A DNA stretch of 63,831 nucleotides, counting the filler, from Octopus bimaculoides (lineage: Eukaryota), in the NCBI RefSeq assembly GCF_001194135.2. It is 6 parts of 6 records of this genome, joined end to end, with 100 filler letters (N's around TTAATTAATTAA, not from the genome) between each part and the next. Parts side by side here need not be neighbours in the genome. Positions count along the whole stretch, not along the records: positions 25,889 to 56,159 come from NC_068994.1; 5 more parts are not named here. One strand, written 5' to 3'. Within the stretch, counting starts at the first letter, position 1. Each line of letters starts with the position of its first letter. The notes beneath the pieces are model-generated. The model was given only the letters and a program-made list of their open reading frames with translations. It made no database searches and was not told where the DNA came from. The position numbers and the translations under genes are program-made. This document shows positions 1 to 63,831 of this stretch, in pieces.

Positions 1-282
1 CGTATGAGCCCTTGCAGCATCCCTTCTGCTCTTCTGGAAACAGGTTGTTATTTTCCAGGTGTTTACTCAATCTCTGCGATATTATTGCAGTAAAGGCTTT
101 GTAGATCGTAGGGAGACAGGTTATAGGTCTATAGTTTTGTGGTTTCTCCGTTTCCGTGGATTTGGGGATTAAGATGGTTTTCCCTTTTGTGAGCCATTCA
201 GGCATTGTTTCCGGATCTGCTATTATGTTGTTAAAGTTTTCTGCCAGCTTTTTATGCATTGCTGGCAGGTGTTTTAACCAGA
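1..282 (-). mobile_element. R4/Dong-clade non-LTR retrotransposon fragment (N-terminal part of RT)
   Basis: Minus strand translates as FWLKHLPAMHKKLAENFNNIIADPETMPEWLT..ILIPKSTETEKPQNYRPITCLPTIYKAFTAII..LENNNLFPEEQKGC, typical of R4-clade RT; truncated against a short TTA repeat at about 283-298. Confidence 0.75.
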
Positions 283-399
283 ATATTATTATTATTATCG
301 AGTGAGAGGGCAGTGCATGCCATCAAAATGATATACGAAGCCCATTATACCCATCATGACTACCTGTCTGCTAATGGTACACCTAGCACATGCATTGCA

Positions 400-1547
400 A
401 CCAAAACGGCGAAAATTAGTAAAAGCCAAGGGATCCAGCTGGAAAGTGGTGAAACTATGACGAAAGTCGGAGGGGAAGGATACAATTTAACTGAGTATCA
501 TTGAAAGAGATAAGATGAATAAAGACAAGATGAAAGAAATGTACAGGAAAGAATATTTGAAGAGAATTCGGCTTTTGCTCCAGTGGCCGCTACAAGATTA
601 AAACGATTAACACGTGCGCTGTTGCTTTGAGGAGATATGGGGCAGTAATACTATCTTGGAAGAAGCATGAATTACAAGTGACAGACCGGAGAACACGTAA
701 ATTAATGACACTGAACAAGGAACTACACCCCAAGAGTGATGTGTCAAGATTGTATGTAAAGAGGAAAGAAGGAGGACGAGGACTGATGTGTTGGAACGGT
801 TGTGTAACGGAAGAGGAGAGCAGCCTGGCTTGGTATATCAAGGGGAATAAAGAAGAAATGATTGAATCAGTGAAAATGCGGGGAACCTTAAAAGTGAACA
901 AAGCCGTAGATCCAATACAATTTAAGAAAGACCAGAGAGAACAGATGAAGAAAATTTGGCAGGGGAAGAATAAAGATGCGATTGATTGGAATAGAATTTG
1001 GCAATGGCTGCAGAAAGGAGTCTTAAATGGGTCCACTGAGAGATTAGCGTGCAGTCCTCAAGAACAAGCTCTCAGAACAAATTACTCCAAATATCACATT
1101 GATAAAAGCACTGACTCGACACAATGTAGGATGTGCTCTGAGAAGTATAAGCCAATATTGTTAGTGAGTGTTGCATGCTCGCTAAATGCGAATACAAAAG
1201 GAGACACGACAATGTGGTCAGGCATGTCCACTGACTGTTGTACGATAAAGCAAACCTCGAGAGAGCCGAACAATGGTATGAACACAAGCCAGAGGGAATA
1301 ATGGAAAACGAACATAACAAAATACTCTGGGACTTTAGCATGCAATGCGACCAAGTCATAGAGGCGAGACCACCAGATATCGTGCTCATCCATGAAAATG
1401 TAAAAGAAGTAAAGATAATAGATGATGCAATAAGGAGCGTATTGTCTCTTTGAGTCACAGGAGAAGGCAATACTTGAAACTTTCGGTGATTTATTGCGGC
1501 CTGCTTTCAAATAAAGAATAACCGGTAATTAAGAACAATCCGAAAGC
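400..1547 (+). mobile_element. Degenerate R4/Dong-clade LINE 3' half (RT thumb, CCHC knuckle, restriction-like endonuclease)
   Basis: ORFs 627-1301 and 1238-1453 give RLYVKRKEGGRGL, QEQALRTN..HIDKSTDSTQCRMC and WYEHKPEGIMENEHNKILWDFSMQCDQVIEARPPDIVLI..VKIID (PD..D RLE motif); frameshifted; ends directly in (TAA)n. Confidence 0.8.
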
Positions 1548-1599
1548 AATAATACTACTAATAATACTACTAATAATAGTAATAATCATAGTAATAATC

Positions 1600-1691
<92 letters not shown>

Positions 1692-1692
1692 C

Positions 1693-1746
<54 letters not shown>

Positions 1747-1755
1747 GCAATAATA
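1548..1755. repeat. (TAA)n microsatellite
   Basis: About 200 bp of near-perfect AAT repeat directly after the R4 element 3' end. Confidence 0.98.
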
Positions 1756-1772
1756 CTCCTCTTTACTATAGA

Positions 1773-1959
1773 TACAAGGCCTGAAATTTGGGTGAGGGGG
1801 CCTAGTCGATTCCATCGACCGCAGTACTTGACTGGTACTTATTTCATCGACATCATGACAGGCAAATCGACCTCGGTGGAATTTGAACTCAGAGCATAGT
1901 GGCAGATGAGATAAAGCTAAGCATTTCACCCTGCCTGCTAACGATTCTGTCAGCTCGCC
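1773..1959 (-). mobile_element. tRNA-derived SINE (abundant family in this window)
   Basis: Reverse complement begins GGCGAGCTGACAGAATCGTTAGC and carries the B-box-like GAGTTCAAATTCC; the same family recurs at 1988, 13272, 15322 and elsewhere. Confidence 0.75.
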
Positions 1960-1987
1960 ACTTTGATAATAATGATAAAAATAATAA

Positions 1988-2112
1988 GGCGAAATGGCAG
2001 AATAGCTAGCATCCGGTCAACATGTTTATTGGCATGTCATACATCCTTACGATCTCAGTTCAAATGCCACCAAGGTCGACTTTCGGGGTCGATGTCAATG
2101 AGCATCCCACCT
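1988..2112 (+). mobile_element. Diverged SINE copy, head-to-head with the previous one
   Basis: GGCGAAATGGCAGAATAGCTAGC...CAGTTCAAATGCC...GGTCGACTTT...GGGGTCGAT matches the 15322 copy. Confidence 0.6.
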
Positions 2113-4339
2113 CCTCAGAACATCTAGTAGTTTGTCAATATTTGAAACCACTATTGCTGTTGTTGTTGTTGTTGTCGTCGTCGTCGTCGTTGTTGTTTAT
2201 TCTCGTTTCATTGTCGTTGCTGATGTTCCACTTGTTCCTTTCCTTTTTACTTTGTCGTTGCTGTTTTCCAGATGCTTTGAAGACTCTTGCCTTGTTCAAA
2301 TTCTTTATAATCTCCTTGCATCATTCTTTGCGAGTGTCCAATTATCGCGTAGTAATTAATGGCAGAACATTTAAAAAAATATTTTTGAAGTTTCAGTTAC
2401 GACTCTTTAATTAAACTGCGGATGCATTTCTTTTGGAGTGGATGAATGAGGTGATTGGTTAGATATGCTTTTAATTTCTACTTGCTTTCGTAACAAATTG
2501 CCTTCCTCGTAGTGCTGAGAATTTTGAAACATTTAAGAAAATACACAGACATTTATTTCATGATTCAAAAAAAAAAAAAAAGACCTTAATTTAATCATAG
2601 CAGCACTGACATATGCTTTGCGCAGAATAAACATAATATTCCATGCAACAAATAACAACGGTAATTATAAGTACGATAGTCAATGTAATTTTTACTATGA
2701 TAAATTCACAGAAAAATTTTAGAAAATGGACGTCGCTGACTGCAATTTTATCATAGCATGGTGAAGGTAAATAGTAATGTTACGCTGTCATTAAAAACTG
2801 GTTGGATACATAACATGCTATCCTCTAAGCTGTTGCTGAACTACTGAATTACTTATTACCAAGGAATGCTTTTTTTACTACGATGGCGGGGTAGAATATT
2901 TAAGTTTCTTCTATTTCTAGATTTATATTTCGTATCACTGTACATTTTTCCATTTCTTTTATTGTAAGGTATATTATGATCTCTTCAGAGAGACTCTTCG
3001 ATAAATTGACATTTCTCTTTCAGTTGTTCCTGACAAAACAGCTACTCAATTGCCGTGATGCCGCTTTATGTGCATTGGTATCTTCAACTATATGGTTCTT
3101 TTGTCTTTGTCACAATTTCTTTCTCTTGTAAGCCTATATCTAATTTGTATTGAGATTTTCTAAAGGTAGCTCACCTCCGGTGTATGAAAGTCACAACTCT
3201 CACGTATCTATTTGTTTATATTTTCTAGGCTAATACTGCGACATCTGGTTACTTCCAGATATTCTGTAGTCACTACATGCAAGGTTATTACCAGCTGAAA
3301 TATTCTTGGGGCATATTCTACCCCAGAAGAAATCCATTTACTTTTTTATGTCATGGAGAAATTTTCTCTTGATAACCAGACCATAAGATGCAAGCATTTC
3401 GTACTAGTTATCTCCTCTTCAGTCACAGAAACCGGACAGGGTGCGCTACGAACTGATAAGTGAGATTGCCTCTCTTATGATATGTTTGTCATCGTACAAT
3501 GGCTGGTAGCGACGCCTCAACATTTGACAACGGTGAGAAAATTTTCTCCATCACAAAACATAGTGAATGATGTTTTTACGGGTTCGAATATGTCGCAGGC
3601 ATATTTGAACGGGTAATGACCTTGTATTCTTACACATCTTGCTTAGCACCGCTCCCCACCCCGTAATTTGCTTGCAATGACACGCCGATCATCACTACTC
3701 GTCATTGTACGCTGACGGCAAGATCACGAGAGACAGTCTCTCTTATTAGCTCGTAGCACACTCTGTCCGGATTCTGTGAGTGAAGAGTAGATAACCACTC
3801 CAGAATGCTTGGATCTTCCATTCTGAGTAGGTGCTTTTACACCCTTTCTCTACAGCAAGAAATATTCTCCATTGCAAAAGACAATGAATGCTATACTTAC
3901 GGGTTCGAATAATCACCAAGCATATTTGAACTGGTAGAAATCTTGTGTTTATACACATCACTGCTAAGCGCTGCCATCCCGCAAGCTGTAGTTACTCTTA
4001 ATTGCTGTATTTTACTTCATTTTAATTTTCGGGTGGTTTTCATGTTTCATGACAACGAAGAATCCTTCAGTCGCTGCCATTGAAGCTTGTATCAAGTCTT
4101 ATTATTCTTCCTTGACTGCTTTTATGCTGTTCAGTCATATTTACAAGTGCTGCCTATGTAGGAGCGTTTGTTGCCATTATTTTATGAAGGTGTTCTCTAA
4201 GCAGAATTTTACACCAGACCTCATCATTTTTGCAAATGCTTGTTCATAAATACCTGGCGTTTAGTGTTTAGTTTTGTAAGGGTTCACTTACTTGAAGACA
4301 AAACTAGTTTACTTTCTAATTCTGTCAATTTTTTGAATA

Positions 4340-4470
4340 TGTGTGTTTGTGTGTGTGTGTGTGGGTGTGTGTGTGTGTGTGTGTGTATGCGTGCGTGTGT
4401 ATGTGTGTGTGTGCGTGTGTGTGTGCATGTGTGTATGTGCGTGTGTATGTGTGTACGCATGTGTTTTAGT
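4340..4470. repeat. (TG)n compound microsatellite
   Basis: Visible TG/TGTA repeat. Confidence 0.95.
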
Positions 4471-4619
4471 GTGTGAATTTTTTAGTTTTTCATGATTTAT
4501 GGGAGGAAGCATTTTCGCCCAACAGTATACATTCTAAAAAGACATTTTCTTTATTGACATAATTCCTACATAGCTCTCTATTTAGGACGAATATAATATT
4601 TCTATGTCCAGTTATTATT

Positions 4620-4946
4620 GTCTTTGCACAGCTTCTAACGCTGGAGACGTACTACGGTGTCAGCTGTTCACTACCAGTGAACTGAGGTAACACCTCTTAT
4701 TTTTCGAGCACCTTCCGGAGTATTCACACGGTTCCAAGCAGTATTGTTTTCTACAAGTGCTCCACCCTTATTGCAAACTCTATTTGTACTTCTCAAGATT
4801 TTTACTCACTGTTCCCGGGGCTCCGACAATTATTGGTATTACTACCTCCATTTTCATCGTCCGCAAATGCTTAACCTCCCAAGCTAACCTGTCATATCTA
4901 TCGACTTTTCTTTCTTCCTTATTGCATACCATGCTGACAGTTGGAC
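4620..4946 (-). mobile_element. 5'-truncated R4/Dong 3' end
   Basis: Minus strand reads KEERKVDRYDRLAWEVKHLRTMKMEVVIPIIVGAPGTVSKNLEK, then a 3' UTR; flanked by TTA repeats at 4612-4619 and 4947-4958. Confidence 0.7.
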
Positions 4947-5233
4947 ATTATTATTATTGATGCTGCTTTTCTAAATCTATCAGAGAGACTTATACAGTAG
5001 CAGAACGATAAAGTGATGGTATGTTGCCAACTTAATGCGTCAGTCCCAGGAAAGGGAAGAATGCTACTGCCATTTAACTCTAAGAAGCATCATTTCCAGT
5101 TGACTACGTGACACAAGCGTTCTGTGTCCTTAAGTTATCAAATAGGGGAGATAAGCAACTCCACCCAGCAAAGCCAGCATCCAAAGAGTAGTTACAGGGT
5201 AGTTTCCCTTCATCAGTTTGGAGTGGCTTCTGT

Positions 5234-5301
5234 TTCTTCTTCTTCTTCTTCTTCTTCTTCTTCTTCTTCTTCTTCTTCTTCTTCTTCTTCTTCTTCTTCT
5301 T

Positions 5302-5381
<80 letters not shown>
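5234..5381. repeat. Compound (TCT)n(TAT)n microsatellite
   Basis: TCT run to 5330 followed by TAT run to 5381. Confidence 0.98.
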
Positions 5382-8296
5382 CAAATCTTGCTTATTCTTT
5401 TAGCGTCCTACTGTGAATATTATTATTGTAACGCTTTAGTGAGAGGATAGAGTGTTGATAGGTGTAATTAGTTTCCATTGCAAGGAGAAGGTCTTATGGT
5501 GAGACAGCAAAAATAATTGAATACTCTTCAACGATTGAGTGTAAAACGGACAAGAGCGCAGTTGAAATGTTCGTAAGGAGAAACCATACATTGTAGTCAA
5601 GAAATTCTCCCGGAGAATATGACGAGAAGAACAGTGGCATGATGTATCATGTCGCGTTAGAGCCGCCAAGTCGAAAAGACGCTCATGAAGAGTTGGGAAT
5701 GTGTCTGAAAGGAATACGGTAGATTTACACCGTTTTGTCTTCGTTAATAAATGTGAAAATACGAAAGTGATATTACTCTGGGAGATCACAAGTGCTACAC
5801 AGTCTCGCCGCTGAAACATTTCCGCCAGTCCACTCACGTTAAACGTATCATATCCAAAAGGGAACTTTTCAATAATATAAGATAAATATCACTTTCTCAC
5901 TGAAGACCCGCGTATTTCGTGTTAGAGTTTTCCGTCGCCGCTTATATCTTTCAAGGTTAATCCTTGTGTTATTTTATTGCAAATAAGGTGAACTTTAGAG
6001 TGCGATAATGGCACAGAGTGTTTCCTGGTCCCGTCTTCAGTTTTAGAACTACAATTATAAATGTCACTGTTTGAGAGATTAGTACCGTAAAAAATGAGTT
6101 ATTTTCGTTTTTCACAGCTCATGAGCATGACTGGGGGCGATACGATCAATGAATATTTAAGAGGGAATATGCGGTACGGATAGGTAGAGTAACAACTCCA
6201 AACATTTCGCGGGATAATAGATATCTACAACCCAGCATCGTCAGAAGAAGCGAGGCATTAAGAGAAGACTGCGTGAATCGATACCAATAAGAGAAGGAAG
6301 ATTAAGAATGATTGTAAAAAATATGTCCAATGACTAATTATAATTTTTCACCAATCAGTTGAATCATTTTCATTTTCTTTCCGTTTTAGTTATACGTAAA
6401 TCGGCTTTCAGAATACATTTTGCCACTTCAAATATCATTTGGAACATTACACAAGAGTAAATAAATGTGATAGCATAACAACTGCCATTTATATTGTATA
6501 ATAACAGCCCAGCAATTCATAACAGTGTCTTAGTCAATTGATTTTAAATGTTTGTTATGGTTTCCAGGTGAAGTGAGTGCAGTAATTTTGAGTAAGAATC
6601 ACTAAACAGCACAGGACACACTTTTACACAAATAAGTACGAATTGACCTGCACTACCCCATATTTATGTATCAGAATGCAAAGTAGCATCCGCACATACG
6701 TCCTTGATGTTGAAGATACCCATCAACAGCCGCCACCCATCTTCCCATAATTATTTCTTTAGAGAAAATTGCACGGCAAAGAGTCATGCCTGTTTTCTTT
6801 ACTACATATACTATCTTACAACAATTTACGCTTGTTATTAACAGTATTTTGCCTCCACACGCTAGATGTGCTTATGTGTGTTTCATTCTGCAGGAAAAAT
6901 CAGAATAGACATTTCCTTTAGCAGCAAGTGTAGCTGGATAAGTTGTAAGTTTAAGTGATAAACATTCCTAGGAGTGTAACAAAATGTAACTGCAGGTGTG
7001 CGCACGCGTGCATATGTATGTATATACATACGTACATAGATACATACATATATACTTATTTAATTACATATATACTTATTTAATTACATATATACATATA
7101 TATTTCACTACACAAATGACAATTCCTCGTCAGCTGTTTTCCCAGTACCATATATAAAAGCAAAGCAATTTTTATAAAATTATTTTAACAATGTAACATT
7201 TTTGTATAAAAAACATTCTACCGACCAGATTCTAATGATTCTATTAAATAAGTAATAGAATGTTTAGTAAAGGTTAGTGGATGCTGACTAGAGCATTGCA
7301 AATCTTTATTATAAGAAAAAGGTTTTCAACATAGTATAGTATAAAGTGACAAAACCCAGAACAGCTACAATAAACAACCATTTAAATTTCAAATGAGAAA
7401 AAGTGTATTGCTCCGGGAAACTAGTCGATGGTACATCAGATTGCATTATGTTTCGAATGCCTTTTGTATCAAAAAGCAAATGACGGAAATATAAGCAAGC
7501 GGTAACAGAACAGGAAAACTGCTTATACTAGTGCTGCTTATTAAACATCAGTTCGAGGAGATATTACGTCAATTGAAATGCCAAAATTCTACGCTATTGA
7601 AATAGAAGCTAAACTTTTTTCCATTGAAAACTATTAAAAATCAATATACCATTTATATCTTATGTCTACCAACATTCATTAAATCTGGGAAATCAAGTCT
7701 TTTTCATATACTTTATCCGAACTATGAGAGTATGTTTGTGTGTGTATTATTATAAGCAACCGATTCGTAGGATAATGCCGTATCATCCTCAAACCGTTCT
7801 GGGGTTTAATATACCGTGCCATAACTGCTGCTTGTTGTTGATCACGTGGAACACGCGCTGTACATGAAGAAATGAAAGCGACATTTTGTAAAGATATTTT
7901 CTGTTATCTCGAAGGTTATACTTTGAAGGATATTTCATTATATGGTCTTAGATATTGCCTGCCTTTCAAGATGCTATGTTTTCGCACTTGCTTAAGCCTA
8001 ACTGGCAAAGTAAATATCTACTGAGCCCAACAATTCTATAACCAGGATCACATGATCTAATAGAGAATAGTTAAGTTTAAAAAGATAAGATTTTAATGGA
8101 TTTTACTTATCACGTTGAGTCATCGAAAAATGTATGACGTAACTGTAAACATCTGAATTTTCTCTCCAAATATCCATGCGTGTAGTTAGCATTTGCCTCA
8201 TCGTTGCTTTGTTCATGTTTCTATGTTAAACGTCTGCGCACAAGTGCATATTTCTATCTACTTATCTGTTTATGTACCTATTTATTTATCTATCTA

Positions 8297-8340
<44 letters not shown>

Positions 8341-8889
8341 TCTACCTATCTATCTATCTATCTACTTATCTATCTGACTATGAATTTGCCAATGCTGATA
8401 TCAACGCCGCTGTTATTATCAACGTTACATTGATGTGTACATGCTTCGTCAATTACTTTATATGGATTATTATTTGTCAACATTGTTGGTCTCTGTTCAG
8501 TCATCGAAATCAGAAATAATGGCATTGATAAATTGGTTTGAAATAAGAAGCCGAGCGTGTGGGAATGGATATCATATTGAAAGTATGCTTAAATAAAATT
8601 TCCAAATCCGATCATAATTACTAAATACATCATGTGCAGACAATTCTTTTTGCAACTTGTGGTGTGGATGCAAATGCGTCAAGAAACTAAAGATGATATG
8701 GATAAAGTGTCAACAAACAGAAAAGATAAAGGAAGAAGAAAGCATTGCAATTACAGAAAAAGATTATCACAAAATATACAAGAGCGCAGAGAGCGCAAAC
8801 TTCCGTCAAGGCAACACGAATGTCCTCTCAACAATTAGCCAGAGAGGATTTTTAAAATGTGAATATCTGAAATAAACTCGACTTCTCTC

Positions 8890-9146
8890 ACAAACGAGAA
8901 TACTAAAAATGAATCCAACTGCTCTCAAAAATTAAGTAAAATAACATGAAAAACAATCCAGAATCCTTGTCTGGTACCCGATCAGTCCCAAAATCTAATC
9001 ACTTCGTGCCAGTCACGTGGCCAAAGATCCCTGAAAGTTTCATTCTAATCCATCCAGCGGTTCTTGGGATATCTTGTCCAAGGACAAACAAGCAAACAAA
9101 TGCGACTGAGAATAAAACATCCGCCTTCACTAAGGTGGAGGTAATA
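8890..9146 (+). mobile_element. Possible non-autonomous Helitron/Helentron-like (DINE/HINE-type) short element
   Basis: Internal (ACAA)n tract and a terminal hairpin CCGCCTTCACTAAGGTGG followed by AGGTAAT; assignment by architecture only. Confidence 0.4.
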
Positions 9147-9248
9147 AACCTTTCAATTTTTAAGATTTTGTATGTTTTATAACTTTCAAATTTCCTACGA
9201 GAGTTTTCGGGAGATATTTTCGTCGACACACTGTATTTTTTTTACATA

Positions 9249-9936
9249 TAGAGTGTTTCAAACAATTTGAAATCATTTAAGATGTAAATATCACAGAAAC
9301 TACAAAGGCAGAGCAAATGAAACTAAACAGGCGTAATGTTGAGCAACATAAAATTTATTCGTCCAAATTTGAATGAGAAATTCAAAGGTAAGTTGATTCC
9401 ATGAATGATTTCATCTACCGTTATGGCCTGAAGGAGCTGCAGCCAGCTTGTAGGGTTTCATTAGCAAGCGTTTCCTCAAGATGCGCCTAACTGTCGTTGG
9501 AGGAATCTGGGTTTCCAGACTTGTTCTTCTTATGGACTTCTTGGGGCTTCGCAAGAGTTTTTGGCGAACCCGCTCGACCGTCTCTTCCGATTTTACTGGT
9601 CGTTCAGATTCTTTTGCCCTGCACAGATAGCCTTCTTCTGAATGTTTCATGCCCTATCCAAATCTACATTGCCGTTGGTGACATTTTAGAGAACTCTCTC
9701 TCAAATGCACGCTGCACAGACTTGTTCGACTGTGTTCGCGCATACTCCGACACACAAAACGCCTTTCCTCTTCCAGTGAATGCCATTTCTATACCCGGAA
9801 AGATAACCATATCAAACATTAAGCATACAATTTTTATCTGTTTCTACAGATGGTGCTAAAACGTAAAGTAATTTGAACAAGAACTGGCAAAGTTATTAGA
9901 TTACGAAATGATATCAATTTCTTTGGAAACACCCTA
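9249..9936 (-). mobile_element. Internally deleted Tc1/mariner-superfamily DNA transposon with TIRs and TA TSD
   Basis: Left end TA-TAGAGTGTTTCAAACAATTTGAAATCATTT and right end AAATGATATCAATTTCTTTGGAAACACCCTA-TA are imperfect inverted repeats; minus-strand remnant AFCVSEYARTQSNKSVQRAF..EETVERVRQKLLRSPKKSIRRTSLETQIPPTTVRRILRKRLLMKPYKL is a transposase N-terminal HTH region. Confidence 0.8.
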
Positions 9937-12900
9937 TAAATACCCTCTCTCCGTTCCCTTTGTACTTTTCTACCACATTATATTCAATACAGTTCGGCTG
10001 ATCTCTTTTCGTAGCAATACTTCAAGTCATGCTCTTTTGTTGCTACATGGACTGAAGAATCGCCGTACCAATATATAGATGTCCCGGAACGTTAACTCTA
10101 AGCTTATTGCCTTCATATGGGTATATTCGTTGCTTATTCTTGCCTTAAATGTTCAACAAGCTATCACACACACATACACATACGTATGCATACACACACA
10201 CACACACATACATAAAACACAGACATGCTCAGACACACTCACACGCTCACGTGTGTAAGCAGCTCGTTGGCAAATTGCTTTGCAGTAAACAATTTGTATC
10301 GAGGCTGTAGGTTCATATTTGCCTTTCAACTTTTCAGATTACAGATAAATTATCAGTCTCGTGCCGAACTTTTTCTTCTTTTCTCTAAGTCTTTCGATTT
10401 TTGCTTGACACACCTCATTATCTTTTCCAAGAAATTGACTTCGGTCAGACATGGAACGAGAGATGAACGCCTTCAAGTCTATAAATGTCCAAAACTTTTC
10501 ATATCACATAGCGAAGACGACTGAATTCATTACAGTGTTGATCCCTTTGTATCGCAAATATATAAGTGCATATACGCATACAGGTGTAATATGTATATAC
10601 GTTTTTGCAAGGCGTTTCGTAATAGGTCATTTTCATGGACATAAATGCAATATCAGAGAAATAAAATCAGGTATATTCTTATGATTTATCCTCTAATGCA
10701 GGCTGGCGTATTAATTGAGCTTCGACGTATGTGTACATTGCAATCCAATTATCAATTCAAGATGTCATTAAACTTTAAATTGAGCATACCAAACGCAGTT
10801 GGAACTTTAAAAGGTTTCATCGTCTAATTAAATCAATTTAAAATGTGACAATAGAAATACCAAAGCATGGTAGATAGTTAATGAAGTATTACAAATGTTA
10901 TGCAACTGTCATTGTAGCAGCATTTAAAATTAATTTATAAACGTAAATATCATTATATAATGCATACTTACAATCTCTGTCTAAATGTTACAAGCTTTGT
11001 CTAAAAACCACACCACAAGCTCGATGTTTAGGTGAATGATGGATTGTTAAACAATATACTTCGCAAATAGAATTCGATGTAGTGAAACGGCGACCAGGAA
11101 CGTAAATAAGTATAACAGATATATAATTGAAGGTAAGAGAAAAAGTTTGAAATGGTGTCAATAATTATATTTCTCACATCTCACATGTAACATGTAGCGC
11201 TGTACTGGGGGCGATTTCATACCTAGAAATATCTGTCAATAATTCTAGGGCTCTAAAATTAATTAGATCATTAAGTATGTCGGTTTCTGCAGCCAGGTTC
11301 TTGCATAGAAGAAGTAAACATATCAAAATGTGTAAGTGATGGTGATACGCGAAATGAGTTGTTCGCTTTCAGGAAAAGATAATAAACTAACACGAAAAAT
11401 GCACATACACAAGCTAGTAGGAATCTAAAGATGATATGAACCCGATAAGCATGATGAAGTTATTAATCCTGTTTACAAGTTGGACAAATACTCGTATATC
11501 TCATGAATATAACACAAACAAAACTACCACTCGGCAGAGTATGTGGTATTAATGGTAAAGGTCTAACAACCGTATGGCAGGGTTTTAGTACCAAGACCCC
11601 GTAAAGCGTTTCCTTTCTTTCTTGTTGAGTACAGAAATCCATCGTGGGCTGCTCTAGCCCCTTCTCAACCCATCGGCTAATGTGTACGACAATGAGATTG
11701 GAATTAACGTGGGACAGGCAGTCGCTTTTTCAAGGAGACAGGGATTATTCTTACTCTAGGTCGTTTATACGCAATGGAAACTATCATACATGCACACTAA
11801 CATAATTACATACATACATGCACACTCAATCGCAAGCGTTCGAACGCTTGTGTTTCTTTATGTGTGTGCGTTAGTTTGTTTGCATGTCTGTTTGTGTGTG
11901 TAATTATGTGTGTGTGCGTGCGTGCGGGTGGGAGTGTGTGAGCGTGTGCACGTGTGTAGATAGGTAAATTATTGCTCACTAAATGTGCCGATAACTATGC
12001 TAAATAATTTAATCCGATCAGAAATAGAACTGTAAGGCGTAGTTGATTAGCGATATTATGACTCACTGGTTGCATTTCGTTACTTTCAAGTTCAGCTCAA
12101 GAATCTTAATATTTATAGATAGCAAGAAAATCTCTTTCAAATTATAACCAGCTCTGAATAACGAACGATTTGATTGATCCAAGTTTGGTACAGTTTTGAA
12201 TAGGAAAATAAGAAGAAAAGACGGAGGAGTTGACGTTACGCAGCCTCTGTTTATAGTCTTACAATCAGGACATATTCGTGTTATCATATGGCCGCCTGTT
12301 TCAATGAAATCCCATACGGTAGTTTCCATTTACTTCTATTTCTGTCCTTCTTCTCTTTCTATTCTGGATCTATCCATCTATCTATCTATCTATCTATATA
12401 TATATATATATANNNNNNNNNNNNNNNNNNNNNNNNNNNNNNNNNNNNNNNNNNNNNNNNNNNNNNNNNNNNNNNNNNNNNNNNNNNNNNNNNNNNNNNN
12501 NNNNNNNNNNNNNNNNNNNNNNNNNNNNNNNNNNNNNNNNNNNNNNNNNNNNNNNNNNNNNNNNNNNNNNNNNNNNNNNNNNNNNNNNNNNNNNNNNNNN
12601 NNNNNNNNNNNNNNNNNNNNNNNNNNNNNNNNNNNNAGCAGAAAATAAGTTCATTTCCCCTGTAGGAAGAACGTTAAATAAATTAACAACCCAGATGTGG
12701 TTAATCTAGGATCTAGGTTTCGAACTTTCCAAATTACGTTTGTTAACGTAAATTTGATTAGTTCTCCTCGGCTAGATTCACCTAGACAAAATCTCAGATG
12801 TTGCTACATCAGTGCCAATATACTCGTCTGAACGCCTGGCCGTAAACAGACCGAGAATAGGGGAAAAGTTTTCAAAGAAAAACTTATTAAATAATGCAAT

Positions 12901-13271
12901 ACAGTAGTAGTGCATCCCAGGAAAACAAAGCACCATCAGGTTAAAGTATGAATATAAAATAGTGGTCCGACAATGCAACAATATTTACATTTACTGGAAA
13001 TAGCAGTCGATAATATACGACGCTATGGTAAAGCTTCACTATATATATATATATATATATATATACATACTACAAAGGTGTTTGCCTACGGCGAACATGA
13101 AAAATTTCATCTTACCTGTAGTAAGAGCGTTAAATAAATGTACAACCCAGATGTCGATAATGTAGGACCTAGATGTCGAACTTTCCAAATTACGTTTAGA
13201 GTTAATTCCTCACTTTTACGAAGTCATATTTGCCTGCGCTTACATGACATATATCTTATTTCTTTATTGTC

Positions 13272-13494
13272 CACAAGAGGCGGGGGGGGGTCTAAACATA
13301 GAGCGGACAAACAAGGACAGACAAAGGGATTAAGTCGATTACATCGACCCGAGTGCATAACTGGTACTTAATTTATCGACCTCGAAAGGATGAAAGGCAA
13401 TGTCGACATCGGCGGAATTTGAACTCAGAACGTAACGGCAGACGAAATACCGCTAAGTATTTTGCCCGGCGTGCTAACGTATCTGCCAGCTCAC
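13272..13494 (-). mobile_element. tRNA-derived SINE
   Basis: Contains CATCGACCCGAGTGCATAACTGGTACTTAATTTATCGAC...GGCGGAATTTGAACTCAGAACG, the reverse complement of the 15322 family. Confidence 0.8.
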
Positions 13495-13604
13495 ATGACA
13501 TATCTGAAATTATATCTATATCTATATATCCTACATGTATATGTGTGCATATATGTATATATATATTTCTCGGTCCTTGAACCCTAACTCGAACGAAGCT
13601 TACG

Positions 13605-15180
13605 GAAAGCTGAAATGGGAAGTGCAGACTCCTCTACAGAAAATTAAACAGAAATAGTGGAATAAGAGAGCAAAAGATGCGCAAGAAGCAGCTGATAGAA
13701 ATATCGCCAACTATTGTGCTCTTATATTAAGGTGGATTTTGACCCAGAATCTTCTTCAATAGTTCCAGTGAGAACAGCAAATGTACATTTGCTTTTGACT
13801 GACACCGATTCTATTCACAAGCGGTGGATAGAACAATTTTCTGTACTTTTGAATATACCATCGTCCATTTACATGGGGATGATAGAAAAAAAATCGAAGA
13901 CCTTCCAGTTATAAAGGAGATGGCTTTTGAACTAACTTTATATGACATTTATTTAGCTGTGAATAAGCTGAGTAACAATAAGTTTCCAGGCTCTGATGGA
14001 ATTTGTGCACAGGTCTTGAAATATGCGGTGACAAACTTTTTGAACTCTTGAATATATTGATTTGTCACTGCTGGAGAACTGACGAAGTGCCTCAAGACTG
14101 GATTGGTGTTTTTTTAGTCTCCTTGTATAAATCGGGACCAAAGGATGTGTTCAGTAATTTTCGTGGGATTTCGATTTTGTCTGTAGCTGGATAGGTAGCT
14201 CTCCGTATTCTGTTAGAAAATTTAAATACCTTTATAGTTCCAAATATACTGTCTGAGTCTCAATGTGGTTTTTGCACCCCCAGGAGCACAGTGGATGACA
14301 TCTTTACTATCAGACGATTTCAGGAAAAGTGCATTGAATGCAGTCTTGCTCTATACCATTGTTTTGTTGATTTAAGCAAGGCATTCGATACTGTTATCGA
14401 AATGCTCTGTCGCTAATTCTAAGGAAAATAGGTTGCCAAGAAAAAATTGTAAACATGACTAGGGCTTTGCGTCAATATATGAAGGCTAGAGTTAATTTCG
14501 TTCGTAGGCTCTCTCATTCTTTTTTCCGTGTAAAAGGGAATAAAGCAAAGAGACCTTGATGCACCCATCCTCTTTGCAATATACTTTGCACGTTTTTCAA
14601 AACTCCGAGGAGTGTACTTACATAAGATATCGAAGGACAGGTAATATTTTTAATCTCACCAGATTCAAAACGAAGGTTTTTTCTTCACTCATTAGGAAAC
14701 TCATACGCTGAAAATTGCGATCTTGTTAATCTCTCCGAAATCAGCCTGCAATCCCTTGTATCTGGATTAACTCAGCTTGTGATGAATTGCTTTAACCATC
14801 AACTTGTAAAAACAGTTGTAATGTATCAACCCTGCACGAGGTACAGTTTGCACCCCCACTAAAAGTTTCCTTATGATTAAGTTACTTGAAGTTGTTGACT
14901 CATTCATCTACCTTGGAAGCCCTTTACAAAATGTTTGAAACCTCGAAAGAGAAGTACATCTGCGAATTGGAATAGTAGCACAAGCATTTGAAGGTTTGAA
15001 GTCACTTGTTTGGCGCCAAAGACACATACGTCATAACATAAAATTAGCTCTTTACAAATTGTTTGTCTTACCATTCCAGTGGTATTCTTCTGAAACATGC
15101 ACATGTTATGAAAGACGTTTCAAATTGCTAGAATGATTCCACCAATGATTCCTTCGCTACATTCATATAAACACGGACGG
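13605..15180 (+). mobile_element. Degenerate RTE-clade LINE, RT region
   Basis: Fragments AVNKLSNNKFPGSDGICAQVLK, HCWRTDEVPQDW..LYKSGPKDVFSNFRGISILSVAG, ESQCGF..RSTVDDIFTIRRFQEKC..FVDLSKAFDTV; many stops and frameshifts. Confidence 0.85.
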
Positions 15181-15321
15181 AGAGACAGAGAGTGCAGGTA
15201 AATTATTGTCACTGAAGTAAATTCAAAACAATAAACTAAAAGTGTTATTGATATTTTCTTTATTACTTCGATTCTCTGCTATATAATGTAATCAATATCA
15301 AGCAATATTTTCATTTTGAAA

Positions 15322-15488
15322 GGCGGTGAGCTGGCAGAAACGTTAGCATACCGGGTGGAATGCTTAGCGGTATTTCGTCTGTCTTTATGTTCTGAATTCA
15401 AAGTCCGCCGAGGTCAACTTTGCTTTTTATCCTTTCGGGGTCGGTAAATTAAATACCAGTTGCGTTCTGTGGTCGATCTAATCGACTG
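15322..15488 (+). mobile_element. tRNA-derived SINE inserted within the RTE remnant
   Basis: GGCGGTGAGCTGGCAGAAACGTTAGC...GTTCTGAATTCAAAGTCCGCCGAGGTCAACTTTGC...GGGGTCG; ends at a gap. Confidence 0.8.
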
Positions 15489-15867
15489 NNNNNNNNNNNN
15501 NNNNNNNNNNNNNNNNNNNNNNNNNNNNNNGTGCCTAGATGAGAAAAGAATATTTTCATCTTGATAATGAACAACTTTCGACACAAATACGGAGTTACAG
15601 TAACTGACACAGTTCATGCATAACGTTCGTTTCATTATAGAAAAACAATGCTTTACGGCCAGCTGAAGGAAATTTGAAAATAATTTCAGAAACAATTGTT
15701 CAGAGAATTGTAAGTGAAAAATAATGATCGATGGGATGTTGTACTGCAAATGCTACCACCACCACCACCACCACCAACACCACCAACACCACCACCACCA
15801 CCACCACCACCAGCACTACTACTTCTGCAGCTGCTGCTTCTGATACTACTCTAGACAGCAGCAGTTT

Positions 15868-16340
15868 CTCAACGTCTTTCACATTCGCAATTTAAGATGC
15901 GTTTTGGACATCAAAGTGGACCGACCACATCACCAACGCCGAAGTCCTCAACCGAGTCAAGATACCCAGCACAACCATCTTTCTCCAACAGCGTCGTTTG
16001 CTCTGGTTCGGAAGGATCCCAAAACACCCCCTGTATGGGGAATTGGCTACCGGTATGATGACGACTTCATCTTCGTTTCAAATATGTCTGTAAGAGAGAT
16101 ATGAAGTCGCTTGACCTGGACGTCCTAAGATGGGAGGAGGTTGCAAATGACCGCCCACAATGGGGGCAAGTATTGAGAAAGGGAATGAAGAGAGCCGAAG
16201 AAAAACAGGTACTCGCCATCAAAGTAAAATGCACACGACGGAAGGAAAAATCATCAGCACCGGCAGAGAGATCCTTTAAATGCAGGCGTTGTATGCACAA
16301 CTGCCACTTCCATAGCACAATTCTCGATTTTGACTAGGCC
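15868..16340 (+). mobile_element. RTE LINE 3' end, probably continuing the 13605-15180 element
   Basis: MKSLDLDVLRWEEVANDRPQWGQVLRKGMK...SFKCRRC, resembling an RTE C-terminus with a CxxC motif. Confidence 0.7.
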
Positions 16341-16600
16341 GTCCATCTTCGTATGTTTCAACTATGGGACTACGACGTTTTCTGTATACCACCCAAAGCT
16401 GTTTTTCTCTGCTGGCCAAACCTCTCCCAACCTTTCTTCCGGACATGTATAGCCTATCGGTGTCAATCTTTGGGTGGAAGGCTCCGTGTACTATCAACAT
16501 TTTCCTTGTCTTTGTATCCATGTTCCTTGCATCTCTTTTTTGCAATCTATAATTCCAGCTCCATACCCAAGTGATGCTATTGCTCATCTATTAAACGCTT
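16340..16600 (-). mobile_element. R4/Dong fragment
   Basis: ORF 16276-16587 reads MDTKTRKMLIVHGAFHPKIDTDRLYMSGRKVGRGL, homologous to the 627-1301 segment HPKSDVSRLYVKRKEGGRGL. Confidence 0.7.
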
Positions 16601-16841
16601 GGATGTTATTCCATGCGGTCAATTATTAGTGCAACACCAACCATGATCTTCGGAAATATTAAATCCTCAGTTGCTTTCTCATCTCCTTCTCCGTTATCTC
16701 GTTGAATTCTAGTAAACCAATTTATGATAATTGTAGTCTTCCGTTCCATTTTGCTTAATCAATTTTCTAGTCGGTAATTCAATCCCTGCTAGGGAATGTA
16801 CTTTGTCTTTGAGGTGGATTATTACACACTTTTTAGTCCGA

Positions 16842-16842
<1 letters not shown>

Positions 16843-16910
<68 letters not shown>
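16843..16910. repeat. (TAT)n microsatellite forming the tail/target of the adjacent R4 element
   Basis: Perfect TTA run abutting the element end. Confidence 0.95.
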
Positions 16911-16913
<3 letters not shown>

Positions 16914-17175
16914 TAGTTTTATTTTTATAACGTGCTTTCACTTCACTACCCAGCGCAGCTCTGTGTGCCTTGGGTATGCGCTGTGGTTTGCTGTGATGCT
17001 CTTATGGTTACTGTATTGAAAGTGTTTTGCGTAGGATGTGTGCAGTGCCCAGTAGTACAATTTTCTGTATGTTATATATATTTGTAAGTCCTGGTGTTTT
17101 TGTTATGTATTTGGCTGAATATTTCTTTATTATACCTAAGGCACCTACTATGATAGGAATTGTTTCTGTTTTTAG
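16911..17175 (-). mobile_element. R4/Dong 3' end
   Basis: Minus strand reads LKTETIPIIVGALGIIKKYSAKYITKTPGLTNIYNIQKIVLLGTAHILRKTLSIQ*, then a 3' UTR running into (TAA)n. Confidence 0.8.
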
Positions 17176-17275
17176 NNNNNNNNNNNNNNNNNNNNNNNNN
17201 NNNNNNNNNNNNNNNNNNNTTAATTAATTAANNNNNNNNNNNNNNNNNNNNNNNNNNNNNNNNNNNNNNNNNNNN
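17176..17275. other. Assembly gap pad 44N-TTAATTAATTAA-44N (also at about 25789, 56160, 60994 and 62419)
   Basis: An identical 12-mer with stops in all six frames is centred in 100-bp N pads five times; this is an artificial scaffold join marker. Confidence 0.92.
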
Positions 17276-17332
<57 letters not shown>

Positions 17333-17745
17333 GTGTGTGGTGTCTACGTGCATGAACATATCTATAAGTATTTGTGTTCATGTGTGTATGTGTGTATGTG
17401 TGTGTGTATGTGTGTGTGTATATATATGTATATATATATATGCTTGTATATATATGTGCGTGTGTATATATATGCGTGCGTGTGATTGTGTGTATGCATG
17501 TATGAGTGCGTATAGCTGTACACAAATGTATCTACATATGTGTATGAGCATGTGTGAGTGTATGTACGCGTATGTGTTTGTGTGTATGTATATGTATACG
17601 TGTATATATATATATATATATACATAAACGAGTATGTATACGAATAAGTGTATATATGTGCATATATAGATGTGAGTGTGTCTAGGCTTGTCTATGAATG
17701 TGTTTGTGCGTGTGTATGCGTGTGTGTTGTATGTATGTACGTATG

Positions 17746-17793
<48 letters not shown>

Positions 17794-18309
17794 TGTAAAC
17801 GGGTGTGTGTACAAGAACCTATCTATATGTGCGTACGGGGATGTATTGTCTTTATGAACAACCACTAATGTGTGTGTGTATGTNNNNNNNNNNNNNNNNN
17901 NNNNNNNNNNNNNNNNNNNNNNNNNNNNNNNNNNNNNNNNNNNNNNNNNNNNNNNNNNNNNNNNNNNNNNNNNNNNNNNNNNNNNNNNNNNNNNNNNNNN
18001 NNNNNNNNNNNNNNNNNNNNNNNNNNNNNNNNNNNNNNNNNNNNNNNNNNNNNNNNNNNNNNNNNNNNNNNNNNNNNNNNNNNNNNNNNNNNNNNNNNNN
18101 NNNNNNNNNNNNNNNNNNNNNNNNNACCACCACCACTGCCGCTGATCATGATAGCAAGAGTAAAGATTGTTGGAAAAGGATGATGACGATGACGATTATG
18201 ATGATGATGATGATGATGACGATGACGATGACGACAACGGTGATCGTGATGACGATGAAGTAGATGACGACAATGATCGTTTGATTTCAGTGGTGAAGGC
18301 TGGTGTAGG

Positions 18310-18505
18310 TCCAGCCAAGCCGTTTGGAAATGTTAATTGCAGAAAGTTCGTTCAAGTGTTTGTCCCAATCTCCATAGAGTTTTCCATCTTTGGGATTAGT
18401 TGCCTTCGCTCAATAAACACTCACAACGCCCGGTCTGGGAATCGAAACCGCGGTCCTATGACCGCGAGTCCGCTGCCCTAACCACTGGGCCATTGCGCCT
18501 CCACT
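18310..18505 (-). mobile_element. tRNA-derived SINE (second family), head region
   Basis: Reverse complement GGAGGCGCAATGGCCCAGTGGTTAGGGCAGCGGACTCGCGG...GGTTTCGATTCCC has A- and B-box-like motifs. Confidence 0.75.
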
Positions 18506-18937
18506 CATACATACATACATACATACATACATACATACATGTGTATGCACACGCACAATAACCTACACACATGCGCACAAACAAATAAAAAGAACGCAGT
18601 CTGAACAACGGACAGTAGGTTTCGTCTTCGATGAACCGACTATGGAACAAGTTTTACTGGGATGCATGTTACCAGTAGTACTGAAGAGTTACCTGACTTG
18701 AGTTTCACGTCGCTGCAATCCTCAGCTNNNNNNNNNNNNNNNNNNNNNNNNNNNNNNNNNNNNNNNNNNNNNNNNNNNNNNNNNNNNNNNNNNNNNNNNN
18801 NNNNNNNNNNNNNNNNNNNNNNNNNNNNNNNNNNNNNNNNNNNNNNNNNNNNNNNNNNNNNNNNNNNNNNNNNNNNNNNNNNNNNNNNNNNNNNNNNNNN
18901 NNNNNNNNNNNNNNNNNNNNNNNNNNNNNNNNNNNNN

Positions 18938-18974
<37 letters not shown>

Positions 18975-19049
18975 AACACACACATATACCCACCACACAT
19001 ATTTTATCTTTTACTTGCTTCAATCATTAGATTATGACCATGTTGGGGC

Positions 19050-19203
19050 TGTATTTAAAAGGGCCAGGCTTTTCATATTGAGCAGACTGGAGCAATACGA
19101 AATAGGGGTTCTTGCTCAACAACGCTACGCGCCGCGTGGAGTCGAACTGCCGACCTTACGATTGCAAGCTGAATACCCTAGTTCTTAAGCCGTGCGCCTT
19201 CAC
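19050..19203 (-). mobile_element. Diverged tRNA-derived SINE
   Basis: Reverse complement GAAGGCGCACGGCTTAAG...GGCAGTTCGACTCC...TTGAGCAAGAAC...TTGCTCCAGTC. Confidence 0.55.
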
Positions 19204-20196
19204 TATTGTATTATTCCATTCATATATCACTTCCTAAAGAACAGTCCCCATAGACTTATTACGTCCACTAAGTGGTGAAACAGTAAAAAAAATAGTGTTT
19301 CAAATACTAAGAGTACACGTAATAAGGAGTATATGGTTTCAAAACAGTCAAGTGGGTCCATTCCAATGTAATGAATAAGTATGCAACCGGAGATATTCTA
19401 ATATTGACAGGAACTCTAACCGTTCTTGCAATCGAGATCTTAAAATCACGCCATATGAGCAACTCAAGGATCAAATATTTGGAATTAAAGAGTAATAGGA
19501 TATGAGAGTAAATAAATATACTCACTTGAAATAGCGTTCGTTTAAAATACTGGTCTGTATAATATTCATTATGTGTATACGTAGACGGAATGGTACTAAA
19601 TGAATCCTTTTGACTCAGTGAGATAAGGCAGCGAGCTAGTAGAACCATTAGGACGCCGAGCAAAATGCACAGCGGCATTTCGTCCATTTTTATGTTGCCA
19701 GATGCCAGATTTCGTCTTTCAACCTGATATGGCTTCCTCAGTGACGAATATCCCAGAGGTTCTGATCTAAGCTGAAAATGTTTGTTCAAATATTGAAAGC
19801 GTTAAGCAAAACATTTAACTGCTTGTGCGAAATCTAGCAAGGCTAGAATCAAATTAATATCACGTCTTGAAACACCATAAGAATAACAGTATCAATGTAC
19901 ATACATACATACATACATACATACATACATACATACATACATGCATGCATGCATACATACATACATACATACATACATACATTTTGTGACCACTAAATCC
20001 GCAAGTTTTTTTTATTCTCTCTCTTTATTTTCTCATGTTCCTTTCTGTTGAAGAGAGTAGGCTCGAAACGCAAAAGACTTTCTCACCTTCCCGAGCGCCA
20101 AACTAATACACCTGCTTGTTGTTTATACACCTGTCTTCGTCTTTTGTTTTTCCTGTAAACTTCAACTGCATATATACATACATATACATACATACA

Positions 20197-20230
<34 letters not shown>

Positions 20231-20789
20231 CATATATATANNNNNNNNNNNNNNNNNNNNNNNNNNNNNNNNNNNNNNNNNNNNNNNNNNNNNNNNNNNN
20301 NNNNNNNNNNNNNNNNNNNNNNNNNNNNNNNNNNNNNNNNNNNNNNNNNNNNNNNNNNNNNNNNNNNNNNNNNNNNNNNNNNNNNNNTATATATAAAACA
20401 AAGTAAAGTTGTAAGGTACCGCACGAGTGGAAACATATATGAAAGAAGGTTTGAAAATGCAATTTTAAAGATTTTTATTGACTTGACCGGTTACACTTTT
20501 TCTGTAAAAGATTGTCACAAGTAAAATGTAAAGCTTTGTATAAGCTTTGTTGTATTAAGTACTGGTTATCACAAAAGTATTAAAATACAGTTATAATTCT
20601 TTGATAATGATAAGAAAAAAGAGCCAGTTGATGCGGTGCTCCAGCATGGCAGCACTGAAATAACTGAAACAAGTAAAGGAATAAAGAATAAAAGAATGTC
20701 AGCAAAATAAATTATCATGATTATCAATAAATGAGAAACCGGTAGCAACATCAAAAGCAGGACCGAAGTCCTTATTCTGCTTTCCCTGG

Positions 20790-21130
20790 AAAATGAACGG
20801 CGTGGACCATTATGGGGTACTGAAATAAGGTATGACCATACTTTGACGCTTATTGTCAACAAAATGCGCGCGTAAATGAAATATTACTTTAAAAGTGGCC
20901 AGCTTTGATAAACAGACAAGAAGGAAAGAAGAGGTGTTATGTTCCTGCATGACAATACAAGGGCTCATACTGCAAAAGAAACCCAGGAAAAGATAAGATC
21001 CTCGAGATGAGAAGTTCTCCCACAGTCTTTACATTTACCGAATTTAACACTACTGCCTATCGCTTGTTTCCATCGCTGGAAGCAAGTAAACAGAGATGAT
21101 GTTTCAGAACGATTTGTTAAACATTTGGTT
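20790..21130 (+). mobile_element. mariner transposase catalytic-domain remnant
   Basis: DAYCQQ..RVNE..WPALINR, then GVMFLHDNTRAHTAKETQEKI..EVLP, similar to the mariner HDNARPH...WEVLPHPPYSPDL region; disrupted. Confidence 0.65.
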
Positions 21131-21972
21131 TTTTTGAGAAAGAAAAAAATGAAATAAAGCAAATGAATAAATAAAATTAAAATAAGAAAGATAAAATGAA
21201 ATAATATGAAATAAATAAACATTTTACTTTTCCTGTTGGACGAGAGATGCTGATAATGGTTGTGATTGCGTTACTGGTAAATAGTATTAAACTTAACTAA
21301 CACGTTGCTTTTTCCTCTTAAAAATATATAATTACTTTCCGAACACCCAAATGTAAATACATAACATACGCACACATACACATACACACATGCATACATA
21401 TACAAACACAGACACACTCACGCACACATACGTACACACACACATGTATACCTCTGTATGGATTATTGTTTCCAGCTATCGTTGCCTAATGGTAACAAGA
21501 TACATCAGATAAATACGTTGTGCGCAACGAGAACTCGTAAGCACAATAGCATATCGATAAGGCTCTTGACTAATACACACACTCGCACCCGCACACACAT
21601 ATATAGACACCTCCCTATGTATGTTTGAATGCATGTATGTATATATGTATATATTTAGGTATGTATGTATGTATGTATGCATACACACACATACACACAT
21701 ATACAAACATGTATGCATCCATGTACATAGATATATATGTATGCATGAATGTATAAAGAAATATATACATATCTATATACATCCATATGTATATATGTAT
21801 ATACGTATATAAATATATATATATATATATGTGTATATATATATATGTATGTGTATATATATACATATATATATATGTATGCATATATATATATACATAT
21901 ATATATTCATGTGTGTATATATATACATACATGCATACATACATACATACATACACGCACATGCACACACAC

Positions 21973-22024
<52 letters not shown>

Positions 22025-22907
22025 TGTCCACAAAGCCTGAGTACAAGGAGTAAATAAAATCATAACATAAACAATTAAATATAAGAAATAATAATTTCTA
22101 AAAGTATGTGTTAATCCCCAAGTACCCAAACTTTGTGGACACCTTGTACATATATATGTATATATATATATATATANNNNNNNNNNNNNNNNNNNNNNNN
22201 NNNNNNNNNNNNNNNNNNNNNNNNNNNNNNNNNNNNNNNNNNNNNNNNNNNNNNNNNNNNNNNNNNNNNNNNNNNNNNNNNNNNNNNNNNNNNNNNNNNN
22301 NNNNNNNNNNNNNNNNNNNNNNNNNNNNNNNNNNNNNNNNNNNNNNNNNNNNNNNNNNNNNNNNNNNNNNNNNNNNNNNNNNNNNNNNNNNNNNNNNNNN
22401 NNNNNNNNNNNNNNNNNNNNNNNNNNNNNNNNNNNNNNNNNNNNNNNNNNNNNNNNNNNNNNNNNNNNNNNNNNNNNNNNNNNNNNNNNNNNNNNNNNNN
22501 NNNNNCGTTTCGAGCTACGCTCTTCAACAGAAAGAATACGGAGACAAGGAGAAAAACACGGAGAAAAAAAAATTGAATAGTATATATACATATATATATA
22601 TTTCGTTTTTGGATTTGGTTTGCAAGATTCTTTATGTGAGTTCATGTGTTGATGTATATTCTGTTGTGTCTGGGGAGAGCTATTCTCTTTTCGTGCCTTA
22701 TAATTTAACACACTCACCGGTTCAGTTTCCATTCGTTTCTTTCTTTATTTTTCTAAAATTTTCGTTGCGTCTTGCAACCTTTTCAATAGTTTGACTCTGT
22801 CCGTTGTTCAGACTGCGTTTTTTTATTTATTTGTGCGCATGTGTGTAGGTTATTGTGCGTGTGCATACACATGTATGTATGTATGTATGTATGTATGTAT
22901 GTATGAG

Positions 22908-23290
22908 TGGAGGCGCAATGGCCCCGTGGTTAGGGCAGCGGACTCGCGGTCATAGGACCGCGGTTACGATCCTCAGACTGAGCGTTGTGAGTGTTTATTG
23001 AGCGAAAACACCTAAAGCTCCACAAGGCTTCGGCAGGGGATGGTGGCGAACCCTACTGTACTCTTTCACCACAACTTTCTCTCACTCTTACTTCCTGTTT
23101 CTGTTGTGCCTGTAATTCAAAGGGTCAGCCTTGTCACACTGTGTCACGCTGAATATCCCCGAGAACTACGTTAAGGGTACACGTGTCTGTGGAGTGCTCA
23201 GCCACTTGCACGTCAATTTCACGAGCAGGCTGTTCCGTTGATCGGATCAACTGGAACCCTCGACGTCGTAAGCGACGGAGTGCCAACAAC
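22908..23290 (+). mobile_element. Full-length-like tRNA-derived SINE
   Basis: A-box-like TGGCCCCGTGG, B-box-like GGTTACGATCC, long non-tRNA body and (CAA) tail. Confidence 0.8.
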
Positions 23291-23416
23291 AATGTATGTA
23301 TGTATACATGCAAGTGTGTATGCATGCATATGTATATATGTATGTGTGTACATTTATATGCATGTATTGTGCATATTCATGTGTTTGCGTGACCGTGTTT
23401 GTGTGTTTTTATGTGT

Positions 23417-23470
<54 letters not shown>

Positions 23471-25394
23471 CACTGTTTTCTTGTGTGTGCATGTCTGAGT
23501 GCTTGTGTGTGTGTGTATGGGGTTTTGCAACTATGCACTGTGTTTGTATGTATGGATATGTATCTCCATATGTGTGGACGTGTGTCCCCATATGTGTCCT
23601 TGTGTGAAGTAAAGTGTGTGTGTGTATATATGGCCATATGTTTCTGTCTTCATTTGTGTATGTGTATTTGTCTGTTCATATAACAGATTTGTTTACTTTC
23701 ATATCAATATGCTTACATACATGTATATATACATATATACATACACCCACCCACACACACACACATATATATATATACACACATACACACACGGGCGCGC
23801 ATACTATGATTTAGTCGGTTTATACTGGGGAAGCGTCTTGATATTGATGTCTTTTGGGTAGATTGTCTGTTATTTAGATATAAGTAAGTCTCGACATATT
23901 TATTGCATGGAGAGAAAAACGAATACCCTCTCTCCATCTTTTCTGTCCCTACTATAATGACCGTTGGATCTGGTTGGTTTCATATCTCTTCCATTCAGCC
24001 CCCTCCCCCGCGATTCACTTCTCTCTCTCTACCTCTTCTGCTCCGCCCCGTCACCAACCATTATATCCAATCCTTTCTCCCCAGAACTTCATCTCTCTAG
24101 TGTCTGTTCTCTCCTTATATCTTACCTGCAGGTGTTGACCCGCAATAATTTAAACGAAACCATAACAACATTAAAGTCACTGGTCTTGGAGCGCCTGGAA
24201 ATGTCTTAGACTCAGCAAGTCTGAAAAAAAAAAAAAAGCTAAAAGTGGAGGTAATTCTAGGTAGGTTTTGGCCGGAATTCTGATCTTTTCGGCAAAGCTT
24301 ATCCTTTAGATAGAGAAAAATAGAGATCACTTGTTACCGCCGTATTTTCCACATGATGTTAAATTATTGAGAAGAACCCATGCAACATGTACAGTTACTG
24401 GCGTAAATAGATAGAGCTGCTAACAGATAAACTACAATATAATCCCTGATTATCATCCGATAAATATGATTTAGTTATTACTAACGTATCTAATAAACAA
24501 CATATTATAAAGAGGATAAAATGTATATACTATATGTAGAAAAATCAAGCAGAAAACCACAACGAAATTAGTGATCACTTATACTAGAAGTTTAATTTTT
24601 AACACGTTATGCCAAATAACGTCGGACATCTTTTGCTGTTATTTTGACCTCTTCAGCAAAGCATAGCCATTGGCCGTGCTTGTTAAATTGGTGATGAATG
24701 AATAACTGAAACGAAATTCGAACTCCTGTAATCGATATGTTGTTTTCTTGTCTGTTAAATAGTAAGGTAAACGTCCTGTAATTTGATATGTATATATTTC
24801 GTCAGCTCATTATAAGGTGAATGTCCTAAATATGGTGCGTTATGCTCTGTCGACTCTTACCCAAATGATCGCCCTACTTTTAATACGAACAGAACCCGAA
24901 CCTGTGACGTTGTCTGAGTTATCACTCAACATGCTGAAAAGCGTAGCTAAATCTCTCATCGACTACATATCATGCGTGCTCGTCAAAATAGAGGGTGGGT
25001 TGGATTTTAGACATTAACGTCCGGGCTATGCTTTCTCCGCTTTCTAGATGGGATTGTCACGGCTGGTATTTAGTTGAAGAGCGGTTTGGTTGCTCAGTTT
25101 TGACCTAGTGCTAAACAACAGGAGCAAGCAAAAACCATCAATTAATAAAGAAATCAAATGTATATTTAAAAAAAAGAGAATGATGTAACAACACAAATTA
25201 CAACAATGCCACGACGATAAGAACAATCCCCACCACCACGACCACCACCACCACACACAACAACAGCCACAACAACAATAACAACAACAACATCAACAAC
25301 AACAACCACAACAACATCAACAACAATAACAGCAGCAACTACATCAGCAACATGAGTGCATGAGTGTGTGTGCCTGTGTATTTGTGTGTGTATA

Positions 25395-25448
<54 letters not shown>

Positions 25449-25661
25449 CCCCCCCTCTCTCTCTCTCTCTCTATCTATCTATTTATCTCTCTCTTTCTCG
25501 CTGTATGTATGTATATATATATATGTATATATGTATATATTTATATATATGTATGTATATATATATATATGTATGTATGTATATATATGTATGTATGTGT
25601 ATGTATGTATGTATATATGTATGTATGTATGGATATATATATATGTATGTATGTATGTATA

Positions 25662-25724
<63 letters not shown>

Positions 25725-25740
25725 GTATGTATATATACAT

Positions 25741-25775
<35 letters not shown>

Positions 25776-25888
25776 GGGCATTACTATANNNNNNNNNNNN
25801 NNNNNNNNNNNNNNNNNNNNNNNNNNNNNNNNTTAATTAATTAANNNNNNNNNNNNNNNNNNNNNNNNNNNNNNNNNNNNNNNNNNNN

Positions 25889-26190
25889 GATAGCACCTGT
25901 GCCCAGCATCGCCTTCCTGGCTCCTGTGCAGGTGGCACATAAAATGCACCATTTTGAGCATGGCCGTTGCCAGTACTGCCTGACTGGCCTTCGTACCGGT
26001 GGCATGTAAAAGCACCCACTACACTCTCAGAGTGGCTGGCATTAGGAAGGGCATCCAGCTGTAGAAACTGCCAAATCAGATTGGAGCGTGGTGAAGCCAT
26101 CTGGTTCACCAGTCCTCAGTCAAATCGTCCAACCCATGCTAGCATGGAAAGCAGACGTTAAACGATGATGATGATGATGATGATGATGAT
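25889..26190 (+). mobile_element. SINE/LINE 3' end with (GAT)n tail
   Basis: Ends ...CAACCCATGCTAGCATGGAAAGCAGACGTTAAACGATGATGATG, a retroposon-type simple-repeat tail. Confidence 0.6.
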
Positions 26191-28033
26191 ATATATATAT
26201 ATATATAAAAACCTTCACGACTACCATTCATCAACACCAAAACCAATACAACTAGGGTCACTACCAACTCTTTAATGACTAATAACAACAGCAACAATAG
26301 TATGAACAAGATAAGCAACACCCTCTAAAATAAAAGACAATCACATGAAATAATTTGGTGCTGTAGTATATTTTAAAAATTGAATGCAATGTCTTTCATC
26401 TTAGGTCAAAATTATAATTGACTTGAGAATAAAAAGCAACAGCAAAACAATTAACAAGAAAAATATGACCACTGCTACAGTTAACAATATCCACCATTAT
26501 CATCATTACCAACACCAAAATCAATACAACCAATACGACCACCACTGTCAACCCAACAACTTTTGAATGTCGAACTGGTAACAACTATAATAGTAGTAGT
26601 ATGATGTAATGTTTCTATCTATATATGTTCTATGTAAACACAATGGCATACACATGGCATACAAAAGCATAAGAACTGGAATACTCATGAGCCTGGCAGT
26701 CCTTTATCTAACTGTGATCACACAGTATTTTCTCCCACATCACTCCTTCACCCTTTAATCTTCTCATTTCCATTCTTACATCCACAGAAATAAGATATGT
26801 TTTTTTGTTTTTTGCTCTCACAAAAGTTCTTCCTTGGTTCTTTCTCCTTTAGCTTATTTTGATCATCAGACTGCAACTGTGTTGGGGCACTGCTTTGAAG
26901 GGTTTTAGTCAAACAAATCACTCCAGTACTTATTTTTTTAAAGTCTGGCACTTATTCTATCGGTTTCTTTTGCCAAACTTCAAAGTTATGGTGATGTTAA
27001 CAAACCAATACCAGTCATCAAGTGGTGGGAGTACAGACACAAACACCAAGACACACGTACAGTGGATTTCTTTCAGTGTCCACTTACCAAATTCACTAAC
27101 AAGGATCTGGTTAGCCTGGGGCTGTAGTAGAAGACAGTTGCCCAAGATGCTCTGCAGTGGAACTGAACCAGTGGGACTGGTTGGGAGGCAAACTTCTCAC
27201 CACATAGCTATATTTGTTGTAAATAATTATTAATCACAGCTAATGTTGGATTTACTTACAATTCAAGATGTCGCTAAGGATGCTATCAAATGGAAATGAA
27301 GGCAATTGTGTGAAAAGGAACTGTATTTCTCATGTTGTTACAGTTGAGCAGATAATTACACATATACAAGTAGATAATAATTTAATTACTCTATAGAAGA
27401 AGTTTTAGAAAGAAACCTCATTAAATCAGAATGTTCAGTTAAAATACTTTATGTCCATATCAAATTTCTAGACTTCAGCTCATATTATATGCCAGGATAC
27501 ATCGTATTGCATGGTGCTGTCTTCAATTAAACATTAACATGTTACATCTGAATCACTGGGTATATAAATTATAACAAGTCATTTATCTTATCAAGTTTAA
27601 TCAACCTTGAAATGCAGCACAAAATCACTGAAAGATAACTTTCATCAGAGCAGTTTATAAATTCAACACAATGCAGGTTATTACCATATTCTGAGGAATG
27701 CCAACCTTCATGAATATGTGTTTATTTCAGAACTACTTTTTAGAATTCATGACAATGTTTCCCACACAAGACTTATCTAGTTGGTCAGCTTTTCAATAAA
27801 AAAAATTACAGAGCTCAGTTACCTTAATTATCTAAATTTATTCATAATCAAAATTTAAATAGACAAATTATGTATTTCTATGTATTATAGATCTATTAAA
27901 ATTTCCAACTAGTTTGAGCAATATTTCTTCAATTGGTTCTTTAATACAATTTAAAATGTACTTAATAAAAACGTAATACTGTGTAATCTAATATCTTAAA
28001 TATATGACTGAGTCCTTGTTATTTCATTGACAG

Positions 28034-28181
28034 CTCTATAATAAGCAAGTTTCAGATGGGTCTTATGAGCAAGGTGACAACAGTAGCATTGTGACATCAA
28101 ACAACCTAAGTGATACATTGCCATCTCAAAGAGATCACAACTGTGGTTGGAATGAAGGAGATATTAAGCATCAACCAGCAG
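28034..28181 (+). CDS. PCDH: Protocadherin cytoplasmic exon (orphan; its large ectodomain exon is not in the assembled sequence)
   Basis: TTGACAG acceptor, 148 nt, LYNKQVSDGSYEQGDNSSIVTSNNLSDTLPSQRDHNCGWNEGDIKHQPA, G|GTAACT donor; paralogous to 37558-37705 and 45160-45307. Confidence 0.85.
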
Positions 28182-28506
28182 GTAACTTGTTAAATATCAA
28201 CAAACATTGGATACTGACTATGTCGATGTGCATGTGTGCAGTTGTACTATATTCATAACATTGAATAATTTTTATTGCAATATACAAAGTATATATAAAG
28301 TACTTGAAAAGTAAACTAAATAAAAGAAAGTGCTGTAACATAAGCAGATCCAAAGTTACAAAATTTTGAAAATAGATAAACTAATTTAATATTAATACAG
28401 GACTATTTTAGAACCAAGTATTTTCTTTCTTCCTTTTTTTTCTCATTGACACAAAATTCTATTCTCAGATATTATTTATATTATTTTGTATTTTTCTCCC
28501 TTTCAG

Positions 28507-28595
28507 AATATAGTAATTATACACCAAACATACCTCCAATGCCAAAGAGTGGACATGAACAAGACACTTATCTTGAACCAATATATAAGAAATAA
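28507..28595 (+). CDS. PCDH: Protocadherin terminal coding exon (orphan)
   Basis: TTTCAG acceptor, phase 1, EYSNYTPNIPPMPKSGHEQDTYLEPIYKK*; paralogous to 38054-38142. Confidence 0.85.
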
Positions 28596-29751
28596 TAAAT
28601 ACGGGACTAACATGACTCCAATTCTTAGTACTGGGGATAAATTAAATTCCTCTTGCATTTTGACTCCAGAAATGGAATATAATTAAGACACTCTTCTAAA
28701 ATAAAATTAATCTAATCAGCAAATACATAACAAGAACTAATTAATCCAAGTTTATATATAAAAAATATGTAAATATGTAAATTAGAAATGTTGACACATA
28801 AGTGATCAATTTTGATCATGTACTTGGTCAAAATTTTCAAAGATAACTTTATAACATATTAAATCCTCATTAGTTGTTTATTAATAGCAGATATTTTAGC
28901 AATATACTCTGCAATTAAAAAATATAGGAACAAAACTACTTGAAAACATACACTTCGACAATTTATCATTTCTGGCACTAACTCTACTATTTTGAACATT
29001 CAGATCAATATTTTAAAATTATTAAAATGATAGTTTTCAGTAATGTTATTTTTCTTGTAATCTAGACAGGTATTTCATAGACGACTAATCCACTGTAATA
29101 TGTATAATGAAATTGCTACTGAACTTAGAAATTAATATTTTACATACTGCAGTACACAGTGCATAAATATGTACATCAGTGTTTTAAGCATCTGCATACA
29201 AGAGATAATCCACTAGTTGTGTGTGTGTGTGTGTGTGTGCATACAAACACACGCACACACACTCACAGAAAAAATAAGAGATGAACAAACAGTTCTTTAT
29301 AGCATTAAAAAATTTATAAATAGTTTACAGAAATATGCATATAAAATATAATTAAGTGAAACACAAGAAGTTAGTTAATAGTACTCCTCTATAAATAAGT
29401 AGCTTTCCAGTGATTTCATAAGCAAAAGTACAACTGAGAAGAAAGAAAACTCAATGTTGTCCTTTACACCCATATCAAGGATTCAGTAACAAACAGATGT
29501 AATAGCAGTCATTATGCATACATAGATATGTACTAAACAGACGTTAACAAATAACTACGAAATATATCAATTTAATTGATATAATTGATATAATTGATTG
29601 TAATTGTGTTGCTATCCATTCCTTCTAACAGTGGAATATGTAGCAACACAATTAGGATGTTGGATTTTAGGAATTCAATCTACTGAACTCTAAGCTGATC
29701 CATATCTATTGTATGCCTTTTGCCATACATATACTTACCCATTATACGTAA

Positions 29752-29782
<31 letters not shown>

Positions 29783-29938
29783 CGTATACATGCACACACA
29801 TTAATGTAGTTTGAAATAAACTGAAAATACTTTAGCAAAAGTCATTATTAAATATTTTAATCATTGTGTAAAATAATTTAAGTGAATTCAGTATGCTCAG
29901 ATGAAAAAATGTCTTTAGAATATAGTTGGCTCTCAGTA

Positions 29939-30057
29939 TGACTCACAAATCTACACCATCAACATACTGCCCTTGTCAAACTACTACAGCAGCAGTTACA
30001 CTGAAGCACCATGCAATAATGTCTTCTGTAAGAAGCACAAAGGATTAAACAATGTAG
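29939..30057 (+). promoter_or_regulatory. Putative promoter/non-coding leader exon of PCDH gene A
   Basis: Begins TGACTCAC, shares the core CTACTACAGCAGCAGTTACACTG, ends AG|GTAAGT; homologues at 38959, 46586 and 55593. The 5' boundary is not determinable. Confidence 0.65.
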
Positions 30058-33000
30058 GTAAGTCATATTACTTTGCAATTTCTCATTTGATATTTTGTTC
30101 ATATTTTAGGATATTGAAGCATGAGAAATAGATACTAATATATTTAATAATAATATATTCAAGCAAGGAAATAGGAAACCATGGAATTATGTAGCCATTA
30201 CCAAAAGCTATTGCTATTGAAGTAGGATAGTTACTTTGTAAAAGTAAATATATTTAACAGTTATCATTATGCAAATACTAGACTGTCAGTTAACTGTATT
30301 TTACTTTATATTTTTCATACATATTACTATAATTCTTTAAAATTATTATTTCAAGTATTTCTATAAATCAGTTCAAATAGGCAATATTTATTAACCTTTG
30401 AGAATGTCTTATTTCCTTCTATTTAAATAGAATATTGAATCAAATGCATATGAAAATATGCATGGACTGCTAATTTCAAAGTATATAATTTCATTTTAGC
30501 ATTAAGTTTCTCTGTGAACAAATTCAGTCTTTGTTTTGATTCCTTATTGCAAGTTTTTATTATTAATTTTACAAATAACCTCAAGAATGACATTCATGCT
30601 TAAAACTAAAAATATTATTCAGTTATTTCTTTTATTCTTAATTACAAATTATATATTTTTTAAACTTATTTTGATATCTTTTAATATTTATTCTTATCAA
30701 GAAAACAGAATCAATTATATAAACATCTGTATCACTGTAAATATATATAATTAAAATAACTATATATAAATGAAAATATATGTTCATACACTCGGCAAAT
30801 CATTGCACTTCATTCTACAAAGACAAGCATCACCAGATATTTTAATTTATAATATTTTCAATCACTTATTTTGGCCACTTACATAAGCAAATTCAAAATT
30901 CTATATTTTCAAGTGTAGTGAAGTAAAAATCGTAATTTGCAGTAAATGCATGTTATTTTTACTCCCATTTTTAATAAATAATGATGATAAGCAAATATAA
31001 CTAAGAATTCTTTATATATATATATATATATATATAAAGGATTTCAAAATTATCCCTAATTACAAATTATTTCTATATTATTATTACTACTTTATCAAGA
31101 TTGGAAGAGTTTGATCAGGAAACATGAAGATACCTATTGTAAAATATCTGAACACCATTTTTCTTGTTTGTGTAAATAATTCTACTAATATCAGAGTCTT
31201 CTGAATAATGTTTTCAACTTACATAGAAAAACAATCACAATCATAACTAAAACACCATAAACACACATACCACAAATATTCAGTCAAATATAAGTAAAAG
31301 AAATAAGATTATTTTTCCAGCAATTTATGACAGCCATTTCTTGTGGCAAACTCAATCAATTCCACAAAATTAGAAATTTACTTGTTATGTAGATTTTACT
31401 TTTGTACATGCTTCATAATGCTACCAACTGTACAAAAATTCAAACATACTCCGAAATCTATTTTTATTTCAGACAGTCTGTATAATATAGCATGATATCA
31501 CAACAGACGGCAGTTTAGCATGTCTGGGCATTTAAACATGCAGTCTTCCTTTAGTTGATTGACTACATTTTTGTTAAATGTCTTCTCAAGCAAAACTGAT
31601 CAGAACTAGTCAAAAATAACAATCATAAAACTAAGGATATAGGTTTATATTTTATATGATCTCATTAATAGAAATTAAAGGAAAAGTTAATTTATCATTT
31701 AACACCAGAATTTTTATAAGGATTAAAATAGTTATTCCTCATCATTTTCGTAATTTTATATCTATCTTTCCATGTAGGCATGGGTTGAAGAAGTCTCATT
31801 ACTCATCTCACTCTCGTAATCTATCACACACAGTAACAAAGAAAATTTCCCAGTTTTATGCATGTCTTGCAGTGTGAACTGGATGTATTGGTTGTCACCA
31901 GAACTAGAATGGTTGTTCAATGCTAAAGGGCTAAAATTCTCTATTTTGTATCAGATTTTATTTGGCGCTACTGTGCTCCTGGAAGGAAAATCTATTAACA
32001 GAAATCAGTCAGTTGCCACTATAATATAACTTAATCAATCAGATTACAAGTCTATAATACAGAGCCACATTAGTTAGAAGTCAAGTGAAATATTTCAATA
32101 AAATGTACAATTGGCGATATATATTTCTTCCAAGAACACTATGCATCGACGGACTTGTACGATAAAATATAAGATTGAGAGGGGGAACAACTCTGTTATC
32201 TTAAAAGCTTTAATAAAAATATATTAACTGCCATTATTTTAAAAAGATTGATAACCAACTCAATAGGGTATCTTCCCACGGGTTGAGAGCTTCAAAGTTG
32301 TTTTTCTTCATGATTTCTGTCATATGAACAATATAATAAAAGGGAAATGAAATAAGTTGATGATTAATATAAGATAATGAAAAATACATTTTGCATAGTT
32401 TTAATCTGAATACAGGTACAGGTAACATTCTTAGAGAAAAAAACGAAAACTGAGCGCTATGTTGGAATCAATTCAAGTTGTTTCAGGTTTCTTCTTCATA
32501 CAATTTCCTCTGCCTTGAAATTTAGCATTTCGAATGTTAGATTAAGTATATTACTAAGAGGTTGGCACATTTGAGAGACCAAATGACTGCATAGATTATT
32601 TCACTTTGAATATGAAAACAAAACAATATTTACCTTGCACCATAGCTTTTAATCTTGTATGATGGTATTTTTCCACCTACACCAGTTGCCCCATTGGGCT
32701 GCTGCTGCCAACTTTGATGCTGGGGCAATGAAGGTTACCTTTTTCTTCCATGCTTCATTTGAATGAAATATGAACATTTCACTAACATACACATATATAA
32801 CTTGCATATGTATGTCTTATTGGATGGCTAATGACTTATCTAAGTTCACCAGCTCTTTGATAAGTTTTGTTTTGCTTCCTGCAACTTATCCAAAATCACC
32901 CTTCACACCATGCAAGTTTGGCAGAATTACCAGCCTTGTAGCCAACAACCTAATTATGCAACAGGTTGGACTGAGTTAGATATTACAAGATGCACTCACA

Positions 33001-33580
33001 AGTGACCTAACATCAAATTCCATTTAACAGCTAAGTATAAAAAACAGATGTAATGATATTGTTTGAAAAAATAATGTGTTATTTTTACATTATTTACAAT
33101 ATGTAATTCATTAATTGCAATCTTAGGAATAAGTTCATACTGAGAAAACTTTATGTCATAAAAGCAAATAGCACAGTTTATGTGTTAAGATCTCTTGTCA
33201 CGTCTAATTTTGGATATAGAGGCAATGCATTCTTGGTCTAATCACTTCATATGAGTGAAGATCTAATTTTATCTATTATGGATTTTAATTTTTTTTATAA
33301 TTATGGAATACACTTCTATGTTTTACCAAGTATGAATTTGACTTCACTCGAACAGCTGGTCACAGGCATATATGAAACTTGTACTATCAAGATATTACTT
33401 CATTATTTCATAATGTTACTAATATTTCAGAATATTATTGATTATATTACATGATAAATTTCACACACTTGATTTTGACATATATATTTTCTCTATATTA
33501 AAATTTCTGTATATGACTGTTTGATTCAATCAGCTTGTTTTATTTTCTTTTTAGATTTAGAGATATATTCATGAATAATA

Positions 33581-36068
33581 ATGAACTACAATAATGAGAT
33601 GACAAGCAACACTTTGCAGTTTTACCTTATCTATGGACTAATGTATTCTGTCATGTCCATAGACTACATTTACCATGTCAATGAAGAAGACAGTCCACAC
33701 ACATACATTGGAGATATTGCAGCTGACTCTAACCTATCAAATCCTCTTACACATCAACAGCTCACTCTCATTACATTTACACAACTACAAAGGACAGTTG
33801 AGAGTGGTTCTCATTTATTTAATGTCACCAACTTAGGAAAACTATACACTACTCAAACACTGGATGCTGAAAAACTTTGTATTTACAAGAAAGAATGCTC
33901 TAGAACTGTTAAAGTAGCAGTAAGGAAAGAAGAAACATTTCTAAAGATATTAAACATTAAAATAATTATAGAAGATATTAATGATCATCAACCAGAGTTC
34001 CCATCAAACAAGCTAAAAATCAAATTTTATGAAACAGATGGGAAAGGATCAACAAAATCAATACCAAATGCTGTTGATAAAGATATTAGTCTTCCAAATT
34101 CTGATATTATATATAAACTCAAAGATAACACCAAAAAATTCTCACTTTCCATATTTAAAGAATCTGATGGAATAAATGTACTAGAAATAACACTTGAAGA
34201 AAAATTAGATAGAGAATTACAAGACGCATATATGTTACAGTTAATTGCTAGAGATGCAGGTTCTCCACCAAAAGAAAGTATTCTGGACATTGAAATATCA
34301 ATTATTGATGTCAATGATAACAGACCTACATTTACACAAAAATTATATAATACCACCATCAGTGATACACATCATATGTCTTCTCCTGTCTTTGTTTTAT
34401 CAGCAACAGATTTAGATTCTGGTCAAAATGGAAATATTAATTACTTTTTACATAGAAATACAAAAGAATATGTTAAAAAACATTTTAAATTAAATCATAA
34501 AACAGGAGAAATTTTCGCCAATGATAATTTCTTCAGAAATAAAGGAAGTAAATATCAATTATATGTTGAAGCTAGGGATGGTGGAAATCCTTCATTAAGC
34601 TCCATGACAATGTTGATTATTAATGTTATTAGCAATCAAAATAATGTTCCATCAATAAATATAGATTTTGTATCACCTTTAACAGAGACTTCTACTGCTA
34701 TTTCAGAAGCAAGTAAAATTGGAAGTTTTATAGCTTATGTTATGGTAATTGATACTGATAGTGGACCCAATGGACAAATTAAATGTAATATTCATCATAA
34801 AATGTTCCAGCTTTCTAATATGGGTTCTAAAGAATATAAAATATTGGTGAAAGAACCTCTTGACAGAGAAACTATAGATCATTATGTTGTTTCTATTGTA
34901 TGTCATGACATGGGATCACCTCCATTAAAAACTAAGAAACAGTTTGCTGTCAAAGTAACTGATGTCAATGATGTAGAACCACATTTTACCAAAGAGACAT
35001 TCCAATTCCTCACCTATGAAAACCAGAAAGTTGACTTCCCTATTGGCTTCATCAATGCTACAGACCCAGATCTTGGAGATGGAGGCCAACTTACATATTC
35101 TCTCATCAATGATAACAACAATCATAACATTCCTTTCCAACTGACAAAATATGGATTTATTTCTACATCACAACCAATAGATCGAGAAATGAAAGACATC
35201 TATAATTTACATGTTTTAGTCAAAGATAATGGGATGCCTTCTTTGAATAACACTGCCAACATTCTTATAGAAATTTTAGATAAAAATGATAATGCTCCAT
35301 ATTTTATANNNNNNNNNNNNNNNNNNNNNNNNNNNNNNNNNNNNNNNNNNNNNNNNNNNNNNNNNNNNNNNNNNNNNNNNNNNNNNNNNNNNNNNNNNNN
35401 NNNNNNNNNNNNNNNNNNNNNNNNNNNNNNNNNNNNNNNNNNNNNNNNNNNNNNNNNNNNNNNNNNNNNNNNNNNNNNNNNNNGCTTTCCTCACATATGG
35501 AATACTGAGATCCAATGATAAAAACCTGTTTACAGTGAACTCACACACTGGTGTGTTATCTTTCTCTCGCACAGTTTACCAAAATGATGCAGGAACATAT
35601 GAACTGGAGTTTATAGTGAAAGATGGTGGTACTCCAGTTCAAACAGCAACAACTTCTATCATACTAACACTGTTTGTTAGTAATGATACATCTCCAATGT
35701 TGACTGCTATCCACTCACAGTCTGATAACAACCTGGATATGACTTGGATAATTATCATTGTAGCAGCAGCTGTAATACTATCTGTGGCTATTGTAGTGTC
35801 AATAACACTGTGTGTTTTCAGATGTATTAATCACATTAATAATTCACAAACAACAAAAAATAATCCAAAATTTCTGTCAAGAACTGAAATGAGACAAATA
35901 TTGTATCAGACTAACAATCCTGTTGCAATAACAAGAAATGCAGATGACATATTTAACAGAAATCTTCAGTCAATAAATCAGAAAAGTCCTTACTACCCTG
36001 AAATGGAAGAAACAGTTGGTGAATGGAAATTCTCAACAACACCCAGGAGATTACCACCCACACCACAG
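33581..36068 (+). CDS. PCDH: Protocadherin gene A, large exon: signal peptide, EC1-EC6, TM, proximal tail
   Basis: Cadherin motifs DINDHQPEF, LDRE, DVNDNRPTF, DVNDVEPHF, DKNDNAPYF; EC1 C-X5-C (CIYKKEC); TM WIIIIVAAAVILSVAIVVSITLCVF; acceptor TTTTAG at 33554; donor CAG|GTACC after 36068. Gap 35309-35483 explains the apparent frame change. Start could be the Met at 33599. Confidence 0.95.
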
Positions 36069-36356
36069 GTACCTAAACAATAACTTTTGTAAATATGTTT
36101 TTTGTTTTTTTTGGCTTAATCGTTGTTATTTATTTAGTTGTTTCAGATCTTTGCTTTAATATCATTACCTTATGATTTAATAGTTCTTTCTCATTTTGGC
36201 ACAAGGTTAGTAATTTTCAACAGAAGATGAATTCAGCTACATCAACCTCAGTACTCAACTGGTACTTATTTCATGAACCTCAAAATGATGAAAAGGAGAA
36301 TTGACCTCAGTGACATTTGAGCAAGAACTTCATACTTTTCAGAATTTTATTTCTTA

Positions 36357-37350
36357 CTAGATGTACCCATCACGCGTTGGGTCACTACCACTCTAAGTTG
36401 AAAATGTCGATGTGCGGCAGAAAAGGAAAAAAATACTATTTTTTTTTTAAGTAGTAATCTTTATCATCTTAATCAAAGGGCAGAAAAACAAATAGAGTGT
36501 ATTTTCCTTCTCTGAATTTATTTAAAACTCCATGTTATAACTATAGAAGCCGTCCAACATTACAGGGAGGAAATATAGTCCAAAATGTTCTCAGTGCAAC
36601 TACAGATTAAGGGAAGAAATAGAAAGCATAGTTATTTTCCCTTTGAGAAAAAAAAATCAAGTCGAAAATGTGGCTTTGAAGTGATTCCTTTGCAATATAA
36701 TTGGTGAGCCAACTTTCAATTTCAGTCTCTGATGTGGGATACCAGAAAATTCCAGGGAATTTAAAAATTCCAATGGAATTCCAATGTGTGACATAGGTTC
36801 TCCGTATAGACTGCCAAAAGATTTGTACTCTTTCAGCTCTCCTGGAAATAATTTAATACATTCTTCCTTTATGTCTCTTAAGATGTCATTCTTCATGACT
36901 AATATGCAGTTCTTTGAGAAGAGGTTCGTCAGATGTTCAAATGATGTGTATATTTCTGTGGTGTATTCTTGCAATTTTTTTTAATTGCTTACCAAATTTT
37001 AAGGAATCTGAATTTCTTCTTTTTCATTTTTGGGAATGAGATCTTTTCAAACATTGAGAATGAATTGTGGATATTCTTCTTGACCCTCTTTCAATTGCAT
37101 GTTGTGATGTAATTCAAATTTTTCAAATTTTCTCCACAAAGAGGATCTTTTGATGTTTGAATTGACTATATTAATGTTTGTTCCTCTCTTAACAACTGTT
37201 CGAAGGTTATAATGGACATAGGTTCATGTGTCACATAGCTAGCTAGAGGCAATGGCCTCTTGGAGCTAATCAATGGCAGCATTCATCCTGTTTTCCTGGA
37301 CTGCCATGTTAACTTGGCAATAACTATTAATATCTAGTACCGCTGCCATA
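36357..37350 (-). mobile_element. Helitron fragment (Pif1-like helicase remnant plus 3' terminus) in an intron of gene A
   Basis: ORF 36657-36974 reads LFPGELKEYKS..PLEFLNSLEFSGIPHQRLKLKVGSPIILQRN; minus-strand end has hairpin ACCCAacgcgtgaTGGGT followed by CTAG|T at 36357-36360. The 5' boundary is approximate. Confidence 0.75.
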
Positions 37351-37557
37351 GTCTCCTTTTGAGAAATGTAGAAATGTTAATATTTCTATTATTAAGTATC
37401 ACATATTAAAGAATTTTAAAGTTTGTAAATGTAAGTTTATTTCAGAACTATGTTTCCCATGGTAAATAGTATTTTAACATGCCTACATTTCATAAAAATA
37501 TAATAGTGTGCACCCTAACCTCTAAAATAAGTATATAAAACTTTATTTCAATGACAG

Positions 37558-37705
37558 ATCTATAATAAGCAGGTTTCAGATGGATCTGGTGAGCAAAATG
37601 ACACCAGCAGCATTGTGACATCAAACAACCTAAGTGATACATTACCATCTCAAAGAGATCACAGCCGTGGATGGAGTGAAGGGGATATTACACATCAGAT
37701 ATCAG
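37558..37705 (+). CDS. PCDH: PCDH gene A cytoplasmic exon 2
   Basis: ATGACAG acceptor, 148 nt, IYNKQVSDGSGEQNDTSSIVTSNNLSDTLPSQRDHSRGWSEGDITHQIS, phase 0 to 1, G|GTAACT donor. Confidence 0.9.
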
Positions 37706-38053
37706 GTAACTTGTGAAATATTGTTAAAAATATATGTCAATTTCTTATAAACTCACAAGCACAATTCTGTTATAATTATAACAGTAAATCATTTTTATTG
37801 TAATAGAAAGGGCTTACATAAAATATACAAGGAATAAATTAAAAGAGTGTCATACTATATACAAAATGTTCAAATAAAAAGTAATTCTAGTAAGATGAAT
37901 TTAGAATCAAGCAATTTTTTTTTTTTTTTCATAGACATAAAAAATAGTCTTTTTCAAATTATATATCATCTACTTAAATACTGTATGTTAGATAACGTAT
38001 ATTTAATACTGTATGATAATGTATATTGCATAAAGTATTTTTGTTTCTTCCAG

Positions 38054-38142
38054 AATATGGTAACTACACACCAAACATACCACCAATACCAAAGGGTGAA
38101 CATGAACAAGACACATATCTTGAACCAGTATACAAGAAATAG
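38054..38142 (+). CDS. PCDH: PCDH gene A terminal exon
   Basis: TTCCAG acceptor, EYGNYTPNIPPIPKGEHEQDTYLEPVYKK*. Confidence 0.9.
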
Positions 38143-38958
38143 TAAACTCAAAATAACAGTTTTTTTGCCCACTTTTTATTTACTTTTTCTTTTTAACATC
38201 TATAAAACAAAAATAAAATTTTAAAACAGAATTAATCAAAGACACAGGATAAAACCAATTAAACCAAATTTAAAATTAAAAGATATTTTTTTCAATTACT
38301 TTCATTAAATTTGTACTTTAAAGAGTAAACAAATGTGAAAATCTAAAACTCAAAGTATTCACAAATATTGTACATACCCTTTGCCAAGTAAAAGGACATA
38401 ATATAGTGAATTCTCATTCATATATTAGTGGCACTCACTTTAAGCGATGTTAGAAGAGAGAGACATTTTTTTGCCTCACACAATGGTAGATCAGAAAATG
38501 AACAAACACTTAAACTAGAAAACTTCTATGCCACCATCTATCCTATACCCCAATTAATTCATTATTTTAATAAAAAATGATTTGCTAGTTAAAATTATGA
38601 ATAAATAATGATTATAACATGAATAAGATTTTTGAGAATCTAAAATATACGCATAATTTAAATAATTATTTTCTAGTTCAATATACTGCAATATATCTTA
38701 TGAAATTGACACTGGGATTCGAATTAATGCTTTATGTAGTCTTAAAGTGTCTGTGTTTGCATATTATGTTAGCATATAAGTGTTAATGTATAGGAGGCAA
38801 TTTGGTAGCTGCGTATATTCTCAATAGATTGAATAATATTGAAATCACTTATAAAGTTCATTACTAAATATTCAATCATTCTGCAAAATAAATTAATTTT
38901 AATAAACACAATATATACGGATAAATACAATATTTTAAAATGTAGTTAACTCCTACTA

Positions 38959-39084
38959 TGACTCACAGTCTTCACCATTAAGATACTTCCATTGTCACCC
39001 TACTATAGCAGCAGTTATACAGGAACACTACGGAAGAATAGATGTCTTCTGAAAGAGGCACAAACAAAGGATTGAATAATGTTG
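38959..39084 (+). promoter_or_regulatory. Putative promoter/leader exon of PCDH gene B
   Basis: TGACTCAC...CTACTATAGCAGCAGTTATACAGGAACACTAC...GATGTCTTCT...AAAGGATTG...TG|GTAAGT. Confidence 0.65.
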
Positions 39085-39502
39085 GTAAGTCACTCTATAT
39101 TGTAATTTTATTCTAAATACTTTGGTAATCTATGCTTGAATTCTAAGATTTGACAATTATATAACAGATAATGTTTCTCATGATATATACAGAGATTCAA
39201 AACTAGAGATATATACAAAGATTTACCCATTTCCTAGAGCTATTTCTGCAGCAATTTCTATATACTTTACAGCACATATTTATTAATAGCTACAATCATA
39301 CAAATATTCATTTGTCAAATATTTACTTATATATTTTCATATACATTGTTATAATTTATATATAATCTAACATAATTTTTCTATAAATTGCTTTCAGCAA
39401 GGAATATTGATTGTCTATTGGTAATGTCTAATTTCACTCCATCTAAGTAATGTATTAAATATCTAAATATATATGTATGTATGCATATATATATAAATAT
39501 AC

Positions 39503-39548
<46 letters not shown>

Positions 39549-39959
39549 ATAATATAATATAATATGATATAATATGAATTCATTCAGTACTAAATTTTTC
39601 AGTGGACTGATTCAAAATTTCAGATATATTTTGTTGTTGCAATTTTTTCATTTGTTTTTCCAAGACCATCATATAATAACTTCCAATGTTACCTTTTATT
39701 ATTCATTTTTCTCTGTAGTTAATTAATTGATTATATCAAGATACAAACACACACACATACACACAAGTACACCAACAATTAGCAAGAGTACGGCAACAAA
39801 TTTAATGTGGAGGTCGGAGTTCACTAGAGCTCAGCTTTCAGTCCCCTCCTATTTATCATAGTCCTCTAGGTCACGCCAGAGGAGTTTAAAACCAGTTGCC
39901 CTCTGTTCTGATCACCTGAATTTGTAGTAGAATTAAAAAAGAAATTCATAGTGTTTGTA

Positions 39960-40790
39960 TGAAGAAAAGCATGGAATGGAAGGGTCTTACAGCTAATAAA
40001 GCTAATTTAACAAAGATCAAAGTTCAAGTAAGCAGGGAAACAGATAGAACACTGGTCCTTTTTGTAAAATGGCCCTGTCTGATACATAGAAAAAGTTTTA
40101 GGTGTACCCAGTGAATACTATGGAAACTTAAGAGGTAACAGAATCATGGAGTCACATGAAGATTAAGCCAGATAGTTGACTTTGTGGAAGATGTGCAGAA
40201 GCAATAAGAACACAAGGGAAATAGATTTTCTTTAGTACCCAGGAGGATCTCTAGAGGAAGTAGACAACTGCTGTTGCCTTGGCGACCTTATTAGGAGTGG
40301 GGGTGCTCTGAATGAATGGTTGCTAAAATAAGAACCAGCAGGAGAATGTTATGAAAGGTGTTGGCAACAAAAGGCTTCTTCCTCTGAGTGAAAGCAGATT
40401 CTATGATACTCGTGTATGAACAGTAATGCTACATAGTTGGCCATAAAAGCAGAGGAAATGTGAAAACTAAGAAGAAATGAAACTAGCACACTTCTCTGGA
40501 TATGTGTACATATGACAAAATGCAAAGTTTGTAAGAGATATCAGATGTAGTGAACAAGACTGCACTGGCATAGTCATATGATGCATATGGATAAGGATGG
40601 CTGCATAAAGAAGTGTCAATCACTAAATGTAGATAGAATCTGCAGAAGTGAGAGACCCAGGAAGACTTGGAATGAAGTAGTAAAGATTGACCTGAGGTTG
40701 TTCAGCCTCATAAATGAAGTGACAAAGGTCTAAGAGGATTGGTGATTCACTGTGCTTGAGAAGACATACCCATCTCAGCAAAAATGAGGT
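39960..40790 (+). mobile_element. Old RTE-like LINE 3' portion in the leader intron of gene B
   Basis: Degenerate C-terminal-type segment around AGACCCAGGAAGACTTGGAATGAAGT (RPRKTW-like) ending TGTGCTTGAGAAGAC; no intact ORF; CpG-poor. Confidence 0.6.
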
Positions 40791-41832
40791 TCTAAAAGCA
40801 AAATGTTCATGTCTGTGTTCCTGTACCCAATCTGTGCCTCACCTCTCAAGCTTTCTCCACAAATCTTCCTAAGAACTATCTCTCCAAAAACTAAAGCTCT
40901 ATTTTTTTTACTCAACTGCTGAGGCTCCATTGTCAGCTTTGGAAAGGTTTCTATGGCTAGAAGCTTTTCTTAGTGCCAACCTCTTTACAGTGTGGACTGG
41001 GTGCATTTTTCAGAAGGTTGGAGGATCATAGACCAGAAGGTTGGAGGATGATGTGCAAGATGTAGGAGTAACAGAGAGAGAGATTTGAGAGAACATTAGG
41101 ATGACTATAGTGAGTGAGGGATAATAGCATATATGTGAGGGTGCTGAGAATGCTAGCATATATATGAGGTGTTTCGATGGAGTGTGGCAGAGAAGTGCAA
41201 TTATAATGCAAATCATGGTTTCTTAAATAAAAATGTGAGTGGAAAACATTACAGGCTAGTCACTTCAATGAAAGTACTTTGATAATGCCATTGCACAAAT
41301 ACTGATGCAAACAATGGGGAAGGAGTGACATGTACTAATTTTACTCTCATGTAATTATAACCATCAAATAGTGCCATAGACAGAGAAATGATGGAGGGCT
41401 GGGTAGTGGGGGAATTAAGTGTTCAGAAATGCATGATGAGGCAAAATGGGTTAGAAGTTTACCTCATTGTGCATTTCTCCTTATACATATGCATACATAC
41501 ATACATACATACATACATACATACATACATACATACATACGTGTATGTATGTATGTACATTTCATATACATGCATCATACATCCCATCATTCACTCCAAG
41601 AGAGAGATTCACTATTGCCAGCAGAGGTAGTATTTTACTGATCTTATTCCACTTTGTTCAGTTTTTGCTTACAATGACAATATCAGAAGTTTTTTTAAGC
41701 AATTTCCCAAACTGCAAATTTCATTTATCAAATTTAAATGTTTACATATGTTAATATAATTAAATCAACAAGGATTTCTTTTTTTTTTTAGGTTTAAATA
41801 CACAATTTGTACATGAATAATAATGAATTACA

Positions 41833-44227
41833 ATGATGATAATAATCAAAATTCTACAGTTTTACATCATCTGTGGATTGATGTACTCTGTTGTAATGGT
41901 AGATATTACATACCATGTCAATGAAGAAGACAGTCCTCACACCTATATAGGAGATATTGCAATTGATTCCAACTTAACAACACACTCATTCACACATCAG
42001 CAACACACTCTCATTACTTTTACACAATTACAACGATCAGTTGCAAGTGGATCTAACTTATTTAATATCACCAACTTGGGAAAACTTTACACTACGCAGA
42101 CATTAGACGCTGAATCACTTTGTACATATAAGAAGGAATGTTTCAAAGTAGTTAAAGTAGCAGTAAGGAAAGCAGAAACATTTATAAAGATATTGAAGAT
42201 AAAAATAATTATAGAAGATATTAATGATCATCAACCAGAGTTTCCATCAAACCAATTAAAAGTCAAATTTTATGAAACAGAAGGGAAAGGATCAACAAAG
42301 TCAATACCAAATGCTGTTGATAAAGACATTGGTCTTCTTAATTCTAACATCACATATAAACTGATAGATAAAAGTAAAAAATTTTCGCTACTTACATTTA
42401 AAGGATTTGATGGGGTAACTATACTAGAAATAACACTTGGAGAAAAATTAGACAGAGAATTTAAAAACATTTATACATTACAGTTGGTGGCTAAGGATGG
42501 AGGTTTTCCACCAAAAGAAGGAATTCTGAACATAGAAATACATGTTATAGATGTCAATGATAATCAACCACTTTTTAAACAAAAATCGTATAATACTACC
42601 ATCAGTGATACACATCACATATCTTCCCCTGTGTTTCATATATCAGCTACAGATTTAGACTCTGGTCAAAATGGAAATATTACTTACTATTTACATAGAA
42701 ATACAAATAAACATACCAAAAATAAGTTTAAATTAAATTCTAAAAGTGGAGAAATCTTCATCAATGATAATTTCTTTAGAAATACAGAAAGTAAATATCA
42801 GTTATACATTGAAGCTAGGGATGGTGGAAATCCTTCATTAAGCTCCATGGCAATGTTGATTATTAATGTTATTAGCAATCAAAATAATGTTCCATCTATA
42901 AATATAGATTTTGTATCTCCTCTAACAAAGTCTTCTACTGCTATTTCAGAAGCAAGTAAAATTGGGAGTTTTATTGCTTATGTTATGGTAATTGATACTG
43001 ATAGTGGACCCAATGGACAAATTAAATGTAATATTCACCATAAAATGTTCCAGCTTTCTAATATGGGTTCTAAAGAATATAAAATATTGGTTAAAGAACC
43101 TCTTGACAGAGAAACTATAGATCATTATGTTGTTTCTATTGTATGTCATGACATGGGATCACCTCCATTAAAGACTAAGAAACAGTTCTCTGTCAAAGTA
43201 ACTGATGTCAATGATGTAGAACCACATTTTACCAAAGAGACATTCCAATTCCTCACCTATGAAAACCAGAAAGTTGACTTCCCTATTNNNNNNNNNNNNN
43301 NNNNNNNNNNNNNNNNNNNNNNNNNNNNNNNNNNNNNNNNNNNNNNNNNNNNNNNNNNNNNNNNNNNNNNNNNNNNNNNNNNNNNNNNNNNNNNNNNNNN
43401 NNNNNNNNNNNNNNNNNNNNNNNNNNNNNNNNNNNNNNNNNNNNNNNNNNNNNNNNNNNNNNNNNNNNNNNNNNNNNNNNNNNNNNNNNNNNNNNNNNNN
43501 NNNNNNNNNNNNNNNNNNNNNNNNNNNNNNNNNNNNNNNNNNNNNNNNNNNNNNNNNNNNNNNNNNNNNNNNNNNNNNNNNNNNNNNNNNNNNNNNNNNN
43601 NNNNNNNNNNNNNNNNNNNNNNNNNNNNNNNNNNNNNNNNNNNNNNNNNNNNNNNNNNNNNNNNNNNNNNNNNNNNNNNNNNNNNNNNNNNNNNNNNNNN
43701 NNNNNNNNNNNNNNNNNNNNNNNNNNNNNNNNNNNNACCAAAATGATGCAGGAACATATGAACTGGAGTTTATAGTGAAAGATGGTGGTACACCAGTTCA
43801 ATCAGCAACAACTGCTATCATACTAACACTGTTTGTTAGTAATGATACATCTCCAATGTTGACTGCTATCCACTCACAGTCTGATAACAACCTGAATATG
43901 ACTTGGATAATTATCATTGTAGCAGCAGCTGTAATACTATCTGTAGCTATTGTAGTGTCCATAACACTGTGTGTTTTCAGATGTATTAATCATTTCAATA
44001 ATTCATCTGCAGAAAAAAATAATCCAAAATTTCTGTCAAGGACTGAAATGAGACAAATATTGTATCAGACTAACAATCCTGTTGCAATAACTCGGAATGC
44101 AGAGGAGATATTTAGCAGAAATCTTCAGTCAATAAACCCCAAAAGTCCATATTATCCAGAGATGGAACAATCAGCCAATGAATGGAAATTCTCAACAACA
44201 CCTAGGAGACTTCCACCAGTTCCACAG
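41833..44227 (+). CDS. PCDH: Protocadherin gene B, large exon
   Basis: Same domain order as gene A; acceptor T-run+AG at 41791; donor CAG|GTATG after 44227; gap 43288-43736 hides most of EC5 and part of EC6. Confidence 0.95.
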
Positions 44228-45159
44228 GTATGCCAGCCATAAATCTACTTTTTACACATTATTTTTCATCATTTGTGTTTATTAACTTAAATATTTCTGT
44301 TTGATTTGTATATTAATTCTCAGAAAAGAATGAGTAAGTAGTGGTAATGTTTATTACATCTTCCCAGTTCTTTACTGGCATTGATTTTATGAACCACAGT
44401 ACATTAAAAGTTGACACTGTCATGATTTAACTAAATAGTGATCTGTCAATTTCCCTGTCTACTGTCCTACTCGTCTAATAGTACAATTTTTTTTTCCTTT
44501 TGTTTTTTGCTGCAAAGCTCTTTTTTTCTGCTTTTGTTGATGTTAAACTTAGGTCCAGTCATGAATGAACAAACCTACGACCTGATTTCCAGTTATAACA
44601 GTTCATCTCTTTTATTTTAAAAGGAAATTTTGTATCTAATACAACATTATCTTCAACCAAATATGTACTTGTACTTCTAACATGGCCGGCAGTGGTTTGA
44701 GGAAGATTTGCTTACTATTTCTGATAGATCAAACAATCTCATAGAAGTTTCCAAGTGGTTTTAAATTTTCTAATGAACAATTATGAGGTGCTAAAAACCA
44801 TGAATACAAATACACCAAATTTTAAATTCTCATATAAAATCAATTTAAGTCTTGTCCATATAAACTTACTGGAACAACTCCAGTTGTTTCTGTTCAAAAC
44901 CCACTAAAGATGAAAGTAGTACCTTAAAAAATCTCAGTTCATTTCAGAAGTATTTCATAAATGCAGAACCATATTATACAGAGTTACTGCTTAAGCAACT
45001 ATATTTTAATTAGTTCAAATATATTTAAAAAATTGATTAGATTTAACAGAATTCAGATTAGTTTTTCTGGTAAGATATAAAACATAAGTTATTGAAATAA
45101 AACAGTGTGAACCATAACCTACCAAATACACATGTAAATCTTTGGCATTTCATTGACAG

Positions 45160-45307
45160 ATGTACAATAAGCAAGTTTTGGATGATTCATGTGAACAAAG
45201 TGACAGCAGCAATATTGTGACATCAAACAACCTTAGTGACACATTGCCATCTCAAAAAGATTGCAACCGTGGATGGAGTGAAGGAGATATTACATATCAG
45301 ACATCAG
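45160..45307 (+). CDS. PCDH: PCDH gene B cytoplasmic exon 2
   Basis: TTGACAG acceptor, 148 nt, MYNKQVLDDSCEQSDSSNIVTSNNLSDTLPSQKDCNRGWSEGDITYQTS, G|GTAATT donor. Confidence 0.9.
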
Positions 45308-45744
45308 GTAATTTACTTAAGCATTTCTCACTCCTCAATCTGTTCACATAATCTGAAAAATCATCATTTCAAAACCCTTTTAAAGAACTACAGTAACCTA
45401 CAAGATAAGATTTGTATTTCATCATAGATTGCATACATACTATTCATAATTCACATACATACTATTAATAATAAAACATATCTTTAAGACAGATTTCTTA
45501 ATTTTCAATTAAATCTTTTCTATTCTAATACATAAAAGATATACTAAAAAATGACAATAAATGTAAATCACTGAAAGTAAATAAGTTAACAAGTAGTTAA
45601 CCTTCTCAATATTTTATAAAGATGAAAGAGAAACTAATATAATATCAACATGTAATTAGTTTAAAAACAGTTTTTGTATTATTTTTCAGAAGTATAATAT
45701 TCCTTTAGAAGTTTCTATTTAAAATATATCCCTTTATCTTCCAG

Positions 45745-45824
45745 AATACAGTAACTACAAACCAAACATACCTCCCACAGCAAAAAGTGGACATGAACAA
45801 GATACATATCTAGCACCAGTGTAA
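45745..45824 (+). CDS. PCDH: PCDH gene B terminal exon
   Basis: TTCCAG acceptor, EYSNYKPNIPPTAKSGHEQDTYLAPV*. Confidence 0.9.
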
Positions 45825-46585
45825 CTGTGAACTCAAAAGAAACAAAGCGCCAATTCATTGCTATGAAAAATATTACTAGTATTTTTTTTAAAGTTTTAAC
45901 ATCAAAACTGCAATTGAATTAAACTGTTATTTCTAATTTGATTATAGTATTATAATATATTATTTAGCACATATAAACTTATTTATTCAAACCCATATCC
46001 TGAAAACATACCGTTTTGAAATTATTTTCCTTAAACCTATGCTGTTAGTGTAAAACAAAATTAAATTATCAAATCAAATAACAGAATAGTTTACTACAAC
46101 TGGCACTTGTATATTATTACTTTAATGTACTTATTTTAGTGATTTTGAAAAAATGAAAGCTGAATTTGAACTCAGAAAATAGGAGAAAAAGATTACCCTA
46201 AGGTGTTTACTTTCTTTGATATATTTTTGAAAAATCTGACTAAATAATGAAATAACATCAACAAAATAACAGAAACCTTTCAGTAACATGAAATTTAACA
46301 GGATATTTTGTAGTTCAATATATGTGGAATTGTCATTAGAAATTGACAGTTTATATACTGCAGAACTCAGTGTGTATGCATGTATATAAATGCAATATAT
46401 AATCTATGCATATTTCATAGAAAAATATAAAAATGCATGTTCAAGATATAATATGATAATTAAAATATATTTAAATATATTACATACTTTACATAAAATT
46501 AAATTTACTTATTGTAAAATTTATAAAAAATTTAACTACCCCAAAATACATTTGAATATATTAAATGCAGTGTATGCATCTTCTA

Positions 46586-46698
46586 TGACTCACGAATCTG
46601 CACTAACAAGATGCTACTATAGCAGCAGTTATACTGGAACACTACGCAAGAACAGATGTCTTCTAAAAGAAGCACAAACAAAGGATTAAGTAATGAAG
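46586..46698 (+). promoter_or_regulatory. Putative promoter/leader exon of PCDH gene C
   Basis: TGACTCAC...CTACTATAGCAGCAGTTATACTGGAACACTAC...GATGTCTTCT...AAAGGATTAAG...AG|GTAAGT. Confidence 0.65.
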
Positions 46699-49672
46699 GT
46701 AAGTTACTTTATAGTTCATACTCACAATTAATATTTTCATAGTATATATTTGATAGTCAGGTATAATAACCTGATAAAATCTAGAATGTCTGTTATGAGA
46801 ATTATATACAGAAACTTGCTATTAATTATTACATTAGCAAAAACAATTACTGCAGCCATTTATTTAATGAGGCCAGTTACTGCAGTATATTCACTTCAAT
46901 GAAAGTACTTCCAGCAGTGCCATTGCCCAAATACTGATTAGAAAATTGATGTTTGTTTACTTATCCCATGTTATTTATAAAATCATTTTGTAAATTTGAC
47001 AGCTGAAATTTTTTTTATTAATTTCCACAAATGTTGGTAATTAAGCACAGAAATGTCAGTCAATTTATATTCGGTGGCTAGTAAAAAATTTAGATATACA
47101 ATAGTACATGTTCATTTAAGTCTCAGATTTTTCTGTGAGAAGAATCTATTATTTCTTCCTTTCTTCTTCATTAATGCAGTTATTTCATTTGTAATCAATT
47201 TCTCTAAAGATATTAATGTCTCAGTTCCCTGTTACTATTCACTATAACTTGGCGAGGAGGGATTCTTGACTGATATAGAAATTATCATTATGCATATCTA
47301 TAATGATACAAACTTAAATATCTAAATATCACTATATCACTATAAATATTTTGTTAAAATACAATATAAATCAATTACTTTCACAAAAATTATTCTTCTC
47401 TAGGTAAAAAAAAACCTATATAGATGATTAAACTGAGATAATTATATTATTACGGAGATGTACTTGCATAGCAAGTGACTTGATCTGAGATTGTAGCATG
47501 GAAATTTGTCAGTGAACAGGTCGCAGTTCAAAGTGATGAAAATATTTTGACAAATTAAATTTAAATGTTGAAGTGAATCGAACAGTTTTTTTGCATTTTT
47601 AAATGGCTTATAAACACCTTCTACACTGCAATTATATTATTGCTGTTAGTTTATTCTCCTTTAAAAACGTTGATTTAGTCCAGTGACACAAAATTATAAG
47701 CTGTAAAGCATTTAGTCTATTTTTGTATTACACAGGCAAATGTTAGCAACCAAGGATTCTTAATAATTTGCCATTTGTACTGTGTATTGACAATATATCT
47801 TCACTCTACATGTAAAAACCAATATCATTAGACTTCTAATCATATTTCAAGTACTCAATATCCCAGCATTTAAAGGAAATATAGTAACTACCACAGTAGT
47901 TCCTAAACAGTTCCTTAAATCAAAAAGAAAGTATGCCAGTCCAACATAAGTCCCTCCACCCACCCAATTTGTCTTCATATTCCACCCCAAAAAAGTAAAC
48001 TCTTACAAAACCTGCACTATATGCTTTGTGGTTCATCATAGGATGCACACATACTGTGCATTGAAGATTTGTTCAACAGAACAACCACATTATGTAAAGG
48101 TATTTCAATTTCAGCAAACAATGACAATAATACTGAGTTGTATTAGTTAAATCACCTCAAATATTTCAGTATAAAGTACAAATAGATGGAAGTGTTAGGA
48201 AATATACAGAGATAACAAGGGAAATAACTCTGGGGTTTTCAAACGTTGCACCTAATTTATACAGATAGGACACCTGTTTTTCCACAGCTCATGTTTCAGT
48301 AAACACTTGAATTTCTTACAACCCACCAGACGAATACATTGGGTGACCACTATTGATGTTTGGAGTCATTTGAATTCGTATGAATATCTAAATATTGTTG
48401 ATTGCGAATTTCTGTCAATTTGGGGCACTTCCTAGGGTATTTTGCTTACACCTATCCTTTGTTATTGCTTCCAAGTGTCAGTGGTGGGGCAAAGTATTGA
48501 TGTGGATAAGATAGAAGTGATGAGAGAATAAGACCATGATTTTTTAGCTTGAGATGTATGATATTAGTTAATCAGCTGCATATAATGTGAGAAAGAAAGG
48601 AAGAAAAAATAATGCAATTCTTTACAGAAAGTGTTTCTCAGAAATAAATGAATATTCAGGCCAATGATATGAATCTGCATTGCTTCTAAAGTTTCTGTAC
48701 CCATATCAATTGGATGCATGGTGTTTGGCAAATCTAGTTTCAACCTCAGTAGTGATGAGTGCTACAATAACTACTATCTTGCATGTCCTAAATTTCAAGA
48801 CAATAAACATATTAAACAGAGTAGGTGTATTCTTGAAAGAAATTTGCTTATGCACAGCATGTAAAATGACTACCTATAAGCACTCTCACAGGCAACCTGT
48901 GAAATATATTTGTATGAAACAAGTTAATAAAGTCAACTTGTAACATTATTTCAGTAGTTACAATCGAATTGTACAATTCTTAGGCAATAATTGAACTCCC
49001 TCAATGGCAATTTGAAAATTAGCAATGTTTTATGTTTTGTTGAAAATCTGTGCAGCAGCAATTTCTTGAGTGAAAAAAGTTGATTGCACCACCATATAAC
49101 ATAAGCAACAAATGAAGTTTCTTTGCTGAGTTTATTCAGTTTTTTATCATTCTAGCCTCCAATGTGGCCATACTGGCATCTCATTGTCAATTAAATCTCT
49201 CTCATGTAACAACCCTATTATGTAGTGCTTGTTTTCTCTTTGATGAATGTCTAATATTTTTGCAAAATACAGCAGTCTAAAAAATACTATTTCTATTGAA
49301 AACATAAATAACATAGATTCATAAGACATGGAAATTCAATTTGGGCAGCCAGTTATTAAGTTTTGTGAGTTATGTTATGATTTAAACTATTGGCAAAATG
49401 TTAAGAATGAAATCTAAACGCTAGGAAGAAGTCTTGTGAAAAAAAATCTGTTGAGTCGTTACTCCTTTTGTTTTAAGTTTTACCTGAATTTTACCTATTT
49501 TACCTTGTTAAAAATTTATCAAAATTCATACATATGGTGATAACTGAAATATGACAAGCTTTTAAGTAACATCAATACTTAAATGTAAATTTCAACAAAA
49601 ATTCTATGATTAAGTTCAATGTTTTCTTCTTTCATTTAAGTCATATGGATTCAAGAACAATGAAATAAAACA

Positions 49673-51903
49673 ATGATTGGAAATAATATTTTACAATTTT
49701 ACATTTTGCATGTTTGGATAAAAGCAGTCATAGCTGTAGATATTTCATACTATATCAATGAAGAAGAGAGCCCTCACACCTATATAGGAGACATTGCTAT
49801 TGACTCCAACTTATCACACCCTCTCACACATCAACAACACACTCTCATTACATTTACACAACTACAAAGGACAGTCGAGAGTGGTTCTCACTTATTTAAT
49901 GTCACCAACTCAGGAAAACTATACACTACTCAAACACTGGATGCTGAAACTCTATGTACATACAACAGGGAATGTTCTAGGATTCTTAAGGTTGCAGTGA
50001 GGAAAGCAGAAACGTTCATAAAAATATTAAAGATAAANNNNNNNNNNGAAGAAACGTTCATAAAAATATTAAAGATAAAAATATTAATAGAAGATATCAA
50101 TGACCATTCACCAGAATTTCAAGATGATCAAATAAAAATACAATTTGATGAAACAGATGGGAAAGGATCAACAAAATCAATACCAAATGCTGTGGATAAA
50201 GACATTGGCCTTCTTAATTCTAAGATTACATATAAACTCAAAGATAAAAGTAAGAAATTCTCACTATCCATATTTAAAGGGTTTGATGGAATAAATTTAC
50301 TTAAAATAACCCTAGAAGGAATGTTAGATAGGGAATTAAAAGACACTTATATGTTACTGTTGATAGCTAAAGACAGTGGCACTCCACAAAAAGAAGGTTC
50401 TTTGAAGATAGAAGTCTCAGTTACAGATGCCAATGATAACCAACCAATGTTTACTCAGAAATCATATAATATTTCCATCAGTGATACACATCACAAATCT
50501 TCTCCTGTTTTTGTTTTATCAGCTACAGATTTAGATTCTGGTCAAAATGGGAATGTTACTTACTATTTACATAGAAATACAAATAAATATGCCAGAAAAC
50601 ATTTCAAATTGAAGAGCAAATCTGGAGAAATTTTCCTTAATAATAATTTCTTAAGTAATAAAGAAAGTAAATACCAACTATACATTGAAGCCCGTGATGG
50701 TGGAAAACCATCTTTAAGTTCTACAACAATATTAATTATTAATATAATTAACAATCAAAATAATGTTCCAACAATAAATATAGATTTTGTATCTCCTCTA
50801 ACAAAGTCTTCTACTGCTATTTCAGAAGCAAGTAAAATTGGTAGTTTTATAGCTTATGTTATGGTCACTGACACTGACAGTGGACCTAATGGACAAACTA
50901 AATGTAATATTCATCATAAAATGTTCCAACTTTCTAATATGGGTTCTAAAGAATATAAAATACTGGTCAAAGAACCTCTTGACAGAGAAGCTATAGATAA
51001 TTATGTTGTTTCTATTGTATGTCATGACATGGGATCACCTCCATTAAAGACTAAGAAACAGTTCTCTGTCAAAATAACTGATGTCAATGATGTAGAACCA
51101 CATTTTACCAAAGAGACATTCCAATTCCTCACCTATGAAAACCAGAANNNNNNNNNNNNNNNNNNNNNNNNNNNNNNNNNNNNNNNNNNNNNNNNNNNNN
51201 NNNNNNNNNNNNNNNNNNNNNNNNNNNNNNNNNNNNNNNNNNNNNNNNNNNNNNNNNNNNNNNNNNNNNNNNNNNNNNNNNNNNNNNNNNNNNNNNNNNN
51301 NNNNNNNNNNNNNNNNNNNNNNNNNNNNNNNNNNNNNNNNNNNNNNNNNNNNNNNNNNNNNNNNNNNNNNNNNNNNNNNNNNNNNNNNNNNNNNNNNNNN
51401 NNNNNNNNNNNNNNNNNNNNNNNNNNNNNNNNNNNNNNNNNNNNNNNNNNNNNNNNNNNNNNNNNNNNNNNNNNNNNNNNNNNNNNNNNNNNNNNNNNNN
51501 NNNNNNNNNNNNNNNNNATGATACATCTCCAATGTTGACTGCTATCCACTCAAAGTCTGGTAACAACCTGAATTTGACTTGGATAATTATCATTGTAGCA
51601 GCAGCTGTAATACTATCTGTGGCTATTGTAGTGTCAATAACACTATGTGTATTCAAATGTATTAATCACATTAATAATTCACAAACAACAAAAAGTAATC
51701 CAAAATTTCTGTCAAGGACTGAAATGAGACAAATATTGTATCAGACTAATAATCCTGTAGCAATAACTCAGAATGCAGAAGAGATATTTAACAGAAATCT
51801 TCAGTCCATAAACCCCAAAAGCCCATATTATCCAGAGATGGAACAATCAGCCAATGAATGGAAATTCTCAACAACACCCAGAAGATTACCATCAATTCCT
51901 CAG
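49673..51903 (+). CDS. PCDH: Protocadherin gene C, large exon
   Basis: Same domain order; acceptor TTTAAG at 49640; donor CAG|GTAAGT after 51903; gaps 50038-50047 (with duplicated flanks) and 51148-51517. Confidence 0.93.
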
Positions 51904-53808
51904 GTAAGTATCATCATCTATAAACAACTATAAATATATTTATAATTCAAAATTAACACATTATAAGCACATAATTAAACTATTAACAGAAAGCCTTTTC
52001 CTTGATATGAATACTGAAGATTGTGTTTTGCATTGTAAATTTTTTTGATTGAGATGAATAAATACTCTTAATGATTTTTAGTTAAATTTCTTGGAATGGG
52101 CAAATGAGGCTGCTTTATTTAACATGATTATGATCATTCAATTTCTTTCGATGGTTTACATAGGATAGAGCATCCACTCAGATTCTAAACTGACTTACCT
52201 AATGCAGTGTTTCATTGATTTCCTGTAAAGCAAGCACCATTTTATTTTGAGAGCAGAAAAGTTATTGCAACTAGTATATGAGCACATAAGCAGACATCTC
52301 CCATAAATGTTCAATACCACAGTGTCTAGTAACAAAAAAGATATAATGACAGCCTATTAGCATACTGATTTAGGTTCCATGGATCACTTATGAAGGGTAA
52401 TTAATTCATTAAATAAATAACATTCCTAGTAATGCAGTCAAGATGCCAATCTTAGAAGGCAACATGAATTCTAGACAGGAGAATGGCAATCTGAGCCAGA
52501 ATAATTTATGTGAGTCTTACTGTCTAAGTAAAAATAATAAATCAGTCCTTGTCATATATTTTGCAATATATTTTAGAATGTGAAACTTAAAATGGATTAT
52601 GACAGTAAGTCTTAGAACTCAAAGTAGGGGATTTACTTTCAGGGATAGATTTTAGAAGTCACTCTCACAAAATACTAACTATTTATATCACAAGAGTTTT
52701 GATCTGCTAGATATCTGGAGATATAAGTTTATATTTTCTTGTAAATGGTTTGTGCAGCAATTTATATGCTGGCTGCTCCATTCAATGACACTTTCCAGAG
52801 CTTTAAAAAAGAAAATGAAGCACATTTGTGTATTTTTCTGACCATATTTACTTGAATGCAGAACTAGTGAAGAAGTCAGAATGCATTTTAGTATAATGTT
52901 TTAGTTTAAACTGACAAGATTGATTAAAAGAAAGTAACAGGACTTGCTGAAAGACACAATGCACTGCCTGATCCAAGAATCAAAACCATATCCTAACAAT
53001 AGTGAGCCCAACACTCTAACCACTAAGTTACATACCCCTGTGGTTCATCTTTATTCTCTTAAGATAAACATAATTATCACATCATTTAAATCCAATATCT
53101 TAGCTCTTAATATCGGTAGCTCTTCTTCAATATACATTTTCCATTTATGAAATATCTTATGTGTTTCCTTCAATAGGTAGTGTGATGATATCTAATATAC
53201 CCAAAATATAAAAATTAGTTATTTGAAAGAACTATATAACACTGATCAACAAGGTCCCAACTTAAAGTAATCTTTTCAGTGCACATCTTAAAACTCACTG
53301 TCAATTGTTACCTTTCATGAAAATTTTATATTTTACCTAAACAACATCAATAAATTGACTATATTTTATGATACAAGCATTATCTTAACCTTGACCTTTT
53401 ACTCAACAAGTCCCAAGTGTACCTTGCAACTAATAACTCTCATAGCTGTGGTGACACACAAATTTGCTTTGTTAGGAAACAAATTTAACAAACAAAAATA
53501 TTTTCATATAATCAACAAAATCTTCCTAATTGAAAATGATAACTTTCATTTAAATCACATTGTTGTTTCATCCTACCCTCTTTTTTGAGTATTCCAACTG
53601 CACTTCACCTATTTTAAATCCCTATTTACATTTCCTATTTACATTTCAGCTATAATGAAATCTGTTATATTTGATAAATATATTTTGATAAAAGTAATAC
53701 TGTTTTTTTTCTCTTTAGTAATACGCTTAATATTTCAACTGCATGTAGTCATCAATGAAAACATTATGTTAGAAAATGTTTACCATTTATCTTTTTTTTT
53801 TTTGTCAG

Positions 53809-53968
53809 AATTATAATAAAGATATGGTAGAGGACCAAGCTGAACAAAAATGTTATAATGATAGTATTATCACAGCAAACAACTTGAATGACACTCTCCC
53901 CTCACATAAGGAACAGAACCATGGGTGGAGTGATGGCGACATTACACATCAAGTATCTGGTATATCAG
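53809..53968 (+). CDS. PCDH: PCDH gene C cytoplasmic exon 2
   Basis: T-run+GTCAG acceptor, 160 nt, NYNKDMVEDQAEQKCYNDSIITANNLNDTLPSHKEQNHGWSDGDITHQVSGIS, phase 0 to 1. Confidence 0.85.
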
Positions 53969-54287
53969 GTAATTATAAAAATAATTCAAAATATTCTTAT
54001 GAAAATATTTTTAAAAAAACTTTAAACTGAATTGAATGATAAAAAAATACTTTATTACAATAGATACAATAGTTTTTTTGTTATTGTTTTGTAACAAATA
54101 ACATACTGTGAAATTATTATAAAGCATACAAATCTTTACAAAACTATTAAACAAATCCAATCAGAAAATAAACATATTTCCAAGTTCATTACAAACAAAT
54201 CCTATCAGTGGATCAATTTCTTTATTTCCTCTTTCAAATTGATGCTTACATTGTCTAATATCACTTTAATATTTATATATTTTACAG

Positions 54288-54367
54288 AATACAGCAACTA
54301 TCACCCAAATATACCTCCAACACCAAAATGTAAACAAGAACAAGAAACCTATTTAGAGCCTGTATGA
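54288..54367 (+). CDS. PCDH: PCDH gene C terminal exon
   Basis: TTTACAG acceptor, EYSNYHPNIPPTPKCKQEQETYLEPV*. Confidence 0.88.
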
Positions 54368-55592
54368 TGTACATTGTATTTACTTTACACTCATAACAAT
54401 AAATAATACTTCCTTCTCAGAACACATAGAACAAACCAACAAATAATTTAGTATTTCATTGAAAATATTTAAATGTATTCATAATTATTAGATATATATT
54501 TATTATGATATTTGTATAGCTTTCGGAAATTTACGTAGAAGTCATAAAACAGATGTTAGTTTTATTGAAGCCTTTGCAGCATTGATAAAAATGAATATTA
54601 GTATATCTTTCACACTGATTACCATTTTCATTTTAAGAATTTATATTTTCTACAAGCAATCAAACAGAGATGTCTTTAAGGAACAAAATACATCATAACC
54701 TAGTTTCACTTTCTAGTTATAACCATCTTTCTTAAAAAATATCACTAAAGCTCATTTCTCTTTCTCTAGCCAAATCCTCAAATTTTATGCAGCTATATTT
54801 AGAGAGAATTACCACTGGTCTCAAACAGTAATGACATCAAAAGAGAAAGGACTAATTACACATGCAGTAGCATTAAAAATCCTTCTCACTTTTCACCACC
54901 CCACTAATCTCTCCCTCTTCTCCTCTCCCTTTCTCTGTAACATTGCAATGCCATATAACCAAGTATTTTTTTTTTTTTTGCAACAACTAAAACTTAAACA
55001 AAATTATTTAAGATTTGAAATTATTATTTCATTTCAGAAATTCTTATAAAGATTTTTGATGATGAAAATAAACTATTTTTAATAGTAAAATAGTGATTCC
55101 TAACATAGACACACAGTTTCAAATTTGGTGGGAGGGATATAGATGATTANNNNNNNNNNAACATAGACACACAGTTTCAAATTTGGTGGGAGGGATATAG
55201 ATGATTAAATCAACCCTAGACTTGACAGGTATATGCATGATGAAAGAGAAATCAACTTTAGTAGGATTTGAACTTAAAAAGAAAAAAAACTGTAAGTAAA
55301 TGCTGCAAGGCATTTTATCGAACATACTAATAATTCTTCAAAGCCATTGCCACCACCCTCAACAAAGTATTAAGAATGAATAATATAAATTCGTTATATG
55401 ATTTTAATTTCATAACATTTCCTGCTCAATAGGTTTTCTTATCAGAAGTGACACATTTTCAATATTAAATTTTACTTTCTTACACGCAATGTGGAGGAAT
55501 AAACTCATACAAACAAAGAAAACACACAGCTATGGATATGCTTAAACACATACAACCACAATTCTCATCTAAGAGTTCTACTTCCTATCATC

Positions 55593-55719
55593 TGACTCAC
55601 AACAGCAGTTCATCAACATACAACTGTTATTGTGCTACTACTACAATAGTTACTCTGGAACACTACAAGATGCATGACTGTAGTTTCATGTCATGGGAAC
55701 AATGGATTAAACAATGAAG
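55593..55719 (+). promoter_or_regulatory. Putative leader exon of a further PCDH gene whose body is not assembled here
   Basis: TGACTCAC...CTACTACTACAATAGTTACTCTGGAACACTAC...GGATTAAACAATGAAG|GTAAGA; the block ends about 440 bp later at a gap. Confidence 0.55.
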
Positions 55720-56259
55720 GTAAGATCTTCTATTTGATCTATTTCTATTCAATGTCATTTTATTAGAAGACAAATGATATTCTAAACGAAAATAAGGATA
55801 AAAAGATATAGCAATCATTTTCACTATTACTAGGACCAGCAGTCAGAGGGAAGACATATTTCCATAGCAGTGAAAATAATTACAATCAAACAAGACAAAT
55901 TTACGTGAATATATGATGTTTCATATATTGCAATAACACTTATACAATGTTGATGTAAAGAAACTGGGTAGAATTAATTATTTAAAAAATGTCAAACAAG
56001 ATCTAATCTCTTGTAATATAAAATTTATTTTGAATAATAGCTTCTTTATTTTATATAAATGTGTGTGTATATATATATATGAGTGCATGTGCATGTCTGT
56101 ACTTTAGTGTTTGTACTAGAAATAAACTGGAATAATACTTTTAATCCTATGATAAATTTNNNNNNNNNNNNNNNNNNNNNNNNNNNNNNNNNNNNNNNNN
56201 NNNTTAATTAATTAANNNNNNNNNNNNNNNNNNNNNNNNNNNNNNNNNNNNNNNNNNNN

Positions 56260-56296
<37 letters not shown>

Positions 56297-57283
56297 GTCA
56301 CGTCAGAATAATAAAGTACAGTCTTACTTGCAAAATGGACGTGTGCGTTCAATGATGTAATAATACAAAAAATATATATGCATGTATACACACATATATG
56401 TATATACTTTCATCTACATGTGTATATAGATACATATCAGGGTACAGGACGTTAGAACAATGAACTACAGACAACGGAACGAACACATAGTAAAACAGAA
56501 AGCCACTTGGAATTATTCATCAGCTGCCTCTATTCTAACTCGACGTTTCGAAGATAATATATATATGCAGTGTGCGATGGGTAAATTTTCATTTTAGCGT
56601 AATTTAGACGGCAGTTTATTCGCTGCACCCTGTATGTATGGATGCATGCATGCCTGAATGCAAAGGTGCATGAATGTATGTATGTATGACTTCACTTTTT
56701 CTAAATTTTGACAGGCCATCATCTTGGTAGCAAGGTTGAGAAGGAAAGGATCCTTGATTTAAACGTCATCCTTTAATATTAAGAGGGACTTAGAGATTTT
56801 TATAATCCCAAATGTATCGTGATCATTTGTAGTTTATGAATTAAGGATTTGCATTCTGTCACCAAGATTCCAAGTTCAGATATTGCTCCAGATGGGTTGG
56901 TATGTAGCCTGTCTCTCCAATAATAATGGCTATGAAGCTGAAAGTATATGTGTGTATGCATGTATGCATGTATGTATGTATGCATGTATGTATATATATA
57001 TATATATGTATGTGTTTAGTATATATATATTTAATGTATATATATATATTTCTATATATATATATATATATGTCTGTGTGTATGTATCTATGTATACAGT
57101 TGTTTCTGTGTATATTTGTCTGGATGTGTGTGTGCGTGTGTAGTTTATGGGGTCTGGAACCTTTAAATATGTATTTGTGTAGTGGTCTATATTTGTGAAT
57201 GTATGTGTTAATAGCCTGTATGCAGATGTGTGTGCACCAACAGATACAGGAAGTATGAATCAGCGAGAGAAAGAGGGAAAAAC

Positions 57284-57319
<36 letters not shown>

Positions 57320-57699
57320 AAAGAGATAGACACAGACAACTATGTCACTCTTTCTCTCTCTCTTTCTCTGTCTCTGTCTTTGTCTCTCGCTCTCATGTGT
57401 GCGCTAAATTTTCATGTAAATCCATGTTTATATATCTCTGTGCATGTGTATGTGTATCTTTGTGGGACTATATATGTCTATGTTCCTCAGTGTGCATATA
57501 TATTTCTTTGTGAATTTCTGTGTATTACGTGTGCCTATATGTCTGCATTTGTATGTATCTCTGTGTCTGTATGTGTATGTATGGATCTCTGTGTCTCTTC
57601 TTTCATGTGCATCTGGATGCATATATGTTTCTGTGTGTACATACGTATATATATCTGAATGTGTCAATATATATGTATGCATATATGTAAGTTAGAACT

Positions 57700-57940
57700 C
57701 GGGACTACGGACGGGTGATTAGAATATTGCAGGAAAGAATCGCAATTCTTCAAGCCGAGCCAACCAACAGGAGACCTAGGGTAAGACCAAGGACGAGTTG
57801 ATTGGATAATATCCACAGTCTTGGTTTGTGAATCCAACCGGAAAGTGTAATGAAGGTTGCTTCTAATAGGAGCCTATGGAGAAGGTGCCTGAGGACTCTA
57901 CCAGCACAGCTCTCCCAAGCATATTGGGCAAAGAACATTG
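57700..57940 (+). mobile_element. LINE (RTE-like) 3' end remnant
   Basis: AEPTNRRPRVRPRTSWLDNI...VASNRSLWRRCLRTLP resembles an RTE C-terminal RPR.RW...DR..WR pattern. Confidence 0.5.
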
Positions 57941-57948
57941 AGAGATGG

Positions 57949-58010
<62 letters not shown>

Positions 58011-58351
58011 GGGGAGCGAGAGAAAGAAAGAGAGACAGACAGTCTGACAAAGAGACAAACAGATACAAAGAGACAAACTGAGATGAAAGAGACGCGAGAG
58101 TGTGAGCCTAAAGATCAAATTTTGATTGAACGAAGCTATATCTACATCTGTATTGTTGTAAACAGTTTGTTTCTAGAACAAACCATGAGATCACCTTTCT
58201 TCAGGGNNNNNNNNNNNNNNNNNNNNNNNNNNNNNNNNNNNNNNNNNNNNNNNNNNNNNNNNNNNNNNNNNNNNNNNNNNNNNNNNNNNNNNNNNNNNNN
58301 NNNNNNNNNNNNNNNNNNNNNNNNNNNNNNNNNNNNNNNNNNNNNNNNNNN

Positions 58352-58530
58352 NAGTAAGTTCTGGGTTCTGACGGCGGTGGTGGTGGTGGTGACGGCGGCG
58401 GTGGTGGTGGTAGTAGTGACGGTGGTGGTGGTGGTAGTGGTGACGGCGGAGGTGGTAGTGGTGACATTGGCAGTGGTGGTGGTGGTGGTGGCATTGGTGA
58501 TGGTGGAGTGGTGGTCGTGGTCGTGATATG
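58352..58530. repeat. (GTG)n-rich compound microsatellite
   Basis: GGT/GAC repeats; source of the poly-Pro/His/Val ORFs. Confidence 0.9.
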
Positions 58531-59431
58531 GATAGCAGTTGTTTTACTGTCTTGTTTGTTTCTCGCACTGATTAAACATCTTTTAAATAATTTCTTCATT
58601 CCATCTCTGACTCCCCCTCTCTCCCCTCTCTCTCCTCTCCCTTTCCTGTCTCTCTCTCTTTCTCACGCGCACACACATATTTCCTTTCTTTCTCCCTCCT
58701 TCGTTTCACAGTTCCCCACTTAACATTCACAGTTGAACAAAGACTGGGGGGGGGGCAAATAAATTAACATTTGTTGAATCCGTGTTGAAAACAAGATAGT
58801 TTCATTGACACACCGGCTGTTTCTTGTACGACCTCGCTCAGTTTCTAGTTAATGTTCCTCGTTTATCTTCTCTTTTTACACCAAAATTCATAAATAACTC
58901 ACACACATACACTCATGCACACACACACACACACACATACACATGCAGACTCAGACATGCACGTACCACAAGCACGTACACATACACAAACATACATGCA
59001 TGCATACAAACATACATACATGTATACATACATGCATATATATATACATATGTATATATAATTATACATATATAATTATGTGTGCGTGTGTGTATATGTG
59101 TGTGTGCGTTTGCGTCTGGGTATGTTTGTGTGTGCGCGTGTGTGTATATGTTTATGCATGTGTGTATGAGTGTGTGCGTGTGTGAATGTGTGTAATGTTA
59201 CTAACCTCGTGCTCTCAATAACAACGGTAAGTATGTTTATCATATTTAAATGTATTGAAATTAGTAATGAAGTATTTTTAAAATCTAGAAAAGTTTATTT
59301 TTAAAGAAACACACATACATGCATACATACATTTATATACGTGTGTGTGTGTGTATATACAAATATACACGCACTCATACGTATATATATATATATATAT
59401 GTAAATATACATATCTATATATACATATATA

Positions 59432-60278
59432 TATCATCATAAATATACAGGGATTAGCATTGAGTTGCTTCTCCAACATACTGAAAATTTAGAAATAGCA
59501 GTCAAAGAACTACGGATTCTAAACTACAAACTTTTCTCTAAATGGATGGCGATATTTATGGCACACATAGAACAAAAAACCGGAGGGGAAAGCATAAACA
59601 AAACAAGTCTTTAGTTAATCGGATACGATCGTTTCATGGTTAAGAGAATGAAAAATCCCTATTCCGAATCCTCAGTCCGATATTCTGATAAATTTGAAAG
59701 TGTCTCTAAAAAAATTCACGGTAATTTCTGGCCATGCGACACCAAAAATCAACGATAAGAAAGGTACTTACGAATTCATCGNNNNNNNNNNNNNNNNNNN
59801 NNNNNNNNNNNNNNNNNNNNNNNNNNNNNNNNNNNNNNNNNNNNNNNNNNNNNNNNNNNNNNNNNNNNNNNNNNNNNNNNNNNNNNNNNNNNNNNNNNNN
59901 NNNNNNNNNNNNNNNNNNNNNNNNNNNNNNNNNNNNNNNNNNNNNNNNNNNNNNNNNNNNNNNNNNNNNNNNNNNNNNNNNNNNNNNNNNNNNNNNNNNN
60001 NNNNNNNNNNNNNNNNNNNNNNNNNCAGGCATCCCATCTCAAAGAAATCTATTCCATGTGCGTCACAAATAGTCCCGTATGAAAAAAGTCCCGTGTGAAG
60101 GGATTACGGTTTAACCACCTAACTTAGAGGTATCAAGTTCTATGTGTGCCATAAATATCGCCATCCATTTAGAGAAAAATTTGTAGTTTAGAATCAGTAG
60201 TTCTTTGACTGCTATTTCTAAATTTTCAGTATGTTGGAGAAGCAACTCAATGCTAATCCCTGTATATTTATGATGATA
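59432..60278. repeat. 142-bp inverted repeat pair (59432-59573 and 60137-60278)
   Basis: The arms are reverse complements with 2 mismatches seen by eye; the spacer contains an N gap. Confidence 0.85.
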
Positions 60279-60947
60279 AATGTTTTTACCGATAAAGGTT
60301 TTTTCATACTGAACTACTTGGCAAAATTGTTAATTATTAATTCTATTATTAATTGACGATTCCCTGCCCTTATTCTTGTATACGTATACATATATATAGA
60401 TATAATTTGATTGGAGGCAATACGAGCGGAAACTACAGGGACATGACCTATTATCCAGCAGAATATACGATATATATGCACACTTACTTCGACATTAATA
60501 AAACGGCGTAAAGCTCAACATAACAGAAGAAATATTTTTAGATATTTTCGGGCTTATAAAAATATGTATATGTCTATATGCTTGTATCTTATTATGTTGA
60601 GCTTTATGCCGCTTTATTAATGTCGAAGTAAGTGTGCATAGGTCATGTCCCTCTAGTTTTCTGATCGTATTATCTCCACTCAAATTATAAATTGGAACTT
60701 AGCTCAACTTGAGCACTTCGATTCTAGCCTGTCTACGAGTATTGTTAATTAATAACAATATCTATAAAATAATATAATTTATATATATACATACACACAC
60801 ACACACACACATTCGAAGCACTGCTAGAATGTTAAAACTTAGTGCGCATGCACAGCAAATTTCAAGGTCAACCTTTGCCAAGCGGCTTTACTCTGTGTGC
60901 TTTAGCTTCGTTACAATGGCAACAGTCCGAATACTTATTGATCAGAC

Positions 60948-60993
<46 letters not shown>

Positions 60994-61599
60994 NNNNNNN
61001 NNNNNNNNNNNNNNNNNNNNNNNNNNNNNNNNNNNNNTTAATTAATTAANNNNNNNNNNNNNNNNNNNNNNNNNNNNNNNNNNNNNNNNNNNNAGAGAGA
61101 GATTTAAATCTATGGGAGTGTAAGAGTCTATACGCAAGGTTCAAGGTAGCTAAATATATATACATACATACATACACATTAAAATTATAATAAGGGTGTT
61201 CGATGATTACAACACCAGTCTGCTAGAAATAGACCCCAAATGGTCTATAGACCGCTTAGATTATTACTCCACTACACAAGGTTGTAAGCCAGGAAAATAG
61301 ACAGCGAGGATTTATAAAATAATTTAGATAGTACTAAATCTGTCTTTTCTGTTTTAGTCCTTTCTTTTTATATTCTTTGAGTCATATTCAGAATATATTC
61401 CTGTCTTACATCTATTTATTTTTGGTAAGGTGTGGAATACATTAGTATACATTAGCATGAGAATACATTAGTATAATATTTGTAAATTTGAAAAATCAAT
61501 TAGTAAAAATGACTATATATATCATATCATACCCACACATACATATACATACATACAAAAGGTACTCTTTGCTTTTCTTTTTTCTCTTTCAAACATTTA

Positions 61600-62418
61600 A
61601 CTTTGGAGAAAATCTTTTATGAAGTGTAGTTCCATTGCCTTTCGGTATTGTGGATCGTCCCGTGTACATTTGTAAAAGGGAAAGATTTTGAACTTTCCGT
61701 CTCCGCATATTTCCAGATGTTTACTCAATGGAGTCATACTTAGTTTTTCTTGCCGGATATGTTGCCTGTGAATTCTTGCACGTTGGCAGAGGGAATTATT
61801 CGCTTCGCCGATGTAATTTTCTTTACAGTTTGGGCAGGTAATGTAGTATATGAGATTTTGTTTTACAGTTCATATCTGCATTTATTTTAAAAATAAATCC
61901 GCTCTTGAACTTTATGTGGGAGCCACTTTCTATGTATTTGAAGTTGTTGGTATTGTTACACGTTCCACATCTCCTATCTCCATATTCTTTAACTATGAAT
62001 TCTGGTTTAGTCTCTGATCTGATTTCTGCTCTTGTGAGGTGTTTTTTAAAGATTTTTTGGTTGGCGTATGCTATTCCGTAAGGTGTTTTCTCAATCAGAG
62101 TTTTCATCTTGGGGCTTTGAAGGAGTATAGGCAAGTTCGATTTTATAACGTGGAATATGTTAGTTATTCCAGGACTGTATGTGTTAATGAACGGAATCGT
62201 GTTTTCATTAACTTTTTCCTTTAGTGTCCGTAGTTGGGTGATATTTAGCTCCATCGCCTTTTTAATTCCTTCATTAAGTAGGCCTAAGGGGTATTTTTGT
62301 ATAGTAAGGAAACCTTTCAGTTCGTTGAGTCTGGTTTCACGTGTTTTAGGGTCACTTACTATAGCACAGATGCGTCTGGCCATGCTGTATGGGATGTTTC
62401 TTTTGATGTGTGATGGAT
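61600..62418 (-). mobile_element. Penelope-like element fragment (RT thumb plus GIY-YIG endonuclease)
   Basis: HPSHIKRNIPYSMARRICAIVSD..RLNELK..QKYP...CGDRRCGTC-like segment, then in a shifted frame NLIYYITCPNCKENYIGE (GIY-YIG). Confidence 0.85.
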
Positions 62419-62518
62419 NNNNNNNNNNNNNNNNNNNNNNNNNNNNNNNNNNNNNNNNNNNNTTAATTAATTAANNNNNNNNNNNNNNNNNNNNNNNNNN
62501 NNNNNNNNNNNNNNNNNN

Positions 62519-62560
<42 letters not shown>

Positions 62561-62796
62561 TAAATTTCAGGGTAGAAAAAATTATTTAGAATTTTTATAC
62601 TACCAGTGGCCTGTGTGTAGAAAAAACTAGTCAATAGACTATATATTATTCATTATAAAAACAGTGTACATTTAAACAAGTAACAAATGGCCATAGTGGT
62701 TTGGATTTTAACTACTCATTCTAGCGGATTAGATTTCCTATTATGGCCATCGCTTATGTGTTTAAATGTACACTATAGTCATATATATATATATAT

Positions 62797-63460
62797 ACTT
62801 TTCCAGTCACTATACAGTAACTGGTAGTGCTATATGGCAGCCCACTATGAGTAAATTACAGAAGGGGAGAGCTAAGCAATGATAAGTAAAATTGCAATGT
62901 TACTTTTAGTCCAAGTATGCTTGATGCACGTTCTGACTGGGGAACAAGCTACTCACTGCGTTTTGTCACAGAATATATTTCGCTTTTTGGCAAATGGTGT
63001 GTATACACCTAGATCAGCTCACAACACCACCTACCTAGACAGTGAGATGCTAGCATTTCGGAGTAGTTATCTCCTCATCAGTCAGTCACCAGGCAGATGA
63101 CACTATGAACTGATTGAAGAGATTCCCTCACTTATGCTTTCCCAGTCACCATATGATGACTGATAGCAGTATATGGTGGCTCACCATAAGTAAATTACAG
63201 AGGGGGAGTGCTAAGCAGTGATAAGTAAAATTGCAATGTTATTGCCAATCTGAATGTGCTTGATGCATGTTCTAACTGGAGAACAAGCTTCTCACTGCGT
63301 TTTGTCACTGGGAATATGTCCTGCTTGTTGACAAATGGTGTATATACACCTAAACCAGTTTGCAATGCCACCTACCTAGACTGTGAGATGCTAGGACTTC
63401 AGAGTAGTTATCTCCTCATCAGAGATGCACGTTCGAACTGGAGAACCAGCTACTCACCAT
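62797..63460. repeat. Diverged tandem repeat, period about 338 bp
   Basis: The blocks AGTAAATTACAG..GCTAAGCA..TGATAAGTAAAATTGCAATGTTA and CACCTACCTAGAC.GTGAGATGCTAG..AGTAGTTATCTCCTCATCAG each occur twice; a partial third unit follows. Confidence 0.75.
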
Positions 63461-63619
63461 ATATATATATCTTCTAGCACGTTAACAGTCCACCTAGTGG
63501 TCTCCTTTATATATACATATATAATAATCCTTTTTTTCTGAATCTCCTTGATTCTTTTAATGTGCTTGTTCCCTGGTATTAAATTGATATTAATTAATAT
63601 CCAATTTTTTACCCTACTG

Positions 63620-63662
<43 letters not shown>

Positions 63663-63831
63663 AATAATTACAGAGGCATCAAGCTGTTAGATCAGGTTAT
63701 GAAAGTTACAGAGAGGGTCATAGCCCAACTAATTAGGGAGCGAATCAATTTAGATGAGATGCAGTTTGGGTTCGTGCCAGGTAAAAGCACTACTGATGCC
63801 TTATTTCTAGTGAGACAGTTGCAGGAGAAAT
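63663..63831 (+). mobile_element. RTE-clade LINE RT fragment running off the window
   Basis: NYRGIKLLDQVMKVTERVIAQLIRERINLDEMQFGFVPGKSTTDALFLVRQLQEK. Confidence 0.85.

What the first reader, a model, noticed from the sequence alone, without database searches (positions are those of the whole stretch)
29939..55719. Repeated promoter/leader module with invariant TGACTCAC (AP-1-like) upstream of each protocadherin
Seen: four homologous blocks of about 120 bp (29939-30057, 38959-39084, 46586-46698, 55593-55719). The first three lie 2.7-3.5 kb upstream of a large PCDH exon; the fourth precedes the terminal gap. All keep TGACTCAC at the 5' edge, a CTACTA..AGCAGTTA.AC.GGAACACTAC-type core and a G|GTAAG donor 112-126 nt downstream, while nearby intergenic DNA does not visibly align. 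No reading frame is conserved (indels, stops) and no acceptor AG is shared, which fits a first, non-coding exon. Matching acceptors precede the ATGs (33554, 41791, 49640). Established: TGA(C/G)TCA is the Fos/Jun bZIP site, and vertebrate clustered Pcdh promoters share a conserved element (CSE, CTCF-bound) used in promoter choice. Inference: a convergent, independently built per-gene promoter system, possibly activity-regulated through AP-1, for this cephalopod PCDH array.
Basis: partly seen in the sequence, partly recalled or inferred. Interest (0 to 1): 0.72.

Follow-up and report, generated by a model that had tools for sequence, protein, structure and literature searches.

The report
Shared promoter-leader exon of octopus protocadherins
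Each protocadherin gene in this Octopus bimaculoides tandem array has its own conserved non-coding first exon and promoter region, headed by an unchanging TGACTCAC motif; this is ordinary gene anatomy copied by tandem duplication, but the motif looks like a real, untested regulatory site.

Summary
The piece is an Octopus bimaculoides protocadherin (PCDH) array of head-to-tail genes. Each gene runs leader block, 2.7-3.5 kb intron, large exon, then two small cytoplasmic exons. They are the only strongly conserved non-coding island in each unit. TGACTCA occurs four times in the piece, always at a block's 5' edge.

Homologous blocks lie upstream of orthologous and paralogous genes in O. vulgaris, O. 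sinensis and Argonauta hians: 19 sites in 289 kb, all on the coding strand. TGACTCAC is exact in 15 of them and is the only invariant run longer than 2 bases.

Two public gene models splice the leader donor to the large-exon acceptor, though as read-through fusions.

The non-coding first exon plus promoter reading is well supported. The AP-1 reading rests only on a sequence match. The motif could instead mark the transcription start.

The module was inherited by duplication within one sub-array. It is not a family-wide or independently built system, and it has no CTCF/CSE-like element. No assembly gap touches the blocks. Interest is modest.

The parts
29939..29946 (+). TGACTCAC motif of gene 1 (TRE/AP-1-like heptamer plus an invariant C)
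   Evidence: locate it. It is invariant across the 13-copy alignment.
29939..30057 (+). Leader block 1: inferred non-coding exon 1 of PCDH gene 1, donor TAG|GTAAGT. The true 5' end (transcription start) is unmapped.
30058..33554 (+). Intron 1 of gene 1 (3497 nt), with no assembly gap
   Evidence: The orthologous intron is used in the O. vulgaris model CAI9733468.1.
33555..36068 (+). Large exon of gene 1: 26 nt of 5'UTR, ATG at 33581, cadherin repeats and transmembrane segment, donor CACAG|gtacct. It is interrupted by the gap at 35309-35483.
37558..37705 (+). Exon A of gene 1 (cytoplasmic, 148 nt, ends in phase 1)
38054..38142 (+). Exon B of gene 1 (C-terminus and stop codon). It lies 817 nt upstream of the next TGACTCAC.
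38959..39084 (+). Leader block 2, with TGACTCAC at 38959-38966 and donor TTG|GTAAGT
39085..41791 (+). Intron 1 of gene 2 (2707 nt), with no assembly gap
41792..44227 (+). Large exon of gene 2 (ATG at 41833), interrupted by the gap at 43288-43736
45160..45307 (+). Exon A of gene 2
45745..45824 (+). Exon B of gene 2 (stop codon). It lies 762 nt upstream of the next TGACTCAC.
46586..46698 (+). Leader block 3, with TGACTCAC at 46586-46593 and donor AAG|GTAAGT. It has a 14-nt deletion relative to blocks 1 and 2.
46699..49640 (+). Intron 1 of gene 3 (2942 nt), with no assembly gap
49641..51903 (+). Large exon of gene 3 (ATG at 49673). It contains the artefactual 10-N gap at 50038-50047 and the gap at 51148-51517.
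53809..53968 (+). Exon A of gene 3
54288..54367 (+). Exon B of gene 3 (stop codon)
55593..55719 (+). Leader block 4, with TGACTCAC at 55593-55600 and donor AAG|GTAAGA. It belongs to a fourth gene whose large exon lies beyond the end of the piece. Its O. vulgaris orthologue (L013 6499) sits 3.35 kb upstream of the large exon of P0005.
28034..28595 (+). Exons A and B (28034-28181, 28507-28595) of the preceding gene, whose large exon lies upstream of the piece

Best explanation
**What it is**
- Each block is the proximal promoter plus non-coding first exon of one protocadherin gene.
- Whole gene units were copied head-to-tail. A unit is promoter and leader exon, intron, large exon, exon A and exon B.
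- Purifying selection has kept the leader module while the surrounding intergenic and intronic DNA decayed.

**How it most likely works**
- Transcription starts at or shortly upstream or downstream of TGACTCAC.
- The roughly 115-125 nt leader is spliced from its G|GTAAGT donor to the acceptor 26-41 nt before the start codon. This gives a 5'UTR of about 145-170 nt that carries several short upstream ORFs.
- TGACTCAC is a sequence-specific protein-binding site in the promoter, most likely for a bZIP factor of the AP-1 (Jun/Fos) type.

**Shown versus inferred**
- Shown: the gene anatomy, the splice signals, the lack of coding potential and the conservation.
- Inferred: the position of the transcription start and the identity of the factor that binds.

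**Sub-confidences**
- Non-coding first exon plus promoter: about 0.85.
- TGACTCAC is a functional DNA element: about 0.8.
- It is bound by AP-1-type bZIP proteins: about 0.4.
For: **Gene anatomy**
- The anatomy is fixed by protein A0A0L8I0Z9 (100% identical) and by the splice signals.
- Strong donors and pyrimidine-rich acceptors are present in all 11 units examined across four species.
- There is no conserved frame and several early-terminating upstream ATGs.

**Conservation**
- The leader is the single identity peak between the previous stop codon and the large exon.
- A leader profile finds 19 sites in 289 kb. All are on the coding strand, all lie between PCDH genes, and there are none elsewhere.
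- Octopus and Argonauta DNA align only at the exons and at the leader region.
- TGACTCAC is exact in 15 of 19 sites. It is the only invariant run longer than 2 columns among the 130 exon columns, 18 of which are invariant.
- The most decayed motif copy (L013 17088) belongs to a unit with no large exon.

**Composition and annotation**
- The leader is 37-40% GC, against 26-30% in its surroundings.
- CAI9733468.1 ends ...NGLNNV|DFEVYP*. That junction joins the leader donor to the large-exon acceptor.
- XP_036365291.1 contains leader-derived peptides between PCDH units.

**Motif match and context**
- The heptamer and its 3' C fit the Jun/Fos preference RTGA(C/G)TCAY. This is from my own knowledge of the TRE consensus.
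- Octopus PCDH mRNAs rise with environmental enrichment (PMC7465212). This is compatible with activity-linked control but not specific to it.
Against: **No direct transcript evidence**
- No transcript 5' end or junction read could be obtained.
- The Logan contigs retrieved were genomic or unspliced.
- Both supporting gene models are read-through fusions with odd or non-canonical upstream junctions. They may be partly ab initio.

**The motif is not universal**
- One intact O. sinensis gene has TGGCTAAC in place of the motif. A neighbouring leader, whose gene lies beyond the locus, has TGACTGAC.
- An O. vulgaris leader (L013 21464) has TGATTCAC, with no large exon in the 4.2 kb that follow it within the locus.

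**The AP-1 assignment is weak**
- AP-1 sites usually act in enhancers or upstream promoter regions. A position at the very 5' edge of the conserved block fits an initiator equally well.
- The invariant eighth base and the strict orientation are not explained by a palindromic bZIP site.
Confidence: 0.65

Rival explanations
1. The exon and promoter are as in the best explanation, but TGACTCAC is the initiator region rather than a bZIP site. Transcription would start at the A of CTCA(+1)C, positioned by a weak TATA-like box about 30 bp upstream.
For: - CTCAC(A/T) fits the BBCA(+1)BW initiator consensus in most copies. This comparison is from my own knowledge of that consensus.
- A T(T/C)TA(A/G)(A/G) element lies 25 nt before the motif in about 10 of 13 copies, which places the A of TCAC about 31 nt downstream of it.
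- Strong conservation begins at the motif.
- The motif has a fixed orientation, which a palindromic bZIP site does not require.
Against: - Initiators are degenerate, so 8 invariant bases across 15 copies and four species is more than an initiator normally shows.
- The TATA-like element is missing in two Argonauta copies and is poor in others.
- The cephalopod core-promoter grammar is unknown.
Confidence: 0.2
2. The block is an internal 'bridge' exon of read-through transcripts that run from one PCDH gene into the next. Its 5' part (cTGAC, then a G-poor stretch, then CAG) would be a branch point and 3' splice region. The real promoter would lie elsewhere.
For: - CAI9733468.1 and XP_036365291.1 both enter the leader from exon B of the upstream gene. 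They use AGs inside the block, such as CTACTATAG|CAGCAG.
- One AG in the core is invariant.
- A CTGAC/ATGAC resembles the yUnAy branch-point consensus. This comparison is from my own knowledge.
Against: - No pyrimidine tract precedes the internal AGs, which sit in a purine-rich CAGCAG context.
- The positions of the first downstream AGs differ between copies, so no AG-free zone is conserved.
- The junction in CAI9733468.1 is non-canonical.
- No other conserved island that could serve as an upstream first exon exists in the 760-1340 nt after the previous stop codon.
- Fused models are a common annotation artefact in tandem arrays. This is my own judgement.
Confidence: 0.1
3. The similarity is a neutral leftover of recent duplication or gene conversion and has no function.
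For: Gene conversion clearly operates in this array. The EC5-EC6 part of the large exon is near-identical among paralogs, and Albertin et al. 2022 report homogenisation (PMC9068888).
Against: - The flanks of the same units have decayed to background identity while the block has not.
- The block is retained in Argonauta, where introns no longer align.
- Conservation within the block is patterned: the motif, the core and the donor stand out.
Confidence: 0.03
4. The block is a dispersed repeat or transposon fragment, a small structured RNA, or a short coding exon.
For: None was found beyond the fact that the block is repeated.
Against: - There is one copy per unit, always on the coding strand, with no hits elsewhere in 289 kb.
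- There is no Rfam family match.
- RNAalifold predicts no pairs.
- Reading frames differ between copies.
Confidence: 0.02

Closest known systems
Vertebrate clustered-protocadherin variable-exon promoters with the conserved sequence element (CSE, CGCT box, bound by CTCF)
   Same: - There is one promoter per large extracellular-domain exon in a head-to-tail array.
- Each promoter carries a short, highly conserved element in a fixed orientation and at a fixed position relative to the transcript start region (PMC7811963).
   Different: - There is no CGCT box or CTCF-like core within 300 bp of any block. The conserved element is a TRE-like TGACTCAC.
- The octopus promoter is separated from the large exon by a non-coding exon and a 0.6-5.6 kb intron. 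The vertebrate element lies about 200 bp upstream of the ATG.
- Each octopus gene has its own 3' exons rather than shared constant exons (PMC9068888).
- The module covers one sub-array only.
- Stochastic promoter choice and enhancer looping are untested.
TPA-response element (TRE), TGA(C/G)TCA, bound by Jun/Fos AP-1 dimers
   Same: The heptamer is an exact match with a favourable 3' pyrimidine, and it is conserved as a unit.
   Different: - Binding and inducibility are untested.
- The eighth base and the orientation are also fixed.
- The location is at the edge of the transcribed block rather than in a distal enhancer.
Ordinary non-coding first exons (5'UTR exons) retained among tandemly duplicated paralogs
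   Same: It has a donor, a matching acceptor just upstream of the ATG, no reading frame, and inheritance together with the gene unit.
   Different: - Sequence retention is unusually high for a UTR exon: 71-78% three-way identity, against 81-86% pairwise in the coding exon.
- There are several motif-like islands inside the exon.

Membership tests
Vertebrate Pcdh CSE / CTCF-bound promoter element | A conserved element of about 22 bp with a CGCT box and a CTCF core motif | tested here: not met
   There is no CGCT/AGCG and no loose CTCF core within ±300 bp of any of the four blocks. Each of those stretches has only 2-5 CpG.
Vertebrate Pcdh CSE / CTCF-bound promoter element | A position about 200 bp upstream of the start codon of the variable exon, with no intervening intron | tested here: not met
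   The motif lies 2.8-3.6 kb upstream of the ATG and is separated from it by an intron of 2707-3497 nt.
Vertebrate Pcdh CSE / CTCF-bound promoter element | One copy per large exon, all in the same orientation | tested here: met
   There are 19 sites in 289 kb, all on the coding strand, with one per unit.
Vertebrate Pcdh CSE / CTCF-bound promoter element | CTCF binding and enhancer looping that determine promoter choice | not testable with these tools
   This needs ChIP or CUT&Tag and Hi-C from octopus neurons.
AP-1 / TRE site | The heptamer TGA(C/G)TCA | tested here: met
   The match is exact in 4 of 4 window copies and in 15 of 19 sites overall. The other four sites have 1-3 mismatches.
AP-1 / TRE site | Binding by Jun/Fos dimers and stimulus-dependent activation | not testable with these tools
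   No binding or expression data are available here.
Non-coding first exon with adjoining promoter | A canonical 5' splice site at its end and a matching 3' splice site upstream of the start codon | tested here: met
   Donors are GTAAGT, GTAAGA or GTAAAT. Pyrimidine-rich AG acceptors lie 20-50 nt before the ATG in the units checked.
Non-coding first exon with adjoining promoter | No conserved open reading frame | tested here: met
   The frames that stay open across the junction differ between copies, and the upstream ATGs terminate early.
Non-coding first exon with adjoining promoter | No functional 3' splice site at its 5' side, and no upstream exon | tested here: inconclusive
   - There is no shared AG at the 5' edge and no other conserved island upstream.
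- However, two fused gene models enter the block at internal AGs.
Non-coding first exon with adjoining promoter | Transcript 5' ends at the block, and reads that join the block to the large exon | tested here: inconclusive
   - The only evidence is from annotation: the predicted intron is present in CAI9733468.1 and XP_036365291.1.
- No usable cDNA contig was found.
Dispersed repeat / transposable element | Many copies in both orientations, unlinked to a particular gene | tested here: not met
   Hits occur only at the expected position and strand in 289 kb from four species. The whole genome was not searchable.
Known structured RNA family | A match to an Rfam model, or a conserved secondary structure | tested here: not met
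   There were no Rfam matches at gathering score and RNAalifold predicted no pairs.

The most novel reading that the evidence does not exclude
The TGACTCAC-headed leader promoters form a dedicated control code for one octopod protocadherin sub-array. A bZIP (AP-1-type) factor would couple expression of individual genes to neuronal activity, or would take part in choosing which genes a neuron expresses. This would be functionally convergent with the vertebrate CSE/CTCF promoter-choice system, but built from a different motif and a separate leader exon. The read-through splicing into leader exons seen in gene models could be part of that mechanism.
Probability: 0.15. Interest if true: 0.75.

Novelty: new variant of a known kind. 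Interest (0 to 1): 0.4.

Why it matters
- Cephalopods expanded protocadherins independently of vertebrates. How individual genes in these arrays are switched on is unknown.
- I found no paper in the searchable library that describes their promoters or leader exons.
- This result gives a concrete, testable handle: a mapped candidate promoter and first exon for each gene of one sub-array, plus a single 8-bp element that has stayed unchanged across Octopus and Argonauta.
- It also corrects gene models, which currently start at the ATG or fuse neighbouring genes.
- If the motif proves to be AP-1-responsive or involved in gene choice, the comparison with vertebrate Pcdh regulation becomes experimentally tractable.
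- If not, this is ordinary promoter conservation in a young gene family.

Tried and rejected
1. **Direct transcript evidence through Logan assemblies.**
   - Contigs L004-L008 begin in an AT repeat and carry the intron and acceptor, so they are genomic or unspliced.
   - L003 is a GC-rich contig encoding a PCDH only 53% identical to gene 1, of unknown source species, and uninformative.
   - L012 is genomic DNA of another octopod and covers only the 3' half of intron 1.
   - A search with conceptual leader-junction peptides found no candidates.
   - The look-up for P0035 was not on record.
2. **Coding exon.** Rejected: the frames are not conserved.
3. **Structured RNA.** Rejected.
4. **General PCDH leader.**
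   - The profile does not hit the 10 kb upstream of two O. bimaculoides PCDH genes from about 53%-identity clades.
   - TGACTCA(C) occurrences there (L009 7306, L011 9606) and at L002 18564 have no leader features.
   - Comparing the two upstream regions with each other found only dispersed repeats.
5. **A second conserved intronic element (30300-30463 against 39322-39486).** The similarity is weak and AT-rich, at 52% across species, so I did not pursue it.
6. **CTCF/CSE-like element.** Absent.
7. **Literature on Fos/Jun in octopus.** The search returned nothing usable.


Full report
**Source and gene anatomy**

The piece (25889-56159) is Octopus bimaculoides DNA. The first large reading frame is 100% identical to UniProt A0A0L8I0Z9. 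Its closest relatives are 'protocadherin beta-15-like' proteins of O. vulgaris (93%), O. sinensis and Argonauta hians.

A self-comparison shows a tandem unit of about 8-9 kb with four conserved islands. Together with the protein models and the splice signals, these define head-to-tail genes. Each gene has five parts:
- a leader block;
- an intron of 2.7-3.5 kb;
- a large exon (33555-36068, 41792-44227, 49641-51903) with the ATG 26-41 nt inside it;
- exon A (37558-37705, 45160-45307, 53809-53968);
- exon B, which carries the stop codon (38054-38142, 45745-45824, 54288-54367).

Exons A and B at 28034-28595 belong to a gene whose large exon lies upstream of the piece. Leader 4 (55593-55719) belongs to a gene whose large exon lies beyond the piece's end. 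The next TGACTCAC follows the previous stop codon by only 762-1344 nt.

**Assembly gaps (tested first, as asked)**

- The three long N runs all fall inside the large exons, at the same relative place.
- Compared with O. vulgaris CAI9733468.1 they hide about 34, 154 and 195 residues.
- The frames on the two sides differ as written, which only reflects the arbitrary gap lengths.
- The missing stretch is the EC5-EC6 region, which is near-identical among paralogs and species. The gaps are therefore best explained by collapse of a homogenised segment during assembly.
- The two 10-N gaps are flanked by exact 29-nt and 48-nt duplications, so they are unmerged overlapping contig ends.
- No gap touches a leader, a leader-to-large-exon intron or an acceptor.

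- TGACTCAC sits at 29939, 38959, 46586 and 55593. No other TGACTCA or TGAGTCA exists in the piece. Shuffles gave a mean of 0.77.
- The blocks end in TAG|GTAAGT, TTG|GTAAGT, AAG|GTAAGT and AAG|GTAAGA, 113-127 nt after the motif starts.
- A three-way alignment runs from the previous stop codon to the next ATG. It shows one sharp identity peak, 0.71-0.78 at 29932-30074, against a background of 0.30-0.45.
- The block is 37-40% GC, in surroundings of 26-30%.
- Two details need correcting. Flanks of blocks 1 and 2 do align for about 130 nt upstream. One AG inside the core is invariant.

**Comparative evidence**

I fetched loci around related genes: O. vulgaris (L001, L013), A. hians (L002, L014), O. 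sinensis (L010, L015) and two distant O. bimaculoides paralogs (L009, L011). A profile built from the leaders gave the following results.
- It finds 19 sites in 289 kb. Every site is on the coding strand, between a PCDH 3' end and the next large exon, and there are none elsewhere.
- Octopus and Argonauta DNA align only at the exons, at some repeats and at the leader region. The block is therefore under constraint and not merely young.
- In an alignment of 13 copies, 18 of the 130 exon columns are invariant. The only invariant run longer than two columns is the eight bases TGACTCAC.
- Other conserved islands are CAGCAGTTAC, GGAACAC, AAAGGATTAAAC just before the donor, and the donor itself.
- The motif is exact in 15 of 19 sites.
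- The four exceptions are TGATTCAC and TGACTGCA in O. vulgaris, and TGGCTAAC and TGACTGAC in an O. sinensis clade about 69% identical in protein.
- The TGACTGCA copy heads a unit that has lost its large exon.
- Distant PCDH clades (about 53% identity) have no detectable homologue of the block. Their large exons nevertheless also begin at an acceptor 55-70 nt before the ATG. A separate 5' exon therefore seems general to the family.

**Non-coding status and splicing**

- Spliced in silico, the leaders carry 4-5 upstream ATGs. Nearly all stop within 1-23 codons; one in gene 2 (at 41823) instead runs out of frame into the coding sequence. The frame that stays open across the junction differs between copies.
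- There is no Rfam match and no consensus RNA structure.
- Donors and pyrimidine-rich acceptors are present in all 11 units where both ends could be examined. Introns there range from 642 to about 5550 nt.

**Transcript support is indirect**

- The O. vulgaris model CAI9733468.1 ends ...PMPKNRKHNGLNNV|DFEVYP*. The last junction joins the leader donor to the large-exon acceptor, which is exactly the predicted intron. However, the model reaches the leader from exon B of the upstream gene through a non-canonical junction.
- The O. sinensis RefSeq model XP_036365291.1 (5090 residues) fuses six PCDH units. At two of its junctions it translates leader sequence entered at internal AGs.
- So two independent annotation pipelines treat the block as exon and use its donor. 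Both models are read-through fusions and may be partly ab initio.
- Attempts to obtain cDNA contigs failed.

**Mechanism**

The best-supported reading is a promoter plus non-coding first exon, copied with each gene by tandem duplication and kept by selection. This fits the published picture of cephalopod PCDH arrays as whole-gene duplicates with gene conversion and without shared constant exons (PMC9068888).

TGACTCAC is a functional DNA element. It matches the Jun/Fos TRE exactly, including a favourable 3' pyrimidine, so an AP-1-type bZIP site is the leading candidate. That assignment rests on a pattern match only.

The main rival is that the motif overlaps the initiator. CTCA(+1)C(A/T) fits an initiator consensus. 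In about 10 of 13 copies a weak TATA-like element lies 25 nt before the motif, which puts the A of TCAC about 31 nt downstream. The fixed orientation also suits this reading.

A second rival is an internal bridge exon of read-through transcripts. The fused models suggest it. Against it:
- there is no pyrimidine tract before the internal AGs;
- the positions of the first downstream AGs are not conserved;
- no conserved upstream exon exists.

**Comparison with known systems**

The module works like the vertebrate clustered-Pcdh variable-exon promoters, in having one promoter with a shared conserved element per large exon. It is not a member of that family, for three reasons:
- there is no CGCT box or CTCF-like core near any block;
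- the element is separated from the coding exon by an intron;
- each gene has its own 3' exons.

The phrase 'independently built per gene' is not apt. The blocks are homologous copies, and they are confined to one sub-array. I found no description of octopus PCDH promoters or leader exons in the searchable literature. One qPCR study reports PCDH up-regulation with enrichment (PMC7465212). That is compatible with activity-linked control but does not test it.

**Verdict**

- Novelty is modest: an undescribed promoter and leader module that is a variant of a known arrangement.
- Interest is about 0.4.
- The AP-1 or promoter-choice reading has a probability of about 0.15 and would be of considerably higher interest if shown.

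Noticed in passing
window 35309-35483, 43288-43736, 51148-51517: The three long assembly gaps fall at the same relative place in all three large exons. That place is the EC5-EC6 stretch (VEPHFTKETFQFLTYENQKVDFPIGFINATDPDLGDGGQLTYSIINDNNNDNIPFQLTKYGF...), which is near-identical among paralogs and even between species, while the N-terminal halves are only 65-85% identical. This points to gene conversion that collapsed the assembly.
   Followed up: partly
window 50038-50047 and 55150-55159: Both 10-N gaps are flanked by exact duplicated sequence of 29 nt and 48 nt. The contig ends overlap and the gaps are artefacts. The first one adds a false ETFIKILKI repeat to gene 3.
   Followed up: yes
L001 (O. 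vulgaris) and proteins P0003, P0124: Public gene models fuse neighbouring PCDH genes. XP_036365291.1 (5090 residues) chains six units. CAI9733468.1 runs from one gene's exon B into the next gene's leader and 5'UTR. These are either read-through transcripts or annotation artefacts.
   Followed up: partly
window 32887-32973: A 29-30 residue peptide of XP_036365291.1 (AYPKSPFTPCKFGGINSSVANNLIMKQVG) maps inside intron 1 of gene 1, about 600 nt before the acceptor. It is present only in this unit and its orthologues. It is probably a cryptic or ab initio exon.
   Followed up: no
window 41823-41835: In gene 2, the ATG homologous to gene 1's start codon (41823) is out of frame with the cadherin reading frame, which starts at 41833. 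The signal-peptide region has shifted, and an overlapping upstream ORF results.
   Followed up: no
L001 4198-4562, 18047-18410, 32014-32377: O. vulgaris carries three near-identical tandem copies (period about 13.9 kb) of the unit that is single in this O. bimaculoides piece. This is either a recent triplication or a collapse in the older assembly.
   Followed up: no
L013 17087-17185 and 20613-20768: A decayed unit: a leader with a degenerate motif (TGACTGCA) is followed by an exon-A-like remnant but no large exon.
   Followed up: partly
window 30040-30049, 39067-39076, 46681-46690, 55702-55711; L010 4140-4290: - AAAGGATTAAAC lies 8-12 nt before the donor and is kept even in copies that have lost TGACTCAC. 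It contains GGATTA, the reverse of TAATCC.
- The CAGCAGTTACAC.GGAACAC core is tandemly repeated in an O. sinensis leader and contains a CNGTTR pattern.
- The TAATCC and CNGTTR assignments are pattern matches from my own knowledge only.
   Followed up: no
window 26014-26209; 31006-31043; 39456-39570; 41506-41557: There is a dispersed repeat with copies in both orientations in the Argonauta locus. There are also palindromic AT-rich microsatellites in the introns.
   Followed up: no
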